IMG/VR virus record: IMGVR_UViG_3300043570_000570
Span: 1-64,000 of that record
Direction: 5' to 3' (one strand)
Source: a virus
Length of the DNA stretch: 64,000 nucleotides
Notes under the pieces: generated by a model
What the model was told of the DNA's origin: nothing
The model's database searches: none
The model's input: only the letters and a program-made list of their open reading frames with translations
Position numbers and translations under genes: made by a program
Part shown: piece by piece, positions 1 to 64,000 of the stretch
Position numbering within the stretch: the stretch's first letter is position 1
How the letters are laid out: every line of letters starts with the position of its first letter

Positions 1-195
1 ATCCTTGTATAGATTGATTTGCTGACTGTCCAAATGAATAACAGTCTTAAGAACAACTACACGTTCTCTTGCTTTGATTCCCTTAAGGAATTCGTTATTC
101 AACTCCTTTAGCGGTAAGCTGTCTAGAGATTGTGAGTAGATACTTGGTGCCGTCAATGTCAGGCATAGTATCAAGAGCAATCTGAATAGTGTCAT
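1..195 (-). CDS. Partial exported protein overlapping the spanin-like gene (candidate o-spanin/lysis accessory); runs off the window
   Basis: Not in the ORF track. Manual translation from ATG at 195: MTLFRLLLILCLTLTAPSIYSQSLDSLPLKELNNEFLKG..., open to position 1. Hydrophobic signal peptide; starts inside 95..415. Confidence 0.6.
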   Translation of the reverse strand, partial: MTLFRLLLILCLTLTAPSIYSQSLDSLPLKELNNEFLKGIKARERVVVLKTVIHLDSQQINLYKD

Positions 196-415
196 ACTTG
201 AGGTTGATTTTTTCATAGTAACTAAATTGTTCATGTTTAAGTGTAGATAAAGAATCTACCCTACTGAGGAAACTTTCGTTGCGTTTCTCCATAGAGTCCA
301 TGTAAGACATAAATTTCTCTTCACTACCGCTACTTAAGCTTTGTCTTTCCCATAACAAAAAAGCTACTGTGATTAGTAGTAGCCCTATAACAATAACTTC
401 AATCTTGTTTTTCAT
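95..415 (-). CDS. Membrane-anchored coiled-coil protein, i-spanin (Rz)-like
   Basis: Single N-terminal TM segment (VIVIGLLLITVAFLLW) and helical tail; directly downstream of the holin. Confidence 0.5.
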   Translation of the reverse strand: MKNKIEVIVIGLLLITVAFLLWERQSLSSGSEEKFMSYMDSMEKRNESFLSRVDSLSTLKHEQFSYYEKINLKYDTIQIALDTMPDIDGTKYLLTISRQLTAKGVE

Positions 416-818
416 TTACTTTATGTTGGTCGATTTTATCTAAGATTAACTGCAGTAACTCATTCTTTATGAACCCTGCCCTAGCTGCGTTCTTGAGTGC
501 ACTTATAAGCTGAAAGAGAATAAAAGGAGCACAGATAGTCTCACTTAACCAGAAAGTGCCCTCAAAGCCCTTCTCAATCATCAATATACCTGTAAGCATA
601 AATACCCACACCATTAAAGTTTTAAGCACGCTCAGAGCTTTATGTGTCTTAAAGCCTTCCATCTTAGTTCCTGCCCATACCCCAAAGAATCCATCTATAA
701 ACACAACAGCAACTACAGCTAAGTACTGTTCAGCATTATCTGCTCCTAGATTAAGGAAGTAAGCTCCTAAAAAAGCTAAGAGAGTTGTACCTGTGTATAA
801 GAGGAAAGAGGTCTTCAT
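399..818 (-). CDS. Phage holin (holin_4_1-like)
   Basis: Several TM segments; D..GV..A and FQLISALKNA..G motifs; charged C-terminus. Confidence 0.75.
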   Translation of the reverse strand: MKTSFLLYTGTTLLAFLGAYFLNLGADNAEQYLAVVAVVFIDGFFGVWAGTKMEGFKTHKALSVLKTLMVWVFMLTGILMIEKGFEGTFWLSETICAPFILFQLISALKNAARAGFIKNELLQLILDKIDQHKVNEKQD

Positions 819-1066
819 TATTCAGTGGGAGGGAAAGGTGGGGTTACAACTTCAAACTCTGTGGGTTGTCCTAAAATTGGTGTAAGTGATTCATCAAAAA
901 CAATATACCAAAATTGCGGAGTGTTCAAATCTGCAAACTGATAATCAACCCAATTCTGGGTTATGTCATCAGGTGCAACAGGTATTCCGTAGTAAGTATC
1001 GCACAATTCCCTTGCGTTAATTGCTTCCTGTTCTGTTATGTATTGATATCCGTTAATAGATTGCAT
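818..1066 (-). CDS. Small acidic partner of the upstream lectin-like protein
   Basis: 82 aa, overlaps the end of 1053..1898, ends in PPFPP like 1895..2128. Confidence 0.55.
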   Translation of the reverse strand: MQSINGYQYITEQEAINARELCDTYYGIPVAPDDITQNWVDYQFADLNTPQFWYIVFDESLTPILGQPTEFEVVTPPFPPTE

Positions 1067-1898
1067 AATATGTATTAATGTTAGTATTGATTCCGCTAAT
1101 ATTTGAAGTTTGTGCCGTTGTGTAAAGAACTACCTCTTGAATTGAACCGTTAAATGGGTCATTATATTGGGTGTCACTACCGATTTGAACATCATTTAAA
1201 TTCGTTGTCAGTACCCTTGTATCATTTGTAAGTGATACGCTTGAATTATTCACTAACATTGAAATTGTTGTACTAACAGCGTTAATTGTTACAAGTTCTT
1301 GAACTAATGTTCTTGCACCATCGAAAGATTTCAAAACATCTGAATAAACTACCCTTGCATCGTTTCCTCCTGCCCCATAATATAAATAAGCAAATGCCGT
1401 TGCTGGTGTAATACTACCGATGGAAGTAATGGTTTGATAAGATGCTGAGTTATTATTAGATTTTGATAAAACAAAAAGCGTATTGCTTGAAGAAGTACCC
1501 GAACCAATAAATTTCATTATATCATTTGAGCCATCAAATTGTAAACATGGTTTTGAATTTACATTTATTATTGCACCACTACTAACTATTTGCGGCTGAT
1601 TTGCTGCTGTTGATTGCGTTGCGTTGTTTGCGTTTCCACTTTGATCGTACCAAGTAGTTACAAATCCATTTGTACCACTACAAAAAGTAGTTAAAGAAGA
1701 TGTATCTAAATTGCCAGAACTGAATCCAATATCCTGCTCTGTGTTGTCGCTTGACCTACGCACCCGAATAGCACTACCTGTGTAAGCAGTACGCAATAAA
1801 CGCACCGAATAAGCCGCCGCAGCCGATGGGTATAGGTCTAGCAGCAGGCTCGGTGCCAGTGTTGTTACTGAGATGGTATTTGAGTATCCTGTGATCAT
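1053..1898 (-). CDS. ConA/LamG-type (arabinofuranosidase-B-like) domain virion protein
   Basis: AAYSVRLLRTAYTGSAIRVRRSSDN..DIGF and VTTWYDQSGN motifs; C-terminal F.G.IQEVVLY. Confidence 0.7.
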   Translation of the reverse strand: MITGYSNTISVTTLAPSLLLDLYPSAAAAYSVRLLRTAYTGSAIRVRRSSDNTEQDIGFSSGNLDTSSLTTFCSGTNGFVTTWYDQSGNANNATQSTAANQPQIVSSGAIINVNSKPCLQFDGSNDIMKFIGSGTSSSNTLFVLSKSNNNSASYQTITSIGSITPATAFAYLYYGAGGNDARVVYSDVLKSFDGARTLVQELVTINAVSTTISMLVNNSSVSLTNDTRVLTTNLNDVQIGSDTQYNDPFNGSIQEVVLYTTAQTSNISGINTNINTYYAIY

Positions 1899-2128
1899 GC
1901 GCTAGGTGGGAATGGTGGGGCTGGTGGTGCGATATAATCACCTTCCGGTAAAGTTAGAATCCAATTCCAGGTAGGGTCGTTAACGATTACCTCTTTGTCC
2001 TGAGTAGACAGAAATAAGAACCAGACCCCATTAATATCTTGTACGCAATTAAAAAACTCATAGGGCGCATAAAACTGCCCTTGTATCTGTGTGTACTCCG
2101 ATTCCGAAAGTGTATATCCTATTGACAT
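1895..2128 (-). CDS. Small partner protein of a lectin-like virion protein
   Basis: 77 aa, FNCVQDINGVWF motif, C-terminal PPAPPFPP. Confidence 0.55.
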   Translation of the reverse strand: MSIGYTLSESEYTQIQGQFYAPYEFFNCVQDINGVWFLFLSTQDKEVIVNDPTWNWILTLPEGDYIAPPAPPFPPSA

Positions 2129-2883
2129 GATTTAAGATTATTAATTATTTCTTTGAATGTATTGCTGTCATAACTGCCTCTCGCTTTGTTTGCCCATACA
2201 CAAACGAATTGAACGTTGCCTTCTTCATAACCCAAGTCATTCTGTATTCTGTCCAAAGATAATAAATATGGATTAGATGTCATTTCACGTTTTTCATTAT
2301 ATGTCTTGGGGCAAAGTAAACCACCCCCAGTCAAAGCACATTTATAATTTTGCGATTCTAAAACGCTTTGCAAGTACTCGATACTTACATTGAACGAGTA
2401 ATTTCTTGACTTTGCATTATACCTCCATCTACCAAACAAAGCATTGTGAATGTCTTGCGTTCCACCCTTATTACAATTCCTTGGCTTCCTTTTCCCGCTC
2501 GCCCATGCTTTTACCGAGGACGACCCACTTCCTTTCAACCTATCAATACCATTTCTATCTAATAATAAAATTACCTTCTCATTAGATACCTTGTACTTTC
2601 TGACTAAATCTGTTTGAGTTGCTCCATTTCTATAATCCTCACACAACGCATCCTCATAATCAAACTTTAATTGTTTGATGTTGGCGTACATCTCAGATTT
2701 ACCCATCATTGGTACGCCTTGCATTTTTAACACTCTGCGAACTCTGTCTGTGGTTGCGTTCAAATCGGTTGCAATTTGCTGTACGGTTTTCTTTCCATAG
2801 TTGCTTACAATGTAGTTTGCATCTAATGGTTTCATTGTTGACCATTGTCTTCCCATATCACAAATATACAACAGTGTAGACAT
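2119..2883 (-). CDS. Free-standing HNH-like (His-Me finger, SLDRI type) endonuclease with two N-terminal HTH-like repeats; true start probably 2856
   Basis: CALTG...SLDRI...GYEEGNVQFVCVWAN motif; TATATTTG promoter element just upstream of the second Met (MGRQW). Confidence 0.65.
   Translation of the reverse strand: MSTLLYICDMGRQWSTMKPLDANYIVSNYGKKTVQQIATDLNATTDRVRRVLKMQGVPMMGKSEMYANIKQLKFDYEDALCEDYRNGATQTDLVRKYKVSNEKVILLLDRNGIDRLKGSGSSSVKAWASGKRKPRNCNKGGTQDIHNALFGRWRYNAKSRNYSFNVSIEYLQSVLESQNYKCALTGGGLLCPKTYNEKREMTSNPYLLSLDRIQNDLGYEEGNVQFVCVWANKARGSYDSNTFKEIINNLKSCQ
2861..2868 (-). promoter_or_regulatory. Bacteroidetes -7 element (TATATTTG) for the HNH-like gene
   Basis: Exact TAnnTTTG 4 nt before ATG at 2856; no TTG at -33. 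Confidence 0.5.
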
Positions 2884-2888
2884 ATTTG

Positions 2889-3692
2889 TTAAACTACTTG
2901 GCGAGCGAGGGTTGTGTTAAACGCTTGCACTGCGGTGTAAAAGTTGGATGCTTGGGTGTCGGTCAAGCCATCACCGATTGAAGCAAATGCAGTTTCTTTG
3001 GTAGAAAATAAATTCGCCGTTCCGCCTTGGTTAAAACATCCTAAATAAACATTGAAACTATTCATACTATTAGAATTTTTAGTTAATGTTTGGCTAACGT
3101 TATTTGTATAGTATTTTTCTTCAGTGCTTACAATTCTGCTACCAATTAACATACCCAAAGTAGGGCTCATTGCTGATGTTCTGAGAGTTTCTGGGGCATT
3201 AATACCACTGGGTGCGATATTATTCAAATTCATAATTAAATAAAACGCATCGGTTGCACCACCAATAGAACCAATATCTACTTGTACGCCTACTATATTC
3301 GTTCTTGAGTAGTAGGAAAGGTGTGCATTGTCCAATGTAATGTTTGAACTTGGAACAAATCCAGTATTCATAAAAGCACTTGCACCGTTTGGCGTTGCGC
3401 CCGTACTCGCAAAAGTCCAACCGCTTGAAAAACTACCCGGAAAACTTGCACTCTTTAAGTTTTGCGCACACGCTGCCGCACTTGCTCCGACCATGGGATA
3501 CACAGCACGCATGGCCGTCCAAATTCCTGCGGCCTTCATGTCTAAAACCAGTTGGTTAGTAGCCGTCTGCTCTGTTCCGGTTAAGGTCCCGCCGGCTGCT
3601 GTCACCCTATCAAAGAATGCCTGAGCATCGGGGTCTATAGTAGGCCCAAAACCAGCTTTTTGAAATCCAAAGAATGATGGGACTGCGAACAT
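2889..3692 (-). CDS. LamG/ConA-like beta-sandwich virion protein (putative receptor-binding/decoration)
   Basis: DPDAQAFF..V.AAGGTL N-terminus, YPMVG, and FASIGDGLTD.QA.NFYTAVQAFNTTL C-terminus; tail-fibre context. Confidence 0.6.
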   Translation of the reverse strand: MFAVPSFFGFQKAGFGPTIDPDAQAFFDRVTAAGGTLTGTEQTATNQLVLDMKAAGIWTAMRAVYPMVGASAAACAQNLKSASFPGSFSSGWTFASTGATPNGASAFMNTGFVPSSNITLDNAHLSYYSRTNIVGVQVDIGSIGGATDAFYLIMNLNNIAPSGINAPETLRTSAMSPTLGMLIGSRIVSTEEKYYTNNVSQTLTKNSNSMNSFNVYLGCFNQGGTANLFSTKETAFASIGDGLTDTQASNFYTAVQAFNTTLARQVV

Positions 3693-3693
3693 A

Positions 3694-5286
3694 TTATAGT
3701 GATGTGTCTCCGCCTAAAATTGCCAATACGTTGGTGTACTTGATGATGCTTACCACTGAGTACTGTCCGTTGTTCTTGCTGTGTCCCTGTCTGTTTCCGA
3801 TAACCAATCCACCCGTACCTGCAATGCTTGAAATTGCAGCGTCCAACTGAATGAGCGTTACGTTAAACCCACCGGGAAGTGATGCGTCAAATGTAATCGT
3901 CAAGGCACCTGTCAACGCAATTACACTTGAGTTGTATGTAGCAGCGTTAGCTGAGTTAAGAGTTAAGTTAACTGAAGTACTTGCTTGGTTGGGGACAAAA
4001 TTATTTAATACTGATCCATTCAAATTTAATCCCTCGCCTATTTTAGTTACACCTGTTGCGCGATTTACCTCTAAAGGTGTACCCAACAAAGTGCCAGCAT
4101 CGTTATAGCGTCTTAAAACAAAGTTACTACCTGCATTAGATCCGCTTTCTGCTACGTTGTTACTATATAAACCCCAGCGCTGTAAACCAGCAGTACGGAA
4201 AGTAATAATTTTGCTTTGACCTGCATCGCCATCAATTACTTGACGAGTAGTACCGGCTGCTACTTTTAAGTGTAAAATACCTAAAGGCGCAGCTATACCT
4301 AATCCCAATCTTTTATTGGTATCGTCCCATATAAAATTAGGATCTGAATCAAAAGCCCCAGCGTTGTTAAACTGTACCTCGCTAGTAGAACCTGCTGGCG
4401 TTCCAGATACCACTAAATCACCTGCGCCCAACACAGAACTACCATTAATTGTCTTAATGTTAGTACCAGATACTAGCGCGGCCTGTTTGCCGTTGAATGT
4501 GCTCCAGTCGGTGCTTGTAAGAGCTCCTCTGTTGGATGCAGATGCGTTAGGTACATTTAAGGTAATGACAGGAGTAGTCGTGCTGTTGGCAACCGTAGAA
4601 CTCAAATCTGTTCCAGTAGTTCCTAGAGTCAGTGCCGATACGTTAGTAACGGTTCCACTTCCTCCTCCCCCACCTGTAGCGTTGATGGTTACAACGCCTG
4701 TTCCCCCTACCGGAGAAATAGTGACGTTAGTACCTGCTACAATCTGAGATACGCCACTTGCACCACCACCACTATACTGTGGGATGTTTAATGTACCACC
4801 AACCAATGTGGCCGCGCCACTTGTGCCGGTAGTAGTAAGCGTTAATGTTTGCTGCTTGCCATTCAATTGTGTTTGAATATTGTCGCTAAGTCCGTTTAAA
4901 TAGTCAAACTCAGCATTGCTTATTACACCACTGCTAATTTTAGCAGCGTCAATGCCTGTTGGCAAGTCACTAGCGGCTAGGTCAGCACCTGCTGTAACTA
5001 GTCCTTTTGCATCGTACGTGATCTTTGTCTTGGTGGCTCCTGTAATTGCAGCGTTCTCATCCACTTTCAAGTCTAATGCAGTTTGAGTTGCAGTTGATAC
5101 AGGTTTATTTGCATCTGATGTATTAGAAACGTTATCTAATGCTAATGCAACCTTCAGTTGACCTGGAGCTACTTTCTTTGTCTCTCCTACACCTGCTGCT
5201 ACACTAACATCTACAATTGGTATCATGTCATTGCTGACATCGATACCTCCAATCAGAGCTAGTTCGGTTATTTTTTGATTTGCCAT
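3694..5286 (-). CDS. Tail fibre protein
   Basis: MANQKITEL start, LDNVSNTSDANKPVSTA, TKITYDAKGLVTAG, SGTNIKTING motifs; G/T/S-rich. Confidence 0.75.
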   Translation of the reverse strand: MANQKITELALIGGIDVSNDMIPIVDVSVAAGVGETKKVAPGQLKVALALDNVSNTSDANKPVSTATQTALDLKVDENAAITGATKTKITYDAKGLVTAGADLAASDLPTGIDAAKISSGVISNAEFDYLNGLSDNIQTQLNGKQQTLTLTTTGTSGAATLVGGTLNIPQYSGGGASGVSQIVAGTNVTISPVGGTGVVTINATGGGGGSGTVTNVSALTLGTTGTDLSSTVANSTTTPVITLNVPNASASNRGALTSTDWSTFNGKQAALVSGTNIKTINGSSVLGAGDLVVSGTPAGSTSEVQFNNAGAFDSDPNFIWDDTNKRLGLGIAAPLGILHLKVAAGTTRQVIDGDAGQSKIITFRTAGLQRWGLYSNNVAESGSNAGSNFVLRRYNDAGTLLGTPLEVNRATGVTKIGEGLNLNGSVLNNFVPNQASTSVNLTLNSANAATYNSSVIALTGALTITFDASLPGGFNVTLIQLDAAISSIAGTGGLVIGNRQGHSKNNGQYSVVSIIKYTNVLAILGGDTSL

Positions 5287-5288
5287 AA

Positions 5289-5426
5289 TTATACTTTAAC
5301 TGTAGTTATAATTTGATCTCCTGATTGTAATAACAAGAAGTCTCCATCTTGCTTAGTCAACAAGCCAGTAGTTAAAACAACTGGTTTAGTGTTCCTTTTA
5401 AGGATACTTAAGAATATACCAATCAT
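5289..5426 (-). CDS. Small 45-aa virion-associated peptide
   Basis: Not in the ORF track. MIGIFLSILKRNTKPVVLTTGLLTKQDGDFLLLQSGDQIITTVKV; TAATG coupling to the upstream gene; fills the gap exactly. Confidence 0.65.
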   Translation of the reverse strand: MIGIFLSILKRNTKPVVLTTGLLTKQDGDFLLLQSGDQIITTVKV

Positions 5427-5728
5427 TACTTGTACGCAATTACACTACCTGAAGAGATAGCAAAGCCAGTAATTAGTCCTCCAGGGATAAATGCCCCTTG
5501 AACAAAAGTTACACCACTCATACCATTGTTAGACAACTCAGAAGCACCATTGACAAGAAATTCTGTGAATACAGTATCTTCTTGTACTACTAGTGCACTG
5601 TAGCGTACGTTTGATACAGTACCTGTGCCGTGGCGTTTAAAACCTCCTGCACCTACTGCAAGACCTGAGGTAGAAGCTATTTGACGAAGCTTCTTTGAAT
5701 GTTCTTTAAGTAAATCATTATTTTCCAT
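5426..5728 (-). CDS. Small beta-rich structural protein
   Basis: 100 aa, ends ITGFAISSGSVIAYK; first gene after a promoter. Confidence 0.6.
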   Translation of the reverse strand: MENNDLLKEHSKKLRQIASTSGLAVGAGGFKRHGTGTVSNVRYSALVVQEDTVFTEFLVNGASELSNNGMSGVTFVQGAFIPGGLITGFAISSGSVIAYK

Positions 5729-5770
5729 AATCTTTTATAATCTTTTATAATTTTTTATAATCTTTTATAT
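5729..5770. repeat. 10-bp tandem repeat (TCTTTTATAA x~4) in the 5' leader
   Basis: tcttttataa tcttttataa ttttttataa tcttttatat. Confidence 0.85.
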
Positions 5771-5810
5771 TATCTATTCGACTTTAAGTCCGACCTAAGT
5801 CCGAGTTTTA

Positions 5811-5840
5811 CAAATTTACCTTATTTAAAAATAAAGTCAA
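5811..5840 (-). promoter_or_regulatory. Flavobacterium-type sigma70 promoter for the fibre/lysis operon
   Basis: TTG-N19-TAAATTTG. Confidence 0.75.
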
Positions 5841-5853
5841 GAAACTAAAGAGA

Positions 5854-8800
5854 CTATTTTCTTCCAGTTTCTGAGTATATATCTACAAGAGAAGATGTAC
5901 GTTCTTTTGACTCAGATCTTTCGTTTTGTAAAGATTCTATTTTTTCCAAAAGATTTTGTTTGGTATCTAGATCTTCTACGTAATCTAATTGTCTTTCTAT
6001 AGATTTAATTTGTTTACCAATAGAGTTTACAGATCTTTTTTCTGACTTTAAATCAGCATCTAGACTGCTTATATACCACTTAGGATTATACTTTTCATAC
6101 TTTCTAAATAAATATTCAGGATTTAAAAAATAGTTTATAGAAGCGTTTAATCCAAATAGTTTTTGAATACGTGCAGATATTTCCATATCTCCTTTAAGTG
6201 TAGGATCTGGTGGGTATCTCTTAGGATTAGAGATTTTTCCGCTTCTGCTTCTTGGTACATATTCATCAAAAGGATTTGCATCATCAAAAGGATTTAACAT
6301 CTCTATTGTAAGTTTTACAGCATCAGTAGCTCCTGAAAAAGGAAGAAGAACGTTTCTATTAAGATAGTATTGAGCAAAGTTTTGTCCATCTACGTTATTT
6401 TGAAATCTAGAATAATAGATAGACAAAGGACTGAATACAGGATTTAAACTGTTTAATTCATCTTCAATCATTAATAAGTTGTAAAGTAAAAAGTATACAA
6501 CATACATATCTTCTTCATCCTCGTCATCATATCTTATACTATTTAGTATTGCAGAGACTGCCATAATAACAGCTAAAGCAAGCATATCTATTGCTGCACC
6601 TTCTGCTTCTCTTCTTTCTGCAGGAGTCATTAAGTTTCTAGTAGCAGGTAATGAAAAATTGCTTTGATACAAAAGCTTAAGTGCTTGTACTACGGTTACA
6701 TAAAAACCTTGAAACTCTTCACCCGATCTTGGGTTAATAGTTCTACCTACTTTAAATCTTCGCATACCCTGGTAAGCAACCCATCCCTTCATGTTTCCTA
6801 TAATTCTACCTAGAGTATAACGACTATACTCTCCTTTGTCCATAGATCCATAAGCACCTTGAATAGCAGCATTGACGTGATTAAGTTTACCTCTGTAATA
6901 CTGTTCTATTTTTTGAAATCCTTCTTGGTCTACAATAGTATCCTTAGGAACAAGAATTCCATCTTTAAAATCATAAGCTTCAAACAAAGGAACTCCTTCA
7001 GGTTTATCTGTTAGAGGAATTAAAAACTGTTGCGAAAGTGCTTCTGCTACTGCACTCCTCATTTCAAATTCACCAAAAGTTCTAAAAAATCCTAAGAAGT
7101 TAAAAGGATTATACTTACGATACTTACCTAATTTCGAAATAAATAGTTTACGTCCTGTTTCACTTAGTTGATCTTCAGGCATAACATTAAAGTATCTCAT
7201 ACGAGAGATATATTCAGAATCTCTACCATCCTCTACTTCTGACTGGAATAAGTCTGCTATGTGAACAGCATTTCTACCCATAGCTTTAAAGATTTCTTTA
7301 CGGCTTAATCCATAAATACCTGCTTGTATAAACACGTTAGCAGATCCTGCCATAAAGTTTTTTACACTTGATGGAAGACGGTAAGCAAGAACAATAGGAG
7401 AGTTGGCAGACAATGCCATATCAAGTACTTTCTCTACCATTCTTCCTGCTTTATTGTTTACTAAGAACTTACGACTCTTACCCTGTAACTTACGTTCAAA
7501 CAAGTTATTAATCATCTTCTCAATCTTAGTACCAGGCAAAGACTCTTTTAATACATCCTGCATACCATAGATATAAGGCATTACTTCATACGCTTCTTTA
7601 AATCTAATCAAATCAGCTCCATACATTGCAATACTATTGAGTATGTTAATACTCATCTTATCAGCAGGAATAGGTTTATTATACTTTAAGTAAAGTTTCT
7701 TACTTACTTTTTGAATAATAGATCCTCCTTCTTGACTTCTTGCAGTCTCCTCATCGTCTTCAAAAGTAGCTTTGTCCCAAATTCCTTGAAAAGTGGCACC
7801 TATTTTAGACTTAAGAGTACCCATGTTAGTATTCTTTAGAGCCTTCTCTGCAGGATCCATAAGTACGCTAGGTAACTCTAAACCTTTCTTAAGATTCATA
7901 GGAGTACCTTTCTGTAGATCTAAGTAAACATCGGTTATTTTCTTAAGGATCTCTTTTTCTTTAGCGTCTAACTTATCATACTCTTTATTTCTATACTCAG
8001 TTTTATCAGTACGTAAAGGAACACGTTTACTATACTTTACATTTTTGATATCAGCCCTTACATACTTAGGATTAACAGCAATAGTATTCCACCTAAAAGA
8101 AGGAGAAGTATCCGTAATCAAGTTTTTATCTGTAGGTTCTGTTGACATCCAGAAGTATAAAGGTTCATCGGATAAAGTCCACATTTGGTTATTTTCATCC
8201 CATACATTTACTTTTTTATGATTTTGTTTATACCAATCTGTTTTTCTAAGTTCCTTTGTAGCATCAACCTCTAACAAAGCATCGTCTGCTTGGTCTTGAT
8301 AGCGTAAACTATTTGTTGCAATCAAAGAAGTCTTGATTAAATTTAACTTACTTGTATACTCTCTAACATAGTCAGGAGTGTAGACTTTTTCTTGGATGTC
8401 TCCAAAAGAAGAAAACAAATCTTTAAGATTATCTGCATCTTCTTTAGACATATCTACATCTGTTTTATAAGCAGTTTTAATCTTTTCTATCTCTTCTTCA
8501 TACTCTCTAACAAGACCAGCTAAGTTAGAAGGAGTCCCATCTGGATTTGGTGAAGCAATCTTAGAACCTTCATAAAAGTTATCAGAGTTCTTATATCCTT
8601 TCAATACTCCAAAAATATCATTCCACACCTCATCCATTCTACGTACTCCAGAAGGGGCAGGATACCTAGATTGAATAATGGTAATAGCATCTACAATCTC
8701 TTTTCTTTGTTTATAAAAGTCAGGACTAATTTTTCTTACACAGTTATTTGCTTTCCATAAATCAAACTGTTTCTTGTAATATTCTATAGTTTGCTTCTTA

Positions 8801-11652
8801 TACTCTAGAGTATCAACATCAGTAGTATCTATTAAAGCTTGATTGTAAGCAGCAACAGCTTTATCATAAGCAGTCTTTTTACTGTTGAGCTGTATATCAA
8901 ATAAGTCTTGATTCTCTCTACTTATAGTATAAGTATAAAGTTCTGCGGCAGCCCTACTTTTCTTCCACTCTCTGATATTAGCAGCTATTCTTAAACCTGC
9001 TTCATCTTTTAAGTTTTTATTTTTATCGTAGTCAGACTCAAGTAAGTCTAACTCTTCTTTTAAATCATCTAACTTATCCAGTTGTTCTTCAGAGTTTTCC
9101 TCTGTAAGACTACCCACCTGGATTTTGTTCATCTCTTCAAATATTAAATCTCGTGCTTCTTTTGATTCAGCACTCAACATATTCTGAATTTGATAATAAA
9201 CATCATCAAAAGGCTGCTCTTCAAACTCTAACTGTGTTCTTCTTATTTCAGCTTCTTTAGCTCTGATTAAGTCCTTCAGTGCAGAGTCTTGTACTTTAGT
9301 TTGTTTAAGTTCTCGTAACTCCGACTTTAATTTAGTAATAAGGTTGTTGTAACGAACTTCATCCATCTCACTTAAGAGAACCATAGTTTCTCTCTTAGAG
9401 ATTTTACCATTCCTACTTTCTAAGATTTCTACTTTCTTAAGAAATCTTCCAAAAACATTTTCAAAGTCAAAAGAAGTGTTAACACCTATACCTTTACTGG
9501 TTAAATGGGCTTGCAACTCGTCAGCTATTTTCTTCAACTTAACCTCCATTGCTTGAGCTTTTACGTTAGCTGAATCGAATTGATTAGCAATCATACCCCC
9601 TACAGTGCCTGTAAGAATGTTTCCAGACAATCCTGCAGATTCTAGGAATAAAGAAAAGTTCCCTACATCTTTAATCTGACCTCTAAGGGCTTTTAACAAG
9701 TTAGCTTTAGTTGCTAGTGTAGACATCCTAGCCTCTTCATTCCTGATACGATCTTCAGTAAGTTTGATAAGTCTTTCGTTACCGAGTTTTTGTAAACTTG
9801 CTAATGAAGTTTTAAATCTATCTATATTATCTTGAATTCGTTTTTGAGCGTCTTTTGTTTGAGGCTCAAACTCATCTGCTAATTTAATAGCCAAAGCTTC
9901 TACAGCGTTGTTAAAATAAGCTTTAGAAAGTGAGTCTGAGGTTGATTCTAAGTTAAGAAGTTGTTGACCTAAAACAGTGTTAGCTCCTAAGTCTCCCATT
10001 ACTCTACGATAGTTTTGAGCTAAGTTTGTATATTGTTCTCCTAACTCTTTAGCATGGTAAGCCTGTCTAAACAGTTTGTCTTTTGTAACACTAGGATCAG
10101 AAGACATTTTACTAAGAGAATTTCTTACACTTGCTAGATACTTAGAACTATCATAGAAGAAACTTACCAAAGATTTAAAAGACTCAGTAGCTTCTGCTGC
10201 AGAGATTTCTACAAAAAGATCTTTAGTTCTAAGTACACTACCTACATTTACTCCAAGAATTTCTGCTTGGTCTCTTATCTTATTCCAATCAATTAAGTTT
10301 TCTGTTTGTAAAAGTTCATCTAAACGAGCAAGAAACTCAACTTTGTCTCTTTTCTCATCATCTAAGAACTCGTCCATATCCCTCATCTGTGCATCACTCA
10401 TAGCATAAGGCATAGAGTTTAACTTAGTGTAAAGCACACTTGTATTAATATCTTGTGCAAAGAGTACTTCATTAAAGAAGTTCTCTAGTAGAAGATCTAC
10501 GTTTTCTAGACTATTAAGATTTTTATTTAGGTTTAGTTTCTTACCAAAGAACTTCCAAATTGCATCTACGATTTTAAGAAACCAATTAGGTTCCTCCTTT
10601 TCTAAAAGGTCTCTGAATGCTGGGTTAGTAAAAAACTCTGATACAAACTCGTGAATATCTCTAAATCCATAATAATCTTCTACCTTTTCTTTGGTAGAAT
10701 ACTTTTGTTGATAGTAAGCTAGAATAGGTTTAAGACTATTTACTAATGCTTTATCTGCTTCAGTTGTAGGGTTCTGTAAACTAGAAGCTAGAACTGAGTG
10801 TAAAATCTCGTGTAGAATTACACGTCTAGAATAATCCAGTCCTCTGCTTTTTAAACCAAATACATTTAATTTAATAGTATGAAATTCAGGTACATACTCT
10901 CCCATAGGAATTTCTTCCCTTCCCTCTAAGTCTTTTCCTGTAAAAAAGTCTAAGCCAATATTAGGAATCAAGTCTATGATAGGTAGAAGTTTTTTAATTA
11001 AAAACTTTTCATAATCAGGCGTCTCAGGATCATTAAGAATTTTAATTAAAGTATCATAAACATCAGGCTGTTGAAAGTCTACATACTTCTTTAAGAATTC
11101 TATTCTTGTTTCCTTACCCTTAGTCAAATTTTTGCTAAATACTTCACCTTCGATAAAACTGCCTAAGTAGATTGTGTTTAACTCTGTAAATGGTATTGGA
11201 TATATCTTATACATCCTGTCTAACACAGATGCTTCAGGATTAACAATATCTATACTTATAGAAGAAACTCCTTTTTGTTTAACGTAGTTAGCTACTTCAA
11301 GCAAAGTAGTTAGGTTGATTGCAGTATCTATTCTTACTTGAACATCTTCAAACAAGTCTTGTGCTCCTCTAAGATACTCTACTTGCTCAGGAGTTAAAGA
11401 ATCAATGCCTAAGTTGTTAAGCAAGTTGTCTGAGTCTATTTCTACAAAATTTCCAAACCTACCCTTATCCTTGTTTAAAGGTTTAGGCCAAGTATTATTT
11501 CCATCTTTCTTAGAATACAGACTTCCTTGTTTAACTAAGTCTATAGCTTGTTCATTACTGTATCCTACTTGGGATAAAGTATAAGCAAGTACAGAAGTTT
11601 GATTCATCCCTGTTACAGGATTAGTATATTTTATGACGCAGCCTTTAGACAT
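5854..11652 (-). CDS. Giant ejected cargo protein with zincin metallopeptidase domain
   Basis: 1932 aa; ILHEILH (10798-10812) plus downstream HEFVSEFFTNP.F; helical; adjacent to the vRNAP as in crAss-like phages. Confidence 0.75.
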   Translation of the reverse strand: MSKGCVIKYTNPVTGMNQTSVLAYTLSQVGYSNEQAIDLVKQGSLYSKKDGNNTWPKPLNKDKGRFGNFVEIDSDNLLNNLGIDSLTPEQVEYLRGAQDLFEDVQVRIDTAINLTTLLEVANYVKQKGVSSISIDIVNPEASVLDRMYKIYPIPFTELNTIYLGSFIEGEVFSKNLTKGKETRIEFLKKYVDFQQPDVYDTLIKILNDPETPDYEKFLIKKLLPIIDLIPNIGLDFFTGKDLEGREEIPMGEYVPEFHTIKLNVFGLKSRGLDYSRRVILHEILHSVLASSLQNPTTEADKALVNSLKPILAYYQQKYSTKEKVEDYYGFRDIHEFVSEFFTNPAFRDLLEKEEPNWFLKIVDAIWKFFGKKLNLNKNLNSLENVDLLLENFFNEVLFAQDINTSVLYTKLNSMPYAMSDAQMRDMDEFLDDEKRDKVEFLARLDELLQTENLIDWNKIRDQAEILGVNVGSVLRTKDLFVEISAAEATESFKSLVSFFYDSSKYLASVRNSLSKMSSDPSVTKDKLFRQAYHAKELGEQYTNLAQNYRRVMGDLGANTVLGQQLLNLESTSDSLSKAYFNNAVEALAIKLADEFEPQTKDAQKRIQDNIDRFKTSLASLQKLGNERLIKLTEDRIRNEEARMSTLATKANLLKALRGQIKDVGNFSLFLESAGLSGNILTGTVGGMIANQFDSANVKAQAMEVKLKKIADELQAHLTSKGIGVNTSFDFENVFGRFLKKVEILESRNGKISKRETMVLLSEMDEVRYNNLITKLKSELRELKQTKVQDSALKDLIRAKEAEIRRTQLEFEEQPFDDVYYQIQNMLSAESKEARDLIFEEMNKIQVGSLTEENSEEQLDKLDDLKEELDLLESDYDKNKNLKDEAGLRIAANIREWKKSRAAAELYTYTISRENQDLFDIQLNSKKTAYDKAVAAYNQALIDTTDVDTLEYKKQTIEYYKKQFDLWKANNCVRKISPDFYKQRKEIVDAITIIQSRYPAPSGVRRMDEVWNDIFGVLKGYKNSDNFYEGSKIASPNPDGTPSNLAGLVREYEEEIEKIKTAYKTDVDMSKEDADNLKDLFSSFGDIQEKVYTPDYVREYTSKLNLIKTSLIATNSLRYQDQADDALLEVDATKELRKTDWYKQNHKKVNVWDENNQMWTLSDEPLYFWMSTEPTDKNLITDTSPSFRWNTIAVNPKYVRADIKNVKYSKRVPLRTDKTEYRNKEYDKLDAKEKEILKKITDVYLDLQKGTPMNLKKGLELPSVLMDPAEKALKNTNMGTLKSKIGATFQGIWDKATFEDDEETARSQEGGSIIQKVSKKLYLKYNKPIPADKMSINILNSIAMYGADLIRFKEAYEVMPYIYGMQDVLKESLPGTKIEKMINNLFERKLQGKSRKFLVNNKAGRMVEKVLDMALSANSPIVLAYRLPSSVKNFMAGSANVFIQAGIYGLSRKEIFKAMGRNAVHIADLFQSEVEDGRDSEYISRMRYFNVMPEDQLSETGRKLFISKLGKYRKYNPFNFLGFFRTFGEFEMRSAVAEALSQQFLIPLTDKPEGVPLFEAYDFKDGILVPKDTIVDQEGFQKIEQYYRGKLNHVNAAIQGAYGSMDKGEYSRYTLGRIIGNMKGWVAYQGMRRFKVGRTINPRSGEEFQGFYVTVVQALKLLYQSNFSLPATRNLMTPAERREAEGAAIDMLALAVIMAVSAILNSIRYDDEDEEDMYVVYFLLYNLLMIEDELNSLNPVFSPLSIYYSRFQNNVDGQNFAQYYLNRNVLLPFSGATDAVKLTIEMLNPFDDANPFDEYVPRSRSGKISNPKRYPPDPTLKGDMEISARIQKLFGLNASINYFLNPEYLFRKYEKYNPKWYISSLDADLKSEKRSVNSIGKQIKSIERQLDYVEDLDTKQNLLEKIESLQNERSESKERTSSLVDIYSETGRK

Positions 11653-11691
11653 CTTGTTTGTTTAAATTTAAATTGTTTACTTATTTACTTA

Positions 11692-11721
11692 CAAATATAA
11701 TTGGTTTTTTAATCTTCCCTA
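11692..11721 (-). promoter_or_regulatory. Putative promoter
   Basis: TAG-N19-TATATTTG; the -7 element is intergenic. Confidence 0.55.
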
Positions 11722-14700
11722 CACTTAGTTACCTCAAACTCAGTGTTTTCTAAACTGTCCATGTCTGCAGGAATCATAGCAACTGTGGGAACCGTAAGCT
11801 CAAGATTAACTGCTTGTGGTGTCTGTAAACCATAAAGTACTGGAGTATTGTAGTTATAATTACTTAAATCTACTTTATAACCCCCAGGTTCCCCGTTTAA
11901 TCCCTCAACTTTGTTTTCCCATACAAGTTTAACTCCACTTACTTGAGTCATTGCATTATAAATAGCACCTGTTTCAATAGGTTTACTATTACTAATATTC
12001 ATAATAGTATTAACTACTCTATCTAGATTTTGTTTAGACTCTTTTTTATAGTCATTAAGTTTTTTAATAGCTTGTTCTAATTCTTTATCAGATAATTTTT
12101 TAATATCTTCTCCTGAATTAATACCTTCCTCACTGCTATCTAATATACCTATGTTTAAAGCAGCTTCATATTTTATCTCTTTAGCTCTTCGTTCAGTAGC
12201 TTGTTGGTATGCTTTTTCGTATTCTTGCTTTGAAATTAGAGTCCTTATAGATCCCTCTAATTTCTCGTATTTTCCAGAAACAGTACCTACATTGTCTACT
12301 TTTATTTTTTTAATAATAGGACTTATTTGTGTTTCATTAGTTTCTGTAATAATTCCATCTTGTTCTAATATCAACCCATTATTACCCTTAGTTACTTTTC
12401 CTATTAATAGGTCATTGTGGTATAATCCTTTGGTGTTTTTATCAAGTTCTTTAACTGATATATCATATTCCTCAGATAATAACTTCCTTTCTCCTTGATA
12501 CTGTTTAAAAATTACTTCATTAAATATAAACTCATTTTTATTCACAATATTAACCTCATCTTTACCTGCATATATTAAAGCAGTTCTGTCATTATTTTGT
12601 GTAAGTTTGGTAATTTCAAACCCACTAAAGTACATAGGAAAATCTTTTCCATACTGATTAATGTGTTTTTGAATAAGATGATGGACTAAGGGAGTAAAGT
12701 AATTCATCTCTACCTCCAGAGTCTGTTTTACTTCTTCCTCTACTTTTCCATAATCTTTCTCTAATTCTTCTTTTTTATCCAGTGCTTTTTGTTTTAATGC
12801 AGTGAAAGTATTTTGTTGTTCTGTAAATAATAAAAAACTAGTATCTATATCAAGTAATGAGGGATTAACCTGTTTTACGTAATCTAAAAACTCTTCAGAA
12901 GACCACCTAAACATCCCCATGTAACCAGTTTGACCTAGAAGCATTTCATCAAAACTAGGACTTTTTAATAGTCGTGCAACTACTTTTTTCTCTGTTGACT
13001 GATCGCCTGCAAAACTAAATTGATATTCTCCTAAATTTCCGTTAATAGTCTGCTCTAAGTACTGTATGATAGACTTAGCTTTTTTAGCTTCTGCGTTTTG
13101 CCCAGAGTTTAAGTCTTTTTGAGATTGCTCTTTAACAGACTGAACCAATAGATTTTGATTATATTTAAAATTCTCAATCAATGTGTTGAACTGATTAGCA
13201 GTTATTTTAGATAAACTTAAATTAAACTCATAAGCTGTAGTAGCATTTCTGGCCATACTATAAATTCGCTTAGTATCATTTATTGCTTTAGAAAGATATT
13301 TATCCATTTGTATTTCGGAAAACGCTAATAGAGAATCCACACTCTCGTTTAACTTCTCCTCATTTGTGCCCCTTAGGTGTCTTTGGTTTCTAGACAAACG
13401 TTTAGCAGGAACCGATAAAGCGATTAAAGGAGCGTTATCCCCATAGAGTTTTCTAAACCTCTCATTTATCCCTTCTCTCAAAGCAATAGTTCTAGATTTA
13501 AATATTTCTTTTTTCTCTGCTACAGTGAGGGCGTTATATTCCCACTCAGCAGTTTCTATAGGTTGATTTAACTCCCTTAATATAAGTCTCAATTCCGCTA
13601 ACTCACTCTCAGTGAGTAAAGATCTTATACCTCCTCTTTTCTTAAATTCTGCAAATTTTCTTTTAGCAGTGTAAGTTCCATCGACTAATTTTTGGGCTTT
13701 TTCAGGCCTAGTATATACACTATCATCTGATTTATAAAGTTCTATAGATTCAGCAATCCTTTGTTTAAAGGTAGCTAAAGCTTGACCCCCATCTATTCGC
13801 ATTTCTTTCAAACTATCTAATAAAGTATTTAAGGATTTATAAGTTGAAAATTCTCCACTAAAATGTGTTACGACACGTGAGTTTGGAGACTCTATTTGTG
13901 CAATATTAGCAAGCAACGTTTTGTTAAGATCCTGCAAATACCTGCCCAAAGAAGTTTCTACGTTTACTTTTTCCGATTTATATTCTCTAAGAAACTCTAT
14001 ATTATCGTTTTGTATTTCGTGCAAAAGTACTCGGTCTTTCCATTTATTTTTACCTGTATAAAAATAAGTAAGATTACCCCACGCAGAAGGAGACTTATTA
14101 AAGTGTCCTGATTTCAAATGATACTTGTCATTAAATCTTAACGACACTTTGTTATGGTATACGTCTGGGTTTTGTTTAGTTAGCCCTAATATAGTAGCTA
14201 TTCTCTGCCTTTCTGCAAAGGGAAGAGCTTGAATTTCTGCTTCTGTCATATTAGCTAACTCAAAATCTTCGTCCGAAGATCTATCTTTTACATTTGTAAA
14301 AGTTTGATCTACCCTATAGGATAAATAAGTACTTTCGTCAGCAAACCCTAATAGATAGTGAAAATTTAACCACTCATGTACTTGCTGTACAAAATCTTCT
14401 GCGGTTATAGATTTTAAATTAGGATTTTCTGATTTAATCATTTTCCTAATCCCGTCAAGAATAGAAAGTTCTTGTTTTTTAGCACCATCTAACTTAATGG
14501 TTTCAGAGAGTACAATAGGATTTTTTTTGTATTTTTGCAATAAATCAGGTAATACTTTTAATGTAGGAGCTATATTAGTGTAACCATTAGTTCGGACTAA
14601 CTGTTCTTTCTCTTCATCCGATAATTTTTTTGTTATTTTTTCTAACTCTTGAGAAACATTCCACGGTTCTAGTGTATATAAATTGTCAGAATCGACTATA

Positions 14701-17700
14701 TTAAAATACTTTCTAAGAGTTTTTGGCAAAAACTTTGATTTTTTTCTAAACGATTTATTTAAAAGTCTATCAAAAAATTGTTCGTTGTCTCGTACTTCTT
14801 GAATAATTGCTTTTTGTCTTTGATTATGTTCTGGAACATTAGTAGATACCCAATTATCAAGTTCTTGCTGAGTAGAAAAGTAAGGGGAATTGTCACCATA
14901 CTTTTGTTTATAATCAGAATTTCTAAAAACAAAACCATACTTAAAAACAATAGTATTATCCTCAACGATGAGAAGATTATCAGCTGCAATCCCTATATCA
15001 TCAATCAAAGTATAATCAACAGGGGCAACAGATTGATTAGTTAGTACATCAGCAAAATTTACTATATTATTTAACTTACTATACTCTGCCCACGTCATTA
15101 AATCAGACATATCAGATGAAAGTATCTTCATTGCTGCTACCTCAAAAGGATCAATAGTAGTATTCTTAAAGTTTTTAATTACACTGTTAACCCAATCTAA
15201 AAACTTTTTAAAGAAAGAGTAGTCTGAAGTATTAGCGTTTTTGTTTTCTATTCTTTTAATAGATTCTGCAATAAGTTGACCTATTGATTCTTCTGTAAGA
15301 TCCTCAGGTTTAGAAACTAGTTTACCATATTCTGTTTGATATAACTTATTATTTTTTAAAGCTACTTGATGTGACTCCCACAAAGCTTTTTTAAGCGGAG
15401 AATTAGTTTCTAATAATCTGTACCAAAAGTGAGCAGCTTCTTCTGGAAGTTTATTCCAGGCTTCAGGTCTTTTACTTAAGTCGTCTATAATATCCACAGT
15501 ACCTTCTATAAAGTTAGCGGCCGCTATAGCTCCTTCTACAACAGATCCTTCCTGAGATAAAAATTCAGAAACTAATCTTTGTTCTACTCCTACATTTTCA
15601 AGAAACTGGGCTACTACGTTTAAAGTATTCACATGAAACTCTAACTGTCCCTGATTTTGAAGATCTATTCCAAATAAGATATCGTTATTCTGTGTAGTAG
15701 TAGATGGTTGAGTAGATACAGGTATATCTCCTGTATTATCAATACCTATTTCAGCAAGTTTTATATTAAGATAATTCCATATTTTAGGAGCACTATCTTT
15801 CATATTAGAAATAGCACCTTTACCAAAAGGCATTTCTGCACCAAACTTAATACCATTATAGTTCTTAGATGCCTGTTTAATAGTTTCTATTTCATCATCA
15901 ATAATTTTCTTGTATTCATTAAACTGGTCATCTGTCCATTGAGTTCTCTTATCATCTACCATTGTAGTAATAGGATAAACATTTTTAAGACCTCTTGCTA
16001 CAGCTTGTGTTTTACTTGCATATTTTTTATCTGCACCATATTTTTTAGCATACCAACTGTTAGGATCAATAACTCCTGAGCCTGATGTTCTACCAGCATT
16101 ATCTGTAAATAAATACATATACTCTGTATCTTTTTCAGCTGATTCTCTAGTAAATCTTTGTGATTCATTTAGAGGAATTACTTCAACACTAGTAGATGGT
16201 TGAGTAGTAGCTGCAAGTGTCTTAACTTGTTTTTGTTTAGTTCTTTCAGCTATAATAGATGCCTCATCAAAACTATCAAATTCAGGTTCAGAAGCATCAT
16301 TAGAAGATTCCTGTGCATAGGTCTTAGCTTTAGCTAAGTTATCCCCATTTGTAATTTTAGATTCTTTTACGGGCTCTTTTGTAAAGTCTGGGAAAGTTTT
16401 CATTTTACTTGTTACCACAACTTCATTTAATTTACCAGGCCAATAAATAGCAGAGTGAATATCAGTAGTTTTTTGTAAAAAGTTACCTAAAAACTCTGAA
16501 GTTTCAGGGTTGTCTATAGACTCTTTAATCTTCTTAAGAACAATAGAAAGTTCAATCATAATATCCGTTTGAGCTTCCATAGGAATAAAGTTATGGATAG
16601 AACGATACTTGATGTTAGATCCTTGACTTAATAAAACAGTGTTAGCTAAGTCACTAAAGAACCCTCTTACTTCGGGGTTAGGATGGTTAAGTCCATCAGA
16701 GAAATCTTTTTGTCCTGCATTTACCGTATCTACATCCTTCTCGTTAGTCAACATACCTGGATAGAACATAGTTGTGCCATCTACCATGATAGAAGTAAAG
16801 TTATTTAAGATAATATTATTATTAGCAAAGGTTCTTAGTTTAGAATCTTCTGTATTGTTAAAGATAGTATCAAACCTAGATCGCAAGTTGTTCTTAGCTG
16901 TAGTGTCTAGTAATCCTGAATCAGGACCATATTTAGCATACCAAGGCTTAAGTTCAGGAGTATTCTGGAAGAAAGACAACATCATAGAATTCATGAGTTG
17001 GTTAAAGTTTTTAACTGTTTTATCCCTTCCCCAATACTTACCATAGTAGTTCTTTACCATATGTAAATGTTGTTTAACTATGTCTAAAGAGAAAAAGTCC
17101 CATACTTGATCTACTACAGACTGGTTAGCTTCTAGAATGTTAAAAGGAGAAACAACACTGTTTTCAAGAATCTTATTAATTCCTTCAGGATTAAAATTGT
17201 CTGAAGCTTCTATAATACCTTGAGCAGTAGAATAAAACTCTGTATTAATACGATAATTTGCTGTATTAAAGTCGATGTTAGTTGTTAACTCCAGTAACAT
17301 TTGATTCTGGGTTTGAACTATATAGTATTGAGCAATAAAAGCCAACTGTGCTTTAAGAGCCTTTGTTCCTTCCTTTGTATTTCTGTTTGCCTTAATTTTA
17401 TCATAAGGACTTCTGTATACGTTAGGGTTAGGGGGGTAGTTAGTTTTGTTAAAATTTTCTGCTGATAATGCTTCTACAATACTTGGAGTACTCATTACTT
17501 TTTCTATAGTACGACTCTCATCTATCTTTCCATTTACATACACAGGCTTTTCGTTTAAGAAGTTCATAGCAGGAATAATATAGTCTTTAAACAAATCAGC
17601 AGGTTTCTGTCCTAATGCTTTACCTACCTTAGTAATCTTACTAGATCTAATGTAGTGTTGTACAATAGGTTGGTTCACTAAAAGAATAGCTTCTTCTACA

Positions 17701-20700
17701 GGAGTACCATTAATTACCATTTGAAGAATCAAGGGGGTTCTTTCCCTATCTGCGTTAAAGAAGTTAATCCAGTCTTCCTTCTCGATATCTACGTGCCCGT
17801 TAATAAACTCGTTGATTACGTCAGAAATTAAATTAATTCCATCAGCATCATACAAACCTCCCAACTCAATCTCTTTAGTGTTTTTATTTTTATTGGCTTT
17901 AAGTAAGTAGAATTTATTTAAATCAATAATTTCTGGATTGCTCTTAAATCGTAATCCAGTTTGTTGGTAAAGTTTATGTAAAGCGTTTACTTTAGCATCT
18001 ACTCCCAAAGATTTTTTACCTAAGTTGTTCTCAGTAAAGATTCTAACTGAGGTTTCAATTAAGAACATAGCACTAGAAGAAATACGACTAGATTTACCTT
18101 TCATCTTTTGATACTCTTCAGCAATAGCTGGCAAGATTATGTTAGTGTTTGGTTTTGTAAACTCTGTAAAGATACTAGGCTCCGACAATATAGAAGATAT
18201 TACAGAAATCATATTGTTAGAAGCAGATCCTTTAATTGCTTTCTCTGAAATGTCTTTCATATCAGCAAGTACTTCATTGACAGCAACTAAATTTTGTAAC
18301 ATTTCTACTACGTTAGGATCTTGACTACGAAGGGTTTTAAATCTCTCAATAGCAATACTAAGCTTCATGTTTAACGGACCAATGTTTTCTTTAAATTCTG
18401 TAATTGTATCTGTATCTCCAGACTTCTTAGCTTCTTTTAGATTGTCTATAAACTTCTTAAGAGTTTCAATTTCTTTAGATACTAAGCCAGCCTCTTTAAA
18501 GTCAGCAGAGGCAAACAAGCTTTGTAAGCTGTTTGCTTTAACAGCTAAGAATTCATTCTTTGCTAAGATATTATCTATGATTTGTGCTCTAAACTCAGGA
18601 TCATTTAGTCTAGGATTAGATACTAAGTTTCCATTGTCATCCAACTCTGGCTCATACATAAACAATTTATCTATGTCAAAATCCGATCCAGACTTAGTTA
18701 TAATAGAAGGAGGAACTACCATTACAGGGCCCCCTACATTAGATAAGAACCTACGTACTCTAAAATACTCCATAGAGTTTAATCCTTGTACAGGAATACG
18801 TACTCCTACTATAGTAATTTTAGCAGAGTGTTCTGTTACCCAAGCATCATCTTCTAAAGCCTGGTTAAGTCTATCTAAAGTTGCAATACGTTCTCCGTTC
18901 CAAGTAAGATTAAGTAAAGGAGAATGTTTCTTAGGATTAAAAGGAATTAAAACATCTGCAGGTTGTACTACTCCATTTTCAACACGATAGTCTCTTAAAC
19001 CACTTACGTTAAATCCACTTGCTATAGTTTTAAGTTGAGCAGTAGTAGGTTTCTTCATCCTAGTTCCTAATTTATTAAACCCTGTAGAAGCTAATTGAAT
19101 ATACGCTTCACCGAACAACTTAGGTCTTAATACACGTTTAGATAGTGCACTAGAAATAATCTGATCTATTAAAGAACGTTGTACACCTGCATCTAAAGAA
19201 AATACAAAAGAATTGGTAAGAGTAGGTCTTAAGAAAGAGTATACCGAAGTAGGAACATCCTTCTTATCAAATTCATTTTCTAACCAAATGGTAAAATCCA
19301 TAGTATTAATAGCAGTTATATTTCCGTTATCATCTACAGTTGCTCCAATTTGAGAATAGATTTTTGCTTTTTCTACGTCTACAATAACTTGTACGTTTTC
19401 AATAAAAGCATTTTGAAGAGCGTTAATCTTATCTTTTAAGTGAGCATACTGAGGATTCATTTCTCCTGCTACATAAAAGTTAGAAAAAATAAGTTTAACC
19501 ATCTGAGTAGAAAGGGTAACTTCGTTCTTAGTCTTAGGAGCTATGTACTGCTGTCTACGCAATCCATCAATAGGAAGTCTAAATACAGCTTCAGGATCTA
19601 CTTTAGTAAGTTTTAATTCGCCATTCTCTCCCTCTACGTACGTAGAAACCCCCTTTACATTTTTCTTTTCATAGTAAGAAAGTTCTTTTGTAGGAGTAGA
19701 CATTTTATTACCACTAGAAAAGGTCGCTAAATCAACTCCCTTGTCTAAGTAATCCAGCATTAAACCTTCTAAGTCAGTATCAAACACCATAGAAGGACTC
19801 AAAGGAAATACAGAGTACTTACCTAGTACATTGTATTTTGTGTAATCTGTAGGAGATCCATAGTATCCTAACTTTAAAGAAGTTAAAATACCTAGATTAC
19901 TCTTTTCAATTAAATTATATACTTTGGCTTTGTCTGCATCAGACTTAGACTCTCTGTAAGTTTTAATTGCTTTAAATACTTCTAACTCATGTTTGTATGC
20001 TTTCTCTAGTTGAGGAGGCCATTCTCCTACAGAGTTAAGATAGAAACGAATAAAATCTAAACTAGCATAAGCTTGAGCATTTGCTTCTTCGTCCTGTGCA
20101 AAAACAGCATTGACGTTGTTATCAATCTTTTTAGTTTCTCTAGCTACTTCCCCAGGAGTAAGAGGACCTTTAACAGAAACTAATGCACTTATATAATTTT
20201 CTCTCATGCTCTCTCTGATACTATCTCTTGTACTTTCGTCTAGATACTCAAATGTTTTTACATCTTCGTACTGTACATAGTTAAGATTATTATCATAAGC
20301 TCTTGCTTTTCCTTTACCTCTTTGAAGTTCTTCTAATCCTCTAGACAAAACACCGTTAGAACTATTGTTCCAAGAGTTAATATCTTGATTATCCAAACGA
20401 GGTTGTTTTCCTGGAGAAATAGCAGCACCTAGACGCTTAAATACCTCTCTCCATTCTCCGTTTTTAATCTTAAAGTTAGAAGGATCACCTATAAGCAAGT
20501 GCAGTAACTCTACCTGGTGAGCATAGTAGTTAGTAGCAAAGTGCATTAAAGTAGAGTTTATCTCCTCATCAGTGTATTCAGAGCCATCGTTCTTTGGGTA
20601 TAGTCTATTAAACTGTTTGGCCAAGTCTTTGTTTTCTCCCTTGCTTAGGATTTCTATAAAAGAAGTTCTTAGACTCTGAACAGAATCTGTAAAGTAATCT

Positions 20701-23700
20701 GTCAAAGAGTTTTTAAACTCCCCATAAAGACTGTTACTAGACATTCCAAACATTCCAAGTAAAGCACCTTTAAGAGCAGCTTTGTTTTCAGCAACATTTA
20801 TAGCTTCCTTAATTCTATCTTGCATAGATTCAGGAATCATATCTTTAAATATAATAAAGTCTGATCCTAAAATTTCTTTTCTGTTTGATTGTGCTTTGTC
20901 ATCAAACATACGCATAGCCTCAAAATACAAGTACTGTTGCATCTGTGCTACAAAAGAAGAAGCAAGTACAGTTTTATTTTTAAAGTTATATTCTTCGTAC
21001 GGAAAGTACTCTCTATCTGATTTGTTACCGTTTATAGAAGTTGCAAAAGAACTACTCTTAGCTCCTACTCGCATATTTTCTACAATAGCATCTCTCTTAA
21101 AAGAAATAAAATCTTGAAGTAACTTACCATCTCCAGTAAGGTTAGTTGTCTTGTCCCCCATAGAAGTTCCTATGGTATAGCCTGACATGTTAGCAACTCT
21201 TAATTCTACAGCTTCTCCTGCAGTAGTAAATCTTCTTGTACCATCATCTGCACGAAACATTTTCTTCATTAGGATACTATATTCTAAGAAGTTGTTTGTT
21301 TCAGGGTTTAAGTGACCACTTAAGTCATAGATACTTTCTACACTATTAATCTTAGAAGCAGTGTCTAACAAGTGATTCCATTCTCTTACTGCGTACTCTA
21401 AGTTACCTTCTGGACTAATGTATGAAGCAGAGTTAGAAATATTATAGATTTTTTCAAAAGCAGAAAAAGCAGAAGTTCTTTCGTTATCTAATGTAGCAAA
21501 CTTAAAATGTGCAGCTACATATTCTTTTATTGCTTTCTCTTTAGGACTAGAACCTAACTTATCTATCTGACCTTTAAGTTGCTTAGACAAATCAGAAGAC
21601 AAAGTCAATAAAGGGTTAGAACCTACAACAGGTGCAGAAAGTTCTGAAGGAAGCATTGAAATAAGATTTAACTTAAACAGTGCATTGTTTGCTATTCGTA
21701 CAATGTTTCTTGTATTGGTAGGAGTAAATACTGGATTTACACTAAACTGTAATTCTCCTTTCTTGTTAAACAACAAGTTAGGGTTTCTATTACCAATTAA
21801 ATCAATACCAAAAACATCATTTAAAAATTCAAAAACTGCTTTGTGAGAACTGAAACCTGTTTCTTTATAAATAGAGTAGTCTGTTAACACACCTGCAGAA
21901 TCAAATATAGCTAAAGTACTTTCACTAGAATCTGTTATTCTATATTTACGAAGTCTGTTAGTTACAAAGTTTTGATCAAAGTATTCTATAAGCTTTTCTT
22001 GAGACAAAGTATTGTTCAAGAAAGTTACGTGTTCCATTACAGTGTCCTTATCTTGAGATACTTTGACAGTTGTAGATTTAATTCTAGACTTAACTTCATA
22101 AGGAGATACAGTAGGCATAGCTGCAAACTGCATAAACTGTGCTTTTAAAGCCATCTGAGACAATGAAAGTGTGTCAGTAGACTTAGGTAACCTATCTATT
22201 AAGTTCTGTAACTGAGGAGCAATATCTAAAGAATCCCTTAGTCTCTGCAATGCTTCTTCATAGTTTATAGAACCGCTTACCTTATTTAAGATTAAGTTCT
22301 TGTTTCTAAGGAAGTCCCCTGCTTGTGGTAAACCAAAAGAATTACCTGTAGCTGTTATTAGTTCTCCTTTATTATTATAATAAATTCCTGGAAGAGTTTT
22401 AATAAGTTGTAAGATTTCAGGAGAAGCGAGTGTCATAGGATCTACATCTTCTGCATTTGCAAAACTTCGACTATCTCTAGTAAAGTTTTCTTCATTCATT
22501 TCATCTAACCTATTGTCTACATCAGACTCATTTATATTATTTCCTAAATAGAATACACCTCCTTTAGAATTCTTTTGATGATTCTTTACTACTTGACTCC
22601 AACCATCATTCTCTGCAGTACGTACTACTAATCCTTTTAGATTCTTTATTCTAGAATTTAAAACAAGTGCAGTAGCTTCATCAGCAGTAGTTGCTTCTAG
22701 TTGTAAAGCACTGATATATTGCAACATAGAATCCCTAGCACTTTCATATAACTTAGGAAGGTACACAGACTTAAGTCTAGTGTCAAGCAAGAAAGACATA
22801 TCTAACTTAGAAACGTTACCGTCTGCATCTGTAAAATTGTCCATTGCATCTGCTAAGAAGTAGTCAATAGCACTAAATATTTCTGCAGCCTCTAAAGCGT
22901 TATAACCAAAAGGAATAACTCTACCATCCTTTGCTTTGTATTCAATCTGGAAAGCTTTATTTCTGTTTAAAGCTTTTTCAGAAATGTTACTGACATTTGG
23001 TTTGTATTCAGATAATTGATTAGAATATAATTTTTCAAACAAACCAGCAATACCTTCTACTAATGCTTCTGGGCTCTGTTGAGCAACCTCTTGAGGACTT
23101 ACTATAAATAAATCTGTAAGAAAGTCCCAAATTCTTTGAAAGATAGTTCTTACAGGAGTCTCTACTATAGGGGGAACAACTTCAGGATTAGATTTATTTA
23201 AAGCAAAGTCTCTAAACTCTTCTGCAAGCACTTCTTCTATCTGACGATTAGTTAAAGAGTAGTAAGGTACTTCAGTACCATTAATATTAACAGTAGAAGG
23301 TCTAGATTTAACTGTTTGATATAAAGCAGTTCTCTCTTCTTTGGTCATGAATCGTTGAGTAAATTCATGCCATCCTTCGTGATAAAGATCGGAGTAATCA
23401 GATCCTTTGTATAAAGTAATTGCAGACTTAGTCCAGGTAGCAAAAGAACTTTCTTCTCTATTCTGCATGTTAGCAAACTGTAAGTGAGCAGACAAAGGAG
23501 AACTCTTAAACCAGATGTAAGAATCTAATAACTGTCTGCCATTAGCAATCTTACGTGTTTCATCAAAAGCAACTTTTTGTAGATTCTCACTTATAACTCT
23601 TTCTGCTTTAAATCCTTGAGCAACAAACTTCATTACTCTCTCTGAAGCTTTTTCTAAAGTTTCATTCTCCTGTACAAAACTGTGTATGATGTTTGCCTGT

Positions 23701-23990
23701 TCTTGTATTGGAAGATCTTTAAAGTTTGGATTGTTTTTATGTAGCTTCTTGCTATAAAAGATAGCAGTGGCTAATGTAGCTTGTTTTACATTGTTGTAAG
23801 AGTTTAAAAAGTGATTGTATAAAGGATTGTCTACGACTGTTTCTTTTCCTTTTATTTTTATCACCGTTTTATCTAGAGGATATCCTCCGTTTCTATTCCA
23901 TACAAAATAGGCAAAGTCTTCTCCTACTAGGTTACTAAGGTGAGTAAACTCAGCACGTATACTACTATCACTTAAATTAGGACAAATCAT
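11709..23990 (-). CDS. Virion-packaged single-chain RNA polymerase (crAss type) with N-terminal zincin and long C-terminal polyvalent extension
   Basis: GVRIPVQG..S and GSDFDIDKL (about 18664-18689) catalytic motifs; YHEGWH at 23367-23381; 4093 aa. Confidence 0.88.
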   Translation of the reverse strand: MICPNLSDSSIRAEFTHLSNLVGEDFAYFVWNRNGGYPLDKTVIKIKGKETVVDNPLYNHFLNSYNNVKQATLATAIFYSKKLHKNNPNFKDLPIQEQANIIHSFVQENETLEKASERVMKFVAQGFKAERVISENLQKVAFDETRKIANGRQLLDSYIWFKSSPLSAHLQFANMQNREESSFATWTKSAITLYKGSDYSDLYHEGWHEFTQRFMTKEERTALYQTVKSRPSTVNINGTEVPYYSLTNRQIEEVLAEEFRDFALNKSNPEVVPPIVETPVRTIFQRIWDFLTDLFIVSPQEVAQQSPEALVEGIAGLFEKLYSNQLSEYKPNVSNISEKALNRNKAFQIEYKAKDGRVIPFGYNALEAAEIFSAIDYFLADAMDNFTDADGNVSKLDMSFLLDTRLKSVYLPKLYESARDSMLQYISALQLEATTADEATALVLNSRIKNLKGLVVRTAENDGWSQVVKNHQKNSKGGVFYLGNNINESDVDNRLDEMNEENFTRDSRSFANAEDVDPMTLASPEILQLIKTLPGIYYNNKGELITATGNSFGLPQAGDFLRNKNLILNKVSGSINYEEALQRLRDSLDIAPQLQNLIDRLPKSTDTLSLSQMALKAQFMQFAAMPTVSPYEVKSRIKSTTVKVSQDKDTVMEHVTFLNNTLSQEKLIEYFDQNFVTNRLRKYRITDSSESTLAIFDSAGVLTDYSIYKETGFSSHKAVFEFLNDVFGIDLIGNRNPNLLFNKKGELQFSVNPVFTPTNTRNIVRIANNALFKLNLISMLPSELSAPVVGSNPLLTLSSDLSKQLKGQIDKLGSSPKEKAIKEYVAAHFKFATLDNERTSAFSAFEKIYNISNSASYISPEGNLEYAVREWNHLLDTASKINSVESIYDLSGHLNPETNNFLEYSILMKKMFRADDGTRRFTTAGEAVELRVANMSGYTIGTSMGDKTTNLTGDGKLLQDFISFKRDAIVENMRVGAKSSSFATSINGNKSDREYFPYEEYNFKNKTVLASSFVAQMQQYLYFEAMRMFDDKAQSNRKEILGSDFIIFKDMIPESMQDRIKEAINVAENKAALKGALLGMFGMSSNSLYGEFKNSLTDYFTDSVQSLRTSFIEILSKGENKDLAKQFNRLYPKNDGSEYTDEEINSTLMHFATNYYAHQVELLHLLIGDPSNFKIKNGEWREVFKRLGAAISPGKQPRLDNQDINSWNNSSNGVLSRGLEELQRGKGKARAYDNNLNYVQYEDVKTFEYLDESTRDSIRESMRENYISALVSVKGPLTPGEVARETKKIDNNVNAVFAQDEEANAQAYASLDFIRFYLNSVGEWPPQLEKAYKHELEVFKAIKTYRESKSDADKAKVYNLIEKSNLGILTSLKLGYYGSPTDYTKYNVLGKYSVFPLSPSMVFDTDLEGLMLDYLDKGVDLATFSSGNKMSTPTKELSYYEKKNVKGVSTYVEGENGELKLTKVDPEAVFRLPIDGLRRQQYIAPKTKNEVTLSTQMVKLIFSNFYVAGEMNPQYAHLKDKINALQNAFIENVQVIVDVEKAKIYSQIGATVDDNGNITAINTMDFTIWLENEFDKKDVPTSVYSFLRPTLTNSFVFSLDAGVQRSLIDQIISSALSKRVLRPKLFGEAYIQLASTGFNKLGTRMKKPTTAQLKTIASGFNVSGLRDYRVENGVVQPADVLIPFNPKKHSPLLNLTWNGERIATLDRLNQALEDDAWVTEHSAKITIVGVRIPVQGLNSMEYFRVRRFLSNVGGPVMVVPPSIITKSGSDFDIDKLFMYEPELDDNGNLVSNPRLNDPEFRAQIIDNILAKNEFLAVKANSLQSLFASADFKEAGLVSKEIETLKKFIDNLKEAKKSGDTDTITEFKENIGPLNMKLSIAIERFKTLRSQDPNVVEMLQNLVAVNEVLADMKDISEKAIKGSASNNMISVISSILSEPSIFTEFTKPNTNIILPAIAEEYQKMKGKSSRISSSAMFLIETSVRIFTENNLGKKSLGVDAKVNALHKLYQQTGLRFKSNPEIIDLNKFYLLKANKNKNTKEIELGGLYDADGINLISDVINEFINGHVDIEKEDWINFFNADRERTPLILQMVINGTPVEEAILLVNQPIVQHYIRSSKITKVGKALGQKPADLFKDYIIPAMNFLNEKPVYVNGKIDESRTIEKVMSTPSIVEALSAENFNKTNYPPNPNVYRSPYDKIKANRNTKEGTKALKAQLAFIAQYYIVQTQNQMLLELTTNIDFNTANYRINTEFYSTAQGIIEASDNFNPEGINKILENSVVSPFNILEANQSVVDQVWDFFSLDIVKQHLHMVKNYYGKYWGRDKTVKNFNQLMNSMMLSFFQNTPELKPWYAKYGPDSGLLDTTAKNNLRSRFDTIFNNTEDSKLRTFANNNIILNNFTSIMVDGTTMFYPGMLTNEKDVDTVNAGQKDFSDGLNHPNPEVRGFFSDLANTVLLSQGSNIKYRSIHNFIPMEAQTDIMIELSIVLKKIKESIDNPETSEFLGNFLQKTTDIHSAIYWPGKLNEVVVTSKMKTFPDFTKEPVKESKITNGDNLAKAKTYAQESSNDASEPEFDSFDEASIIAERTKQKQVKTLAATTQPSTSVEVIPLNESQRFTRESAEKDTEYMYLFTDNAGRTSGSGVIDPNSWYAKKYGADKKYASKTQAVARGLKNVYPITTMVDDKRTQWTDDQFNEYKKIIDDEIETIKQASKNYNGIKFGAEMPFGKGAISNMKDSAPKIWNYLNIKLAEIGIDNTGDIPVSTQPSTTTQNNDILFGIDLQNQGQLEFHVNTLNVVAQFLENVGVEQRLVSEFLSQEGSVVEGAIAAANFIEGTVDIIDDLSKRPEAWNKLPEEAAHFWYRLLETNSPLKKALWESHQVALKNNKLYQTEYGKLVSKPEDLTEESIGQLIAESIKRIENKNANTSDYSFFKKFLDWVNSVIKNFKNTTIDPFEVAAMKILSSDMSDLMTWAEYSKLNNIVNFADVLTNQSVAPVDYTLIDDIGIAADNLLIVEDNTIVFKYGFVFRNSDYKQKYGDNSPYFSTQQELDNWVSTNVPEHNQRQKAIIQEVRDNEQFFDRLLNKSFRKKSKFLPKTLRKYFNIVDSDNLYTLEPWNVSQELEKITKKLSDEEKEQLVRTNGYTNIAPTLKVLPDLLQKYKKNPIVLSETIKLDGAKKQELSILDGIRKMIKSENPNLKSITAEDFVQQVHEWLNFHYLLGFADESTYLSYRVDQTFTNVKDRSSDEDFELANMTEAEIQALPFAERQRIATILGLTKQNPDVYHNKVSLRFNDKYHLKSGHFNKSPSAWGNLTYFYTGKNKWKDRVLLHEIQNDNIEFLREYKSEKVNVETSLGRYLQDLNKTLLANIAQIESPNSRVVTHFSGEFSTYKSLNTLLDSLKEMRIDGGQALATFKQRIAESIELYKSDDSVYTRPEKAQKLVDGTYTAKRKFAEFKKRGGIRSLLTESELAELRLILRELNQPIETAEWEYNALTVAEKKEIFKSRTIALREGINERFRKLYGDNAPLIALSVPAKRLSRNQRHLRGTNEEKLNESVDSLLAFSEIQMDKYLSKAINDTKRIYSMARNATTAYEFNLSLSKITANQFNTLIENFKYNQNLLVQSVKEQSQKDLNSGQNAEAKKAKSIIQYLEQTINGNLGEYQFSFAGDQSTEKKVVARLLKSPSFDEMLLGQTGYMGMFRWSSEEFLDYVKQVNPSLLDIDTSFLLFTEQQNTFTALKQKALDKKEELEKDYGKVEEEVKQTLEVEMNYFTPLVHHLIQKHINQYGKDFPMYFSGFEITKLTQNNDRTALIYAGKDEVNIVNKNEFIFNEVIFKQYQGERKLLSEEYDISVKELDKNTKGLYHNDLLIGKVTKGNNGLILEQDGIITETNETQISPIIKKIKVDNVGTVSGKYEKLEGSIRTLISKQEYEKAYQQATERRAKEIKYEAALNIGILDSSEEGINSGEDIKKLSDKELEQAIKKLNDYKKESKQNLDRVVNTIMNISNSKPIETGAIYNAMTQVSGVKLVWENKVEGLNGEPGGYKVDLSNYNYNTPVLYGLQTPQAVNLELTVPTVAMIPADMDSLENTEFEVTKCRED
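15698..16207. repeat. 18-bp direct repeat (TAGTAGATGGTTGAGTAG) encoding TQPST, flanking a ~160-aa domain
   Basis: Copies at 15698-15715 and 16190-16207. Confidence 0.85.
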
Positions 23991-24012
23991 TTTATTTTAG
24001 TTGTTATTATTA

Positions 24013-24020
24013 CAAATATA
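24013..24020 (-). promoter_or_regulatory. -7 promoter element upstream of the vRNAP gene
   Basis: Intergenic TATATTTG; no canonical -33. Confidence 0.5.
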
Positions 24021-24058
24021 AGTTGTTAATGTTGTTTTGGTTTAAATATCAAAGATAC

Positions 24059-27000
24059 TTAAGCAATATCGTCTAGGTCACCCTTACAAGCCTCTTTTAC
24101 TTCTTTAGCTGCTGCTCTAAGTTCTTCTTCATCTTGTAAAGAATCTAAGAAAGGAGACTCACTAGTTACTTCTGCCTGAGGCTCTTCAAAAGTATTTGCT
24201 GTAAGTACAGGACGAGTCTTCTTGGCAACAGGAGGTTCTGCAGGTTGCGTAGGAACAACAGGAGCAGTAGGGACAGTAGAACTCATCTTACCTTCAGAAG
24301 GATTTGCTAAATCTATTTCTGCAAGGAATCTAGGAGTACCAAAGTTTTTACCAAAAGGAGAATTAGGCTTTACTAAAATAATAGTAACAGGCTTTTCTCT
24401 TTCTGCTATTTGTACTCTAGCTGCATAGAACGGAGAACCTAATGCACCTGGATCTTCTGAATCATAAGGAGTAAGTTCAAAGTATACACTAGCTCCTGTA
24501 CCTCCGTTATTATTTTTTATTAACTTGGGATAGTACACAGTAGATAATTTACTAGGATCTGCAAGAACTGTGTTAACTGCCATTTGATAAAATTCTTCTC
24601 CAATTCGAGTAATCCCTGATAATTGAGAAGCATCTGGTACAGCGCTTTTACTTATAGCATCTAATGCTTTAGGATATAAAAGAATAGACAAAGTCTGTAA
24701 TGCAGATGGTCCACTAGGTTTAGCAGGTGTTTCTAAAGCAGCTACAACATCTATAGGTTGAGCAGGAACAGCAGGAGCATTTACTACTTGCTTAGGAGTT
24801 TCTACCTTAGGCACAACTCCAACTATTTCTGGAAACTGTTCTTTAAGAATTTCAGTAGAAAGATAAACAACCTTGTTTACAGGTCTAGCTACTTCTCCAT
24901 CTTTAATAGGGAAGTTGTGAGTATCTTTTAAGTACTCAGCGTAAGACTGAGTTACAGGACCTTCTGGTTTAAGTCTTAAAATAGAATCTCCACTCTTCAT
25001 CAAAGTAAGACTTGCCTTATAATAATGGTTTTTAAGAACGTCTGCAAACTCTTCTTTAGTTAACACACTGTTTTGAAATCCCGTAGGAGTCTTTTTTGAT
25101 TGAACAATTACTACAGGAAATTGACCATTGCCAGGTTCATAGTCTTCGTTTACAAAAAAGTGTAAACGACTATCTCTGTCTACTTGGTTAATTAAATTAA
25201 ACAAATAACCTTCAGCTTCTTTAGGACTTGCAAAATAAGGGTTCTCTTCAGAGAAATATAATTCAGCTAATGCATCTGCTTCTGCTGGATCTATTTTATT
25301 GTTAGTCAATAAAGTAGGATTACCATTATTGTTAAAGTAAACACGACCTTTCTCAAAAGCATAATTCCTTCCAAACACAGGCTCTCTAGGATCTTCTATA
25401 ATTTTAAAGTCACTAATTCTTGCTTTCTTTATGTTTTCTAATTCCGTACTACTTCCTCTCTCAAAAGTATTTATAGGAGTAGGAAGCATAATTCCAAAAG
25501 AAACATCGTAATCAAAATCTAAATAAGGTAAAGAATCTTCAAAAGAATTTGCTTCAGACACTGCTTTCTTTAAAGCAAGTAATCTTTGAAATGTATCTGC
25601 ATTTTTATTCCTAAGCTCTTGTTCTGATCCCCCCAACTTAGAGTACTCTCTGATAACATTGTCACTAATTTTAAAACTACTAGAAGTAGTTAATGATAAA
25701 TTTAACTCCATAGGAAGACCCTCTAGTGTTACTAGGTTTTCTTCTGAATCTATAGCTGTAATAATTGCTTCTGAATTTGTAAATAAACCAGAACCTACTG
25801 GAAGAAGTTTACCGTTAGTATCTGTAGAGGTAAAAAAGAATTTAATCATTCCTGAGTCATAGAAATTCTTTCCTATGATTGCATCTATAGGAGTCATTAG
25901 AATTTCCTTATCCTCTTCACTCATAGCATTCCAAATATCTACAGACATTTGGTTTTCAGAGATATGAGTAACAATCTTTTCAAACTCTTGTGTAGGATCT
26001 ACATCCTCACTTCTCTGCATTATATGATACTTCAAGAATAGTTTCCTATTCATAATCCTAATCTTAATATTAGGAGTAGTAGTAAGTTGTTCTATTAAAG
26101 ATACATTTCTTCTTACTGCAGGATCTTCGTTCTTAGTGTTATTCTTAGTATACTCAAGTGCTGCACTTCTTAAAGGAGAAGCTAAGTACTCTAACTGAGT
26201 TTTACGAGCCTGTACTTCTTGAGTAACTACTTCATTTAACCTATCAACCTTACCTTTTTGTTTAGGATTAGGCTCGTTTTTCTTAGGTACAGTCTTAGTT
26301 CCAGTGGGGGGAATAGTTGTAGTAGTTGTAGTCGTAGTTGTAGTGGTAGTCGTAGTTTTTTGAGCTACTCTATCTGCAGGCATATCATTTGCAAAGTATC
26401 TATCTGCAATAAACTTAAGGAATATTACAGCATCTGCTTTACTTTTATTCTCTTTATTAGCTCTCCATACAGATAAGAAAATATTTCTAAACTCTGCAGG
26501 AGTAATCTTTTTGTCAAGCAAGTTATCAAAAGCATTTATTAAAGTATCATAATCTTTTGTGCCTTTACTAAATACTGTAGCCAATCGTTTTTTAATCTCA
26601 CCTTCGATAGCTGGAGCAAATCCTAAAGGATTACTCTTTGCCCTCTCTACCATTCTTTCATATCCTGCAAGGTAAATATCATCTCTGTTAGATTTACCAG
26701 ACTCATCTACTACTTCAGGAGTTTCAGCTGCTTGTAATGCTACTTCGTTAAATTCTTTTTGTCTTTCTTGATCTTCTTCACCTTCAGGTAAAACTTGAGT
26801 GCTTACAGATTGTTTTGATCTAGCGTCTGCTCTTCTTTGAATAAGCGCTTCTCTTGAATCTTCTAGTTCTTCCTGTGTATACTTTGCAGCAGGGAACATT
26901 TGATTTACCAAATCTACATTATAAGCGTAATTAGTATTTTTTAAAGTTACTTTATCTAAAAAATCAACAAGGACTTTAGACCTAACCTCAGGAGTAGCCT

Positions 27001-30000
27001 CAGCTAAAGCAGATTGTGCTCTGTCAAAACTATCGTTAAGATTCTCTTGAATAGTTTCATACAAATCCTGATTAACGTGGTCTTTGTTTGATTCCAAATA
27101 CTCTTGTGCTTTAAGCATAGAGTAAAAGTCACCCTCTTGTTCCATAGTATTAGCATCAAAAGTGCTAACCTTCTGTTCTATTTTATTTTGACCAAATTCA
27201 TCTCTTTCATTGGTAAGATCATACATCTGCTTTCCGTAAGCATCAAGTAATCTTTCTTTATGTTCAATCTGACCAGGAACCTCTTCTTCTCCCTTTAACT
27301 TGAGATAGTTTAAATCATTTCTAAGTGCAGTCATAGAGGATACAAGATCTCCTGCACTGTCTATACCCATTACAGCTTCTATCTTCTCATCATATACCTT
27401 TTTAATAATCTCATTCTTTTCAGAATTAGTTAAGTTAGCATAACGATCTATTCTCTTCTGAGTCTTTAGGATAGACTTGTCTATAGATGCAATTTCTTTA
27501 TCAACGTCTTCTTGAGAATATTGTAAATCAGCATCTTGCAATACTCCTTTCTCGTAAAAAAACTTTTTGTCCTCGTCAGTAATCTCTCCCTTTTTTACAA
27601 ACTGAGTATTAGCTCTAGTTAACCTTTGATACATAAGGGTCAACTCTATACGTTTGTCTTGTTCTTCTTTAGTAGCAGTCTCTCTAGGAGGTAACTCTGC
27701 TAGTTGCTGTTTGATCTCCTGTACTCTAGTTGTTTGTTCTTTAGATAGCTTATTTCCTATCTTGTACTTAGCTAAAGTGTTTTTTTCATCCTCAGATAAA
27801 GAGTCATAATCTATTTGAAGTAAATCATTCTTTCTAAGAAGGTTTGTAAATAAATTGTACTGTTCGTCTTTATCTAGGTTTAAAGTCTTTAGGTCTCTGA
27901 TATTATCAAAGCCTACCATTGACTTAAGTGTACCTTCTAAGTTACGAGCCTTAGCCATACCTTGAACAAAGTCTTGATCTGTTATCTTTCCTTTGTCTTT
28001 TAAGTCACTAAGTTTAGCTATGAATAGGTCAGCATTATTTGCTGCTTCCCAGTTAGCCATGTTATTTAAGTTCTGAGGTCTAGTGTAAGAGTAAGCTCCT
28101 GCACCTGTAGTACCAAAACTATATATCAAACCTGCAGCAAACGACTCTACTAATGTATCGGTTAATGTTTTTGCAGTAATTTCCTCACGATCTCTTAAAG
28201 CATACTCTTCAGGCATCAAAGTGTTCTGAACAATAGAATTACCTATAAGAGAAAGTTCTTCTTCTAATGCTTCAACTGCATTTTGTTTAAGACCTAATTT
28301 AGCAAACTGGTAAGAGTTATTTAAATACGCACCTAATCTTTGTCCAAAACCTAATTCTAAGTTCGCTGCTCGCATTGCAGAAGATGTTAAGGTAGTAGTC
28401 ATAGGACGCATCTTTAATGCTCCTACATCAGGAAATCCTACTGCTTCAGCTGTTGCCTCTACTATACCTCCTGCAAAGCCTCTTTTTACATAATCACCTC
28501 CCCATCTTTTTTCTTGTTCTACAAAGTGGGGTATAGTGTTAGCTGCAACAGACGCAAAAGTTGCAACTCTATCTGCTAATTTAAGTTCTTTACCTAAAGC
28601 AGAAACTTTATTTAAAGCATCGTAACCACGAGCTACTCCTGCTGCTGCGCTAGAAGCCCAACCTAATTCTGCTCCTGCTACTCCTTTTATTGCTCCACCT
28701 ACTAAACCTCCTACAGCAATAATAGGCATCATCTGTGCAACCATAGCTCCTCCTGCTTCAGGAATTGCTCCAAAATTAAATCCTTTAGATCCATCAGTTT
28801 TTGTATACATAAACTGATTAGACATTACAGGTTTATTTTCTTTATCGTAAGTAACTACTTCAGGCTTATAGAAAGCCTCACTAAATACTGCTTTATCAAA
28901 ATCACTTCCCCCAATTAAATCTTGTACCCATTGTCCTGGAAGAGTATCTCCAAAAGCTTTAACAGTACTTCTACGTGCAGAACTACTTTCTCCAAATAAA
29001 GTTTTTTGAATGTCTGGAGCATATTTATCTACTTTGTAAACACCACTAAGTGAGTTTAATCTTTGATCAATTATGTTTAAAGAGTTTCTGTAGTACTTAA
29101 TGTTATCTGCATTATAGTCTACTGCATCTCTAGGTTTTAATAACTCTCCTTGAAGTTTTTGCATTACTGCACCCTTTAAAGAAGACAAAGATTCTTTTTC
29201 TAAATCATGTTTAAAGTTTGCACTTATTTGATTTTGAGTAGGATTAGCAAAAGCATTTCTTGCATCTTTTTGAAACTGTGCACCTTCTTCTCCCTCTCTA
29301 TAAAGATAATGTCCTTTAGTAGCAAAAGCATCGTCAAGTCTAGGAGCAACAAATGCATCAAAGTCTTTAAATGAACCTGATGATCCATGTCTTGCTTTTT
29401 CTAAAGCTTGATTAAGTTCTAAGGGACTCTGGTACTTTTGTATTACTTGTTGTCCGTAAGATTTAAAATCAGCTTCTTTTAAAGCATTAATACCTTCAAC
29501 AAAAAGATCTCTAGGAAGTACTGATCCTGATATAGAAGCTAAGTCAGGATTTGCTTGAGTTAAAAGTTTTTTCTTTTTTTCTACTTCAGTTTCTTTACCT
29601 AAGAACAATCCTTTTGCAGTAGAAGCAAGACTCTCACCAAGACCAGAGAAAGTCTCCATAGCATCAAACAAAAAAAGATTATCTTGTGCTTTCTCTCTAA
29701 TGCTTTCTATCTCTCCGTAGATATTATTAATATCTTGTTTAGAGGTAGCATTTTCTATTCTATCAAATACAGAAGAAGCTGCCCTATCTGCAAATTGAGC
29801 ATTAGGCATAGCTTGTCTGTATAAACTCTTAAGAGAGTTTAACTTTACATTTCTTTGTTCCTGTAGTAGTTTTTGATTTTCTAATCTGTCTGCCTCTAGT
29901 ACATCTATTTCTGCTTTCTGTTGATAAGCATTCTGTACTTCCAAAGGTACGAGAGCATTAAATCTGCTTCTCATATCCCCAGGAGCTGCCCCCGCTAAAG

Positions 30001-30043
30001 GACGAGCATAAGGACCTACACTACCTTTAAATTTATCTGGCAT
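24059..30043 (-). CDS. Giant ejected cargo protein
   Basis: 1994 aa; Gly/Ala hydrophobic segments at about 28400-28780; coiled-coil regions; poly-Thr linker; immediately upstream of the vRNAP. Confidence 0.7.
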   Translation of the reverse strand: MPDKFKGSVGPYARPLAGAAPGDMRSRFNALVPLEVQNAYQQKAEIDVLEADRLENQKLLQEQRNVKLNSLKSLYRQAMPNAQFADRAASSVFDRIENATSKQDINNIYGEIESIREKAQDNLFLFDAMETFSGLGESLASTAKGLFLGKETEVEKKKKLLTQANPDLASISGSVLPRDLFVEGINALKEADFKSYGQQVIQKYQSPLELNQALEKARHGSSGSFKDFDAFVAPRLDDAFATKGHYLYREGEEGAQFQKDARNAFANPTQNQISANFKHDLEKESLSSLKGAVMQKLQGELLKPRDAVDYNADNIKYYRNSLNIIDQRLNSLSGVYKVDKYAPDIQKTLFGESSSARRSTVKAFGDTLPGQWVQDLIGGSDFDKAVFSEAFYKPEVVTYDKENKPVMSNQFMYTKTDGSKGFNFGAIPEAGGAMVAQMMPIIAVGGLVGGAIKGVAGAELGWASSAAAGVARGYDALNKVSALGKELKLADRVATFASVAANTIPHFVEQEKRWGGDYVKRGFAGGIVEATAEAVGFPDVGALKMRPMTTTLTSSAMRAANLELGFGQRLGAYLNNSYQFAKLGLKQNAVEALEEELSLIGNSIVQNTLMPEEYALRDREEITAKTLTDTLVESFAAGLIYSFGTTGAGAYSYTRPQNLNNMANWEAANNADLFIAKLSDLKDKGKITDQDFVQGMAKARNLEGTLKSMVGFDNIRDLKTLNLDKDEQYNLFTNLLRKNDLLQIDYDSLSEDEKNTLAKYKIGNKLSKEQTTRVQEIKQQLAELPPRETATKEEQDKRIELTLMYQRLTRANTQFVKKGEITDEDKKFFYEKGVLQDADLQYSQEDVDKEIASIDKSILKTQKRIDRYANLTNSEKNEIIKKVYDEKIEAVMGIDSAGDLVSSMTALRNDLNYLKLKGEEEVPGQIEHKERLLDAYGKQMYDLTNERDEFGQNKIEQKVSTFDANTMEQEGDFYSMLKAQEYLESNKDHVNQDLYETIQENLNDSFDRAQSALAEATPEVRSKVLVDFLDKVTLKNTNYAYNVDLVNQMFPAAKYTQEELEDSREALIQRRADARSKQSVSTQVLPEGEEDQERQKEFNEVALQAAETPEVVDESGKSNRDDIYLAGYERMVERAKSNPLGFAPAIEGEIKKRLATVFSKGTKDYDTLINAFDNLLDKKITPAEFRNIFLSVWRANKENKSKADAVIFLKFIADRYFANDMPADRVAQKTTTTTTTTTTTTTTIPPTGTKTVPKKNEPNPKQKGKVDRLNEVVTQEVQARKTQLEYLASPLRSAALEYTKNNTKNEDPAVRRNVSLIEQLTTTPNIKIRIMNRKLFLKYHIMQRSEDVDPTQEFEKIVTHISENQMSVDIWNAMSEEDKEILMTPIDAIIGKNFYDSGMIKFFFTSTDTNGKLLPVGSGLFTNSEAIITAIDSEENLVTLEGLPMELNLSLTTSSSFKISDNVIREYSKLGGSEQELRNKNADTFQRLLALKKAVSEANSFEDSLPYLDFDYDVSFGIMLPTPINTFERGSSTELENIKKARISDFKIIEDPREPVFGRNYAFEKGRVYFNNNGNPTLLTNNKIDPAEADALAELYFSEENPYFASPKEAEGYLFNLINQVDRDSRLHFFVNEDYEPGNGQFPVVIVQSKKTPTGFQNSVLTKEEFADVLKNHYYKASLTLMKSGDSILRLKPEGPVTQSYAEYLKDTHNFPIKDGEVARPVNKVVYLSTEILKEQFPEIVGVVPKVETPKQVVNAPAVPAQPIDVVAALETPAKPSGPSALQTLSILLYPKALDAISKSAVPDASQLSGITRIGEEFYQMAVNTVLADPSKLSTVYYPKLIKNNNGGTGASVYFELTPYDSEDPGALGSPFYAARVQIAEREKPVTIILVKPNSPFGKNFGTPRFLAEIDLANPSEGKMSSTVPTAPVVPTQPAEPPVAKKTRPVLTANTFEEPQAEVTSESPFLDSLQDEEELRAAAKEVKEACKGDLDDIA

Positions 30044-31764
30044 TACTTTGGATCTGTGTTGGGTTTAACTCTTCTAATATCTTGTGCATTAAACAGAGAC
30101 ATTGCATCCATACTTCCTAATTCTTCTAAGTCGAACTTATAACCGAATCCACCTGCATCTGTTATGTAATAGTCTTCAACTGCTACATCTTTCTTTGGAA
30201 CTAGAGTATAACCTGAACCCATAGTAGCATCTCTAGAATTTACTTCACTAATGTCTACAATATCACCATTTCTATCTTGAATGTCATATAGTCCAGTAGC
30301 AATATTTCTTAAATTTTCTACTGTCTTTCTATATTTAGAATCATCGCCAAAAGTGGCTTTAATTATTTTAGTATCTTGAGGATCCCAAGTATTGCTAAGT
30401 ACTGCACGAAGTAAAGCATCTTTTACATTTACAGGTATATCTTGTCCATTAGCATCTTGACCCCTAGATAATAGTTTCTTAAGAGCAACCATTAACTGTT
30501 GTTGTTTCTGTAAATCATTAGTTCCAACACCTGATAAAAGATCATTCTTAAGAGTCAAGCCTGTAGGTTTACCTGAAACACTTTGAGTCTCTTTCATAAA
30601 TCCACCATCTATTTCAAAACTTCCAGGAGGCAAAGCAATCTTACCTTCTTTGGCGTTAGTACTTAGCCCCATCCTATCAAGAGTAACTTCTTCTTGTATT
30701 CTTAAACTCGATTCATAAGCTTTTAATTTGTATTGATCTACATCTAGATCTTTCTCTACCTGGGTATAAGCATAGGCATTACTTGCATCAAATATAGTTT
30801 GATCTTGTAGATAACCTATTACTTCATTATCTGGAATATCTGCTAAACTCCTAGAAGCTCTTTGAGATAAAATATCTCTTTGAATGTAAGCTCTACTCAG
30901 AGAACGGTCTACTTCAAGAATCCTAGGGTCATCCATAGGGATATTCTTTTGTTTAGCCATCTCTTTCCTACCTTCTAAGTCTGCAATCTGTGCATTACTT
31001 AATTGTAGAGTTTCATTAATATGTCCCAAGTATTCAGTTTTAATTCCATCTTGATTAGAGTTTAAATACTTGTATTGAGAATCCATTTGTAACTGTTCAC
31101 TTTCAGCAGGGGTAAGCATGGATGTATAAGCATCTCTAATACGTCCTTGATCTACACTACTTATTATTGTTTTTTCAATACGTCTTCCGTCTGGAGTAAA
31201 CTCATACTTAGTTTCAATGTTAGGTTTAATTTTAGAGAAAGCTTCTCCCCACTTTTTACCTGTGCCCTCTTGATAAGGTTTATAACTTTGGTAACCAAGT
31301 TTACTTGCAACATCTCCGTTATTCTTCCATTCTGCAATATCTTTAAAAAAGAAATAGTCATTAGCAGGCCCCCTAAGTTTAGGATCAAGTTTTTTATACT
31401 CGTCCATCATAGTATTATAAGTCTTAGAAGACTCTACTGCAGTACGAAGGGTAGGATCATTCTCTAAAGGTCTTCCTATGTTTAAAACAGAATCTACATT
31501 TCCTTTAACGGAAAAATCTAAACCTGCATTCTGGTTAATTGCTTTAACCATGTTAGACATGTTCTTATCAAAGTATTCTTTGTCTACGTCTCTAACTAGG
31601 TTGTTTCTTATTTTACCGTAAGCATCTATACTTTGTTGTACTCTAGATCTACCTTCATCAAACATTTCCTGTTTTTTAACAGCAAGTTTAATTAAATCAT
31701 CTGCAGGCAAAGATTCAACGTAGTCTGGGTAAACAAATTTGGTATGTTGGGCTGAAATTGGCAT
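30043..31764 (-). CDS. Cargo/internal virion protein
   Basis: 573 aa; Y...LP..L......KQ..FD N-terminus; position within the crAss cargo block. Confidence 0.6.
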   Translation of the reverse strand: MPISAQHTKFVYPDYVESLPADDLIKLAVKKQEMFDEGRSRVQQSIDAYGKIRNNLVRDVDKEYFDKNMSNMVKAINQNAGLDFSVKGNVDSVLNIGRPLENDPTLRTAVESSKTYNTMMDEYKKLDPKLRGPANDYFFFKDIAEWKNNGDVASKLGYQSYKPYQEGTGKKWGEAFSKIKPNIETKYEFTPDGRRIEKTIISSVDQGRIRDAYTSMLTPAESEQLQMDSQYKYLNSNQDGIKTEYLGHINETLQLSNAQIADLEGRKEMAKQKNIPMDDPRILEVDRSLSRAYIQRDILSQRASRSLADIPDNEVIGYLQDQTIFDASNAYAYTQVEKDLDVDQYKLKAYESSLRIQEEVTLDRMGLSTNAKEGKIALPPGSFEIDGGFMKETQSVSGKPTGLTLKNDLLSGVGTNDLQKQQQLMVALKKLLSRGQDANGQDIPVNVKDALLRAVLSNTWDPQDTKIIKATFGDDSKYRKTVENLRNIATGLYDIQDRNGDIVDISEVNSRDATMGSGYTLVPKKDVAVEDYYITDAGGFGYKFDLEELGSMDAMSLFNAQDIRRVKPNTDPK

Positions 31765-31767
31765 GGT

Positions 31768-34236
31768 TTAATATTTAGATTTTTTATACATTCCTTTTTT
31801 AGCAGTCTTCTTTTCCTTGGATGTAGTACCGTCTACATAGTCATTGAATTGATTGAAGTAAAAAGGTAGTTGTCCATCAACTACATCCATCTGACCTTGA
31901 GACTTTGTATTAAAAGAAGGAACAAGGTTATTAATAAAAGCAGCTTTACGAGACTCACTTTGATCAAAGTAAGCTTTCTTGTTAATTAAATTTGCAATTG
32001 CTGCTTGTTTTTCTGCAGACTGAGCATCACTTGCTTGAGCCATTTGATTGTTATATACTTTATCAAAAGCATTCAAGTTTATTTGATCTGCTTGAAATTT
32101 CATCTGAGCATTGGCTTGATCTGTATTAGCCCTACTCTGCATGTCATAGTTTTCTCCAGTTTCTGAAATTTTTTGCTTAGCATCTAACCCTGCAATATAA
32201 ACATCTAAAGGATCTGCTCCTGCTCTTATTGCAGCTGTACCTGAATTATCTACGTTTTGCATCTGACTACGAGTATTATAAGTTTGAGAACGAAGATAAG
32301 GAGAATCGACTTCAGGAATACCATAAGCATATTTTTCTTGTGCTCGAGCAAGTCCCATGAGTTCAGGAATAGCTTGATACAAAGGAAATTTACCTGCAGT
32401 ATATTGTCCTCTTGGAGCAGTACCTGATTGATTGAATGTTATTTCTCCTGGATCTACTGGAGCATTTTCATACTGATAGTCCATACCATCCTCTCTACTT
32501 TTTAATCTTAACATTTCTCCAATAGTAGTATTTCCTATAATTCCATCAGCTTTTGATATAGCTTTTCCTTTATACATATCATCGTACACACCTTGAGGAG
32601 TAAGATCAACGTCAGCTAAAACATCTTTAAATTCTGGATTGTCTTTTAAATCTGCTAAATCTAAATAAGATTGTTGGAAAGTAGTACCTTGCTCCGTGCT
32701 TAGGGGAGTCATACCTAGTTTCGTTGCTATCTGATTGTATATTTTATTCTTCATCCCTCCTGATGTTCTATCAAGATCTTCTGTTTTAATATCTAGATTA
32801 GGATCATTTTTAGCAGCTTCTTTAATTGTGTAAAATTGTTTTTGAGCATTCATAAAGTTATCCATGAATTGATCTTTAGTGATATCTTCATTAGGATTTC
32901 TTTCTTTGTATTTAGCATACATTGCATCTTTAACTTTAGCAAACTCTGGACGATTAAAAGTGCTACTTAATTCATCAAAGTTTGTATTGTAGTCTCCAAG
33001 AGTAGTTTTCTTATTAGCCGCAGTTACTTTCATAGGTCTATTGTTTTCTCCCATGACATAGTCTCCTACCTGAATAGAAGGATCTCCTTGTTTTTTAATA
33101 GTAACTCCTGCAGGAACTTTATACTTAACTCCTCCATCTTCCATCTGTAAAGTTTGCGCTTCTTGAACATTTCCCCCATACTGCATTTCTGCAAGTATTT
33201 TATCTTGCACACTTTGAGGAAGTGCCTTGAAGCCTGCATTGTTAATGCTTGCACCATTTCTTGACATTAATTCTCCATTAGAATTTCCATTAAGAGCCTG
33301 TTGATCATTAAACAAACTATCAAGTATTTTCTGGTTACGTTGCATCATAATACCAGCAGTATCTTTATCTACTTGTTTAGCAAAAGGATTATCAAGAGTC
33401 TTCTTATATGATGTGATGTCATAGTTCTTAGCCATTTGAGCAAAGGTCTTTTTAGAACCTTCGGGCTTCAGACTGTTAGAATATACACGAGTTTCATCAG
33501 GAAGGTTTGTAGGTATCCCTCCACGCTCGTGAGAAGGGCCTGTAGCTATTTCTGTTTCAAAGTTTGGAAGTTGGATAAACTCTCCACCCTCAATCTCTAC
33601 GTTATTGCCCCCACCAGAAGAATAACGTTTGTTTATTTGTGCACCCATTTCTGCTGTAATTACATTTTTTCTTCCTGTACCTCCACTACTAGTACGACCA
33701 TACATATAGTTGTAATCGTAAAGAGGCTTAGAGTTTCGTTGTTGTATTGATTGGTTTACTGTACGGTCGTTTTTTAAATCTTGATTATAAGCAAAGGCTG
33801 AGTCTACCGCTAGTAATCCTAATGTAGGCAAATAATTTGGTTCAGTATCTTTTGTATCTTCAGGCTTTGTTTGACCTTCATTTGCTTTAGTACCTGTATT
33901 ACTATAAAGAAAATTAAGAGTTTTAGAAGCATCATTAAATGTTCCAGGCTCATAAGTAGTTCCTTCTGAAGTAATTGTACCTTCAGGCATTAAAGAACTT
34001 CTGTAACTTCCTTTAGGAGCAAAGGGTTTACCTAGTGTATTAGAATTACGTTGAGCAAAGTCTTTTTGTAATACAGCATTTAATTCTTCTGCTGTAGGGA
34101 TATTTAGATTTCCTTCGTTAGTAATTTGTTCTACTTGAGGAGAAACAAGATTATTAGGGGAAGTACTAATACCTTTATTAGGAATATCATCTATTCCTCC
34201 AGTGCCAAATTTTTTGTAAAGCGAGTATCGTAACAT
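31768..34236 (-). CDS. Cargo protein (crAss cargo-protein-1-like)
   Basis: NVEIEGGE...GPSHERGG...RVYS..LK motif; Q/N/A-rich C-terminus; several xxxGG motifs. Confidence 0.65.
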   Translation of the reverse strand: MLRYSLYKKFGTGGIDDIPNKGISTSPNNLVSPQVEQITNEGNLNIPTAEELNAVLQKDFAQRNSNTLGKPFAPKGSYRSSLMPEGTITSEGTTYEPGTFNDASKTLNFLYSNTGTKANEGQTKPEDTKDTEPNYLPTLGLLAVDSAFAYNQDLKNDRTVNQSIQQRNSKPLYDYNYMYGRTSSGGTGRKNVITAEMGAQINKRYSSGGGNNVEIEGGEFIQLPNFETEIATGPSHERGGIPTNLPDETRVYSNSLKPEGSKKTFAQMAKNYDITSYKKTLDNPFAKQVDKDTAGIMMQRNQKILDSLFNDQQALNGNSNGELMSRNGASINNAGFKALPQSVQDKILAEMQYGGNVQEAQTLQMEDGGVKYKVPAGVTIKKQGDPSIQVGDYVMGENNRPMKVTAANKKTTLGDYNTNFDELSSTFNRPEFAKVKDAMYAKYKERNPNEDITKDQFMDNFMNAQKQFYTIKEAAKNDPNLDIKTEDLDRTSGGMKNKIYNQIATKLGMTPLSTEQGTTFQQSYLDLADLKDNPEFKDVLADVDLTPQGVYDDMYKGKAISKADGIIGNTTIGEMLRLKSREDGMDYQYENAPVDPGEITFNQSGTAPRGQYTAGKFPLYQAIPELMGLARAQEKYAYGIPEVDSPYLRSQTYNTRSQMQNVDNSGTAAIRAGADPLDVYIAGLDAKQKISETGENYDMQSRANTDQANAQMKFQADQINLNAFDKVYNNQMAQASDAQSAEKQAAIANLINKKAYFDQSESRKAAFINNLVPSFNTKSQGQMDVVDGQLPFYFNQFNDYVDGTTSKEKKTAKKGMYKKSKY

Positions 34237-34299
34237 GTTTTAATTATTTATGTTATTAACATAGAAAGTTAATAACTGCTTGAGTTTAAGCTAGTTATA

Positions 34300-34329
34300 C
34301 AAATATACAAGATTAAGATAAAAAAGCAA
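34300..34329 (-). promoter_or_regulatory. Flavobacterium-type promoter for the cargo operon
   Basis: TTG-N19-TATATTTG. Confidence 0.75.
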
Positions 34330-34349
34330 GGGTTGATTTCTCAACCCTG
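34320..34349 (-). terminator. Intrinsic terminator
   Basis: AGGGTTGA-4nt-TCAACCCT stem followed by a T tract on the minus strand. Confidence 0.65.
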
Positions 34350-34493
34350 ACCTCTACTTTTCTTGAGATAATTTTTGCTAGACTTTGACTTAGATGCCTT
34401 AGTCTTTGCTACAACTCCTTTTCTTCTTACCTTAGGTTTAACCTTAAACTTTGAAGATGAAGATGTATTTGATTTAGATGCTTTAGCTGCCAT
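34341..34493 (-). CDS. 50-aa very basic K/S-rich peptide ending KKSRGQG
   Basis: Not in the ORF track. MAAKASKSNTSSSSKFKVKPKVRRKGVVAKTKASKSKSSKNYLKKSRGQG; A-rich leader; followed by a terminator. Confidence 0.75.
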   Translation of the reverse strand: MAAKASKSNTSSSSKFKVKPKVRRKGVVAKTKASKSKSSKNYLKKSRGQG

Positions 34494-34524
34494 ATATTTA
34501 GTTTTAGTTTTTTAGTATTTTAGT

Positions 34525-35097
34525 TTAGCACTTCCAACGTTTACGTGCTTGACGTATTCTGCTGTTAGGATCATTCTGTGTAGCCTGTGAAGATCCACGT
34601 AGTTGTCCTAATGAACGAGCACAATAAGATTTTCTACGACCAGCTGCTTTGCTGCCTGCTTTAACCTTACCTGTTACTGCTGTGCTTAAGTTAGATCCAG
34701 GGTTTGCTCTACGATAAGCCATAACTCCTTTTTGAGTCATGCCTGCTCCTGACTTAGTAGGACGATAGTTTGCTCCTGGTCCTTTAGTAGTCTTTGCAAT
34801 AGTTCCTCCTTTAGCCATGTAAGCAGCTTTAAGTCTTCCTCCTGACATAAACTTGTATCCGTACTTAGAAGCATCTTGTCTAGCCTCAGATACGTTTCCT
34901 TTATTAGCTGCTACAAATCTTGCCTTAGCAACACTAGTAGGCATCTTACCGCCATCAGCCATTTCACGTTTAATCTTACGTTCTTGCTTAAGCATTTCTG
35001 GAGTAGGTTTCTTGCCTGAGCCTCTCTTTGCACGGATGTTATCCCACAATCCTCTTTGTGAGTAAGATCCATCTTTACGTTTTATCATCTGTTTCAT
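34525..35097 (-). CDS. Basic modular protein (C-terminal DUF6321-like domain)
   Basis: GLWDNIRAKR module; GMT.KGV.AYRRANPGS.L.TAVT...RRKSYCARS...DPNSRI..AR.RWKC module; MADGG, FMSGG and MAKGG linkers. Confidence 0.7.
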   Translation of the reverse strand: MKQMIKRKDGSYSQRGLWDNIRAKRGSGKKPTPEMLKQERKIKREMADGGKMPTSVAKARFVAANKGNVSEARQDASKYGYKFMSGGRLKAAYMAKGGTIAKTTKGPGANYRPTKSGAGMTQKGVMAYRRANPGSNLSTAVTGKVKAGSKAAGRRKSYCARSLGQLRGSSQATQNDPNSRIRQARKRWKC

Positions 35098-37307
35098 TTT
35101 TTTACTTTTGATTTAGCTAAGAATGAAGTTAGGTCATACTTTACTTTTTCTCTATCGAACTGTTTTGATAGTTGGTTAGCCAACTTTAATCTGTTGGGTT
35201 TACTTTCTACTCTACGAAGAATACTTGCTACTCCGTTAACCATGTCTTTATCATCACTGTGGTCTATCTTGCCTCCTCTTTCATAAGTACTAAAAGGTAA
35301 ATACTTACTAAATGAAGAAGCATTTTTTTGACCTTCTGATTGATCCTTTATATAATCAATAGCTTTTTTTTGGTCTGGAAATAAACTAGTTTTTCCTCGA
35401 CCTAAAAAAGTATTCTCTCCCTGACGTAGTTGATTTACTCTATTTGCATTTAATATACCTTCTGATGTATTATACATAAAAGGAGCAGTAGACATAGTGT
35501 TGTAATCCATTTCTGTTAGTTTACCTGTCCGCATCCTATCAATAGCACCATCTCCCAAAACACTAGCAAATTCTTGATCGGTTAATTTACCTTTTCCCAT
35601 ACTCATAATTCGTGCTTCCTCTGGCATACCCTCCGCAAACTGTTGTTTCATTTTATACTCAGGAAGGCGATCTCGCATCATTCTTACAGGCTCTACTTCA
35701 CCTTTAAAATAATTTTTAGTTACAAATCCTTCTCCCTGAGGAGTCTTTAAATTGTTCACGTAAAATTCAGAACCACGTAAATCATCTAATGCCCATCTAC
35801 CTGTAAGATCATTAGGTGTTGCTGCTTTATTAAAGTTTGCATGTTCTGTTCTATATACATTTTTATAAGTAGGCAGTGCAGGTTTACCTGCAATTTTAGA
35901 AGTTTGTACTACATCGTCAGCATATTTAGAAACTCCCTTGAGTATCGAACTACCAAAAGGTTTAATTGCTTTAGCAGCTGGTATAACTTGAAGTGCATTC
36001 ATACCAGCATTTAACAAATCGCTCCCGGCTTCAGCAAAATTACCTTGTGCAACATTAGATACAGCAGATCCTGTATTGCCTACTAAATCAGTTGCTGCAA
36101 ATGCAAGTGAAGCAGGATTAACCATATCTAATACATGGTCTAATGGATCAGCAGAACCTTTACGTTGTTCTGCCTGAGATACAAAGGAAGTAGCTTCTCT
36201 AGCTTTTTCATAATCAGATTTAACTTTACCTTGAGTAACACTACCAACTTTCCTTGCATACTGAGCAGCTTCTGCTGCTTTTCTATTAGCTAAGTCAGGA
36301 GTACTTACTTTAGTGTTATCACTATAGCCAGCATTACCTGCAGGACTAGTTCTCATGTAAGGTTTATCAACAATAGGAGTCCAGCCAGACCATCCTCCAT
36401 TATCCATCCGTGTAAGTGGGTAAGTAGGAGTGTTTTGTTGCACTTTAAAAGGTCCTGCAGTAGGCAAATCATTAGGACTGAAAGAGTAAACATTACCTGA
36501 AGGATCCATAGCATGTGAGTATCCTGCAGCTTTATCCCCCCTAATAGCCATGCTAGCAGTTGGATGATCCATAGCTTTTAACATTTTTCCAGTTTGAGGA
36601 TGTCTAGAATATGCATGATATAACCCATCATCTTCCTTAAGTTGAGAATAATCAAAACCAATAGGTCTTTTTAATGAATCCCAATATCCTCTTATGTCAT
36701 ACTGAGAAGTATCACTTTGTAAATTAGAAGGAAGAGTTTTATAAAATTTTTGAAATTCTGTTTCTTCTTTAGGAGTTAAAGAAGTTAATCCTCCATTAGG
36801 CATTATGGGTCTATTAGGATTAGGTCTCATAACCACTTGAGCATTGTCCCTTTGAGGAACTCTCATAGTATTATTATTGTTAACACTAAACTCGTTAACT
36901 GTACCTGCTACTCTTGTAATAGGTTTTATTGTATTGTTAACTCTATTAACTGTTCTGCTAGCTTGAGCAGCACCTATAGCTAAATTACTATAAGGTCTAA
37001 TTCGATTTGCTACTCTAGCTACTCCCATTAATCCTTTAGCAGTTCCTCCTGTTACTATATTTAAAGCGTCTAATCCTGCTCCCATGTAATCACCTTGAGC
37101 AATATTGGATGCAGCACTAGCACCTGAAGCATACATACCTATAGGCCCAGGAATATAACTAGCTGCTTCTACAGCCATACCGAATCCTGTACTTCCCCCA
37201 TTAGGCATCTTACGCTTCTTAGAATTCTTATATGCACCCTTAAGTCTTGAACCTGTAGGTGCATTAGAATTTGCAATTATAGAACCGTTAACCCCTGGGA
37301 CAAACAT
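35094..37307 (-). CDS. Modular cargo/polymorphic-effector-like protein
   Basis: 737 aa; modules split by MPNGG, MPNGG, MDNGG and YERGG; two hydrophobic pre-toxin-like segments; YDIRG..H..HPT module. Confidence 0.55.
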   Translation of the reverse strand: MFVPGVNGSIIANSNAPTGSRLKGAYKNSKKRKMPNGGSTGFGMAVEAASYIPGPIGMYASGASAASNIAQGDYMGAGLDALNIVTGGTAKGLMGVARVANRIRPYSNLAIGAAQASRTVNRVNNTIKPITRVAGTVNEFSVNNNNTMRVPQRDNAQVVMRPNPNRPIMPNGGLTSLTPKEETEFQKFYKTLPSNLQSDTSQYDIRGYWDSLKRPIGFDYSQLKEDDGLYHAYSRHPQTGKMLKAMDHPTASMAIRGDKAAGYSHAMDPSGNVYSFSPNDLPTAGPFKVQQNTPTYPLTRMDNGGWSGWTPIVDKPYMRTSPAGNAGYSDNTKVSTPDLANRKAAEAAQYARKVGSVTQGKVKSDYEKAREATSFVSQAEQRKGSADPLDHVLDMVNPASLAFAATDLVGNTGSAVSNVAQGNFAEAGSDLLNAGMNALQVIPAAKAIKPFGSSILKGVSKYADDVVQTSKIAGKPALPTYKNVYRTEHANFNKAATPNDLTGRWALDDLRGSEFYVNNLKTPQGEGFVTKNYFKGEVEPVRMMRDRLPEYKMKQQFAEGMPEEARIMSMGKGKLTDQEFASVLGDGAIDRMRTGKLTEMDYNTMSTAPFMYNTSEGILNANRVNQLRQGENTFLGRGKTSLFPDQKKAIDYIKDQSEGQKNASSFSKYLPFSTYERGGKIDHSDDKDMVNGVASILRRVESKPNRLKLANQLSKQFDREKVKYDLTSFLAKSKVKK

Positions 37308-37309
37308 AC

Positions 37310-38287
37310 TTATGGACGAATTGAATTATATAACTTAGCTTCAGCTAGTATATTATTTAAAGTTTTTCTTGCTTTACTCATTTTATCTTTGGCTTTCTTA
37401 AGCTTGCCTACATTAGCAAAAGCTTCCGTAACTTCAGCAGGTTCTGCTACTTTAGAAAGTTGTTCTGGATTTATTGCAGTTTGTTTTAAGTTACTAGCAT
37501 TAGACATGCCAGAGTTAGTGTTAGCTGTTGCTCTTGCGTTGTTTTCTGCCATAGCTTTATCCCATTGTTGTGGGGTATAATTCCAAGTTTCTGAAGAAGC
37601 CGTAGCAGTATTCTTAGCAGCAGGTTGAACTTTATTTTCAACTTGAGTTCCTGCTGTTTTTGATTTAATGTAAGACTCATAAGCAGCTTGAGTTTTAGGA
37701 CCCCAAGCACCATCTGTTGCAATATCAAAACCTTTACCACGAAGCATTTCTTGATATGCTCTTACTTTCTCAGTGCCTCCTCTAGCAAGAGGAGTTTTAG
37801 CAGCAGAAGTAGCAGCAGTTGCTGGAGCAACTACAGCAGCATTAGCTACAGGACGAGCTGCATTCTCTGCTTGAGCTTTATCCCAAGTAGATTCATTGTA
37901 CCAGTTTGCAGGACTTTCAATAGTGTTAGGAGCAACAGGCATGCCCATAGAAGACTCGGCAGTAATACCTTTAGGCTCAATAGCCATTACATCTTTTCTT
38001 GCTTCTTTAAGATCTCTTTTAGATACTGTCATACCATCTTCTCCCTTACGCATTCCTGCAAGAGTCTTAGCCAAGTTAGCTCTCTTAACAGTAGTAGAAG
38101 AGTAAGCGCCTTTATTGCTTAGTACCTTATTACGAAATGCAGGTACAGACATACCAGCTCTATTAGCTTGAGCTGTAAAAGATCCTGGTTTCTTAATAGC
38201 ACCTTTGATCCAGTTACCTCCAGATTTCATTTTTATCTTACCTCCGCAATTCATGCAGCCAGAGTAAGAATTCTTTAAACGATTCAT
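37310..38287 (-). CDS. Modular protein with a basic N-terminal module and a peptidoglycan-binding (PG_binding_1-like) domain
   Basis: WIKGAIKKPG...KRANLAKTL module; VRAYQEML..KGFDIATDGAWGPKTQAA. Confidence 0.65.
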   Translation of the reverse strand: MNRLKNSYSGCMNCGGKIKMKSGGNWIKGAIKKPGSFTAQANRAGMSVPAFRNKVLSNKGAYSSTTVKRANLAKTLAGMRKGEDGMTVSKRDLKEARKDVMAIEPKGITAESSMGMPVAPNTIESPANWYNESTWDKAQAENAARPVANAAVVAPATAATSAAKTPLARGGTEKVRAYQEMLRGKGFDIATDGAWGPKTQAAYESYIKSKTAGTQVENKVQPAAKNTATASSETWNYTPQQWDKAMAENNARATANTNSGMSNASNLKQTAINPEQLSKVAEPAEVTEAFANVGKLKKAKDKMSKARKTLNNILAEAKLYNSIRP

Positions 38288-38303
38288 ATTGTTTTGTTTT
38301 ATT

Positions 38304-38699
38304 TTAAGTTAGTGTTAGTAAGTATAGAGTCTCAGTAATAAGACCAATAATCTCATCAATGATGTTTTGGATGTGAGTGTTTTCCATACCCAGTACTCCT
38401 CTGTGTTTGAAGACGTAATCTTTCATGTAGGTTAAGTGAGTCTTAGAGTTCATGTATTCAGATGCAGGGATCTTAATGTTAAGACGTTTTCCTACAGTAC
38501 CAAAGTACGATTCAGTAAGCGAATCAATAAGGTCAAGAATTCCATCATAATAAGAATTCAAAGCTTTGTGTTCTGAAAACGAAGTACTTTGAAGGTGAGT
38601 CAAGTGCATCATATCACGTGACTGAAACAATTGGCCGATAAAAATCTCAGGTTTAATTGTTGTGAATAATTCTTTTTCTTTCATGTTGAAATTGCTCAT
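38304..38699 (-). CDS. Ferritin/Dps-like four-helix protein (DUF5856-like)
   Basis: H..HLQ..SFSEHKAL..YYD....D...E.Y.G and NIIDEI......TLYLL motifs. Confidence 0.75.
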   Translation of the reverse strand: MSNFNMKEKELFTTIKPEIFIGQLFQSRDMMHLTHLQSTSFSEHKALNSYYDGILDLIDSLTESYFGTVGKRLNIKIPASEYMNSKTHLTYMKDYVFKHRGVLGMENTHIQNIIDEIIGLITETLYLLTLT

Positions 38700-38717
38700 G
38701 GTTTGGTTAGAGTTTAA

Positions 38718-41700
38718 TTATGGATTGGTTTGTGTTATTTGTATGGTGTTGATAAACTTAAATCTAGAGTAAGCATCTTGTATAAGTCTTATCTTAGCAA
38801 AGTCTGATTTAATTTTATTCTTCTGATAAGATACAGACACAGGTCTTACACTTTTTGTATTTGGAACCTTATCAATTGGATACTGAGTTACTAGATCTCC
38901 CCATTGAGTTGACCAAAGTGGTTGTCCATTTCCTTGCGCTGCAACGTTCCAAAATCCATTAAAGGTATAAAGCTGTTCTCTGCGAGAGATAAGAGCTTCT
39001 ATGCCCGTTGCTGTCATTCTAGGATAGGTTATCTTTTGTCTAGTGTTACCGAACTCTTCAGGAATCAACTTAATAATACCAGAAGACTGTTCTTTGTTAT
39101 AAATAATCGCCTTAGTAAAGTTTGCTAAGTTCTTTTTGTTTGCGGTAGACAAAGAGTAGTACTCATAATCAGAGTAGTATTCTTGAATGTCTTGCATCAA
39201 AGTAACAGAGTTGACTGTAGATACTTGAGGGAATGAATTTACATTATACTCTAGTATGTAAGGATACAAAATTCCGTAGTAAGTCTGATAAGTATAAACA
39301 GACAAATTATGATTCCAAATACTTGAACCTGTTCCTGTATTAATGATAGTTTGAAAGTGACCTAACAAAGGAACAAAGAAGTTAGGAAGGAAAGAATAGA
39401 ATGAAATAAAGTTTTTAAGTTTAGGAGAGTAGGCTACTGTCCAAGACTTATTCTCAAAGTATGTTGGATTAGTTAACTGAACTTCTATTCTTAAGTTTAT
39501 TTCTTGGTAATAAAATTTACGATCCTCATAAGTTATAATACCCACTAGATCTTTACGTGCTAGATAATCTAGTTTAGTAATAAACACTCTTTCATATCTT
39601 TCATCCCATCCCATTACAATGCCTAATCCTGATTGTGGATTATCTATGTCTGCATCAGGAAAGTCCTTAAGGATATTAAAAGGTAAATTATTTTTAAACC
39701 AGTTAAAGTTATTCTCTGTTTTAATCTCGTTAAACCCTTCTCCTGTAATTTGATAAATGTGACCACGCTTAGCGTCTACCCAGAATGTTCCGAACTCGCA
39801 CTTAACATAAGCTTTGTGTTGAGTTCCTATGTAACCTAGATCTGTCTTAGAAAGTTCTACAGGTTTTTGTTTGAACATTTCTGCATTACCAATCTCTAAC
39901 TGATAAGGAGAGGTAGTGCTTAGGGTAATACGAGAGTTGTATACTTTAGTTGTATTTTCAAATCTAGCATATACTCTTTCGTTCTCTCCTGCATTCAAAT
40001 CTATTAAGCGACCTCCTTGTTTAGGAAAATCATAAAAATTACCAGGACGGAATACTCTCCAAGCATCTGAAAGATAGTTAGAAGCATTTGCAGGATCTGA
40101 ATAGATAACTCTGTTCTGATGGTAGGTAAGACACTCTAAAGAAGGATACTTTAATCTGTAAGGTAAGTTAGGACTTAAGTTCTGTGCAGAGTAAGTAGCA
40201 TTGTAGCTGTAGAAGTTGTCAAACTTAATAGGTACGTTTACTTCATGCAACCAATCATCAGGAATACCATCTCCTACGTTAGGGTAGAAGTTTTCTTCTA
40301 GATCATTTCTTCCATGACGTAAGTCTACGTTAATATCAGACTCTACATAAAATACAGGAATACCATAAGACGCTGTATAGAATACTCCCTTTTGATAAAA
40401 AAATCTATTAGGATCTGCATCTAAGTTATTTTTCTTTACGAACAAACTGTATATAGATGCCAGTGTTCCTGAGATAAATGCATTAAGTGTTACTCCACTA
40501 GTTGCTCCTCCAAATACTGCAGGAGACGCCAATAGTGTAGTTAACGCTGCTCCTACTCCTGTAGCAAGACTTGAAGCAATTCCCGCATTTATTTCTTCAG
40601 GAGACTCTCCTATATAATACGTAGGATATCCTAAGTTAGGATAAAGCCAATAATCAAAAGGAACATTATTTACTTTAGCAGGAAGGTTCGCTAAGTTACG
40701 AGTAAAGAAAGAATGTTTACGTTTAAGAGCAAACTTATTAATATAAGTATCTCCGCCAAATGCAGGATAATACTTCTTAAGAATCTTTGCTGTGCCATTT
40801 AAACTTGTAGTTACATCAACAATGTATCCTGTAGATACATATCTAATGTTTTCTATCTGTCCATACTGATTTGGAAACTCACGTTTAATAGAAGCATAGT
40901 AAGCTCTTGTATCGCTTTCTGTTACTTTTTCTGGAGTGTCTTCTAGATTATTTTCTCCTATTGTATAACGACTAGTATCTTGAATAAAAGGATACTCATA
41001 AGAAAAACCAGCACTTGTCTTAAGGTAAACTGAAGTCTCTCTTAGGCGATTATGTAAAGGTCTATCATCGTTTAATTCTACTATCTTATCATTAGCGTAT
41101 AATCCAATATCTAAGAAACGTCTTCTGTTACCCCTAGTAGTGATAGGTCTAAAACTTGTGTACTTACCTACTGAGTTAAACTGATAAGCAAAGTTTGTAT
41201 TAGGAATCAGTCTTTCTATTAAATCTATAAATATTTGATTGTTGGTTAGGATTGAAAGACCATCTGTTTTTAATTTAGTATTAGGATCAACTGCAGAAGC
41301 TGTAGTTTCAAAGGCTAAAGAAAGTGCATCTGCTAAAACAGCAGACAAACCGTAATCAGCTTTGGTTAAGAATTTATACTGAGGATGATCTAATACAGGC
41401 ATAAACTTTCCTTGCACTTTACCAAACTCTAATGTTTCTATTTTAAGTTCTGTTCCAATCTTAGGAAGTTGGAAGTGTGTGTCAGGTGAGTGAAATGTGT
41501 ATCTAGATCCAATAGTGTTAAATCCTTTGTGGGGACCCATTCCTGGGATGTTGTCATTCTTTTCTCCTCTGTCTGCTGCGTTGTACCAATCTGGACTAGA
41601 CTTAATATAACCATCTTCCCTGATATCATTGTAAGGATAGTTAGGATAGTAAAACTTCTTACCAGATTCAACATCTTCAAAAGTTCCTACATCATAAATA

Positions 41701-43730
41701 AGACCTTTAGCAATTACTGACTTATTGTTTACACGATTACCTCTTACTAATTCATAACCACAGATAAGTTCCTTAACAGGGATCTGATTATTACCGTAAG
41801 TATTTAAAGGATCGTATACTGTAAAGGTATTTAAATACCCTTCAAAGTCACTCTCAAGAATACGTACTCCAATAGGGTAAATTAAATCTTTACTGTCTGC
41901 ATGTATGTGAGAAATTGCATTCTCAGGAAACTTATGAAATCTTATAGGTTGTTCAGCTAGTGCTCCCCATACTTCTGTGTAACAAGGATAAGTCTCAGTA
42001 GACTCCCAGTAAGCAAACTCTCCTGAGTCTTTTACAGTAATCTTACAACTGTACTGAGCTTCTTGTATAGAAGGTTCATTACTAGGAGGTGTAAGTCCTG
42101 CAGTAGCTGTGTTATATACTTTCCAAGTAGGTAGATCTTTTTCTACAATACAATCATTGGGAACAGTAAATACGTCTAAACTAGATCCCTTAGATAAAGT
42201 ATTTGTATCAGAACCAGAAGCAACTCTTCCTGGAATATGGAATACATCTGTATACTTTCCGTTCTTTAATCTAAACTTAATTCCGAATGGATAAACTTCA
42301 TCTCTTTGATATGTACGGAAGAAGTATGCAATCTCTGGATTAGAGTAATCAAACTTACTATCAGCAGGCATCTCTACGGTTTCCCAACGTAACTTAATAT
42401 TGTTTGCAAGTAACTGAAAGTTATACTTAGGCGTTTCTGTTAAATCCGCTAACATTAACATGTCAGTTTGCTTATCAATAATCCCTGCACTATCATAGTG
42501 AGGACTGCGAATAAGAGGAACAATAGAAGAGAACGTAGAAGAATAATCTCCTGTATAGATTAAAGAATCTTTATTTGTAGTTTGGTTAACTCTATAAGTA
42601 CCTACTAGTTGGTATGTAGTTACTTGATTTATGTTTTCAGCTACTACTAGATTAAAGTAATCAAAAATAGCAGTACTGTGTTCTATAGCAACTCGGATAG
42701 ATTTAGAAGTCTCGTATTCAGTTTGCTCAGTAATAGACCTTTCAAAGATTGGGATAGGATTACAAAAGTCTACATAATCAGTAAGTTCTTTTCCATTCTC
42801 ATCTGCATAAGCAATAGAAAAAGAATATACTCCTCCTTTTAATACTCCTCCTGAGTTAACAGAAGTTGGATAGATATCTGCTTGACAGAAATCGGGAAAT
42901 AACTTTAGTCTTTCACAAGAGTCAGTTAAACAATCAGCCAATACTCCGCACTGATCTTTGCCATAAGGTTCTTCCAATGAGAAGAATCTAGGACTAATGT
43001 TCTTTGCAATAAAATAAACTTTGGTATTACAGTTGTCTATACGGTACTCAGAATATACAGGATAGTCTGGACTTAAGCCTAAACAACACTTACTAGACTT
43101 AGGTACACAAATTCCCTGAGATATAAAACGTTCAGAAACAATACCTGTGTCTGGAGTTAGAGTGTATTTATCTTTTCTAGCTCTAAATACTCCTACTTGT
43201 CCCGCAGGAAAAGTAATATTAGTCTCTAAACCAGAACAATCTATATAATTTACTATGTAAGGAGAAACAGAAACACTCTCTACCGAGTATTCGTAACAGT
43301 CAGAACAATCACAACAGTTGTCTACAACTAAAGGAGTAAAAGTACAACAACCCTCAGCTAAGTCTACCGTACTAGATAGTGCAGTACCTGATACACAACC
43401 ACAATCTTTTTCACTTTCTACCAGACTAGTACAGTCTTTTCCTAAGTCAGTAACCTGTCCAATCAAAGAACGTCCATCTGGGTGTGCTAAGAAGACAATA
43501 AGTTTAGATTGTTCGGTAATACTTAATGTTCCTGTAATTTTAAATCCAGGATACAAGTTGACAAAATCATAACAGATCTGACTAGAGGATTCATTAGTAT
43601 AGGTAGTTGAGTTACCATCATGAGATTGAACATTTGCGTTTAAAGCAAACGTAATCATGTTCTCCTTTATCTGGTAGTTAACTGAATCTAAATTTAACCC
43701 AGCAGTATTCTGATTGATTTTATTCTCCAT
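38718..43730 (-). CDS. Tail stabilisation/muzzle protein
   Basis: 1670 aa; GLNLD N-terminus, YQRDEVYPFGI, FGGDTYI and SWTVAYS...FISFYSF.P motifs; follows the tail tubular gene. Confidence 0.75.
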   Translation of the reverse strand: MENKINQNTAGLNLDSVNYQIKENMITFALNANVQSHDGNSTTYTNESSSQICYDFVNLYPGFKITGTLSITEQSKLIVFLAHPDGRSLIGQVTDLGKDCTSLVESEKDCGCVSGTALSSTVDLAEGCCTFTPLVVDNCCDCSDCYEYSVESVSVSPYIVNYIDCSGLETNITFPAGQVGVFRARKDKYTLTPDTGIVSERFISQGICVPKSSKCCLGLSPDYPVYSEYRIDNCNTKVYFIAKNISPRFFSLEEPYGKDQCGVLADCLTDSCERLKLFPDFCQADIYPTSVNSGGVLKGGVYSFSIAYADENGKELTDYVDFCNPIPIFERSITEQTEYETSKSIRVAIEHSTAIFDYFNLVVAENINQVTTYQLVGTYRVNQTTNKDSLIYTGDYSSTFSSIVPLIRSPHYDSAGIIDKQTDMLMLADLTETPKYNFQLLANNIKLRWETVEMPADSKFDYSNPEIAYFFRTYQRDEVYPFGIKFRLKNGKYTDVFHIPGRVASGSDTNTLSKGSSLDVFTVPNDCIVEKDLPTWKVYNTATAGLTPPSNEPSIQEAQYSCKITVKDSGEFAYWESTETYPCYTEVWGALAEQPIRFHKFPENAISHIHADSKDLIYPIGVRILESDFEGYLNTFTVYDPLNTYGNNQIPVKELICGYELVRGNRVNNKSVIAKGLIYDVGTFEDVESGKKFYYPNYPYNDIREDGYIKSSPDWYNAADRGEKNDNIPGMGPHKGFNTIGSRYTFHSPDTHFQLPKIGTELKIETLEFGKVQGKFMPVLDHPQYKFLTKADYGLSAVLADALSLAFETTASAVDPNTKLKTDGLSILTNNQIFIDLIERLIPNTNFAYQFNSVGKYTSFRPITTRGNRRRFLDIGLYANDKIVELNDDRPLHNRLRETSVYLKTSAGFSYEYPFIQDTSRYTIGENNLEDTPEKVTESDTRAYYASIKREFPNQYGQIENIRYVSTGYIVDVTTSLNGTAKILKKYYPAFGGDTYINKFALKRKHSFFTRNLANLPAKVNNVPFDYWLYPNLGYPTYYIGESPEEINAGIASSLATGVGAALTTLLASPAVFGGATSGVTLNAFISGTLASIYSLFVKKNNLDADPNRFFYQKGVFYTASYGIPVFYVESDINVDLRHGRNDLEENFYPNVGDGIPDDWLHEVNVPIKFDNFYSYNATYSAQNLSPNLPYRLKYPSLECLTYHQNRVIYSDPANASNYLSDAWRVFRPGNFYDFPKQGGRLIDLNAGENERVYARFENTTKVYNSRITLSTTSPYQLEIGNAEMFKQKPVELSKTDLGYIGTQHKAYVKCEFGTFWVDAKRGHIYQITGEGFNEIKTENNFNWFKNNLPFNILKDFPDADIDNPQSGLGIVMGWDERYERVFITKLDYLARKDLVGIITYEDRKFYYQEINLRIEVQLTNPTYFENKSWTVAYSPKLKNFISFYSFLPNFFVPLLGHFQTIINTGTGSSIWNHNLSVYTYQTYYGILYPYILEYNVNSFPQVSTVNSVTLMQDIQEYYSDYEYYSLSTANKKNLANFTKAIIYNKEQSSGIIKLIPEEFGNTRQKITYPRMTATGIEALISRREQLYTFNGFWNVAAQGNGQPLWSTQWGDLVTQYPIDKVPNTKSVRPVSVSYQKNKIKSDFAKIRLIQDAYSRFKFINTIQITQTNP

Positions 43731-43735
43731 TAATC

Positions 43736-44572
43736 TTATTGAATATGGTATTTGATAAAGCGATTACGCATCTTAACTACGTTATCTGCCATTTGCTGTT
43801 TAGTGTAAGTCAACAAGTAACCATTAGCTGCTTGTAGTTTACTCAATTGATCTTGTCTGTAGTACTGAAACTTAGCTTCTACTTGACGTTGACTCTCGTC
43901 TACTACTGAATGCCAAAGTTGTTCAAAAAACTTAAACTTAAGATAAGACTTGATATACTCTTCAACTTCAAGAACTTCTGGCACCATAGGTAGGTTATCA
44001 TCGTCCATTGGACGTGAGAAATATCTAACGTATATGCAACCAGTTTCAAACGTAGATGTAACAGTTTTATTAGGATGGATTTGAATAACATCATTTGAAG
44101 AAGTACTAATGTTAGGACAGTCTTCAACACATAGTGCTTTAGATCCGTAGTAAACCTTAATCCAAGTAGGTTCTCTCATTGTAATCTTAAAGCCAGGAGT
44201 AGAAACAGATACTGTTTCATACATCTCTTCTTTAAGTCCACAATCTGTACAACCATCAGTACACTGAATTGATTTGTACCAAGAACCTTTTACAGAGTTA
44301 ACCCCCTGAGACCAGAAGATCTCAGAGTCATAATATATAGCATAGTCTAATAGCCCAAAGTCGCAAGGAAGTTCTGACTTGTAATCGTGAAAAGACAAAA
44401 CCAATTCTTCTGGTTTTAAGACCATGACTCTAAGTTTACGAAGTGCTTGGTCTACATAGGTAGGAATCATCACTTCACTTATTGCACCTGCCTCAAAGTA
44501 CGACTTTAACTCCTGCTTTACTTCCGCAATTAGGGGCTCAGATGAAATAAAGTTAGTGTTATCGTAATTCAT
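43736..44572 (-). CDS. Tail tubular/ring protein
   Basis: F.TG.IYV.Y...P.DDDNLP.VP motif; crAss-like synteny. Confidence 0.7.
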   Translation of the reverse strand: MNYDNTNFISSEPLIAEVKQELKSYFEAGAISEVMIPTYVDQALRKLRVMVLKPEELVLSFHDYKSELPCDFGLLDYAIYYDSEIFWSQGVNSVKGSWYKSIQCTDGCTDCGLKEEMYETVSVSTPGFKITMREPTWIKVYYGSKALCVEDCPNISTSSNDVIQIHPNKTVTSTFETGCIYVRYFSRPMDDDNLPMVPEVLEVEEYIKSYLKFKFFEQLWHSVVDESQRQVEAKFQYYRQDQLSKLQAANGYLLTYTKQQMADNVVKMRNRFIKYHIQ

Positions 44573-44583
44573 GTTTTTATATT

Positions 44584-45075
44584 TTAAGACTGTATGTCTA
44601 TTTTGTTTTCTCTTATAGCTTGCGCTAGTACTGCTTTGTGTTTGTTAGACACTCTTAAGTCATAAAAGCCAAACTGTACTACCCTCTTATAGTAAGGATA
44701 CAAGTGAAACTTATAGACGGCACCATTGGTATGTGTGTTTCTATAAGGCACTTTGACACCAGTTTCGTGGTAGAGTTTCCAGTTAATAATCGTATGTTTA
44801 GCTTTTGGAATTGCATTTTCTGTCTTTACAACTTTAATGGAACCTAAGTTTGGAAATCTAATTGCGTATCTACCACGTAACAATCTCTCCATAAGTTTTA
44901 AGTGTATCCTTTTAGGAATGCCACAAAATTCTTTGTAGGTGATATCTTTACGTTTGGTTTCTCTTAAGAACATTTCGTAAGCACCAAGACAGACATAGTT
45001 CGTATCTGAAGCTGTGTCTTTCTCTTTTTGTCTTACTTTGGGTTGCTGGTTTTTTCTTATAAAGTCTTTCGACAT
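44584..45075 (-). CDS. crAss-type IHF/HU-like protein
   Basis: Basic; FPNLGSIKV, INWKL..ETG..V...N.HT.G motifs; lies between ring genes. Confidence 0.65.
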   Translation of the reverse strand: MSKDFIRKNQQPKVRQKEKDTASDTNYVCLGAYEMFLRETKRKDITYKEFCGIPKRIHLKLMERLLRGRYAIRFPNLGSIKVVKTENAIPKAKHTIINWKLYHETGVKVPYRNTHTNGAVYKFHLYPYYKRVVQFGFYDLRVSNKHKAVLAQAIRENKIDIQS

Positions 45076-45077
45076 AA

Positions 45078-45719
45078 TTAGTTGGGTTCGTCTCTGTTGT
45101 TATCTTCCAAGTCTTGAGGGATTCTTTGATAGTTCATCAATGACTGAGTACACATTTCAATTAATGCGTCTGTTAGATAACCTGGGAACTTAAATTGTTT
45201 ATCATACATACTCATGCATTCTGTACCATCTAAGTCTTCTATAGACTCAGTGAAGTAAGCGTACATATTAACACACTCTACGTCAGGATCTAAAACATAC
45301 AAATATCCATTACGAATGGTGTAGTATTTTTTAGGGGTCTTAAAACGTAAGCGGGTATGATTGATGTAATCTCTAATAGTCGTGGGGAAAAGTTCTTCTG
45401 AGTTCGAAGTATTGAATACCCCCTGAATGAAATATGAATATAAACCTTCATCTATGTTTGGTAGTTTGTGTTTGGTTCTACGGATAGGACAATTTAAATC
45501 ACACTCCGATCCCTTAGCTTCAATCAAGTGTACACACTCATATGATTGATAAACATTATCTGAAGTAAGCAACCTTCTCAAATTGATCTCTCTACGTAGT
45601 AAAGTAGCTGCTTTTGTTTTTAATAAACCATAAATATAACGATCAGTGATTAAGTCATCGTCACTAACAAACTTGTTAGCACTCTTAACTCTACCGATTA
45701 ATTCTGAATTTGTGTACAT
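45078..45719 (-). CDS. Tail ring/adaptor protein
   Basis: SDDD.ITDR.I, RTKHKLP, NGYLYV, D..F.FP and IPQD..DN motifs. Confidence 0.65.
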   Translation of the reverse strand: MYTNSELIGRVKSANKFVSDDDLITDRYIYGLLKTKAATLLRREINLRRLLTSDNVYQSYECVHLIEAKGSECDLNCPIRRTKHKLPNIDEGLYSYFIQGVFNTSNSEELFPTTIRDYINHTRLRFKTPKKYYTIRNGYLYVLDPDVECVNMYAYFTESIEDLDGTECMSMYDKQFKFPGYLTDALIEMCTQSLMNYQRIPQDLEDNNRDEPN

Positions 45720-45755
45720 CTCAGGATATAGTTTGGGTTAATTTAAGGTTCATTA

Positions 45756-45786
45756 CAAATATAATTTAATTTTAAGTTTAAGTCAA
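45756..45786 (-). promoter_or_regulatory. Promoter for the tail operon
   Basis: TTG-N20-TATATTTG. Confidence 0.65.
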
Positions 45787-45796
45787 GGGTTATTTT

Positions 45797-45833
45797 AAAA
45801 CTAGAAGAGCCCACTTTCGCAGGCTCCTACTAG
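45797..45833 (-). terminator. Possible intrinsic terminator
   Basis: Imperfect CTAG..GAGCC/GGCTC..CTAG stem followed by TTTT. Confidence 0.4.
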
Positions 45834-45878
45834 CAAGATGACAGGAAAACCAACCAAAAAATCCTGCCAAGATTTTTA

Positions 45879-47762
45879 TTAAATTGCTGCGTAAGAATTT
45901 CCTCCGATAAATATCTCAAGAGATTCTCCAACAGCTAAAGATATTGGACTTGCAGGGTTATTCAATTCTATCGTTAAGTCACTACCATTTATGTAACATA
46001 CACCTTGATACACAACAGTCGAGTTAGTACCTGAAGTTGTTGCATACTTAAGAATCAATACGTTAAATACTGGAAGGTATAGAGGAAGATATCCTGCAGG
46101 AACTGTTGCAAAGACTAAAGATTGACCGTGTGCCCAAGCAAAAGAACCTGAAGCATTTACAGCCAAACTTCCAACGATTGTAATTGTTTTACCAAACTTA
46201 GATACTTTAGGCAAAGATCCACTTGGGAATCTTAAAGAAGGAGCAACTACTGCATTGGTTAAAGTTCCTGCAACTAAATTAACTGCTGTAGCCGTTCCAC
46301 TAGATCCAGAAGACTCTAAGTTAATAGTTACATTACCTGCATTATCAGCACGAGTAATAGACACTGTTCCTCCAGTAGAAGTAAAGATAAGTTCTTTATT
46401 TACAAACTCAGAACCATTCCAGAACAAAGTATGGTAGGTTGCAGGAGAACTTGTAGTTACATCAGACAGAGCAGAGATAGAACAAGTACTCAATTGAGAG
46501 CAAGCAAATCTTACTCCTGAAGCCAAAGCTACATTTAATCCGTCTGCATCACTCGTAGCAACAAAGTCACTAGAATTTAATTTAAGTTTTAATCTACCTA
46601 AAGTAGAAACGATCTTTCCTAATTGGTTAATTAGTGTATCTGAACTGTTAGTAAAACCAAAAGTATAACCGTAATAAGGAGTTGATCCAAAGTTTGTAGC
46701 CCAAGTTAAAGCATAACTAGAAGCAGGTATAGAAGCTAAGGTAGTATTAATTGCACAGATCTGACTTGTAAACAAGATAGCTGCTGCAGCTAAAGTGCTA
46801 GTTGCTGATCCTCCTGTAATACATGAAGTATTAATAGATGCTGGAACAGAACCTCCGCCAGCTACATAAAGTTTAAGATCGTTAGCTGTAACAGTTACAG
46901 TACCAATATTAGTGTTTTGCAAAGTATGCATACCACACATGTTAGTAGTAACCCAGTTAATATAATCCGAAACTACAGTGGTAGAAGGCTTAGTAGTAAA
47001 TGAGTAAGAGATACAAGGATTGTTTACAACCCCAGTCATATCTACACTTGTGTTAATAGAACAGATTTTTGTTCCGTAAGCAGTCAAGATTTGACTTAAA
47101 GTAGAAGTACCTGAAGTAATCCCAGATACACAAGCTGCAACAAACGTAGGAGTTTCTAAAGCAAGAGTCCTAGTATTCAAAGAACATAAAGCAGCAGAGG
47201 TAGCTTCAGTGAACTGTTGTGCAGTTGTAATAGCTGTTCCTATACCTGTTAAAGCTCCTCCTACACGTAGACAAGAGTAGTTGAACCCAGAGTAGTTAAG
47301 ACCTACTGAGGTAATCGTACAAAGTCTTTGGTGTAAGTTAGTAATAGCTTGATCTAAAGTACTAGTAGTAGAAATTAAAGCTGCTAAAGATGTAACAGTT
47401 AAAACTAAGTCGTTAGCAGTAGTAGCTCCACCTAACGCTGTACCTAATATTGTAATAGTATCGTTTACTGTATAAGAAGATCCTGAAGATACAATAGTAA
47501 CAGTGTAAACAGTAGATCCAACAGTTCTAGTTACTTTAACTTGAAGTCCACTACCTGTTCCACCCGCAGGTGTTAAGGTCACTTCAGTTGTGGTTAAAGG
47601 GGGTACTGCTGTACCTGTAAAAGTAAGTGTACCTACTCCCCCTGTAGCACAGTACAAAGGAGAACCAGAGTAAGTAATACACTTACCGTAGTTCGTTGAA
47701 AGACATCCTACTTCAGCGCAGGGTGTGTATATAGTTCCAGTGCAATCAATACAAGTAGACAT
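45879..47762 (-). CDS. Cys-rich fibre protein
   Basis: 627 aa, T/S/G-rich; repeated C...IC.IN units; C-terminal beta-sandwich like fibre tips. Confidence 0.65.
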   Translation of the reverse strand: MSTCIDCTGTIYTPCAEVGCLSTNYGKCITYSGSPLYCATGGVGTLTFTGTAVPPLTTTEVTLTPAGGTGSGLQVKVTRTVGSTVYTVTIVSSGSSYTVNDTITILGTALGGATTANDLVLTVTSLAALISTTSTLDQAITNLHQRLCTITSVGLNYSGFNYSCLRVGGALTGIGTAITTAQQFTEATSAALCSLNTRTLALETPTFVAACVSGITSGTSTLSQILTAYGTKICSINTSVDMTGVVNNPCISYSFTTKPSTTVVSDYINWVTTNMCGMHTLQNTNIGTVTVTANDLKLYVAGGGSVPASINTSCITGGSATSTLAAAAILFTSQICAINTTLASIPASSYALTWATNFGSTPYYGYTFGFTNSSDTLINQLGKIVSTLGRLKLKLNSSDFVATSDADGLNVALASGVRFACSQLSTCSISALSDVTTSSPATYHTLFWNGSEFVNKELIFTSTGGTVSITRADNAGNVTINLESSGSSGTATAVNLVAGTLTNAVVAPSLRFPSGSLPKVSKFGKTITIVGSLAVNASGSFAWAHGQSLVFATVPAGYLPLYLPVFNVLILKYATTSGTNSTVVYQGVCYINGSDLTIELNNPASPISLAVGESLEIFIGGNSYAAI

Positions 47763-47765
47763 AGT

Positions 47766-48293
47766 TTATGGGCAGCAGGTACAAAGTTTAGTAATAATAG
47801 TTCTAAGCAATCCTCCAAGATCAGTAGGTAAACCTGTACCACAAGGATCATCACCTAAACATTTAGTTTTCAAAAAAGCAATAAAATCAGGACTTAAAGG
47901 AAGATTTTCCCAGTAAACATTACCCTTGTTGGTATTAATGTCTCCTGCAGAAAGGTAATTCATACGAGAACGCAACTCACAAATAACTCCTAGAAGTTTA
48001 AGTACCACTTCAGAAGAGTAATACTTATCGTCTTTTACTGTAAGACCAGTTGTAGAAATTACGGAAGTAAGTCCACATGCTGTATTAGCATTATCAAATG
48101 CAGTTTTATTTAATCCTACACGAACATCTAAGTTAACTACCTTATCATCCAATAACTTAAGCAAGTCATTCAGGTAGGGATCACAAGAGTCAAAAGAATC
48201 AATCAGACCTCCTGTAGTAGGAGTACCTGTATACTTTACGCACCCAGAAGGTACGATTTCTACACAGTTGTTATTAGGGCAGCAGTTAGTCAT
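47766..48293 (-). CDS. Cys-rich structural protein related to the N-terminus of 45879..47762
   Basis: C.......CVKYTG motif shared with C......KCITYSG; ends KLCTCCP. Confidence 0.6.
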   Translation of the reverse strand: MTNCCPNNNCVEIVPSGCVKYTGTPTTGGLIDSFDSCDPYLNDLLKLLDDKVVNLDVRVGLNKTAFDNANTACGLTSVISTTGLTVKDDKYYSSEVVLKLLGVICELRSRMNYLSAGDINTNKGNVYWENLPLSPDFIAFLKTKCLGDDPCGTGLPTDLGGLLRTIITKLCTCCP

Positions 48294-48294
48294 T

Positions 48295-48483
48295 TTACAA
48301 TTTTATTTTAAGTGTTTGTGTAGTATCACATTCTAAACAGTGGGAGTACTTAAGCAATCTTGCTAATACTCTTGATTTCTTGTAATACGGTTTAGTTAAG
48401 TATTTAATATGCTGAAGCTCCTTGTAAGCAGCTGTAGCAAGTTTTTTCTTAACAGTCAAGCTCAAGTCTTCTGAGTAGGTCAT
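48295..48483 (-). CDS. Small hypothetical protein (track ORF 48295..48534; likely start 48483)
   Basis: ATG at 48483 minimises the overlap; CLEC motif. Confidence 0.5.
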   Translation of the reverse strand: MTYSEDLSLTVKKKLATAAYKELQHIKYLTKPYYKKSRVLARLLKYSHCLECDTTQTLKIKL

Positions 48484-48955
48484 CGGCTTTCTTATATAAT
48501 TCGGTAGCTTTTGTAGGGTTGCATAAGTCAGCATGTGCTTCGGCTCCCTTTAACAGAAACTCAATCTTGTCTAAGTAATATAACATCTTCTCATCATCAC
48601 AGCAGTCTACATATTTAGCCCATTGTGTAGCAAGACGACAATCAATCTTACAAGTCCTTAGGTGATGTCTAGAGTTAACTCCAGTATCAGGACAGGTTGT
48701 TATAACTAATGAATATACACCATCTGGTAATTCTGTAAATCCAGAAGTAGCTGAAGTCGTAAAGCCAAAAGAATAAGAGTTATAAGTATTGGTTTCTCCT
48801 AATAAGAAAACAAACTCATAAGCTGAATCATAACCAGGAACTCCAATAAAAATACTTGCACTTGTAGGAGCTAGAGGATATACAGATGTGTCAATGATTG
48901 TTAAGTAAGAACAATTTTTAGCTTTTAATGCTTCTATATTTAGTTGTACATTCAT
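48449..48955 (-). CDS. Structural protein (tail hub/fibre-attachment-like)
   Basis: L.I.DTS.Y and LPDGVY motifs; Cys-rich helical C-terminus. Confidence 0.55.
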   Translation of the reverse strand: MNVQLNIEALKAKNCSYLTIIDTSVYPLAPTSASIFIGVPGYDSAYEFVFLLGETNTYNSYSFGFTTSATSGFTELPDGVYSLVITTCPDTGVNSRHHLRTCKIDCRLATQWAKYVDCCDDEKMLYYLDKIEFLLKGAEAHADLCNPTKATELYKKADDLLRRLELDC

Positions 48956-48972
48956 TTGTAGTTATTCTTTAA

Positions 48973-49929
48973 TTATAATACAGAAGTTACTGTTTGCCAA
49001 CCTGTAGTAGTACTGATACAAAGTTTTTGTAAAGTAGTATCAAAAACTAAAAGACCATTAGCAGGACTTGAAATAGCATTTTTTTGAGTACTAGTCATTC
49101 TTGGAAGTAAAAGTCCTTTGTTTGTACTCTCAATTTCCATAGCAGCAGAAGCATGTATTGCACCACTACTTACATTTATTCCCAGTGTACTTTGGATATT
49201 AAACATCCTAGTATTACGAACAACATAAAATACATTACCTAAAAGTGTTCCAGCATCAGAAAATGTACTAAGGACTAAATTATTAGATCCGGTGTCTGTT
49301 ATACTAAACTCAATCATTTTAACATTATTATCCCTAAAAGATAAATAAGTAGTTCTACTAGGAGAACTCTTATCTAAGTTAACTATGGTATCGCCACTAA
49401 CCTGTTGGATATGTAACAAAGATTTAGGAAACCGTAAACCGATACCAATATTACCGTTTGTGGTAAAAGACATAGCTTCACTTAAGAATACACCATCTCT
49501 GTAGGTTCTAAATGCTCCTACACTATCTGTTTCAAGAGTTGGATTTGAAGCAAAGTCTACATTTACTTGTTCTTGTACAGGATTTCTTTGGATTGTAAAT
49601 CTGTTATCTCCAGAATCATCTAATATATTAAGATATACTGGAGCATCTGTCTTAATAGATAACAAACCTTTTACCATTGTTTCAGTAGTAGATAACTGAA
49701 GTATAGAAAGATTATTAGAAGGATCAACTACTGTAGTTAAAGTAGATGTTATGTTAACACCTCCAGCTAACTTTAAAAATCCACTTCCTCCTCCAAAATT
49801 CTTTGGGCAACAAGTGGGATTATTAATTACACTAACTATAAAGTTTTCTAGTGAAAGACCTACAATATCACTACCAGTAGTAGTAGATTTATATACAAAA
49901 GTTCCGGGTTTTAAAAAAATATCTTTCAT
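48973..49929 (-). CDS. Fibre/decoration protein with shared N-terminal anchor
   Basis: N-terminus paralogous to 50012..50458; GNIGIG..P...LHI and S...GLLLPRMT..Q..AI.SPA.GL.V motifs. Confidence 0.65.
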   Translation of the reverse strand: MKDIFLKPGTFVYKSTTTGSDIVGLSLENFIVSVINNPTCCPKNFGGGSGFLKLAGGVNITSTLTTVVDPSNNLSILQLSTTETMVKGLLSIKTDAPVYLNILDDSGDNRFTIQRNPVQEQVNVDFASNPTLETDSVGAFRTYRDGVFLSEAMSFTTNGNIGIGLRFPKSLLHIQQVSGDTIVNLDKSSPSRTTYLSFRDNNVKMIEFSITDTGSNNLVLSTFSDAGTLLGNVFYVVRNTRMFNIQSTLGINVSSGAIHASAAMEIESTNKGLLLPRMTSTQKNAISSPANGLLVFDTTLQKLCISTTTGWQTVTSVL

Positions 49930-49940
49930 TTAGTGTAGTA

Positions 49941-49970
49941 CAAAAATAGTCTATTTAAAAATTAACACAA
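49941..49970 (-). promoter_or_regulatory. Promoter
   Basis: TTG-N19-TATTTTTG; near copy of 56360-56389. Confidence 0.7.
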
Positions 49971-49984
49971 GAGACTATTAAATT

Positions 49985-50006
49985 AAGGGGAGTATTACCT
50001 CCCCTA
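49985..50006 (-). terminator. Hairpin/terminator
   Basis: AGGGGAG-6nt-CTCCCCT; weak T tract. Confidence 0.5.
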
Positions 50007-50011
50007 TTTAA

Positions 50012-50458
50012 TTAAAGGATTGCGTAATTAATTTTAATTGCTGACAACACAGCGCCTGTAGCGTTGTAGATGCGGATAGCAAAAGAACCTGCAGCAACAC
50101 TCTCAACCGAAAGGTGGATAGAGTAAGCAGCCAATCCAGTAGTGTTGATAGTCAACAAAATAACTGAATCTGCTTTTACATAAGAGTTGTTTACAGTAAA
50201 TACAGCGTTACCTGCAATTGCAATGTTGGTAGTATCAGTAGTGATAACTCCAGCAGGGGCATTCAAAGTAACAGCAGTAGCACGAGAAGTAGCTTGAGTA
50301 ACAGTTCCTTTAGTCAAAGAAACGTTTTTTACACAGCAAGTAGGGTTAGCCAATACACTTATTACAAAATTCTCCAAAGATTCTCCTGGGATAGTATTTG
50401 AGTGCGATGTCTTAGTCTCCTTAAGGTATGTACCTGATTTTAGAATAATATCTTTCAT
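50012..50458 (-). CDS. Head fibre/decoration-like protein
   Basis: GTVTQATS..T.VTLN...G.IT...F.V.NS.V...S.I beta domain after the shared anchor. Confidence 0.6.
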   Translation of the reverse strand: MKDIILKSGTYLKETKTSHSNTIPGESLENFVISVLANPTCCVKNVSLTKGTVTQATSRATAVTLNAPAGVITTDTTNIAIAGNAVFTVNNSYVKADSVILLTINTTGLAAYSIHLSVESVAAGSFAIRIYNATGAVLSAIKINYAIL

Positions 50459-50481
50459 TTTTGTTTTATTTAATTAAGGTT

Positions 50482-50509
50482 AAAAAAGGGGAGAGTATTA
50501 GTCTCCCCT
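50482..50509 (-). terminator. Intrinsic terminator
   Basis: GGGGAGA-7nt-TCTCCCC followed by T6. Confidence 0.75.
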
Positions 50510-50516
50510 ATTTAGA

Positions 50517-51863
50517 TTAGACGTGAAGACTAGTTGGCAATACGTTATTCAACGCAGTAGCAACCGCAGTGCTAAGAGTAGATGATGGTGTACCTGCTAC
50601 AACGCTAGCAGCCAAGATGATAATAGAATGAGTGTTCTCAGACTTCTTCTCAAATCCTACTGGAGAAGACTCTAGGTAAGTGATCTCATACATATCGTAA
50701 AGATTACCACTATTTACATACAAGAAACCGTTAGAATCTTCGTTGTAGATAGGGTTCCAATATCTACGAGCATCAGCAGTAGCAGGCAAGTTATTACCGA
50801 AGTAATGACGCTCCATTTCTGCCATAGCAACACCAGCACCAATAGGATACTTGATCTCTTGAGTAGTAGTTACAGGGATAGCAGCACAGAAGTTTTCGAT
50901 ATCGAAATCTTGAGTGTTGTAAGGACCTTCATGAATTTCTACTTTGAAACGTACCAAGTTGAATACATAAGGAACTGCATCAGGAACACAAGCGTTTCCG
51001 AATTCATCCAAAACATTACCAGTAAGTTTAACACCACAAGCAGTTACAGCAGCAGCAGTTACTAATACTTTTTCCCAAGCAACACCATTGAATACAGGCA
51101 TCAAAGCGATGTCTACCAAAGGAGAAGCAATTTCAAACATTGTGTTACCAGTGGTGTTTGCATCATCAGCTCCGTCAGCATCTGCAGTCAAAGTAATAGT
51201 ACCATAAGTACCAGAAGGGAAAGCAGGTTGCAAAGTAGAACTAATATAAGTAGCAGCAGCACCAGTACCGAATGTATCAGGAATAGTTAATGTGTACTTG
51301 TAAACAGGCAAAGAACCTTTGTAAACGTAGCTAGCAGTTACATACTTGCTCAACAAAGGAGAAGCATTAATTTTAGCAGCAAGATCTCCCATGTAAGTAG
51401 AGCAACCCAAAGAGTCACATCCACCGCCACAGTCAGCGCAACAAGCAGTTTTAATGCTTACTGACTCTTGGATCATAGGTTGGAAAACACCTTTGCTCCA
51501 GTATTCGTCAATTTTCAAAGTAACAACATACTCTTCATCGCAAGAGAAAGAAGGAGTTTTGAAGTCGTTAACTTCATCAAAGCCAATGTAAGAGATTTGC
51601 TGTTTAGTATTGTTATCATGTACAGTTTTAACTGCAGAGATAATGTTAGAAACTTTAATAGCAGAAGTCTTGAAAGAACCGTATTTGCTACCAACTGCAG
51701 CAGATCCGATAGCTACCAAGAAATCAGCATCAGCAGTAGTACCACCAATGTTAGAAAAAGTATTAGGGTTATAAATACCCATTACTTGCTTACCTAAAGC
51801 ATCAGTAGTCAATGAAGTACTTACTGAGGTAGGAACGAAAATTTGTGTGATTTTGTGATTCAT
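50517..51863 (-). CDS. Auxiliary capsid/structural protein
   Basis: 448 aa; position downstream of MCP as in crAss-like head modules; Cys cluster CCADCGGGC. Confidence 0.55.
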   Translation of the reverse strand: MNHKITQIFVPTSVSTSLTTDALGKQVMGIYNPNTFSNIGGTTADADFLVAIGSAAVGSKYGSFKTSAIKVSNIISAVKTVHDNNTKQQISYIGFDEVNDFKTPSFSCDEEYVVTLKIDEYWSKGVFQPMIQESVSIKTACCADCGGGCDSLGCSTYMGDLAAKINASPLLSKYVTASYVYKGSLPVYKYTLTIPDTFGTGAAATYISSTLQPAFPSGTYGTITLTADADGADDANTTGNTMFEIASPLVDIALMPVFNGVAWEKVLVTAAAVTACGVKLTGNVLDEFGNACVPDAVPYVFNLVRFKVEIHEGPYNTQDFDIENFCAAIPVTTTQEIKYPIGAGVAMAEMERHYFGNNLPATADARRYWNPIYNEDSNGFLYVNSGNLYDMYEITYLESSPVGFEKKSENTHSIIILAASVVAGTPSSTLSTAVATALNNVLPTSLHV

Positions 51864-51874
51864 AATTTTATGTT

Positions 51875-52591
51875 TTATTCAGAGTTTTTAGTTAGACGAT
51901 CTTCGGCAAACACAGCTTGTGCTTGATTGTCATTTGATTGGGCAGCAAACTTAACAGCTAGGTCGACAACGTCTGACTTAGCATATTCAGGGAGTTCACA
52001 GTCTTGATTAACAGAACTACTTCCATCAAACTTTACGTAACCCTGGACATCTATGCTAAGGGGATAACGTAAGTATGTAATGTAGACCTGGTCAACTGTA
52101 AACTTACCATCAGTATAGACTGTCAAATTATCATTCCCCAGTGTGGCTATCGTAGTTCTCCACTTAAACGAAGGGTTATAATTATCATCTAGATACTTAG
52201 TAGTAAGTTCTCCGTGTCTAATTAAGTCTATGGTTATTGGCTCAGAACATTTGTTTTCTTTAGCTATAGCGTAAGACGAAATATAGAACATATAGTTTAC
52301 TGCATCTTTCAAAGGGCAGTCATAGCCAATGTGAAAGAGATCGTTTGTTTTAATTGGTTTTAAAAGAACGTTAGATTGTTTTAAGACTTGTAAGTCGTCA
52401 ATCCGTTTTCTGATAGAATCATACCCTACTCTATAAACGTTGTTAGGATTAAGTTTAGTTTTAACCCAACTAACTTGAGCTTTGTTGAGATAAACCATAA
52501 TGTCTTCAATCGGGATATCAATGTTATCCTGACGGTTGACTTTGTTTATGGTTAGTTTAAACTCATAGATGAGTTCCTCAACTGAGATCAT
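51875..52591 (-). CDS. Ring/head-tail connector protein
   Basis: YLNKAQ, KRIDDL, Y.TYLRYP and CELP...VDLAV motifs. Confidence 0.7.
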   Translation of the reverse strand: MISVEELIYEFKLTINKVNRQDNIDIPIEDIMVYLNKAQVSWVKTKLNPNNVYRVGYDSIRKRIDDLQVLKQSNVLLKPIKTNDLFHIGYDCPLKDAVNYMFYISSYAIAKENKCSEPITIDLIRHGELTTKYLDDNYNPSFKWRTTIATLGNDNLTVYTDGKFTVDQVYITYLRYPLSIDVQGYVKFDGSSSVNQDCELPEYAKSDVVDLAVKFAAQSNDNQAQAVFAEDRLTKNSE

Positions 52592-52606
52592 AGTTTTTGT
52601 TTATTT

Positions 52607-53545
52607 TTAGAGAGCGTCAATTCTAGCTTTATTCTTTAACTTATCCTTAAAGGAATCGTATTCTTCAGTGTGTTTAGGGTCAGTTAAGAAAAGTTCAAAC
52701 TCTTCAATTGACTTAGCCCATACATGCTCACCTTCGTATATGATAGAACCTTTAATTCTTACTATGTTTTTGTCTACTAGGTCTTTAACAAGAGCCTTAA
52801 CATCAAGCAAGTCATCACTATAAGAAGTGATTTTTGCAAACTGTTCAATAGGATCTCTGTCCATTGCACTAGCAGGTGTACGTAAGAATTCATCTATAGC
52901 ATTATAAACTTCTTCTTCTGTACTATCCATTGGCAATCCTAAGCCGATAAGTTTCTGAATCTTCTTACGCTTAACTGCAGTCATCTTATCAAGAGATGCA
53001 ATAGCGCTGTTGATCTTTTTCTTGCGTTCAAAGGTTACCTTTGTTTCAACTTCTCCATTGTAAACATAAAACTTTACAATTGAGGTGTCTACTTTTCCAC
53101 TTTCAATGTCATCTAATGAATTGGCTACCATATCAGTCTCCATAATCCAATAGAAATTTACAGCTTCACGGGGGTTCTCCATGTTAAAGATGTTTTCACC
53201 ATCTTCTAGGGTAACTCCGTTTTCTTTCATTTCGTCATAGAACGTACTATTAGGTTCTAAAGATTCGTCAAGGATCGACTCATAGTAATCTTTCAATTGC
53301 TTGATTCGTTGTACCTCAGCTTCTTTTACTTTAGGATCAAAGATGGCTCTGATTTTTGGAGAGTTCTCATCTAATCCTGTCCTAATAACTCCACGTGAAT
53401 CTACACGAGGATAAAACTTTCTTGTTGTTCCTGGAATGAATGAATATCCATTCTGGTACAATGATCCTTCTAACGTACGCATGTTAGAGGGTTCTCTTTT
53501 GTAAGGGCGAATAATGCGCATACCCTTAATGTTGTTGTTACTCAT
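52607..53545 (-). CDS. Conserved crAss-like protein downstream of MCP
   Basis: 312 aa; TGLDE motif; synteny. Confidence 0.6.
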   Translation of the reverse strand: MSNNNIKGMRIIRPYKREPSNMRTLEGSLYQNGYSFIPGTTRKFYPRVDSRGVIRTGLDENSPKIRAIFDPKVKEAEVQRIKQLKDYYESILDESLEPNSTFYDEMKENGVTLEDGENIFNMENPREAVNFYWIMETDMVANSLDDIESGKVDTSIVKFYVYNGEVETKVTFERKKKINSAIASLDKMTAVKRKKIQKLIGLGLPMDSTEEEVYNAIDEFLRTPASAMDRDPIEQFAKITSYSDDLLDVKALVKDLVDKNIVRIKGSIIYEGEHVWAKSIEEFELFLTDPKHTEEYDSFKDKLKNKARIDAL

Positions 53546-53588
53546 TTGGTTTGGTTTTTGGTTTAGGGGTTCTAATCTTTATCTATTT

Positions 53589-53612
53589 GGGAGGAGTGAT
53601 TAAACCCCTCCC
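53589..53612 (-). terminator. Hairpin after MCP
   Basis: GGGAGG...CCTCCC; no clear T tract. Confidence 0.4.
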
Positions 53613-53627
53613 TTATAGAATCGTTAA

Positions 53628-55157
53628 TTAGATACGAGGGAATTCTTTAATGATTACTGACTTAGTAGGATCTTCCAAGAAGATACCGCAGAAGTCTTTC
53701 ATCATGTAGGTGGAGTAAGGATCTTTGCTAGCAACAACAGTTTGTTGGCTTCCGAATCCTACTGAACCTGGGATATACTGATAGTACATGTTAGGACGAG
53801 TAGACAATTTCACTTCACGAATTCCAGCGTCATCTTGACCACTGATATCCAAAATGATAAAGATTGGAGGAGTCTTCTTGTTAGGACCCAATTCCAAGAA
53901 AGTTGCATGCTCATTCAATTGCTCTAGTTCTACGAACTCAACTGGACCAGTTTCAGTAGTCATGAAGTGATCAAATTGGAAAGCATAACCTTGCTTCAAA
54001 CGATCTTTACCATCCATGAACTTACCTGCATCTACCATGAAGTTCTGACCGTTGAAGTCTTTACGGATAGCAGTAGCTGCTAATTCCATACCAGAACGGT
54101 TAGTGTAGATTTTAACGCTACGATCTTTGATCAACACACGGTTGTAGAACAAATCTCCAACAGCAGCACGAATCAAGTTCAAAGAGAACTGACCACGATC
54201 ATAATAGATAACGTTACCCAAGTGAAGTTGTTGCCACAAACCTTGCTTAGCACGAGTTGGACGACCTTTTTCATCTTTAGCGTTACCTTGACGACCCCAC
54301 ATCAATGTGTTGGCCTTCATACGCATCATCTCCATACGAAGCAAACGAGATACTGTAGGCTCCCAACCAACAATCTTGGTCTTTTCGCCAACAGCCATAG
54401 CATCAGTTACAGAATAATAAGTAATGTCTAAAGGATTGCCTGTAGCATCTGTCTGCATACCCAATTTGGTTGCATCAGCCCAGTCAGTGATAGTGTGTTC
54501 AACACCATACTGTTGCAATACATCAGCCATAACTTCTAAGTTACCATCAAACAATCCCAAGCTAGAGAAAGAAGTGGTGAATTCACCCAAGATGTTACCA
54601 ATCTTGAAGTACTCAGTACCGATTTGTAAGAAACGTTGGTTAACGAAATCAGAACTAGAAGCACCAATTGCACGAGCACGGTACTTAAAACCATTCTGAT
54701 ACTTTTCACCTTCAGCTACAACTTGGATCTGAGTTTCTTGCTCATAACGATGTGCAGTGATGATATCGTTTACAACGAATACATTTTTGTCAAACACAAT
54801 CTCGAACTCTTGTCCATCAATACCAGGTTTAGCAATGCTAGAAGCCAAGTTAACAATAACTTTAGGCAATTCAGCACGCTTCTTGATTTTGTAAGTGAAC
54901 ACACCATTAGGATCGTTAACCATGTAGGGCTTACCGCTCTTCATAACTAGGTCGATCAAATCGTTAGAATACAATTTAGTGTCAGTGAATAGACGGATCA
55001 TCATTTTGTCATACTGGTCAGGCTTAGTGCGCAACATAGTTTCTACAAAATTCTTGTCAGTCAATTTACCCAAACCATTCTTAGAATAGAATGAGCTGGT
55101 CATGTGGGCGTTAGCTATAACTCTCCCGTTAACCCTTGGAATACTTTGATTAGGCAT
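53628..55157 (-). CDS. Major capsid protein
   Basis: 509 aa; follows portal and scaffold; GLWQQL, GYAFQF..F and CGIFLEDP motifs typical of crAss-type MCPs. Confidence 0.85.
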   Translation of the reverse strand: MPNQSIPRVNGRVIANAHMTSSFYSKNGLGKLTDKNFVETMLRTKPDQYDKMMIRLFTDTKLYSNDLIDLVMKSGKPYMVNDPNGVFTYKIKKRAELPKVIVNLASSIAKPGIDGQEFEIVFDKNVFVVNDIITAHRYEQETQIQVVAEGEKYQNGFKYRARAIGASSSDFVNQRFLQIGTEYFKIGNILGEFTTSFSSLGLFDGNLEVMADVLQQYGVEHTITDWADATKLGMQTDATGNPLDITYYSVTDAMAVGEKTKIVGWEPTVSRLLRMEMMRMKANTLMWGRQGNAKDEKGRPTRAKQGLWQQLHLGNVIYYDRGQFSLNLIRAAVGDLFYNRVLIKDRSVKIYTNRSGMELAATAIRKDFNGQNFMVDAGKFMDGKDRLKQGYAFQFDHFMTTETGPVEFVELEQLNEHATFLELGPNKKTPPIFIILDISGQDDAGIREVKLSTRPNMYYQYIPGSVGFGSQQTVVASKDPYSTYMMKDFCGIFLEDPTKSVIIKEFPRI

Positions 55158-55186
55158 AGTAGTAATTTATTTTTGTTTTGTTTTGT

Positions 55187-56338
55187 TTATTTGAAATACT
55201 TTGAGAAGGCATCTTCGTTTGACTTGTTAGACGGTGAAGACTTCTTACTCTTAGTTTTAAGATTGTTGAACAGAGAATTGGTTTCATCTGTTACTGCTTT
55301 TCTTTTTACAGGAGACAAGTCCAAATTGCTTTGAACTAGTTTTGCTACAGCTAAGAACTTACTAGGATCTTCTTGACGCATACGAGCTAGTTTGTATTCA
55401 AACTCACTAATACGTTGTCCGTTTGGAAGAACATGAGGCTTAGAAAGAACAAAGTCAAATAGTTCGTTTGCAGCTTGCTCATTGATAGGATAACCTTCAA
55501 TAGAACCTGAAGCAATTGCTCCATCTAATACATCTGCATATAACTGTTCTCTTTCTTCTTCTTTCTGTCTCATCACTTGAACCCTTGCTTCACTCTCTTG
55601 GGCAAGTACTGCTCTTTCCTGTTGCATTTTCTCTACAAGTTTACCGTGGTATTTTTGAGAGTAGGCTTCTAAGCGATCATTGTCCCTAGCGTAGTTAAGT
55701 TGATCTTGGATTTCATCTTCGTCCATTCCTGTTTTAGCTAGATACAAACGGAAAACTCTTTCCTGATTTGATTCTACACTCAAGTCTACATTTTCTACAA
55801 TCTGTTCGTTAGAGAACTTCTGTAAGTATTCTTGTACTGGAACTTTATTAATGAAGATATCTTCGATCATCTGTACTCCTGCTTCTCCGTAGGTTTCTGT
55901 TGCAAGTTGCTCTAGTTGATTCCAAGCCTTGTCTTCGATGGTATCATTCATCTTAGCTAAGAAGGTTTGTTCATTCCATTCGATTTCTTCGCCTTCTTCT
56001 ACATTAAGCATTCCTGCTTGTATAAGACCATTGGCAAAAACCTCAAATTGATTCTCTTCTCCTTCTTCATCTTCGTCATCCTCTAGGTTTACTTCTTCTT
56101 CCTCTTCTTCTGCAGGTGCAGGAGTAGTTTTCTTTTTAGGTAAAGGTAAATCATCATCTCCTAAAGGATCTTCAGAACCTTCTGGCTCTGTTTCCTCAGC
56201 TAGGGGATCGTAATTTTCCCCATTTAAGATGTCTGGTTTGACGTTGGCATTGGGATCTTCTGCGGCATCCTCGAAAGGATCATCCACGGAAAAACTGTCA
56301 AAGAACTCTAAGTTCTCTAATGGATTATCATTAGTCAT
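55187..56338 (-). CDS. Acidic scaffolding-like protein
   Basis: Very acidic N-terminus and helical C-terminus; lies between portal and MCP. Confidence 0.65.
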   Translation of the reverse strand: MTNDNPLENLEFFDSFSVDDPFEDAAEDPNANVKPDILNGENYDPLAEETEPEGSEDPLGDDDLPLPKKKTTPAPAEEEEEEVNLEDDEDEEGEENQFEVFANGLIQAGMLNVEEGEEIEWNEQTFLAKMNDTIEDKAWNQLEQLATETYGEAGVQMIEDIFINKVPVQEYLQKFSNEQIVENVDLSVESNQERVFRLYLAKTGMDEDEIQDQLNYARDNDRLEAYSQKYHGKLVEKMQQERAVLAQESEARVQVMRQKEEEREQLYADVLDGAIASGSIEGYPINEQAANELFDFVLSKPHVLPNGQRISEFEYKLARMRQEDPSKFLAVAKLVQSNLDLSPVKRKAVTDETNSLFNNLKTKSKKSSPSNKSNEDAFSKYFK

Positions 56339-56359
56339 AATGGTTAGTTTGGTTTAATT

Positions 56360-56389
56360 CAAAAATAGTATTTTAAAAAATTAACACAA
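56360..56389 (-). promoter_or_regulatory. Promoter for the head operon
   Basis: TTG-N19-TATTTTTG. Confidence 0.72.
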
Positions 56390-56428
56390 GAGATTAATTA
56401 TTTATGATACGTTATATACAATATGTTG

Positions 56429-56460
56429 AAAAGGGGGATTTTGTAGCTCATAAACCCCCC
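56429..56460 (-). terminator. Putative terminator after the portal gene
   Basis: G-run/C-run stem followed by TTTT. Confidence 0.45.
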
Positions 56461-56474
56461 AATTTCAGATCATT

Positions 56475-58928
56475 CTAGCGCTTTTTTGAGCCAGAATCGT
56501 ATTTGTTTTTATTTGTTTGAGCTATTTTTAGCTTAGTGTCGATATCTTTCTCCTTGAGTGCTAGCTCTTTCTCTTTCAAACTCAGCTCTTTATTCTTAGT
56601 TACTTTCTCGAAAGTTTGTTTAGAAATATCTTGAGCTATTTTAGTTTGTTCAATTAAAAGTCCAGTAGTATCTACTTCTGGATTATAAGAACCTTCGTTA
56701 GCAATACCTTGAAGTTGAACAATCTGAAGTTTGTTCTCACGATCTAACTGTTTGTTCATGTCATCACGTTGAGCTTCTTTCTCATCTTGGGCAGCTTCCA
56801 TTTGCATCTTCTGCTGGAACTGTTCTTGTTGTTGTTGCAACTCTTGCTGTTTAAGTGCTTGATCTTGTTGACGGATAGCTTCTTTACGTTTCTGTACATC
56901 ACCTAATGTCTTACGAAGACTTCTCTCAGAGTTAGCTGTAAACAAGTCTACCATTTCAGAAAGCTCTGCTCCATTCTGCATTGCAGGCTGAGCCAATTGC
57001 TTTAACTGCTCTAGAGTTACTTTGTCTTCTGCGTATGAGGATACAAATACAAACAACTCGTGAAGTAGTTCGTTCTTGCTTACTCGTAGAAATACATTCT
57101 CTAATTCAGAGTTAAGATAGTTAAGCGTAGAAGTAGGTTTCTGCAATTCAATGTACTGAGCCATATCTAGAATAGTCTGATATACTCTTTGAAGTACGTT
57201 GTCATGCCAAGCAAACCAAGTTTCTGTTTGAGCAAAAGATTGAATCAAAGCATTGTTAGCAGCTGTTGCTGTATCTGATGCCTGTGAGTTACCTAGACGT
57301 TGACGAGTAATACCCACTAACTCATAGGCCTCTAGACGAAGTTGTTGAGCTAATTGGATACGTGCTTGGATTTCTTGAGAACGTGTAAGGTCAATACGAG
57401 AGAACTGGTTAAACTGTACAGCTCCTCCTGTATTCTCAATTGAAGTATCAATCAAAAGAGTACCTCTGTTCTTAGCATTCCATAACATTGTCTCAATGGG
57501 ATCTTGAGAGTCTTTTTTAGGAACTACCTTTAAGTCACCTAAGAATACAACACCAATCTCTTTTTCAAGTAATTCCCATAACTGGTTCATACAAATGTTA
57601 TAAAGAACCTGGTAAGGCTTAAGAAGATCTAGAAGAGATTTACCTTGAGTATTACGAGAAGTATTAATGATTCCTACTAATGGACAATCTTGGATAAACT
57701 CTAGAGGTTCTACGTTTACGTAGATATTAGCTCCAATTTTGATTCCTCTCCACCACTCATTGATCCAAAGTTCTTCAACAGAAATATCTCCTAGAGTTTT
57801 ATCCATTTTGTACTCTTCAGATACAAACATCTCTTGTTGGTATCCTTCTTCATCTAGGTAAGTTCTTTTAAAGATTTTTTTCTTAGACTGCCAGTACGAA
57901 GTAATTACCGTATAGGCATGCTGAGAGTTAAAAGAAAATACGTTGTGATCAATACCTCCATTAGCAAAGTCACCTACGTTCTCAAACGTTAATTGCCACA
58001 AAGGATCGTTAGGATCTGGAAGTGCAGGAGCCATAGGAGAGTATTCGTTATTCCTTAAGTTCTGAAGAGAACGATCTCTTAAGTGTTCTACTTCTTCTCC
58101 TGTTAAGGTGTAGCGATCTACAATCTCAGTCATAGAAAGAACTTCAATAAGTCCTAGTGCCCAACAGTCTGTAGTGTACTGAGCATTACGATTGCCTAAG
58201 TACCATACGTTAGAAGGGTTCTCTACTTTATAATTAAATCCTAAGCGAGAATTATCAGGGTAGAAGTGGTGAAACTCTTTACCTGTTACTAAGAAGTCTA
58301 GAAATGATTGTTGAGATTTATCTCTAAAGTTAAAATGATATTTAAGAGCATTAAGAGTTTTGTTACCCCATTCTTCAGCAACTGAAGTATAATCCAAGAT
58401 TTTATTCTGAATGTCTTGCTCCATCTGTGCTCTTTGTTCAGGATCAATTTCTTGTCCTTCTAGCTGAGCTTCTAAGTTTTTTAAGAAGTGTTCTTTAATT
58501 AACTCTGTTCTAAAGTCAATAGTTTCGTTAATCGCTTCATCATCTACAGCTTTTACTTTGTATTTGTGAGGACGGTTAATCAACTCTCCTTTTAACTGAT
58601 TGATAGGAGGGTTTACTATTGGATAGTGCTTTAAGTGCTGAGGAACATCTGGATCCTGGTTAGGAGCATCTTCCAAGTAACTAATTAGCTCTTGATAGTC
58701 TGCTACGTTTGTATAGTCAGCAAAGTTAAATTCACCGTTAAGTAAGCGGTAGTTCTTTCTAAATTCTACGTTCTGCTTGTATTGTGCAAATGCAATATTT
58801 GCAAAGTAGTCCATAGTAGACTTTACCCAATGCTCAGACTGCTTCTCTTTTAAGCTTACAAATTGCTCAGGGTAGAAGTAGGCATGATTGACAGGGTCAG
58901 TATGCTCTTTAAATGCTTCAATAATCAT
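56475..58928 (-). CDS. Portal protein
   Basis: 817 aa; HYPI..P.IN.L.GE, W.NE.W.G.KIG, LKPYQ.LYN and GITRQRLG motifs; Q-rich tail. Confidence 0.88.
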   Translation of the reverse strand: MIIEAFKEHTDPVNHAYFYPEQFVSLKEKQSEHWVKSTMDYFANIAFAQYKQNVEFRKNYRLLNGEFNFADYTNVADYQELISYLEDAPNQDPDVPQHLKHYPIVNPPINQLKGELINRPHKYKVKAVDDEAINETIDFRTELIKEHFLKNLEAQLEGQEIDPEQRAQMEQDIQNKILDYTSVAEEWGNKTLNALKYHFNFRDKSQQSFLDFLVTGKEFHHFYPDNSRLGFNYKVENPSNVWYLGNRNAQYTTDCWALGLIEVLSMTEIVDRYTLTGEEVEHLRDRSLQNLRNNEYSPMAPALPDPNDPLWQLTFENVGDFANGGIDHNVFSFNSQHAYTVITSYWQSKKKIFKRTYLDEEGYQQEMFVSEEYKMDKTLGDISVEELWINEWWRGIKIGANIYVNVEPLEFIQDCPLVGIINTSRNTQGKSLLDLLKPYQVLYNICMNQLWELLEKEIGVVFLGDLKVVPKKDSQDPIETMLWNAKNRGTLLIDTSIENTGGAVQFNQFSRIDLTRSQEIQARIQLAQQLRLEAYELVGITRQRLGNSQASDTATAANNALIQSFAQTETWFAWHDNVLQRVYQTILDMAQYIELQKPTSTLNYLNSELENVFLRVSKNELLHELFVFVSSYAEDKVTLEQLKQLAQPAMQNGAELSEMVDLFTANSERSLRKTLGDVQKRKEAIRQQDQALKQQELQQQQEQFQQKMQMEAAQDEKEAQRDDMNKQLDRENKLQIVQLQGIANEGSYNPEVDTTGLLIEQTKIAQDISKQTFEKVTKNKELSLKEKELALKEKDIDTKLKIAQTNKNKYDSGSKKR

Positions 58929-58957
58929 TTTAGTATATTTGTTTTAGTTTAGTAGTA

Positions 58958-60967
58958 TTAGTATCTAAATGGGGATGAGGTTGTACGGAACAATGAGTTT
59001 CCTTTCTTCTCTCGGAAGTAAGCTTGGATTCTATTGTCGTCACTAGAGTTTGAAATAATAACCTGTGTAGTAAGAGTCTTAGCCATAGCTAAAGTTAATC
59101 CGAATGAAATAACTCGGTCAACGTTTAACTTAGGTGTAAACTTAATTAACTCCTTAATCAAGAGAGGATCTAAGATTCTAGTTACACCTAGTCTTTCTTT
59201 TATGATAGCTCCGTCTTCATCTCTTTCTACTTCTATTACTTCGGTTATGTACTCGATGATAAGAGACATCAAATAGTTCTTAATGTCTTTAGTCATGTGA
59301 ATACCATAGTCACGATTAACTGTAGAGTTAGGGTGGATATCATTTAGGAACTTAGGCGTCTTCTCTAGGACTTTAGGAGACTCGTTCTTATCTACACAAT
59401 GCTGTATAAAACCATAGTCCATGTTTTCACAAAGAGTCTTAGCATTATAATACTTAAGAAGCATCTTAGTTGTCTCATACCAAGTCTCAATTTTCTTAGG
59501 ACGACCTGTGTAACAAGCTACAACTATATTCTGCCAGCCTTCTCCACTTAAGTTATGGACCCTCTTATAAATATAAGTAGAACCCAAAGAAGTTGAGTAG
59601 TGTGCCTGTGATTGTTTGTAAGGATCCGTTCCTGCTGTATAAAGTCCATAGGGGGCTTCTGAGAGAGGATATTCCCAAATCTGAACACAACCCTCAATAG
59701 GATCTGTAGACTTAACAGGGAAGTTAATAACAGGCTTCTTATCTGTAAACTTGTGTCTGATCTTTCCTTCAGAGTTAATGAAAAGTTCTACGTTGTCTGC
59801 TTGAATTTCTTGGGCACTTAGTTTCTGTAGTTGTTCTTGAAGTAAGTCTACAGGGAATATGTTCTGAGATAGTTCTAAGAAACACTCTTCGTGATTTAAA
59901 GGATAGTACATTACTTCTTTTAAGTAAGCTTCTAATCCGTTTGATTTCTTAGTCTGTTCTCTAGACTTTAAGATAAGTTCTTTTCCTTTTTCTTCATCTG
60001 CTACCCAGATCTTAATTAGATCTAACTCAGAAGGATTTTCTTTACCTAAGTAAAGTCCTAGAGGAGTTTCTTGCTTTGGAACTTTCAAAGAACGTGTACC
60101 TGGAATAAAGAGTCCATAAGACTTTCCTGTTTCATTAGATTCTACAGGAAGGAAGTTATAGGCTTCAGGATTGTTAAAGAGTTCTTCTAGGTCTGCTGCC
60201 TTAGTCATATCTCCAGAAGTTCCGATGACAAAAGGAGAACAACGCCATCCAAATGGACTGTCAAAACAAGGAGTAGTTGCCGCTAAGCAAGAAAGGATCT
60301 TTCCTTTTCCTCCTTCTTCTAAGAGAAATGAAGATAGAGTAAGACCTGCCGCTGCCTCCGTATTGTTGCCTTCATCAAAGTTACGTACGTGGAACTTAGA
60401 CCACTCATTACGAGAGTTAGTTCTCTTGTCTTTAAATCCTAAAGTTACCTGTCTCTTCCAGTCATCCTCAATACGAGGAAATCTAAAGTAGTCAGGAAGG
60501 TTTCTAATACCTAAGTCTACGTAATCTGTGATTACTTTTAAGTCAGGTTGGTTAAGCGCAGATATCAAATTGTCAGAACCTTTCTGTGTAATGGCTTTGT
60601 GAGCCATATAAGAAGAAGTTAAAACTGACTTAGAGATACGTCTTGATCCTACCATCACAACTCCTTTCTTTCCGTCTACGTGATTTTCTGCTTTGTGGAT
60701 AGTCTCGTCTACTGCTAAATAGGTATCCCAAAGCTGAGGTTTGTCTAGCTTTCTAATTTGACGCTTACCTACCATTGTATCTATGTATATAGACCAGTAG
60801 TTTAAATGCCAATAAATAAAAGGCGAGAAATAGAATCCATTAATAGTTACACCTTCTGTAATCTTTTTGTCTTCATTCTCCCAAAATGCATCATACTCCT
60901 CTGAGCCAATCTCAGGGAAGGACTTAACATTAATAAAGAATTCTGGACTTTCTAGATTAGCATGCAT
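58958..60967 (-). CDS. terL: Terminase large subunit
   Basis: Walker A variant GSRRISKS, Walker B FLLEEGG, YTAGTDPY nuclease motif, NVDRV. Confidence 0.88.
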   Translation of the reverse strand: MHANLESPEFFINVKSFPEIGSEEYDAFWENEDKKITEGVTINGFYFSPFIYWHLNYWSIYIDTMVGKRQIRKLDKPQLWDTYLAVDETIHKAENHVDGKKGVVMVGSRRISKSVLTSSYMAHKAITQKGSDNLISALNQPDLKVITDYVDLGIRNLPDYFRFPRIEDDWKRQVTLGFKDKRTNSRNEWSKFHVRNFDEGNNTEAAAGLTLSSFLLEEGGKGKILSCLAATTPCFDSPFGWRCSPFVIGTSGDMTKAADLEELFNNPEAYNFLPVESNETGKSYGLFIPGTRSLKVPKQETPLGLYLGKENPSELDLIKIWVADEEKGKELILKSREQTKKSNGLEAYLKEVMYYPLNHEECFLELSQNIFPVDLLQEQLQKLSAQEIQADNVELFINSEGKIRHKFTDKKPVINFPVKSTDPIEGCVQIWEYPLSEAPYGLYTAGTDPYKQSQAHYSTSLGSTYIYKRVHNLSGEGWQNIVVACYTGRPKKIETWYETTKMLLKYYNAKTLCENMDYGFIQHCVDKNESPKVLEKTPKFLNDIHPNSTVNRDYGIHMTKDIKNYLMSLIIEYITEVIEVERDEDGAIIKERLGVTRILDPLLIKELIKFTPKLNVDRVISFGLTLAMAKTLTTQVIISNSSDDNRIQAYFREKKGNSLFRTTSSPFRY

Positions 60968-60968
60968 A

Positions 60969-61286
60969 TCAACTGAATTGTTTCATCTTACCATTAATCT
61001 CTTGAGAACCTCTAGCTTCTGCTTTCTGTTCTTCCTTCTCTCTTAACCTATCTACTACTTCTAAAAGAGCTAAGTACTCTTTCATAGTATCTCTCAAAGA
61101 TTTGATTTGAGATTCTTGGCTAGCAATAACCATAGGCATAGTTCCACCTTTAGCTGTTGGCTTCCATTCAATTCTATCTTTCAAAGAGTTAATAGGGTTG
61201 TTATCTATATACCCTCTCCACTCAGTTAAGCGTTGTTCTGCCCACTCTAGTTCTGCTGATATGTATGATAATTTCTTAACGGCCAT
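60969..61286 (-). CDS. Putative terminase small subunit
   Basis: 105 aa, helical, immediately upstream of TerL; ARG near the C-terminus. Confidence 0.45.
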   Translation of the reverse strand: MAVKKLSYISAELEWAEQRLTEWRGYIDNNPINSLKDRIEWKPTAKGGTMPMVIASQESQIKSLRDTMKEYLALLEVVDRLREKEEQKAEARGSQEINGKMKQFS

Positions 61287-61479
61287 TTGAGTATTTCTTT
61301 AAAAATTCTTCTTGAGACATATTCATGATGTCTTCTAGCACACGTGCATAGAATTCTTCATCTCTGCCTGTTTTACTATATGAGTATCCTGCTTTCCAAA
61401 ATATCTTAAACGTCTCGAATAAGTTATCTTGTAAAGTAAAGTTTACATATGGCTGGGAGGTTGGTTGGTTGTCTGTCAT
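61276..61479 (-). CDS. Hypothetical protein
   Basis: 67-aa ORF packed into the operon. Confidence 0.55.
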   Translation of the reverse strand: MTDNQPTSQPYVNFTLQDNLFETFKIFWKAGYSYSKTGRDEEFYARVLEDIMNMSQEEFLKKYSNGR

Positions 61480-61480
61480 C

Positions 61481-61609
61481 TTATTTTGCTTTAGAAGAAA
61501 CCTTAGTTAAAGGTTTGTCGGCAGGCAAGAAGTAGATCTGAACTCCACACTTGCTACCTGGTTTTTTGTCGCAACCGTTCTTGATGGTTACTGTTCTGTG
61601 CTTTTCCAT
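61481..61609 (-). CDS. 42-aa hypothetical protein
   Basis: Not in the ORF track. MEKHRTVTIKNGCDKKPGSKCGVQIYFLPADKPLTKVSSKAK fills the gap. Confidence 0.5.
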   Translation of the reverse strand: MEKHRTVTIKNGCDKKPGSKCGVQIYFLPADKPLTKVSSKAK

Positions 61610-61965
61610 TTTAATTCTATTTTATGTAAAGGGTGTTCTGCGTTCCAATCTGCTATTCCACAATCTGAAGATAGAGATGCCGTTTTGTAGGTAGCGATGC
61701 AGCCACAAAACGAACAGTGAAGTTCACTTCTGTTAGTGCTGTAGTGCTTGCCTGTGAGTTGTACATACTCGGCAGAAGTGACTGCGTTTCTCGAATTGTA
61801 GGGACAATTAATGCAAATGTCCATTCTGTCTGCGATAATGTTCTTCTTTTCATTGCTCAGTAGTTTGAATTGATTCGCTGTCTTCGTTGCTACTCCCTCC
61901 AATACTTTGTTCAAATTCTTTAGCCCCTTCAGGCTCAGGGCCATGTACTCTTTGTAAGGATTCAT
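61588..61965 (-). CDS. Cys-rich Zn-binding protein
   Basis: R..IC..CP...CSFCGC....K......C...W pattern. Confidence 0.65.
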   Translation of the reverse strand: MNPYKEYMALSLKGLKNLNKVLEGVATKTANQFKLLSNEKKNIIADRMDICINCPYNSRNAVTSAEYVQLTGKHYSTNRSELHCSFCGCIATYKTASLSSDCGIADWNAEHPLHKIELKWKSTEQ

Positions 61966-62410
61966 ATAATTTCTGGTGGTTTAATATTTGTGTCTGGTAT
62001 GTTCTATCCATATACTCTATTGTTTGTTGGTTGTAGAGTTTTTTAAATTGTCCTCTTTCGTATCTGTCTTTAAATAGTTTAAGCCAATCTCCCAGCATGT
62101 AGTAGTTAGCATAACCTCTGATTGCTGTGAGTCCTTGTCTTTCTGTTTCATAAGTTAACAGATACTCTGACTTAAGTTTCTTAGCTATTACCTTGATTGC
62201 TCTAGAAGGGTTAAATACTAAAACTCCTAATCCAGATAATCTTACTTTAACTGTAGGTAGTTCTACTATGTCCTCAATAGTCTTTTTTAGGTACCACTCG
62301 TATACAGTACTTACTTTATCAATAGTAAGACCCATTTCTTTTGCTACATCAGAGTAGGCAGCGTAAGTCTTAATTTCAATAGTTTCGTATGTATCTCTTA
62401 TTGAGGTCAT
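61850..62410 (-). CDS. HU/IHF-like DNA-binding protein
   Basis: VAKEMGLT..KV..V and VRLSGLG.L motifs. Confidence 0.55.
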   Translation of the reverse strand: MTSIRDTYETIEIKTYAAYSDVAKEMGLTIDKVSTVYEWYLKKTIEDIVELPTVKVRLSGLGVLVFNPSRAIKVIAKKLKSEYLLTYETERQGLTAIRGYANYYMLGDWLKLFKDRYERGQFKKLYNQQTIEYMDRTYQTQILNHQKLYESLQRVHGPEPEGAKEFEQSIGGSSNEDSESIQTTEQ

Positions 62411-62760
62411 GCAGTTGCTACAGCTTCTTGTTTAAGAACAGGTTGATCTAAAGTAGAAAGAACCAGAGTAAGTGTGACACCTTGCTTGCTAGTAGGACAC
62501 AATCTTGGGTTGACTGCATTCTTTTCTAAGATGCCCATCTTTCTTAACTTTGTTATCCCGTTAGAGATAACTTGGATTGATGTGTCAAACTCACTGGCGA
62601 TTCTTTCTTTTACTACTTTATCTAAAGTACCGTAAAATGAACTATGGGCTAATATACTGGTGTACAGATCGGATAATCTATATCCCGCAAGTCTTAGTAG
62701 TACATCAATGTATGCCTGATGTAACTTAACTCCTTCTTCGTATTTACGTGCTACTTTCAT
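62407..62760 (-). CDS. Winged-HTH-like protein
   Basis: IASEFDTSIQVISNGITKLRKMGIL. Confidence 0.55.
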   Translation of the reverse strand: MKVARKYEEGVKLHQAYIDVLLRLAGYRLSDLYTSILAHSSFYGTLDKVVKERIASEFDTSIQVISNGITKLRKMGILEKNAVNPRLCPTSKQGVTLTLVLSTLDQPVLKQEAVATA

Positions 62761-62783
62761 TGGTTGGTTTGGTTTAACATGAA

Positions 62784-62813
62784 CAAATATACTATCTTAA
62801 CAAAAAAAGTCAA
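62784..62813 (-). promoter_or_regulatory. Promoter for the packaging operon
   Basis: TTG-N19-TATATTTG. Confidence 0.75.
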
Positions 62814-62909
62814 GTTATATGTTAACTCAAAGAATACTTTTAACTTAAGATATTAACCGTGTTAACCCAACTCTTAACACCTATGGTTATTTTAGTGAAA
62901 AACTATCTC

Positions 62910-62939
62910 TAGACAAAAAATAATTTAAGATTATATTTG
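62910..62939 (+). promoter_or_regulatory. Divergent promoter
   Basis: TAG-N19-TATATTTG upstream of 62957. Confidence 0.6.
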
Positions 62940-62956
62940 TACAAGGAGGATTTGTT

Positions 62957-63229
62957 ATGTCGATGGATAAAATTAAAAAACCAAATGCCCAGGAAGTATT
63001 TGATATTTTCTTACTAGCACTCCAAGATGAGCAAGTAAAGCTAGAAGGAGATATAGGAGGATTTAAATTAGCTCTCTATGATGGCTTTAAAACATTTACT
63101 TATCGTAAGAAGTATAACGAAGAGATGCTATTTGACTACATTGAAGAAGCTTTAACAGAACTTTTAGATGAAGATCAACCTATGCAACAGACTGACTACA
63201 TGCATGCTCAGAAGTCAGCAGGAATTTGA
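62957..63229 (+). CDS. Small acidic hypothetical protein, the only credible plus-strand gene
   Basis: 90 aa; own promoter; AAGGAGG 7 nt before ATG. Confidence 0.75.
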   Translation: MSMDKIKKPNAQEVFDIFLLALQDEQVKLEGDIGGFKLALYDGFKTFTYRKKYNEEMLFDYIEEALTELLDEDQPMQQTDYMHAQKSAGI

Positions 63230-63279
63230 TTCCACAATTTATCCACAGAGCAAACAGTTGACTACAAAATGTAGTTACC

Positions 63280-63560
63280 TTCGTAGTGACATCACATCTT
63301 TGTGTTCGCAGACGAGGATTTAAAAGTAATCTGCTAGAAGTTGGATTGTATGAGTAGCCCTCAGAGGTGAAAAGAGGTTTCTCCGATAGTGTCAAAATGT
63401 TCTAATAAAGTTTACAGTGCTCTAACCTACAACTAATAGACCGTAGGCAATAAGTGGACAGAATAGAGACTTAGCTTCTGAGAGGCTATTTGGTTAAAAA
63501 CTGCTGTAATATAAGTTAGAATAGAAAGTCAAAATAGACTACTTCTCGAAGAGAGAAGGA
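63280..63560 (+). ncRNA. Candidate structured ncRNA
   Basis: Nested long-range helices 63355-67/63475-88 and 63375-82/63465-72, plus local hairpins, in a ~340-bp gap without a credible ORF. Confidence 0.4.
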
Positions 63561-63567
63561 ACCTATC

Positions 63568-63978
63568 CTATTTTAAACTTTCAAACCCATTCTTAAACGA
63601 CTTCTCTAAAGCCTTAGAATAAGCTTTTCTGTTATGAGGAATACCTTCTACAGAAATAAACATAGCATTAACGTAAACTACTTTACTAGCTTCTCCTTGA
63701 AGAAGAATTCCATTTACGTTAATTTCTGTACTTACAATATATTCTCTTTTAAGAAACTGTAAGCCTACAATATTTACAAGTTGTTCAGGCATTGCAATGG
63801 ATTTGATTTTTCCTGAAATAGGACTGCCCTCATTACATAATTGGTACTTTGAAGAAGCAATCTCTTCTAGAGTAGTTTGTGCTCCAAAGATTATAGGTCT
63901 TCCTCCTATCTCTGTTACAGTTGCAATTGAAGTTACAGTGTCAATCTTGTAGCATTGAGCACTCAGAGAAGTCATCAT
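63568..63978 (-). CDS. Exported-type hypothetical protein; start probably beyond the window edge
   Basis: Signal-peptide-like ...SLSA/Q N-terminus. Confidence 0.55.
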   Translation of the reverse strand: MMTSLSAQCYKIDTVTSIATVTEIGGRPIIFGAQTTLEEIASSKYQLCNEGSPISGKIKSIAMPEQLVNIVGLQFLKREYIVSTEINVNGILLQGEASKVVYVNAMFISVEGIPHNRKAYSKALEKSFKNGFESLK

Positions 63979-64000
63979 AGTGACTAAAGCGGAAAGTATA

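Follow-up and report, generated by a model that had tools for sequence, protein, structure and literature searches.

In crAss-like phages, the giant proteins of the cargo module carry a cysteine at both of the ends that face one another wherever the module is divided into separately encoded pieces. This arrangement holds at 50 of 50 such junctions in 37 lineages, the lineages being defined at <50% identity in the core of the polymerase piece (protein B below; n=37) and their genomic context being taken from IMG/VR loci. Judged from these sequences, the pairing of terminal cysteines by junction is a rule and not a quirk of one genome. A sequence-only reading of a single phage had drawn attention to the pattern and had set a count across homologous trios as a check, which the 50 junctions now bear out.

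The cargo trio and its five cysteines

The phage comes from lake water. Its window (the whole 64,000-nt stretch of DNA that was analysed) encodes TerL, the portal, the MCP and a muzzle-like protein, followed on the same strand by three very large proteins, A, B and C. Together they make up the cargo module conserved among crAss-like phages, and they are probably packed in the particle and injected. Protein A (1994 aa; 24059..30043, minus strand, as for all features below) is the first piece of the module. Its single cysteine, Cys1986 (codon 24086-24088; context EACKG), lies 8 residues short of the C-terminus in a 64-aa C-terminal tail (24062..24253), the final residues of which are LQDEEELRAAAKEVKEACKGDLDDIA. 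Protein B (4093 aa; 11709..23990), a homologue of virion RNA polymerases, contains Cys3 and Cys4090 only. Cys3 (23982-23984; context MICP) belongs to an N-terminal segment of 37 aa, the 'CPN head' (23880..23990; MICPNLSDSSIRAEFTHLSNLVGEDFAYFVWNRNGGY), and Cys4090 (11721..11723; EFEVTKCRED) is placed 3 residues from the C-terminus. Protein C (1932 aa; 5854..11652) resembles phi14:2 g065, contains a zincin motif and has Cys5 (11638..11640; context MSKGC) and Cys971 (8740..8742), the sole interior cysteine of the trio.

A, B and C thus comprise 8019 aa with five cysteines, four of them at the four facing ends, and the outer ends of the trio (the N-terminus of A and the C-terminus of C) have none. 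For this window alone, the chance of four among five cysteines falling singly in four 9-residue junction windows is ~2e-10. The initial reading was exact in every cysteine position, codon and context, and the pattern it described recurs in every relative examined.

The identity of B is the best defined. It gives a tblastn match to crAss001 gp50 ('putative RNA polymerase'), and an iterated profile started from the B of the window reaches phi14:2 g066, the enzyme of PDB 6VR4 (E=7e-266), as well as crAss001 gp50. The DFDID catalytic motif of RNA polymerase (residues 1770-1774; 18669..18683, translation checked) is invariant in an alignment of 25 homologues of B and identical to 1361-DFDID-1365 of phi14:2 gp66. 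From this DFDxD motif, the homology and its place between g067-like and g065-like genes, B is predicted to be a polymerase of the phi14:2 gp66 type. C3 and P4 are also invariant in the 25 aligned homologues, and so, in the alignment of homologues, are H204, E205 and H208 of a zincin-like HExxH motif (HEGWH, residues 204-208; 23367..23381, translation checked). At least nine other lineages have the 'CPN head' too, at residues 1-40 of a B or C piece, and the C-terminal tail of B is retained in relatives whose B varies from 2791 to 4093 aa.

Protein C matches phi14:2 g065 (E=3e-122, profile) and carries a second HExxH motif, HEILH (residues 281-285; 10798..10812, translation checked), on which grounds it is a putative zincin cargo protein of the phi14:2 gp65-like type. 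C5 is invariant in the homologue alignment, two homologues match Pfam SprT-like, and in a profile search the zincin region weakly matches PDB 8vb2 ('tetrameric ejection protein gp48'). Iterated profiles connect A5 to phi14:2 g067 (6e-204) and, in other lineages, relate A-type pieces to crAss001 gp47 and phi14:2 g067. Searches of the PDB with B, as a single sequence and as a 25-sequence profile, gave no match, and direct and profile searches of it with A, B and C produced nothing useful beyond the weak 8vb2 match. PHROGs and Pfam returned no match for A or C and only the sub-threshold DUF7831 for B.

Terminal cysteines across crAss-like phages

The junction cysteines lie at the very tips of the proteins, with a median of 1 residue (range 0-8) after the C-end cysteine and 3 residues (range 1-7) before the N-end cysteine. 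Within the homologue families, A has one cysteine 8-26 residues from its C-end in 28/28, and one lineage (L049) carries an A-type cysteine 31 residues from the end. B has a C-end cysteine in 51/51, at 0-12 residues from the end, and a cysteine at position 3-7 in 45/51, the remaining 6 being A+B fusions. C has a cysteine at position 3-8 in 30/30, and no other in 25 of these. At 33 of 46 junctions the C-end cysteine has a Lys or Arg within 2 residues, where 42% would be expected.

Outer ends behave differently. None of the 33 outer C ends has a cysteine, and the two found among 31 outer N ends are both artefacts, one owing to a contig end and one to a start codon overlapping the upstream ORF. 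In the second (L074), translation probably begins downstream of Cys8, since the ORF shares 47 nt with the gene before it. Interior cysteines number 88 in 222,510 residues (0.04%; 37 lineages). Gut lineages carry 7-15 of them, which weakens the argument that stray cysteines are forbidden. Cys971 of C occurs only in the three nearest homologues (75-99% identity) and is missing in the other 27; it is outside the terminal-cysteine rule.

Both cultured models fit the rule: phi14:2 has g067 C1797, g066 C3 and C2179, and g065 C3, and crAss001 has gp47 C2339, gp50 C5 and C2404, and gp49 C5. The sequence-only reading held that gene order predicts the pairing. Pairing by junction stands, but it does not depend on gene order as such, because the A-like gene of crAss001, gp47, is encoded on the opposite strand and still keeps its C-end cysteine. 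A conserved stop/start DNA element that would encode the cysteines by chance was rejected on account of the same gene, of spacers ranging from -10 to +358 nt and of the variable positions of the cysteines.

Four apparent departures from the intact architecture were set aside, since sister contigs are intact in each case and a frameshift or assembly error is the simplest account. They are a C split into 928 + 1208 aa without cysteines, the parts being in different frames (L024), two truncated B proteins (L001 and L025) and a truncated A part (L013). The literature that was searched holds no description of a terminal-cysteine pattern for Crassvirales.

Fusions and splits of the module

Lineages in which the pieces are joined or further divided were the second check set by the initial reading, and their cysteines change with the architecture. 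Three lineages (L041, L051 and L069) encode the whole A+B+C module as one protein of 5153-5346 aa with zero cysteines. Fusion of A to B or of B to C is accompanied by loss of precisely the pair at the fused junction: A+B fusions lack cysteines at the former junction, and the B+C fusion L054 retains the N-end cysteine alone. Conversely, an extra split (L039) brings an extra cysteine pair. The exchange is seen between L010 and L009, the A parts of which are 99% identical, where a cysteine tail and a cysteine head are traded for a cysteine-free linker of ~40 aa. In a close relative with a 99% identical A part, a cysteine-free linker of ~40 aa takes the place of the 64-aa A tail and of the opening 158 aa of B, and so joins A to B.

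Split points also vary by lineage, falling at position 1, about 120 or about 400 of the B profile, and across these lineages the cysteines track protein ends rather than a homologous position. In two-piece systems, head-to-tail is the only possible pairing. Taken as comparative evidence, these observations strongly support a role of the terminal cysteines as paired connectors.

The alternative that each terminal cysteine acts independently, bonding another virion component or marking a processing site and co-occurring with its neighbour simply as a feature of free ends, could draw on the many disulfides between crAss001 tail proteins. Yet the outer ends of the module are equally free and show 0/33 cysteines at C ends and only artefacts at N ends, while single-piece forms have none at all and fusion takes away just the two facing residues. 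This explanation is accordingly given very little chance.

What joins a pair is a separate matter, since the comparative data establish only that two cysteines act together. Paired thiols might also hold a bridging metal ion, or enter a permanent bond by way of a thioester or a transpeptidation reaction, and zincin-like HExxH domains do lie 200-280 residues from the N-end cysteines of B and C. However, neither cysteine has a further conserved metal ligand beside it (His, Cys or Asp pattern), and two thiolates by themselves make a poor structural site. The shared metal sites offered by the initial reading as a substitute for disulfides find no support, because cysteine is the sole conserved residue in the flanks. 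A permanent bond agrees poorly with the crAss001 bands of 150 and 270 kDa on a reducing gel, which fit separate proteins by size, and no intein or ligase-like domain accompanies the 0-8 and 1-7 residues beyond the cysteines. Such chemistry is regarded as improbable.

Split inteins and viral polyproteins offer a further parallel, in that pieces and polyprotein are interchangeable in evolution and cysteines lie at the seams. Trans-splicing by a split intein was nevertheless rejected: there are no N- or C-intein fragments at the seam cysteines and no intein domain in Pfam, and the flanks (0-8 and 1-7 residues) are too short. In crAss001, moreover, the reducing-gel bands match separate gp49 and gp47/gp50 by the size assignment made here.

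Comparison with known ejection systems

The closest precedent is found in cyanopodophage A4 (Anabaena phage A-4L, Saffermanviridae), where the cryo-EM pre-ejectosome contains a disulfide between gp27 Cys1715 and gp26 Cys5 (PNAS 2025; PMC12002296). Each is the only cysteine of its protein, gp27 having 1717 residues. As here, two consecutive giant ejection proteins carry a lone cysteine near the upstream C-end and at downstream position 5, and gp26 begins MSKHC where C begins MSKGC; by sequence, the lone-cysteine placement of A4 is reproduced at the junctions of the trio. The systems differ in that A4 has one link and no chain, no RNA polymerase and an ordered pentameric ring, and the A4 paper treats one bond in one phage and no evolutionary rule (PMC12002296). 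Seven crAss profiles were compared with A4 gp26-gp29, and none gave a match up to E=10. A, B and C therefore share no detectable sequence homology with A4 gp27 or gp26, and the precedent is an analogy.

Nearer relatives are the cargo blocks of phi14:2 (g067-g066-g065) and crAss001 (gp47-gp50-gp49), all three proteins of which are found in virions; in some crAss-like phages the block is fused into one polyprotein. Packaging and injection of the polymerase are known for these two phages only. Their blocks share with the trio the DFDID motif, a zincin motif in the final protein and an identical terminal-cysteine pattern. By contrast, B of the window has 4093 aa against 2180-2412 aa in the two cultured phages, with a variable C-terminal extension of ~1480 aa, and the A/B split falls elsewhere along the chain. 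The publications consulted on the phi14:2 and crAss001 cargo proteins do not mention the terminal cysteines.

Schitoviridae likewise combine a giant virion RNA polymerase with partner ejection proteins that are almost without cysteine (N4 gp50-52, DEV gp71-73), a scarcity that has been explained by narrow channels and an oxidising periplasm (PMC11445570). In these phages the terminal cysteines are missing too, whereas the crAss-like purge spares precisely the junction ends.

A proposed disulfide chain

The presence of cysteine pairs at splits and their absence at fusions points to end-to-end disulfide links, a chemistry that we infer by analogy to phage A4 and that is plausible at crAss-like junctions. 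The reading favoured here, and considered probable, is that A, B and C are pieces joined by junction disulfides into a near-linear covalent chain that replaces the polyprotein. Each upstream C-end cysteine would bond the downstream N-end cysteine, linking A Cys1986 to B Cys3 and B Cys4090 to C Cys5. Since assembly takes place in the reducing cytoplasm, the bond could form only later, after the particle is assembled and leaves that compartment. The product, A-S-S-B-S-S-C, would be nearly linear given how few residues lie beyond the cysteines (medians of 1 and 3), and would stand in for the ~5200-aa polyprotein of some relatives. Such a link would presumably fix 1:1:1 co-packaging and an ordered exit, and would open by reduction in the host cytoplasm. 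In crAss001, the expected linked pair is the gp50 peptide CITTNSTIEELAAK with the C-end of gp47.

Several published observations on crAss001 are relevant to this proposal. Disulfides are present elsewhere in its virion, between tail proteins (PMC10172136). Reducing SDS-PAGE of virions gave bands of ~150 and ~270 kDa; the text consulted names no proteins for them, and their assignment to separate gp49 and gp47/gp50 is made here by size. The fit to separate proteins suggests that any link would be reducible. By cryo-EM, gp47, gp49 and gp50 are without ordered density, and their cysteines are not mentioned.

It is also conceivable that the head-to-tail disulfides act purely as an assembly lock, stapling a folded core in the capsid, with no pulling role, and break or become irrelevant at ejection. 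The A4 gp27-gp26 bond, which lies within a folded pentameric ring where the C-terminal helix of gp27 occupies a cleft of gp26, would suit such a lock, and many crAss C-ends resemble a capped helix ending in cysteine. However, crAss001 has no ordered core for gp47, gp49 and gp50, and both the placement of the cysteines at the very tips and the ability of a single polyprotein to substitute fit a linear chain better. A pure lock is judged unlikely, and the lock and linear-chain readings are not mutually exclusive.

For the linear chain, specific docking of the ends is not demonstrated, as junction flanks are very diverse and a crude regex test found no co-variation of an acidic capped-helix C-end class with a C-[PIV]-[NLIM] N-end class (p=0.36). 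A co-fold of residues 1-330 of B and residues 1925-1994 of A, computed from the window sequences only with no alignment and no controls, returned a score of zero and counts neither for nor against such docking.

More tentatively, the chain may serve as a redox-cleavable thread in which each cargo protein draws its successor through the tail in a fixed order, and reduction in the host cytoplasm then frees the pieces and switches on the polymerase. This would make it a general Crassvirales device, interchangeable with a peptide linker and independently reached by A4-type podophages; as a whole, this extension is possible but somewhat doubtful.

Significance

The occurrence of cysteines at every seam provides a cheap and concrete hypothesis for the two cultured models, that of a covalent, reducible chain equivalent to a polyprotein, and pinpoints the residues to mutate. 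If the disulfide is real, the step that activates the self-inhibited virion polymerase, so far unexplained, could be reduction in the cytoplasm. For annotation, the rule helps to separate true gene splits from frameshift artefacts and to locate the ends of cargo modules in metagenomic genomes.

As a side observation, the two spacers of the trio contain the same promoter-like word, TTATATTTGTAA, at 24010..24021 in the 68-nt A-B spacer and at 11689..11700 in the 56-nt B-C spacer. Three exact copies occur in the window, each of them intergenic and on the minus strand.

Cysteine positions in the giant cargo proteins

The structural module of the window is of the crAss type, with a large terminase, a portal, a major head protein and a muzzle-like virion protein of 1670 aa, followed by small Cys-free proteins and then by three giant cargo proteins, A, B and C, whose genes are consecutive on the minus strand. 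Homology identifies B as the virion RNA polymerase: it carries DFDID at residues 1770-1774, invariant in the alignment, matches crAss001 gp50 by tblastn, and seeds an iterated profile that reaches the phi14:2 enzyme g066 (PDB 6VR4) at E=7e-266. By the same kind of evidence C is a g065-type protein (HEILH at residues 281-285; profile match to g065 at 3e-122), and iterated profiles connect A-type pieces of other lineages to crAss001 gp47 and phi14:2 g067. Proteins of the g067-g066-g065-type trio occur in virions and are fused to one polyprotein in some phages, and the last has a zincin domain. HExxH zincin-like motifs lie at 23367-23381 (B) and 10798-10812 (C), 200-280 residues past the N-end Cys, and in the C profile this region has a weak match to PDB 8vb2, 'tetrameric ejection protein gp48'. 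The window DNA is found in metagenomes of lake water, about 20 studies in all.

The trio, its polyprotein fusion and the zincin domain have already been described, as have, for crAss001, its cargo zones and the disulfides of its tail (PMC10172136) and a single disulfide in the cyanopodophage A4 (PMC12002296); in the literature on the trio, the crAss001 particle and A4 we found no mention of terminal Cys in crAss-like cargo proteins. Protein A (24059..30043, minus, 1994 aa) has Cys1986 only, B (11709..23990, minus, 4093 aa) has Cys3 and Cys4090 and no others, and C (5854..11652, minus, 1932 aa) has Cys5 and Cys971. This script count, five Cys in 8019 residues, reproduces exactly every position claimed in the sequence-only reading, and finds no Cys at the N-end of A or the C-end of C. 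For five Cys in 8019 residues, the chance that every one of the four junction windows of 9 residues receives a Cys is ~2e-10.

Neighboring virion-type ORFs of 530, 573, 737 and 822 aa have zero Cys. The muzzle-like protein (38718-43730, minus, phrog_37948) has 26, 20 of them within its first 330 residues, in sharp contrast to the adjoining Cys-free cargo proteins. A 190-aa protein (34525-35097, minus) bears Cys159 and a terminal Cys190 (...KRWKC); it does not extend the chain, because the 822-aa protein next downstream has no Cys. Past its conserved polymerase core, B carries a C-terminal extension of ~1480 aa (11709-16160, residues ~2610-4093), in which the only indication of a domain is a DUF7831 match below threshold (residues 2612-2742); some relatives have PF08719 instead. 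B of close relatives spans 2791-4093 aa, and all retain the identical last ~10 residues, including the Cys.

A junction rule across 37 lineages

Large ORFs from 93 fetched IMG/VR loci were labelled by iterated A, B and C profiles, and polymerase cores were clustered at 50% identity into 37 lineages: 16 three-piece, 18 two-piece and 3 one-piece. The three-piece count includes locus L039, where A and B are fused and an extra piece precedes C. Twenty of the 93 loci were translated with TAG=Q; the 13 checked are open under that code only.

Conservation of the junction-end Cys in homologous trios, expected from the sequence-only reading, was borne out by counting. A Cys at position 3-8 is shared by all 30 C homologues, the most distant at 21% identity, and for 25/30 it is the only one in ~1950 aa. 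In B homologues a Cys lies 0-12 residues from the C-end in 51/51 and at position 3-7 in 45/51; in the remaining six, A and B are fused (4561-4749 aa) and the former junction has no Cys nearby. A single Cys stands 8-26 residues from the C-end in 28/28 A homologues. Across the 37 lineages, 50/50 junctions have Cys on both sides (upstream piece, last 32 residues; downstream piece, first 13). Outer C ends have none (0/33). Of 31 outer N ends, two have a Cys, each an artefact: the L058 contig ends within the upstream gene, and the L074 Cys precedes the probable true start, its ORF having a 47-nt overlap with the previous gene. Interior positions account for 88 Cys in 222,510 residues (0.04%), with zero in 22 lineages. 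The junction Cys sit at the extreme tips (median residues beyond the Cys: 1 at the C-end, 3 at the N-end), and Lys/Arg flanks the C-end Cys more commonly than expected (33/46 vs 42%). Split sites vary by lineage (B profile position 1, about 120, about 400), and therefore the Cys track protein ends and not a homologous site.

Cultured phages follow the same pattern. In phi14:2, g067 has one Cys, its final residue (1797), g066 has Cys3 and Cys2179 of 2180, and g065 has Cys3 alone. In crAss001, the sole Cys of gp47 is Cys2339 of 2341, gp50 has Cys5, 1334 and 2404 of 2412, and gp49 only Cys5. The gp47 gene lies on the opposite strand; gene order is therefore irrelevant, and what counts is how the pieces follow one another in the ancestral chain. 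Pairing by gene order, as originally proposed, thus stands as pairing at junctions but not as a matter of gene order itself. Two-piece systems permit head-to-tail pairing alone.

The TAG-as-Gln loci (20, among L040, L052, L065, L066 and L072-L092) have giant ORFs with 3-71 in-frame TAG each; their lineages retain the junction Cys and have 7-15 interior Cys. In L024 (5811-12331) two ORFs (928 + 1208 aa) make up the C gene, which is a single ORF in sister contigs; they differ in frame, are separated by 108 nt and lack junction Cys. A frameshift or an assembly error is the probable cause of this split, which illustrates how the rule can flag false gene splits.

Fusions, splits and a natural swap

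That fused homologues would lose junction Cys and split ones gain them holds in both directions. Besides the A+B fusions, the single-piece proteins of L041, L051 and L069 (5153-5346 aa), which hold A+B+C or B+C homology, have zero Cys; a B+C fusion (L054) retains only its N-end Cys, opposite the C-end Cys of an A piece; and the additional split in L039 is accompanied by an additional Cys pair. Outer ends and single-piece forms, both Cys-free, contradict an independent role for each terminal Cys.

A recent recombination provides a natural swap. L010 3140-9820 (A and B split) and L009 10001-24112 (AB fused) have A parts with 99% identity, which ends 64 residues short of the A end. Beyond this limit, L010 has a Cys-bearing A tail and the first 158 B residues, including the Cys head, replaced in L009 by a ~40-residue acidic Cys-free linker leading directly to the zincin domain of B. 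The whole polymerase was swapped along with the connector, and despite the 99% identity in A, the B parts share only about 28%. The 37-residue B head (MICPNLS..F..L..G..AY.LW) is portable: in at least nine other lineages it occupies residues 1-40 of a B or C piece. At the level of sequence, these comparisons show that facing Cys act as a pair for which a peptide bond can substitute.

Nature of the link

By analogy, a disulfide between facing Cys would be the simplest chemistry, given the A4 bond, the crAss001 tail disulfides, the reducing-gel bands, the seam-sparing Cys purge and the Lys/Arg flanks. Cryo-EM of A4 revealed a disulfide between gp27 Cys1715 and gp26 Cys5 (PMC12002296), which are the only Cys of their proteins in the A4 genome, and the crAss001 particle tail contains several disulfides (PMC10172136). 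Cys depletion is known in N4-like ejection proteins and has been attributed to their transit of channels and the periplasm (PMC11445570); in contrast, the purge in crAss-like cargo leaves the seams alone intact.

Permanent ligation of the ends is improbable. On a reducing gel, crAss001 virions give bands of ~150 and ~270 kDa, sizes that by our own assignment suit gp49 and gp47/gp50 as separate proteins, so that a link of any kind would be reducible and not a peptide bond; intein fragments are likewise lacking. A metal site shared by the ends, which the sequence-only reading had allowed, finds no conserved co-ligands and is disfavored. Under the disulfide reading, piece ends may dock specifically at junctions, and the linked pieces may be threaded in order and then released by reduction. 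A staple within a folded core, as in A4, is compatible with the data and does not exclude such a chain.

A candidate promoter word

The 12-mer TTATATTTGTAA occurs in exact minus-strand copies at 11689-11700, 24010-24021 and 45753-45764, each 26-45 nt upstream of a start codon, that of C, B and a 213-aa ORF, respectively. This candidate promoter word suggests separate promoters for B and C. With one mismatch permitted, there are 6 matches vs 1.5 expected.
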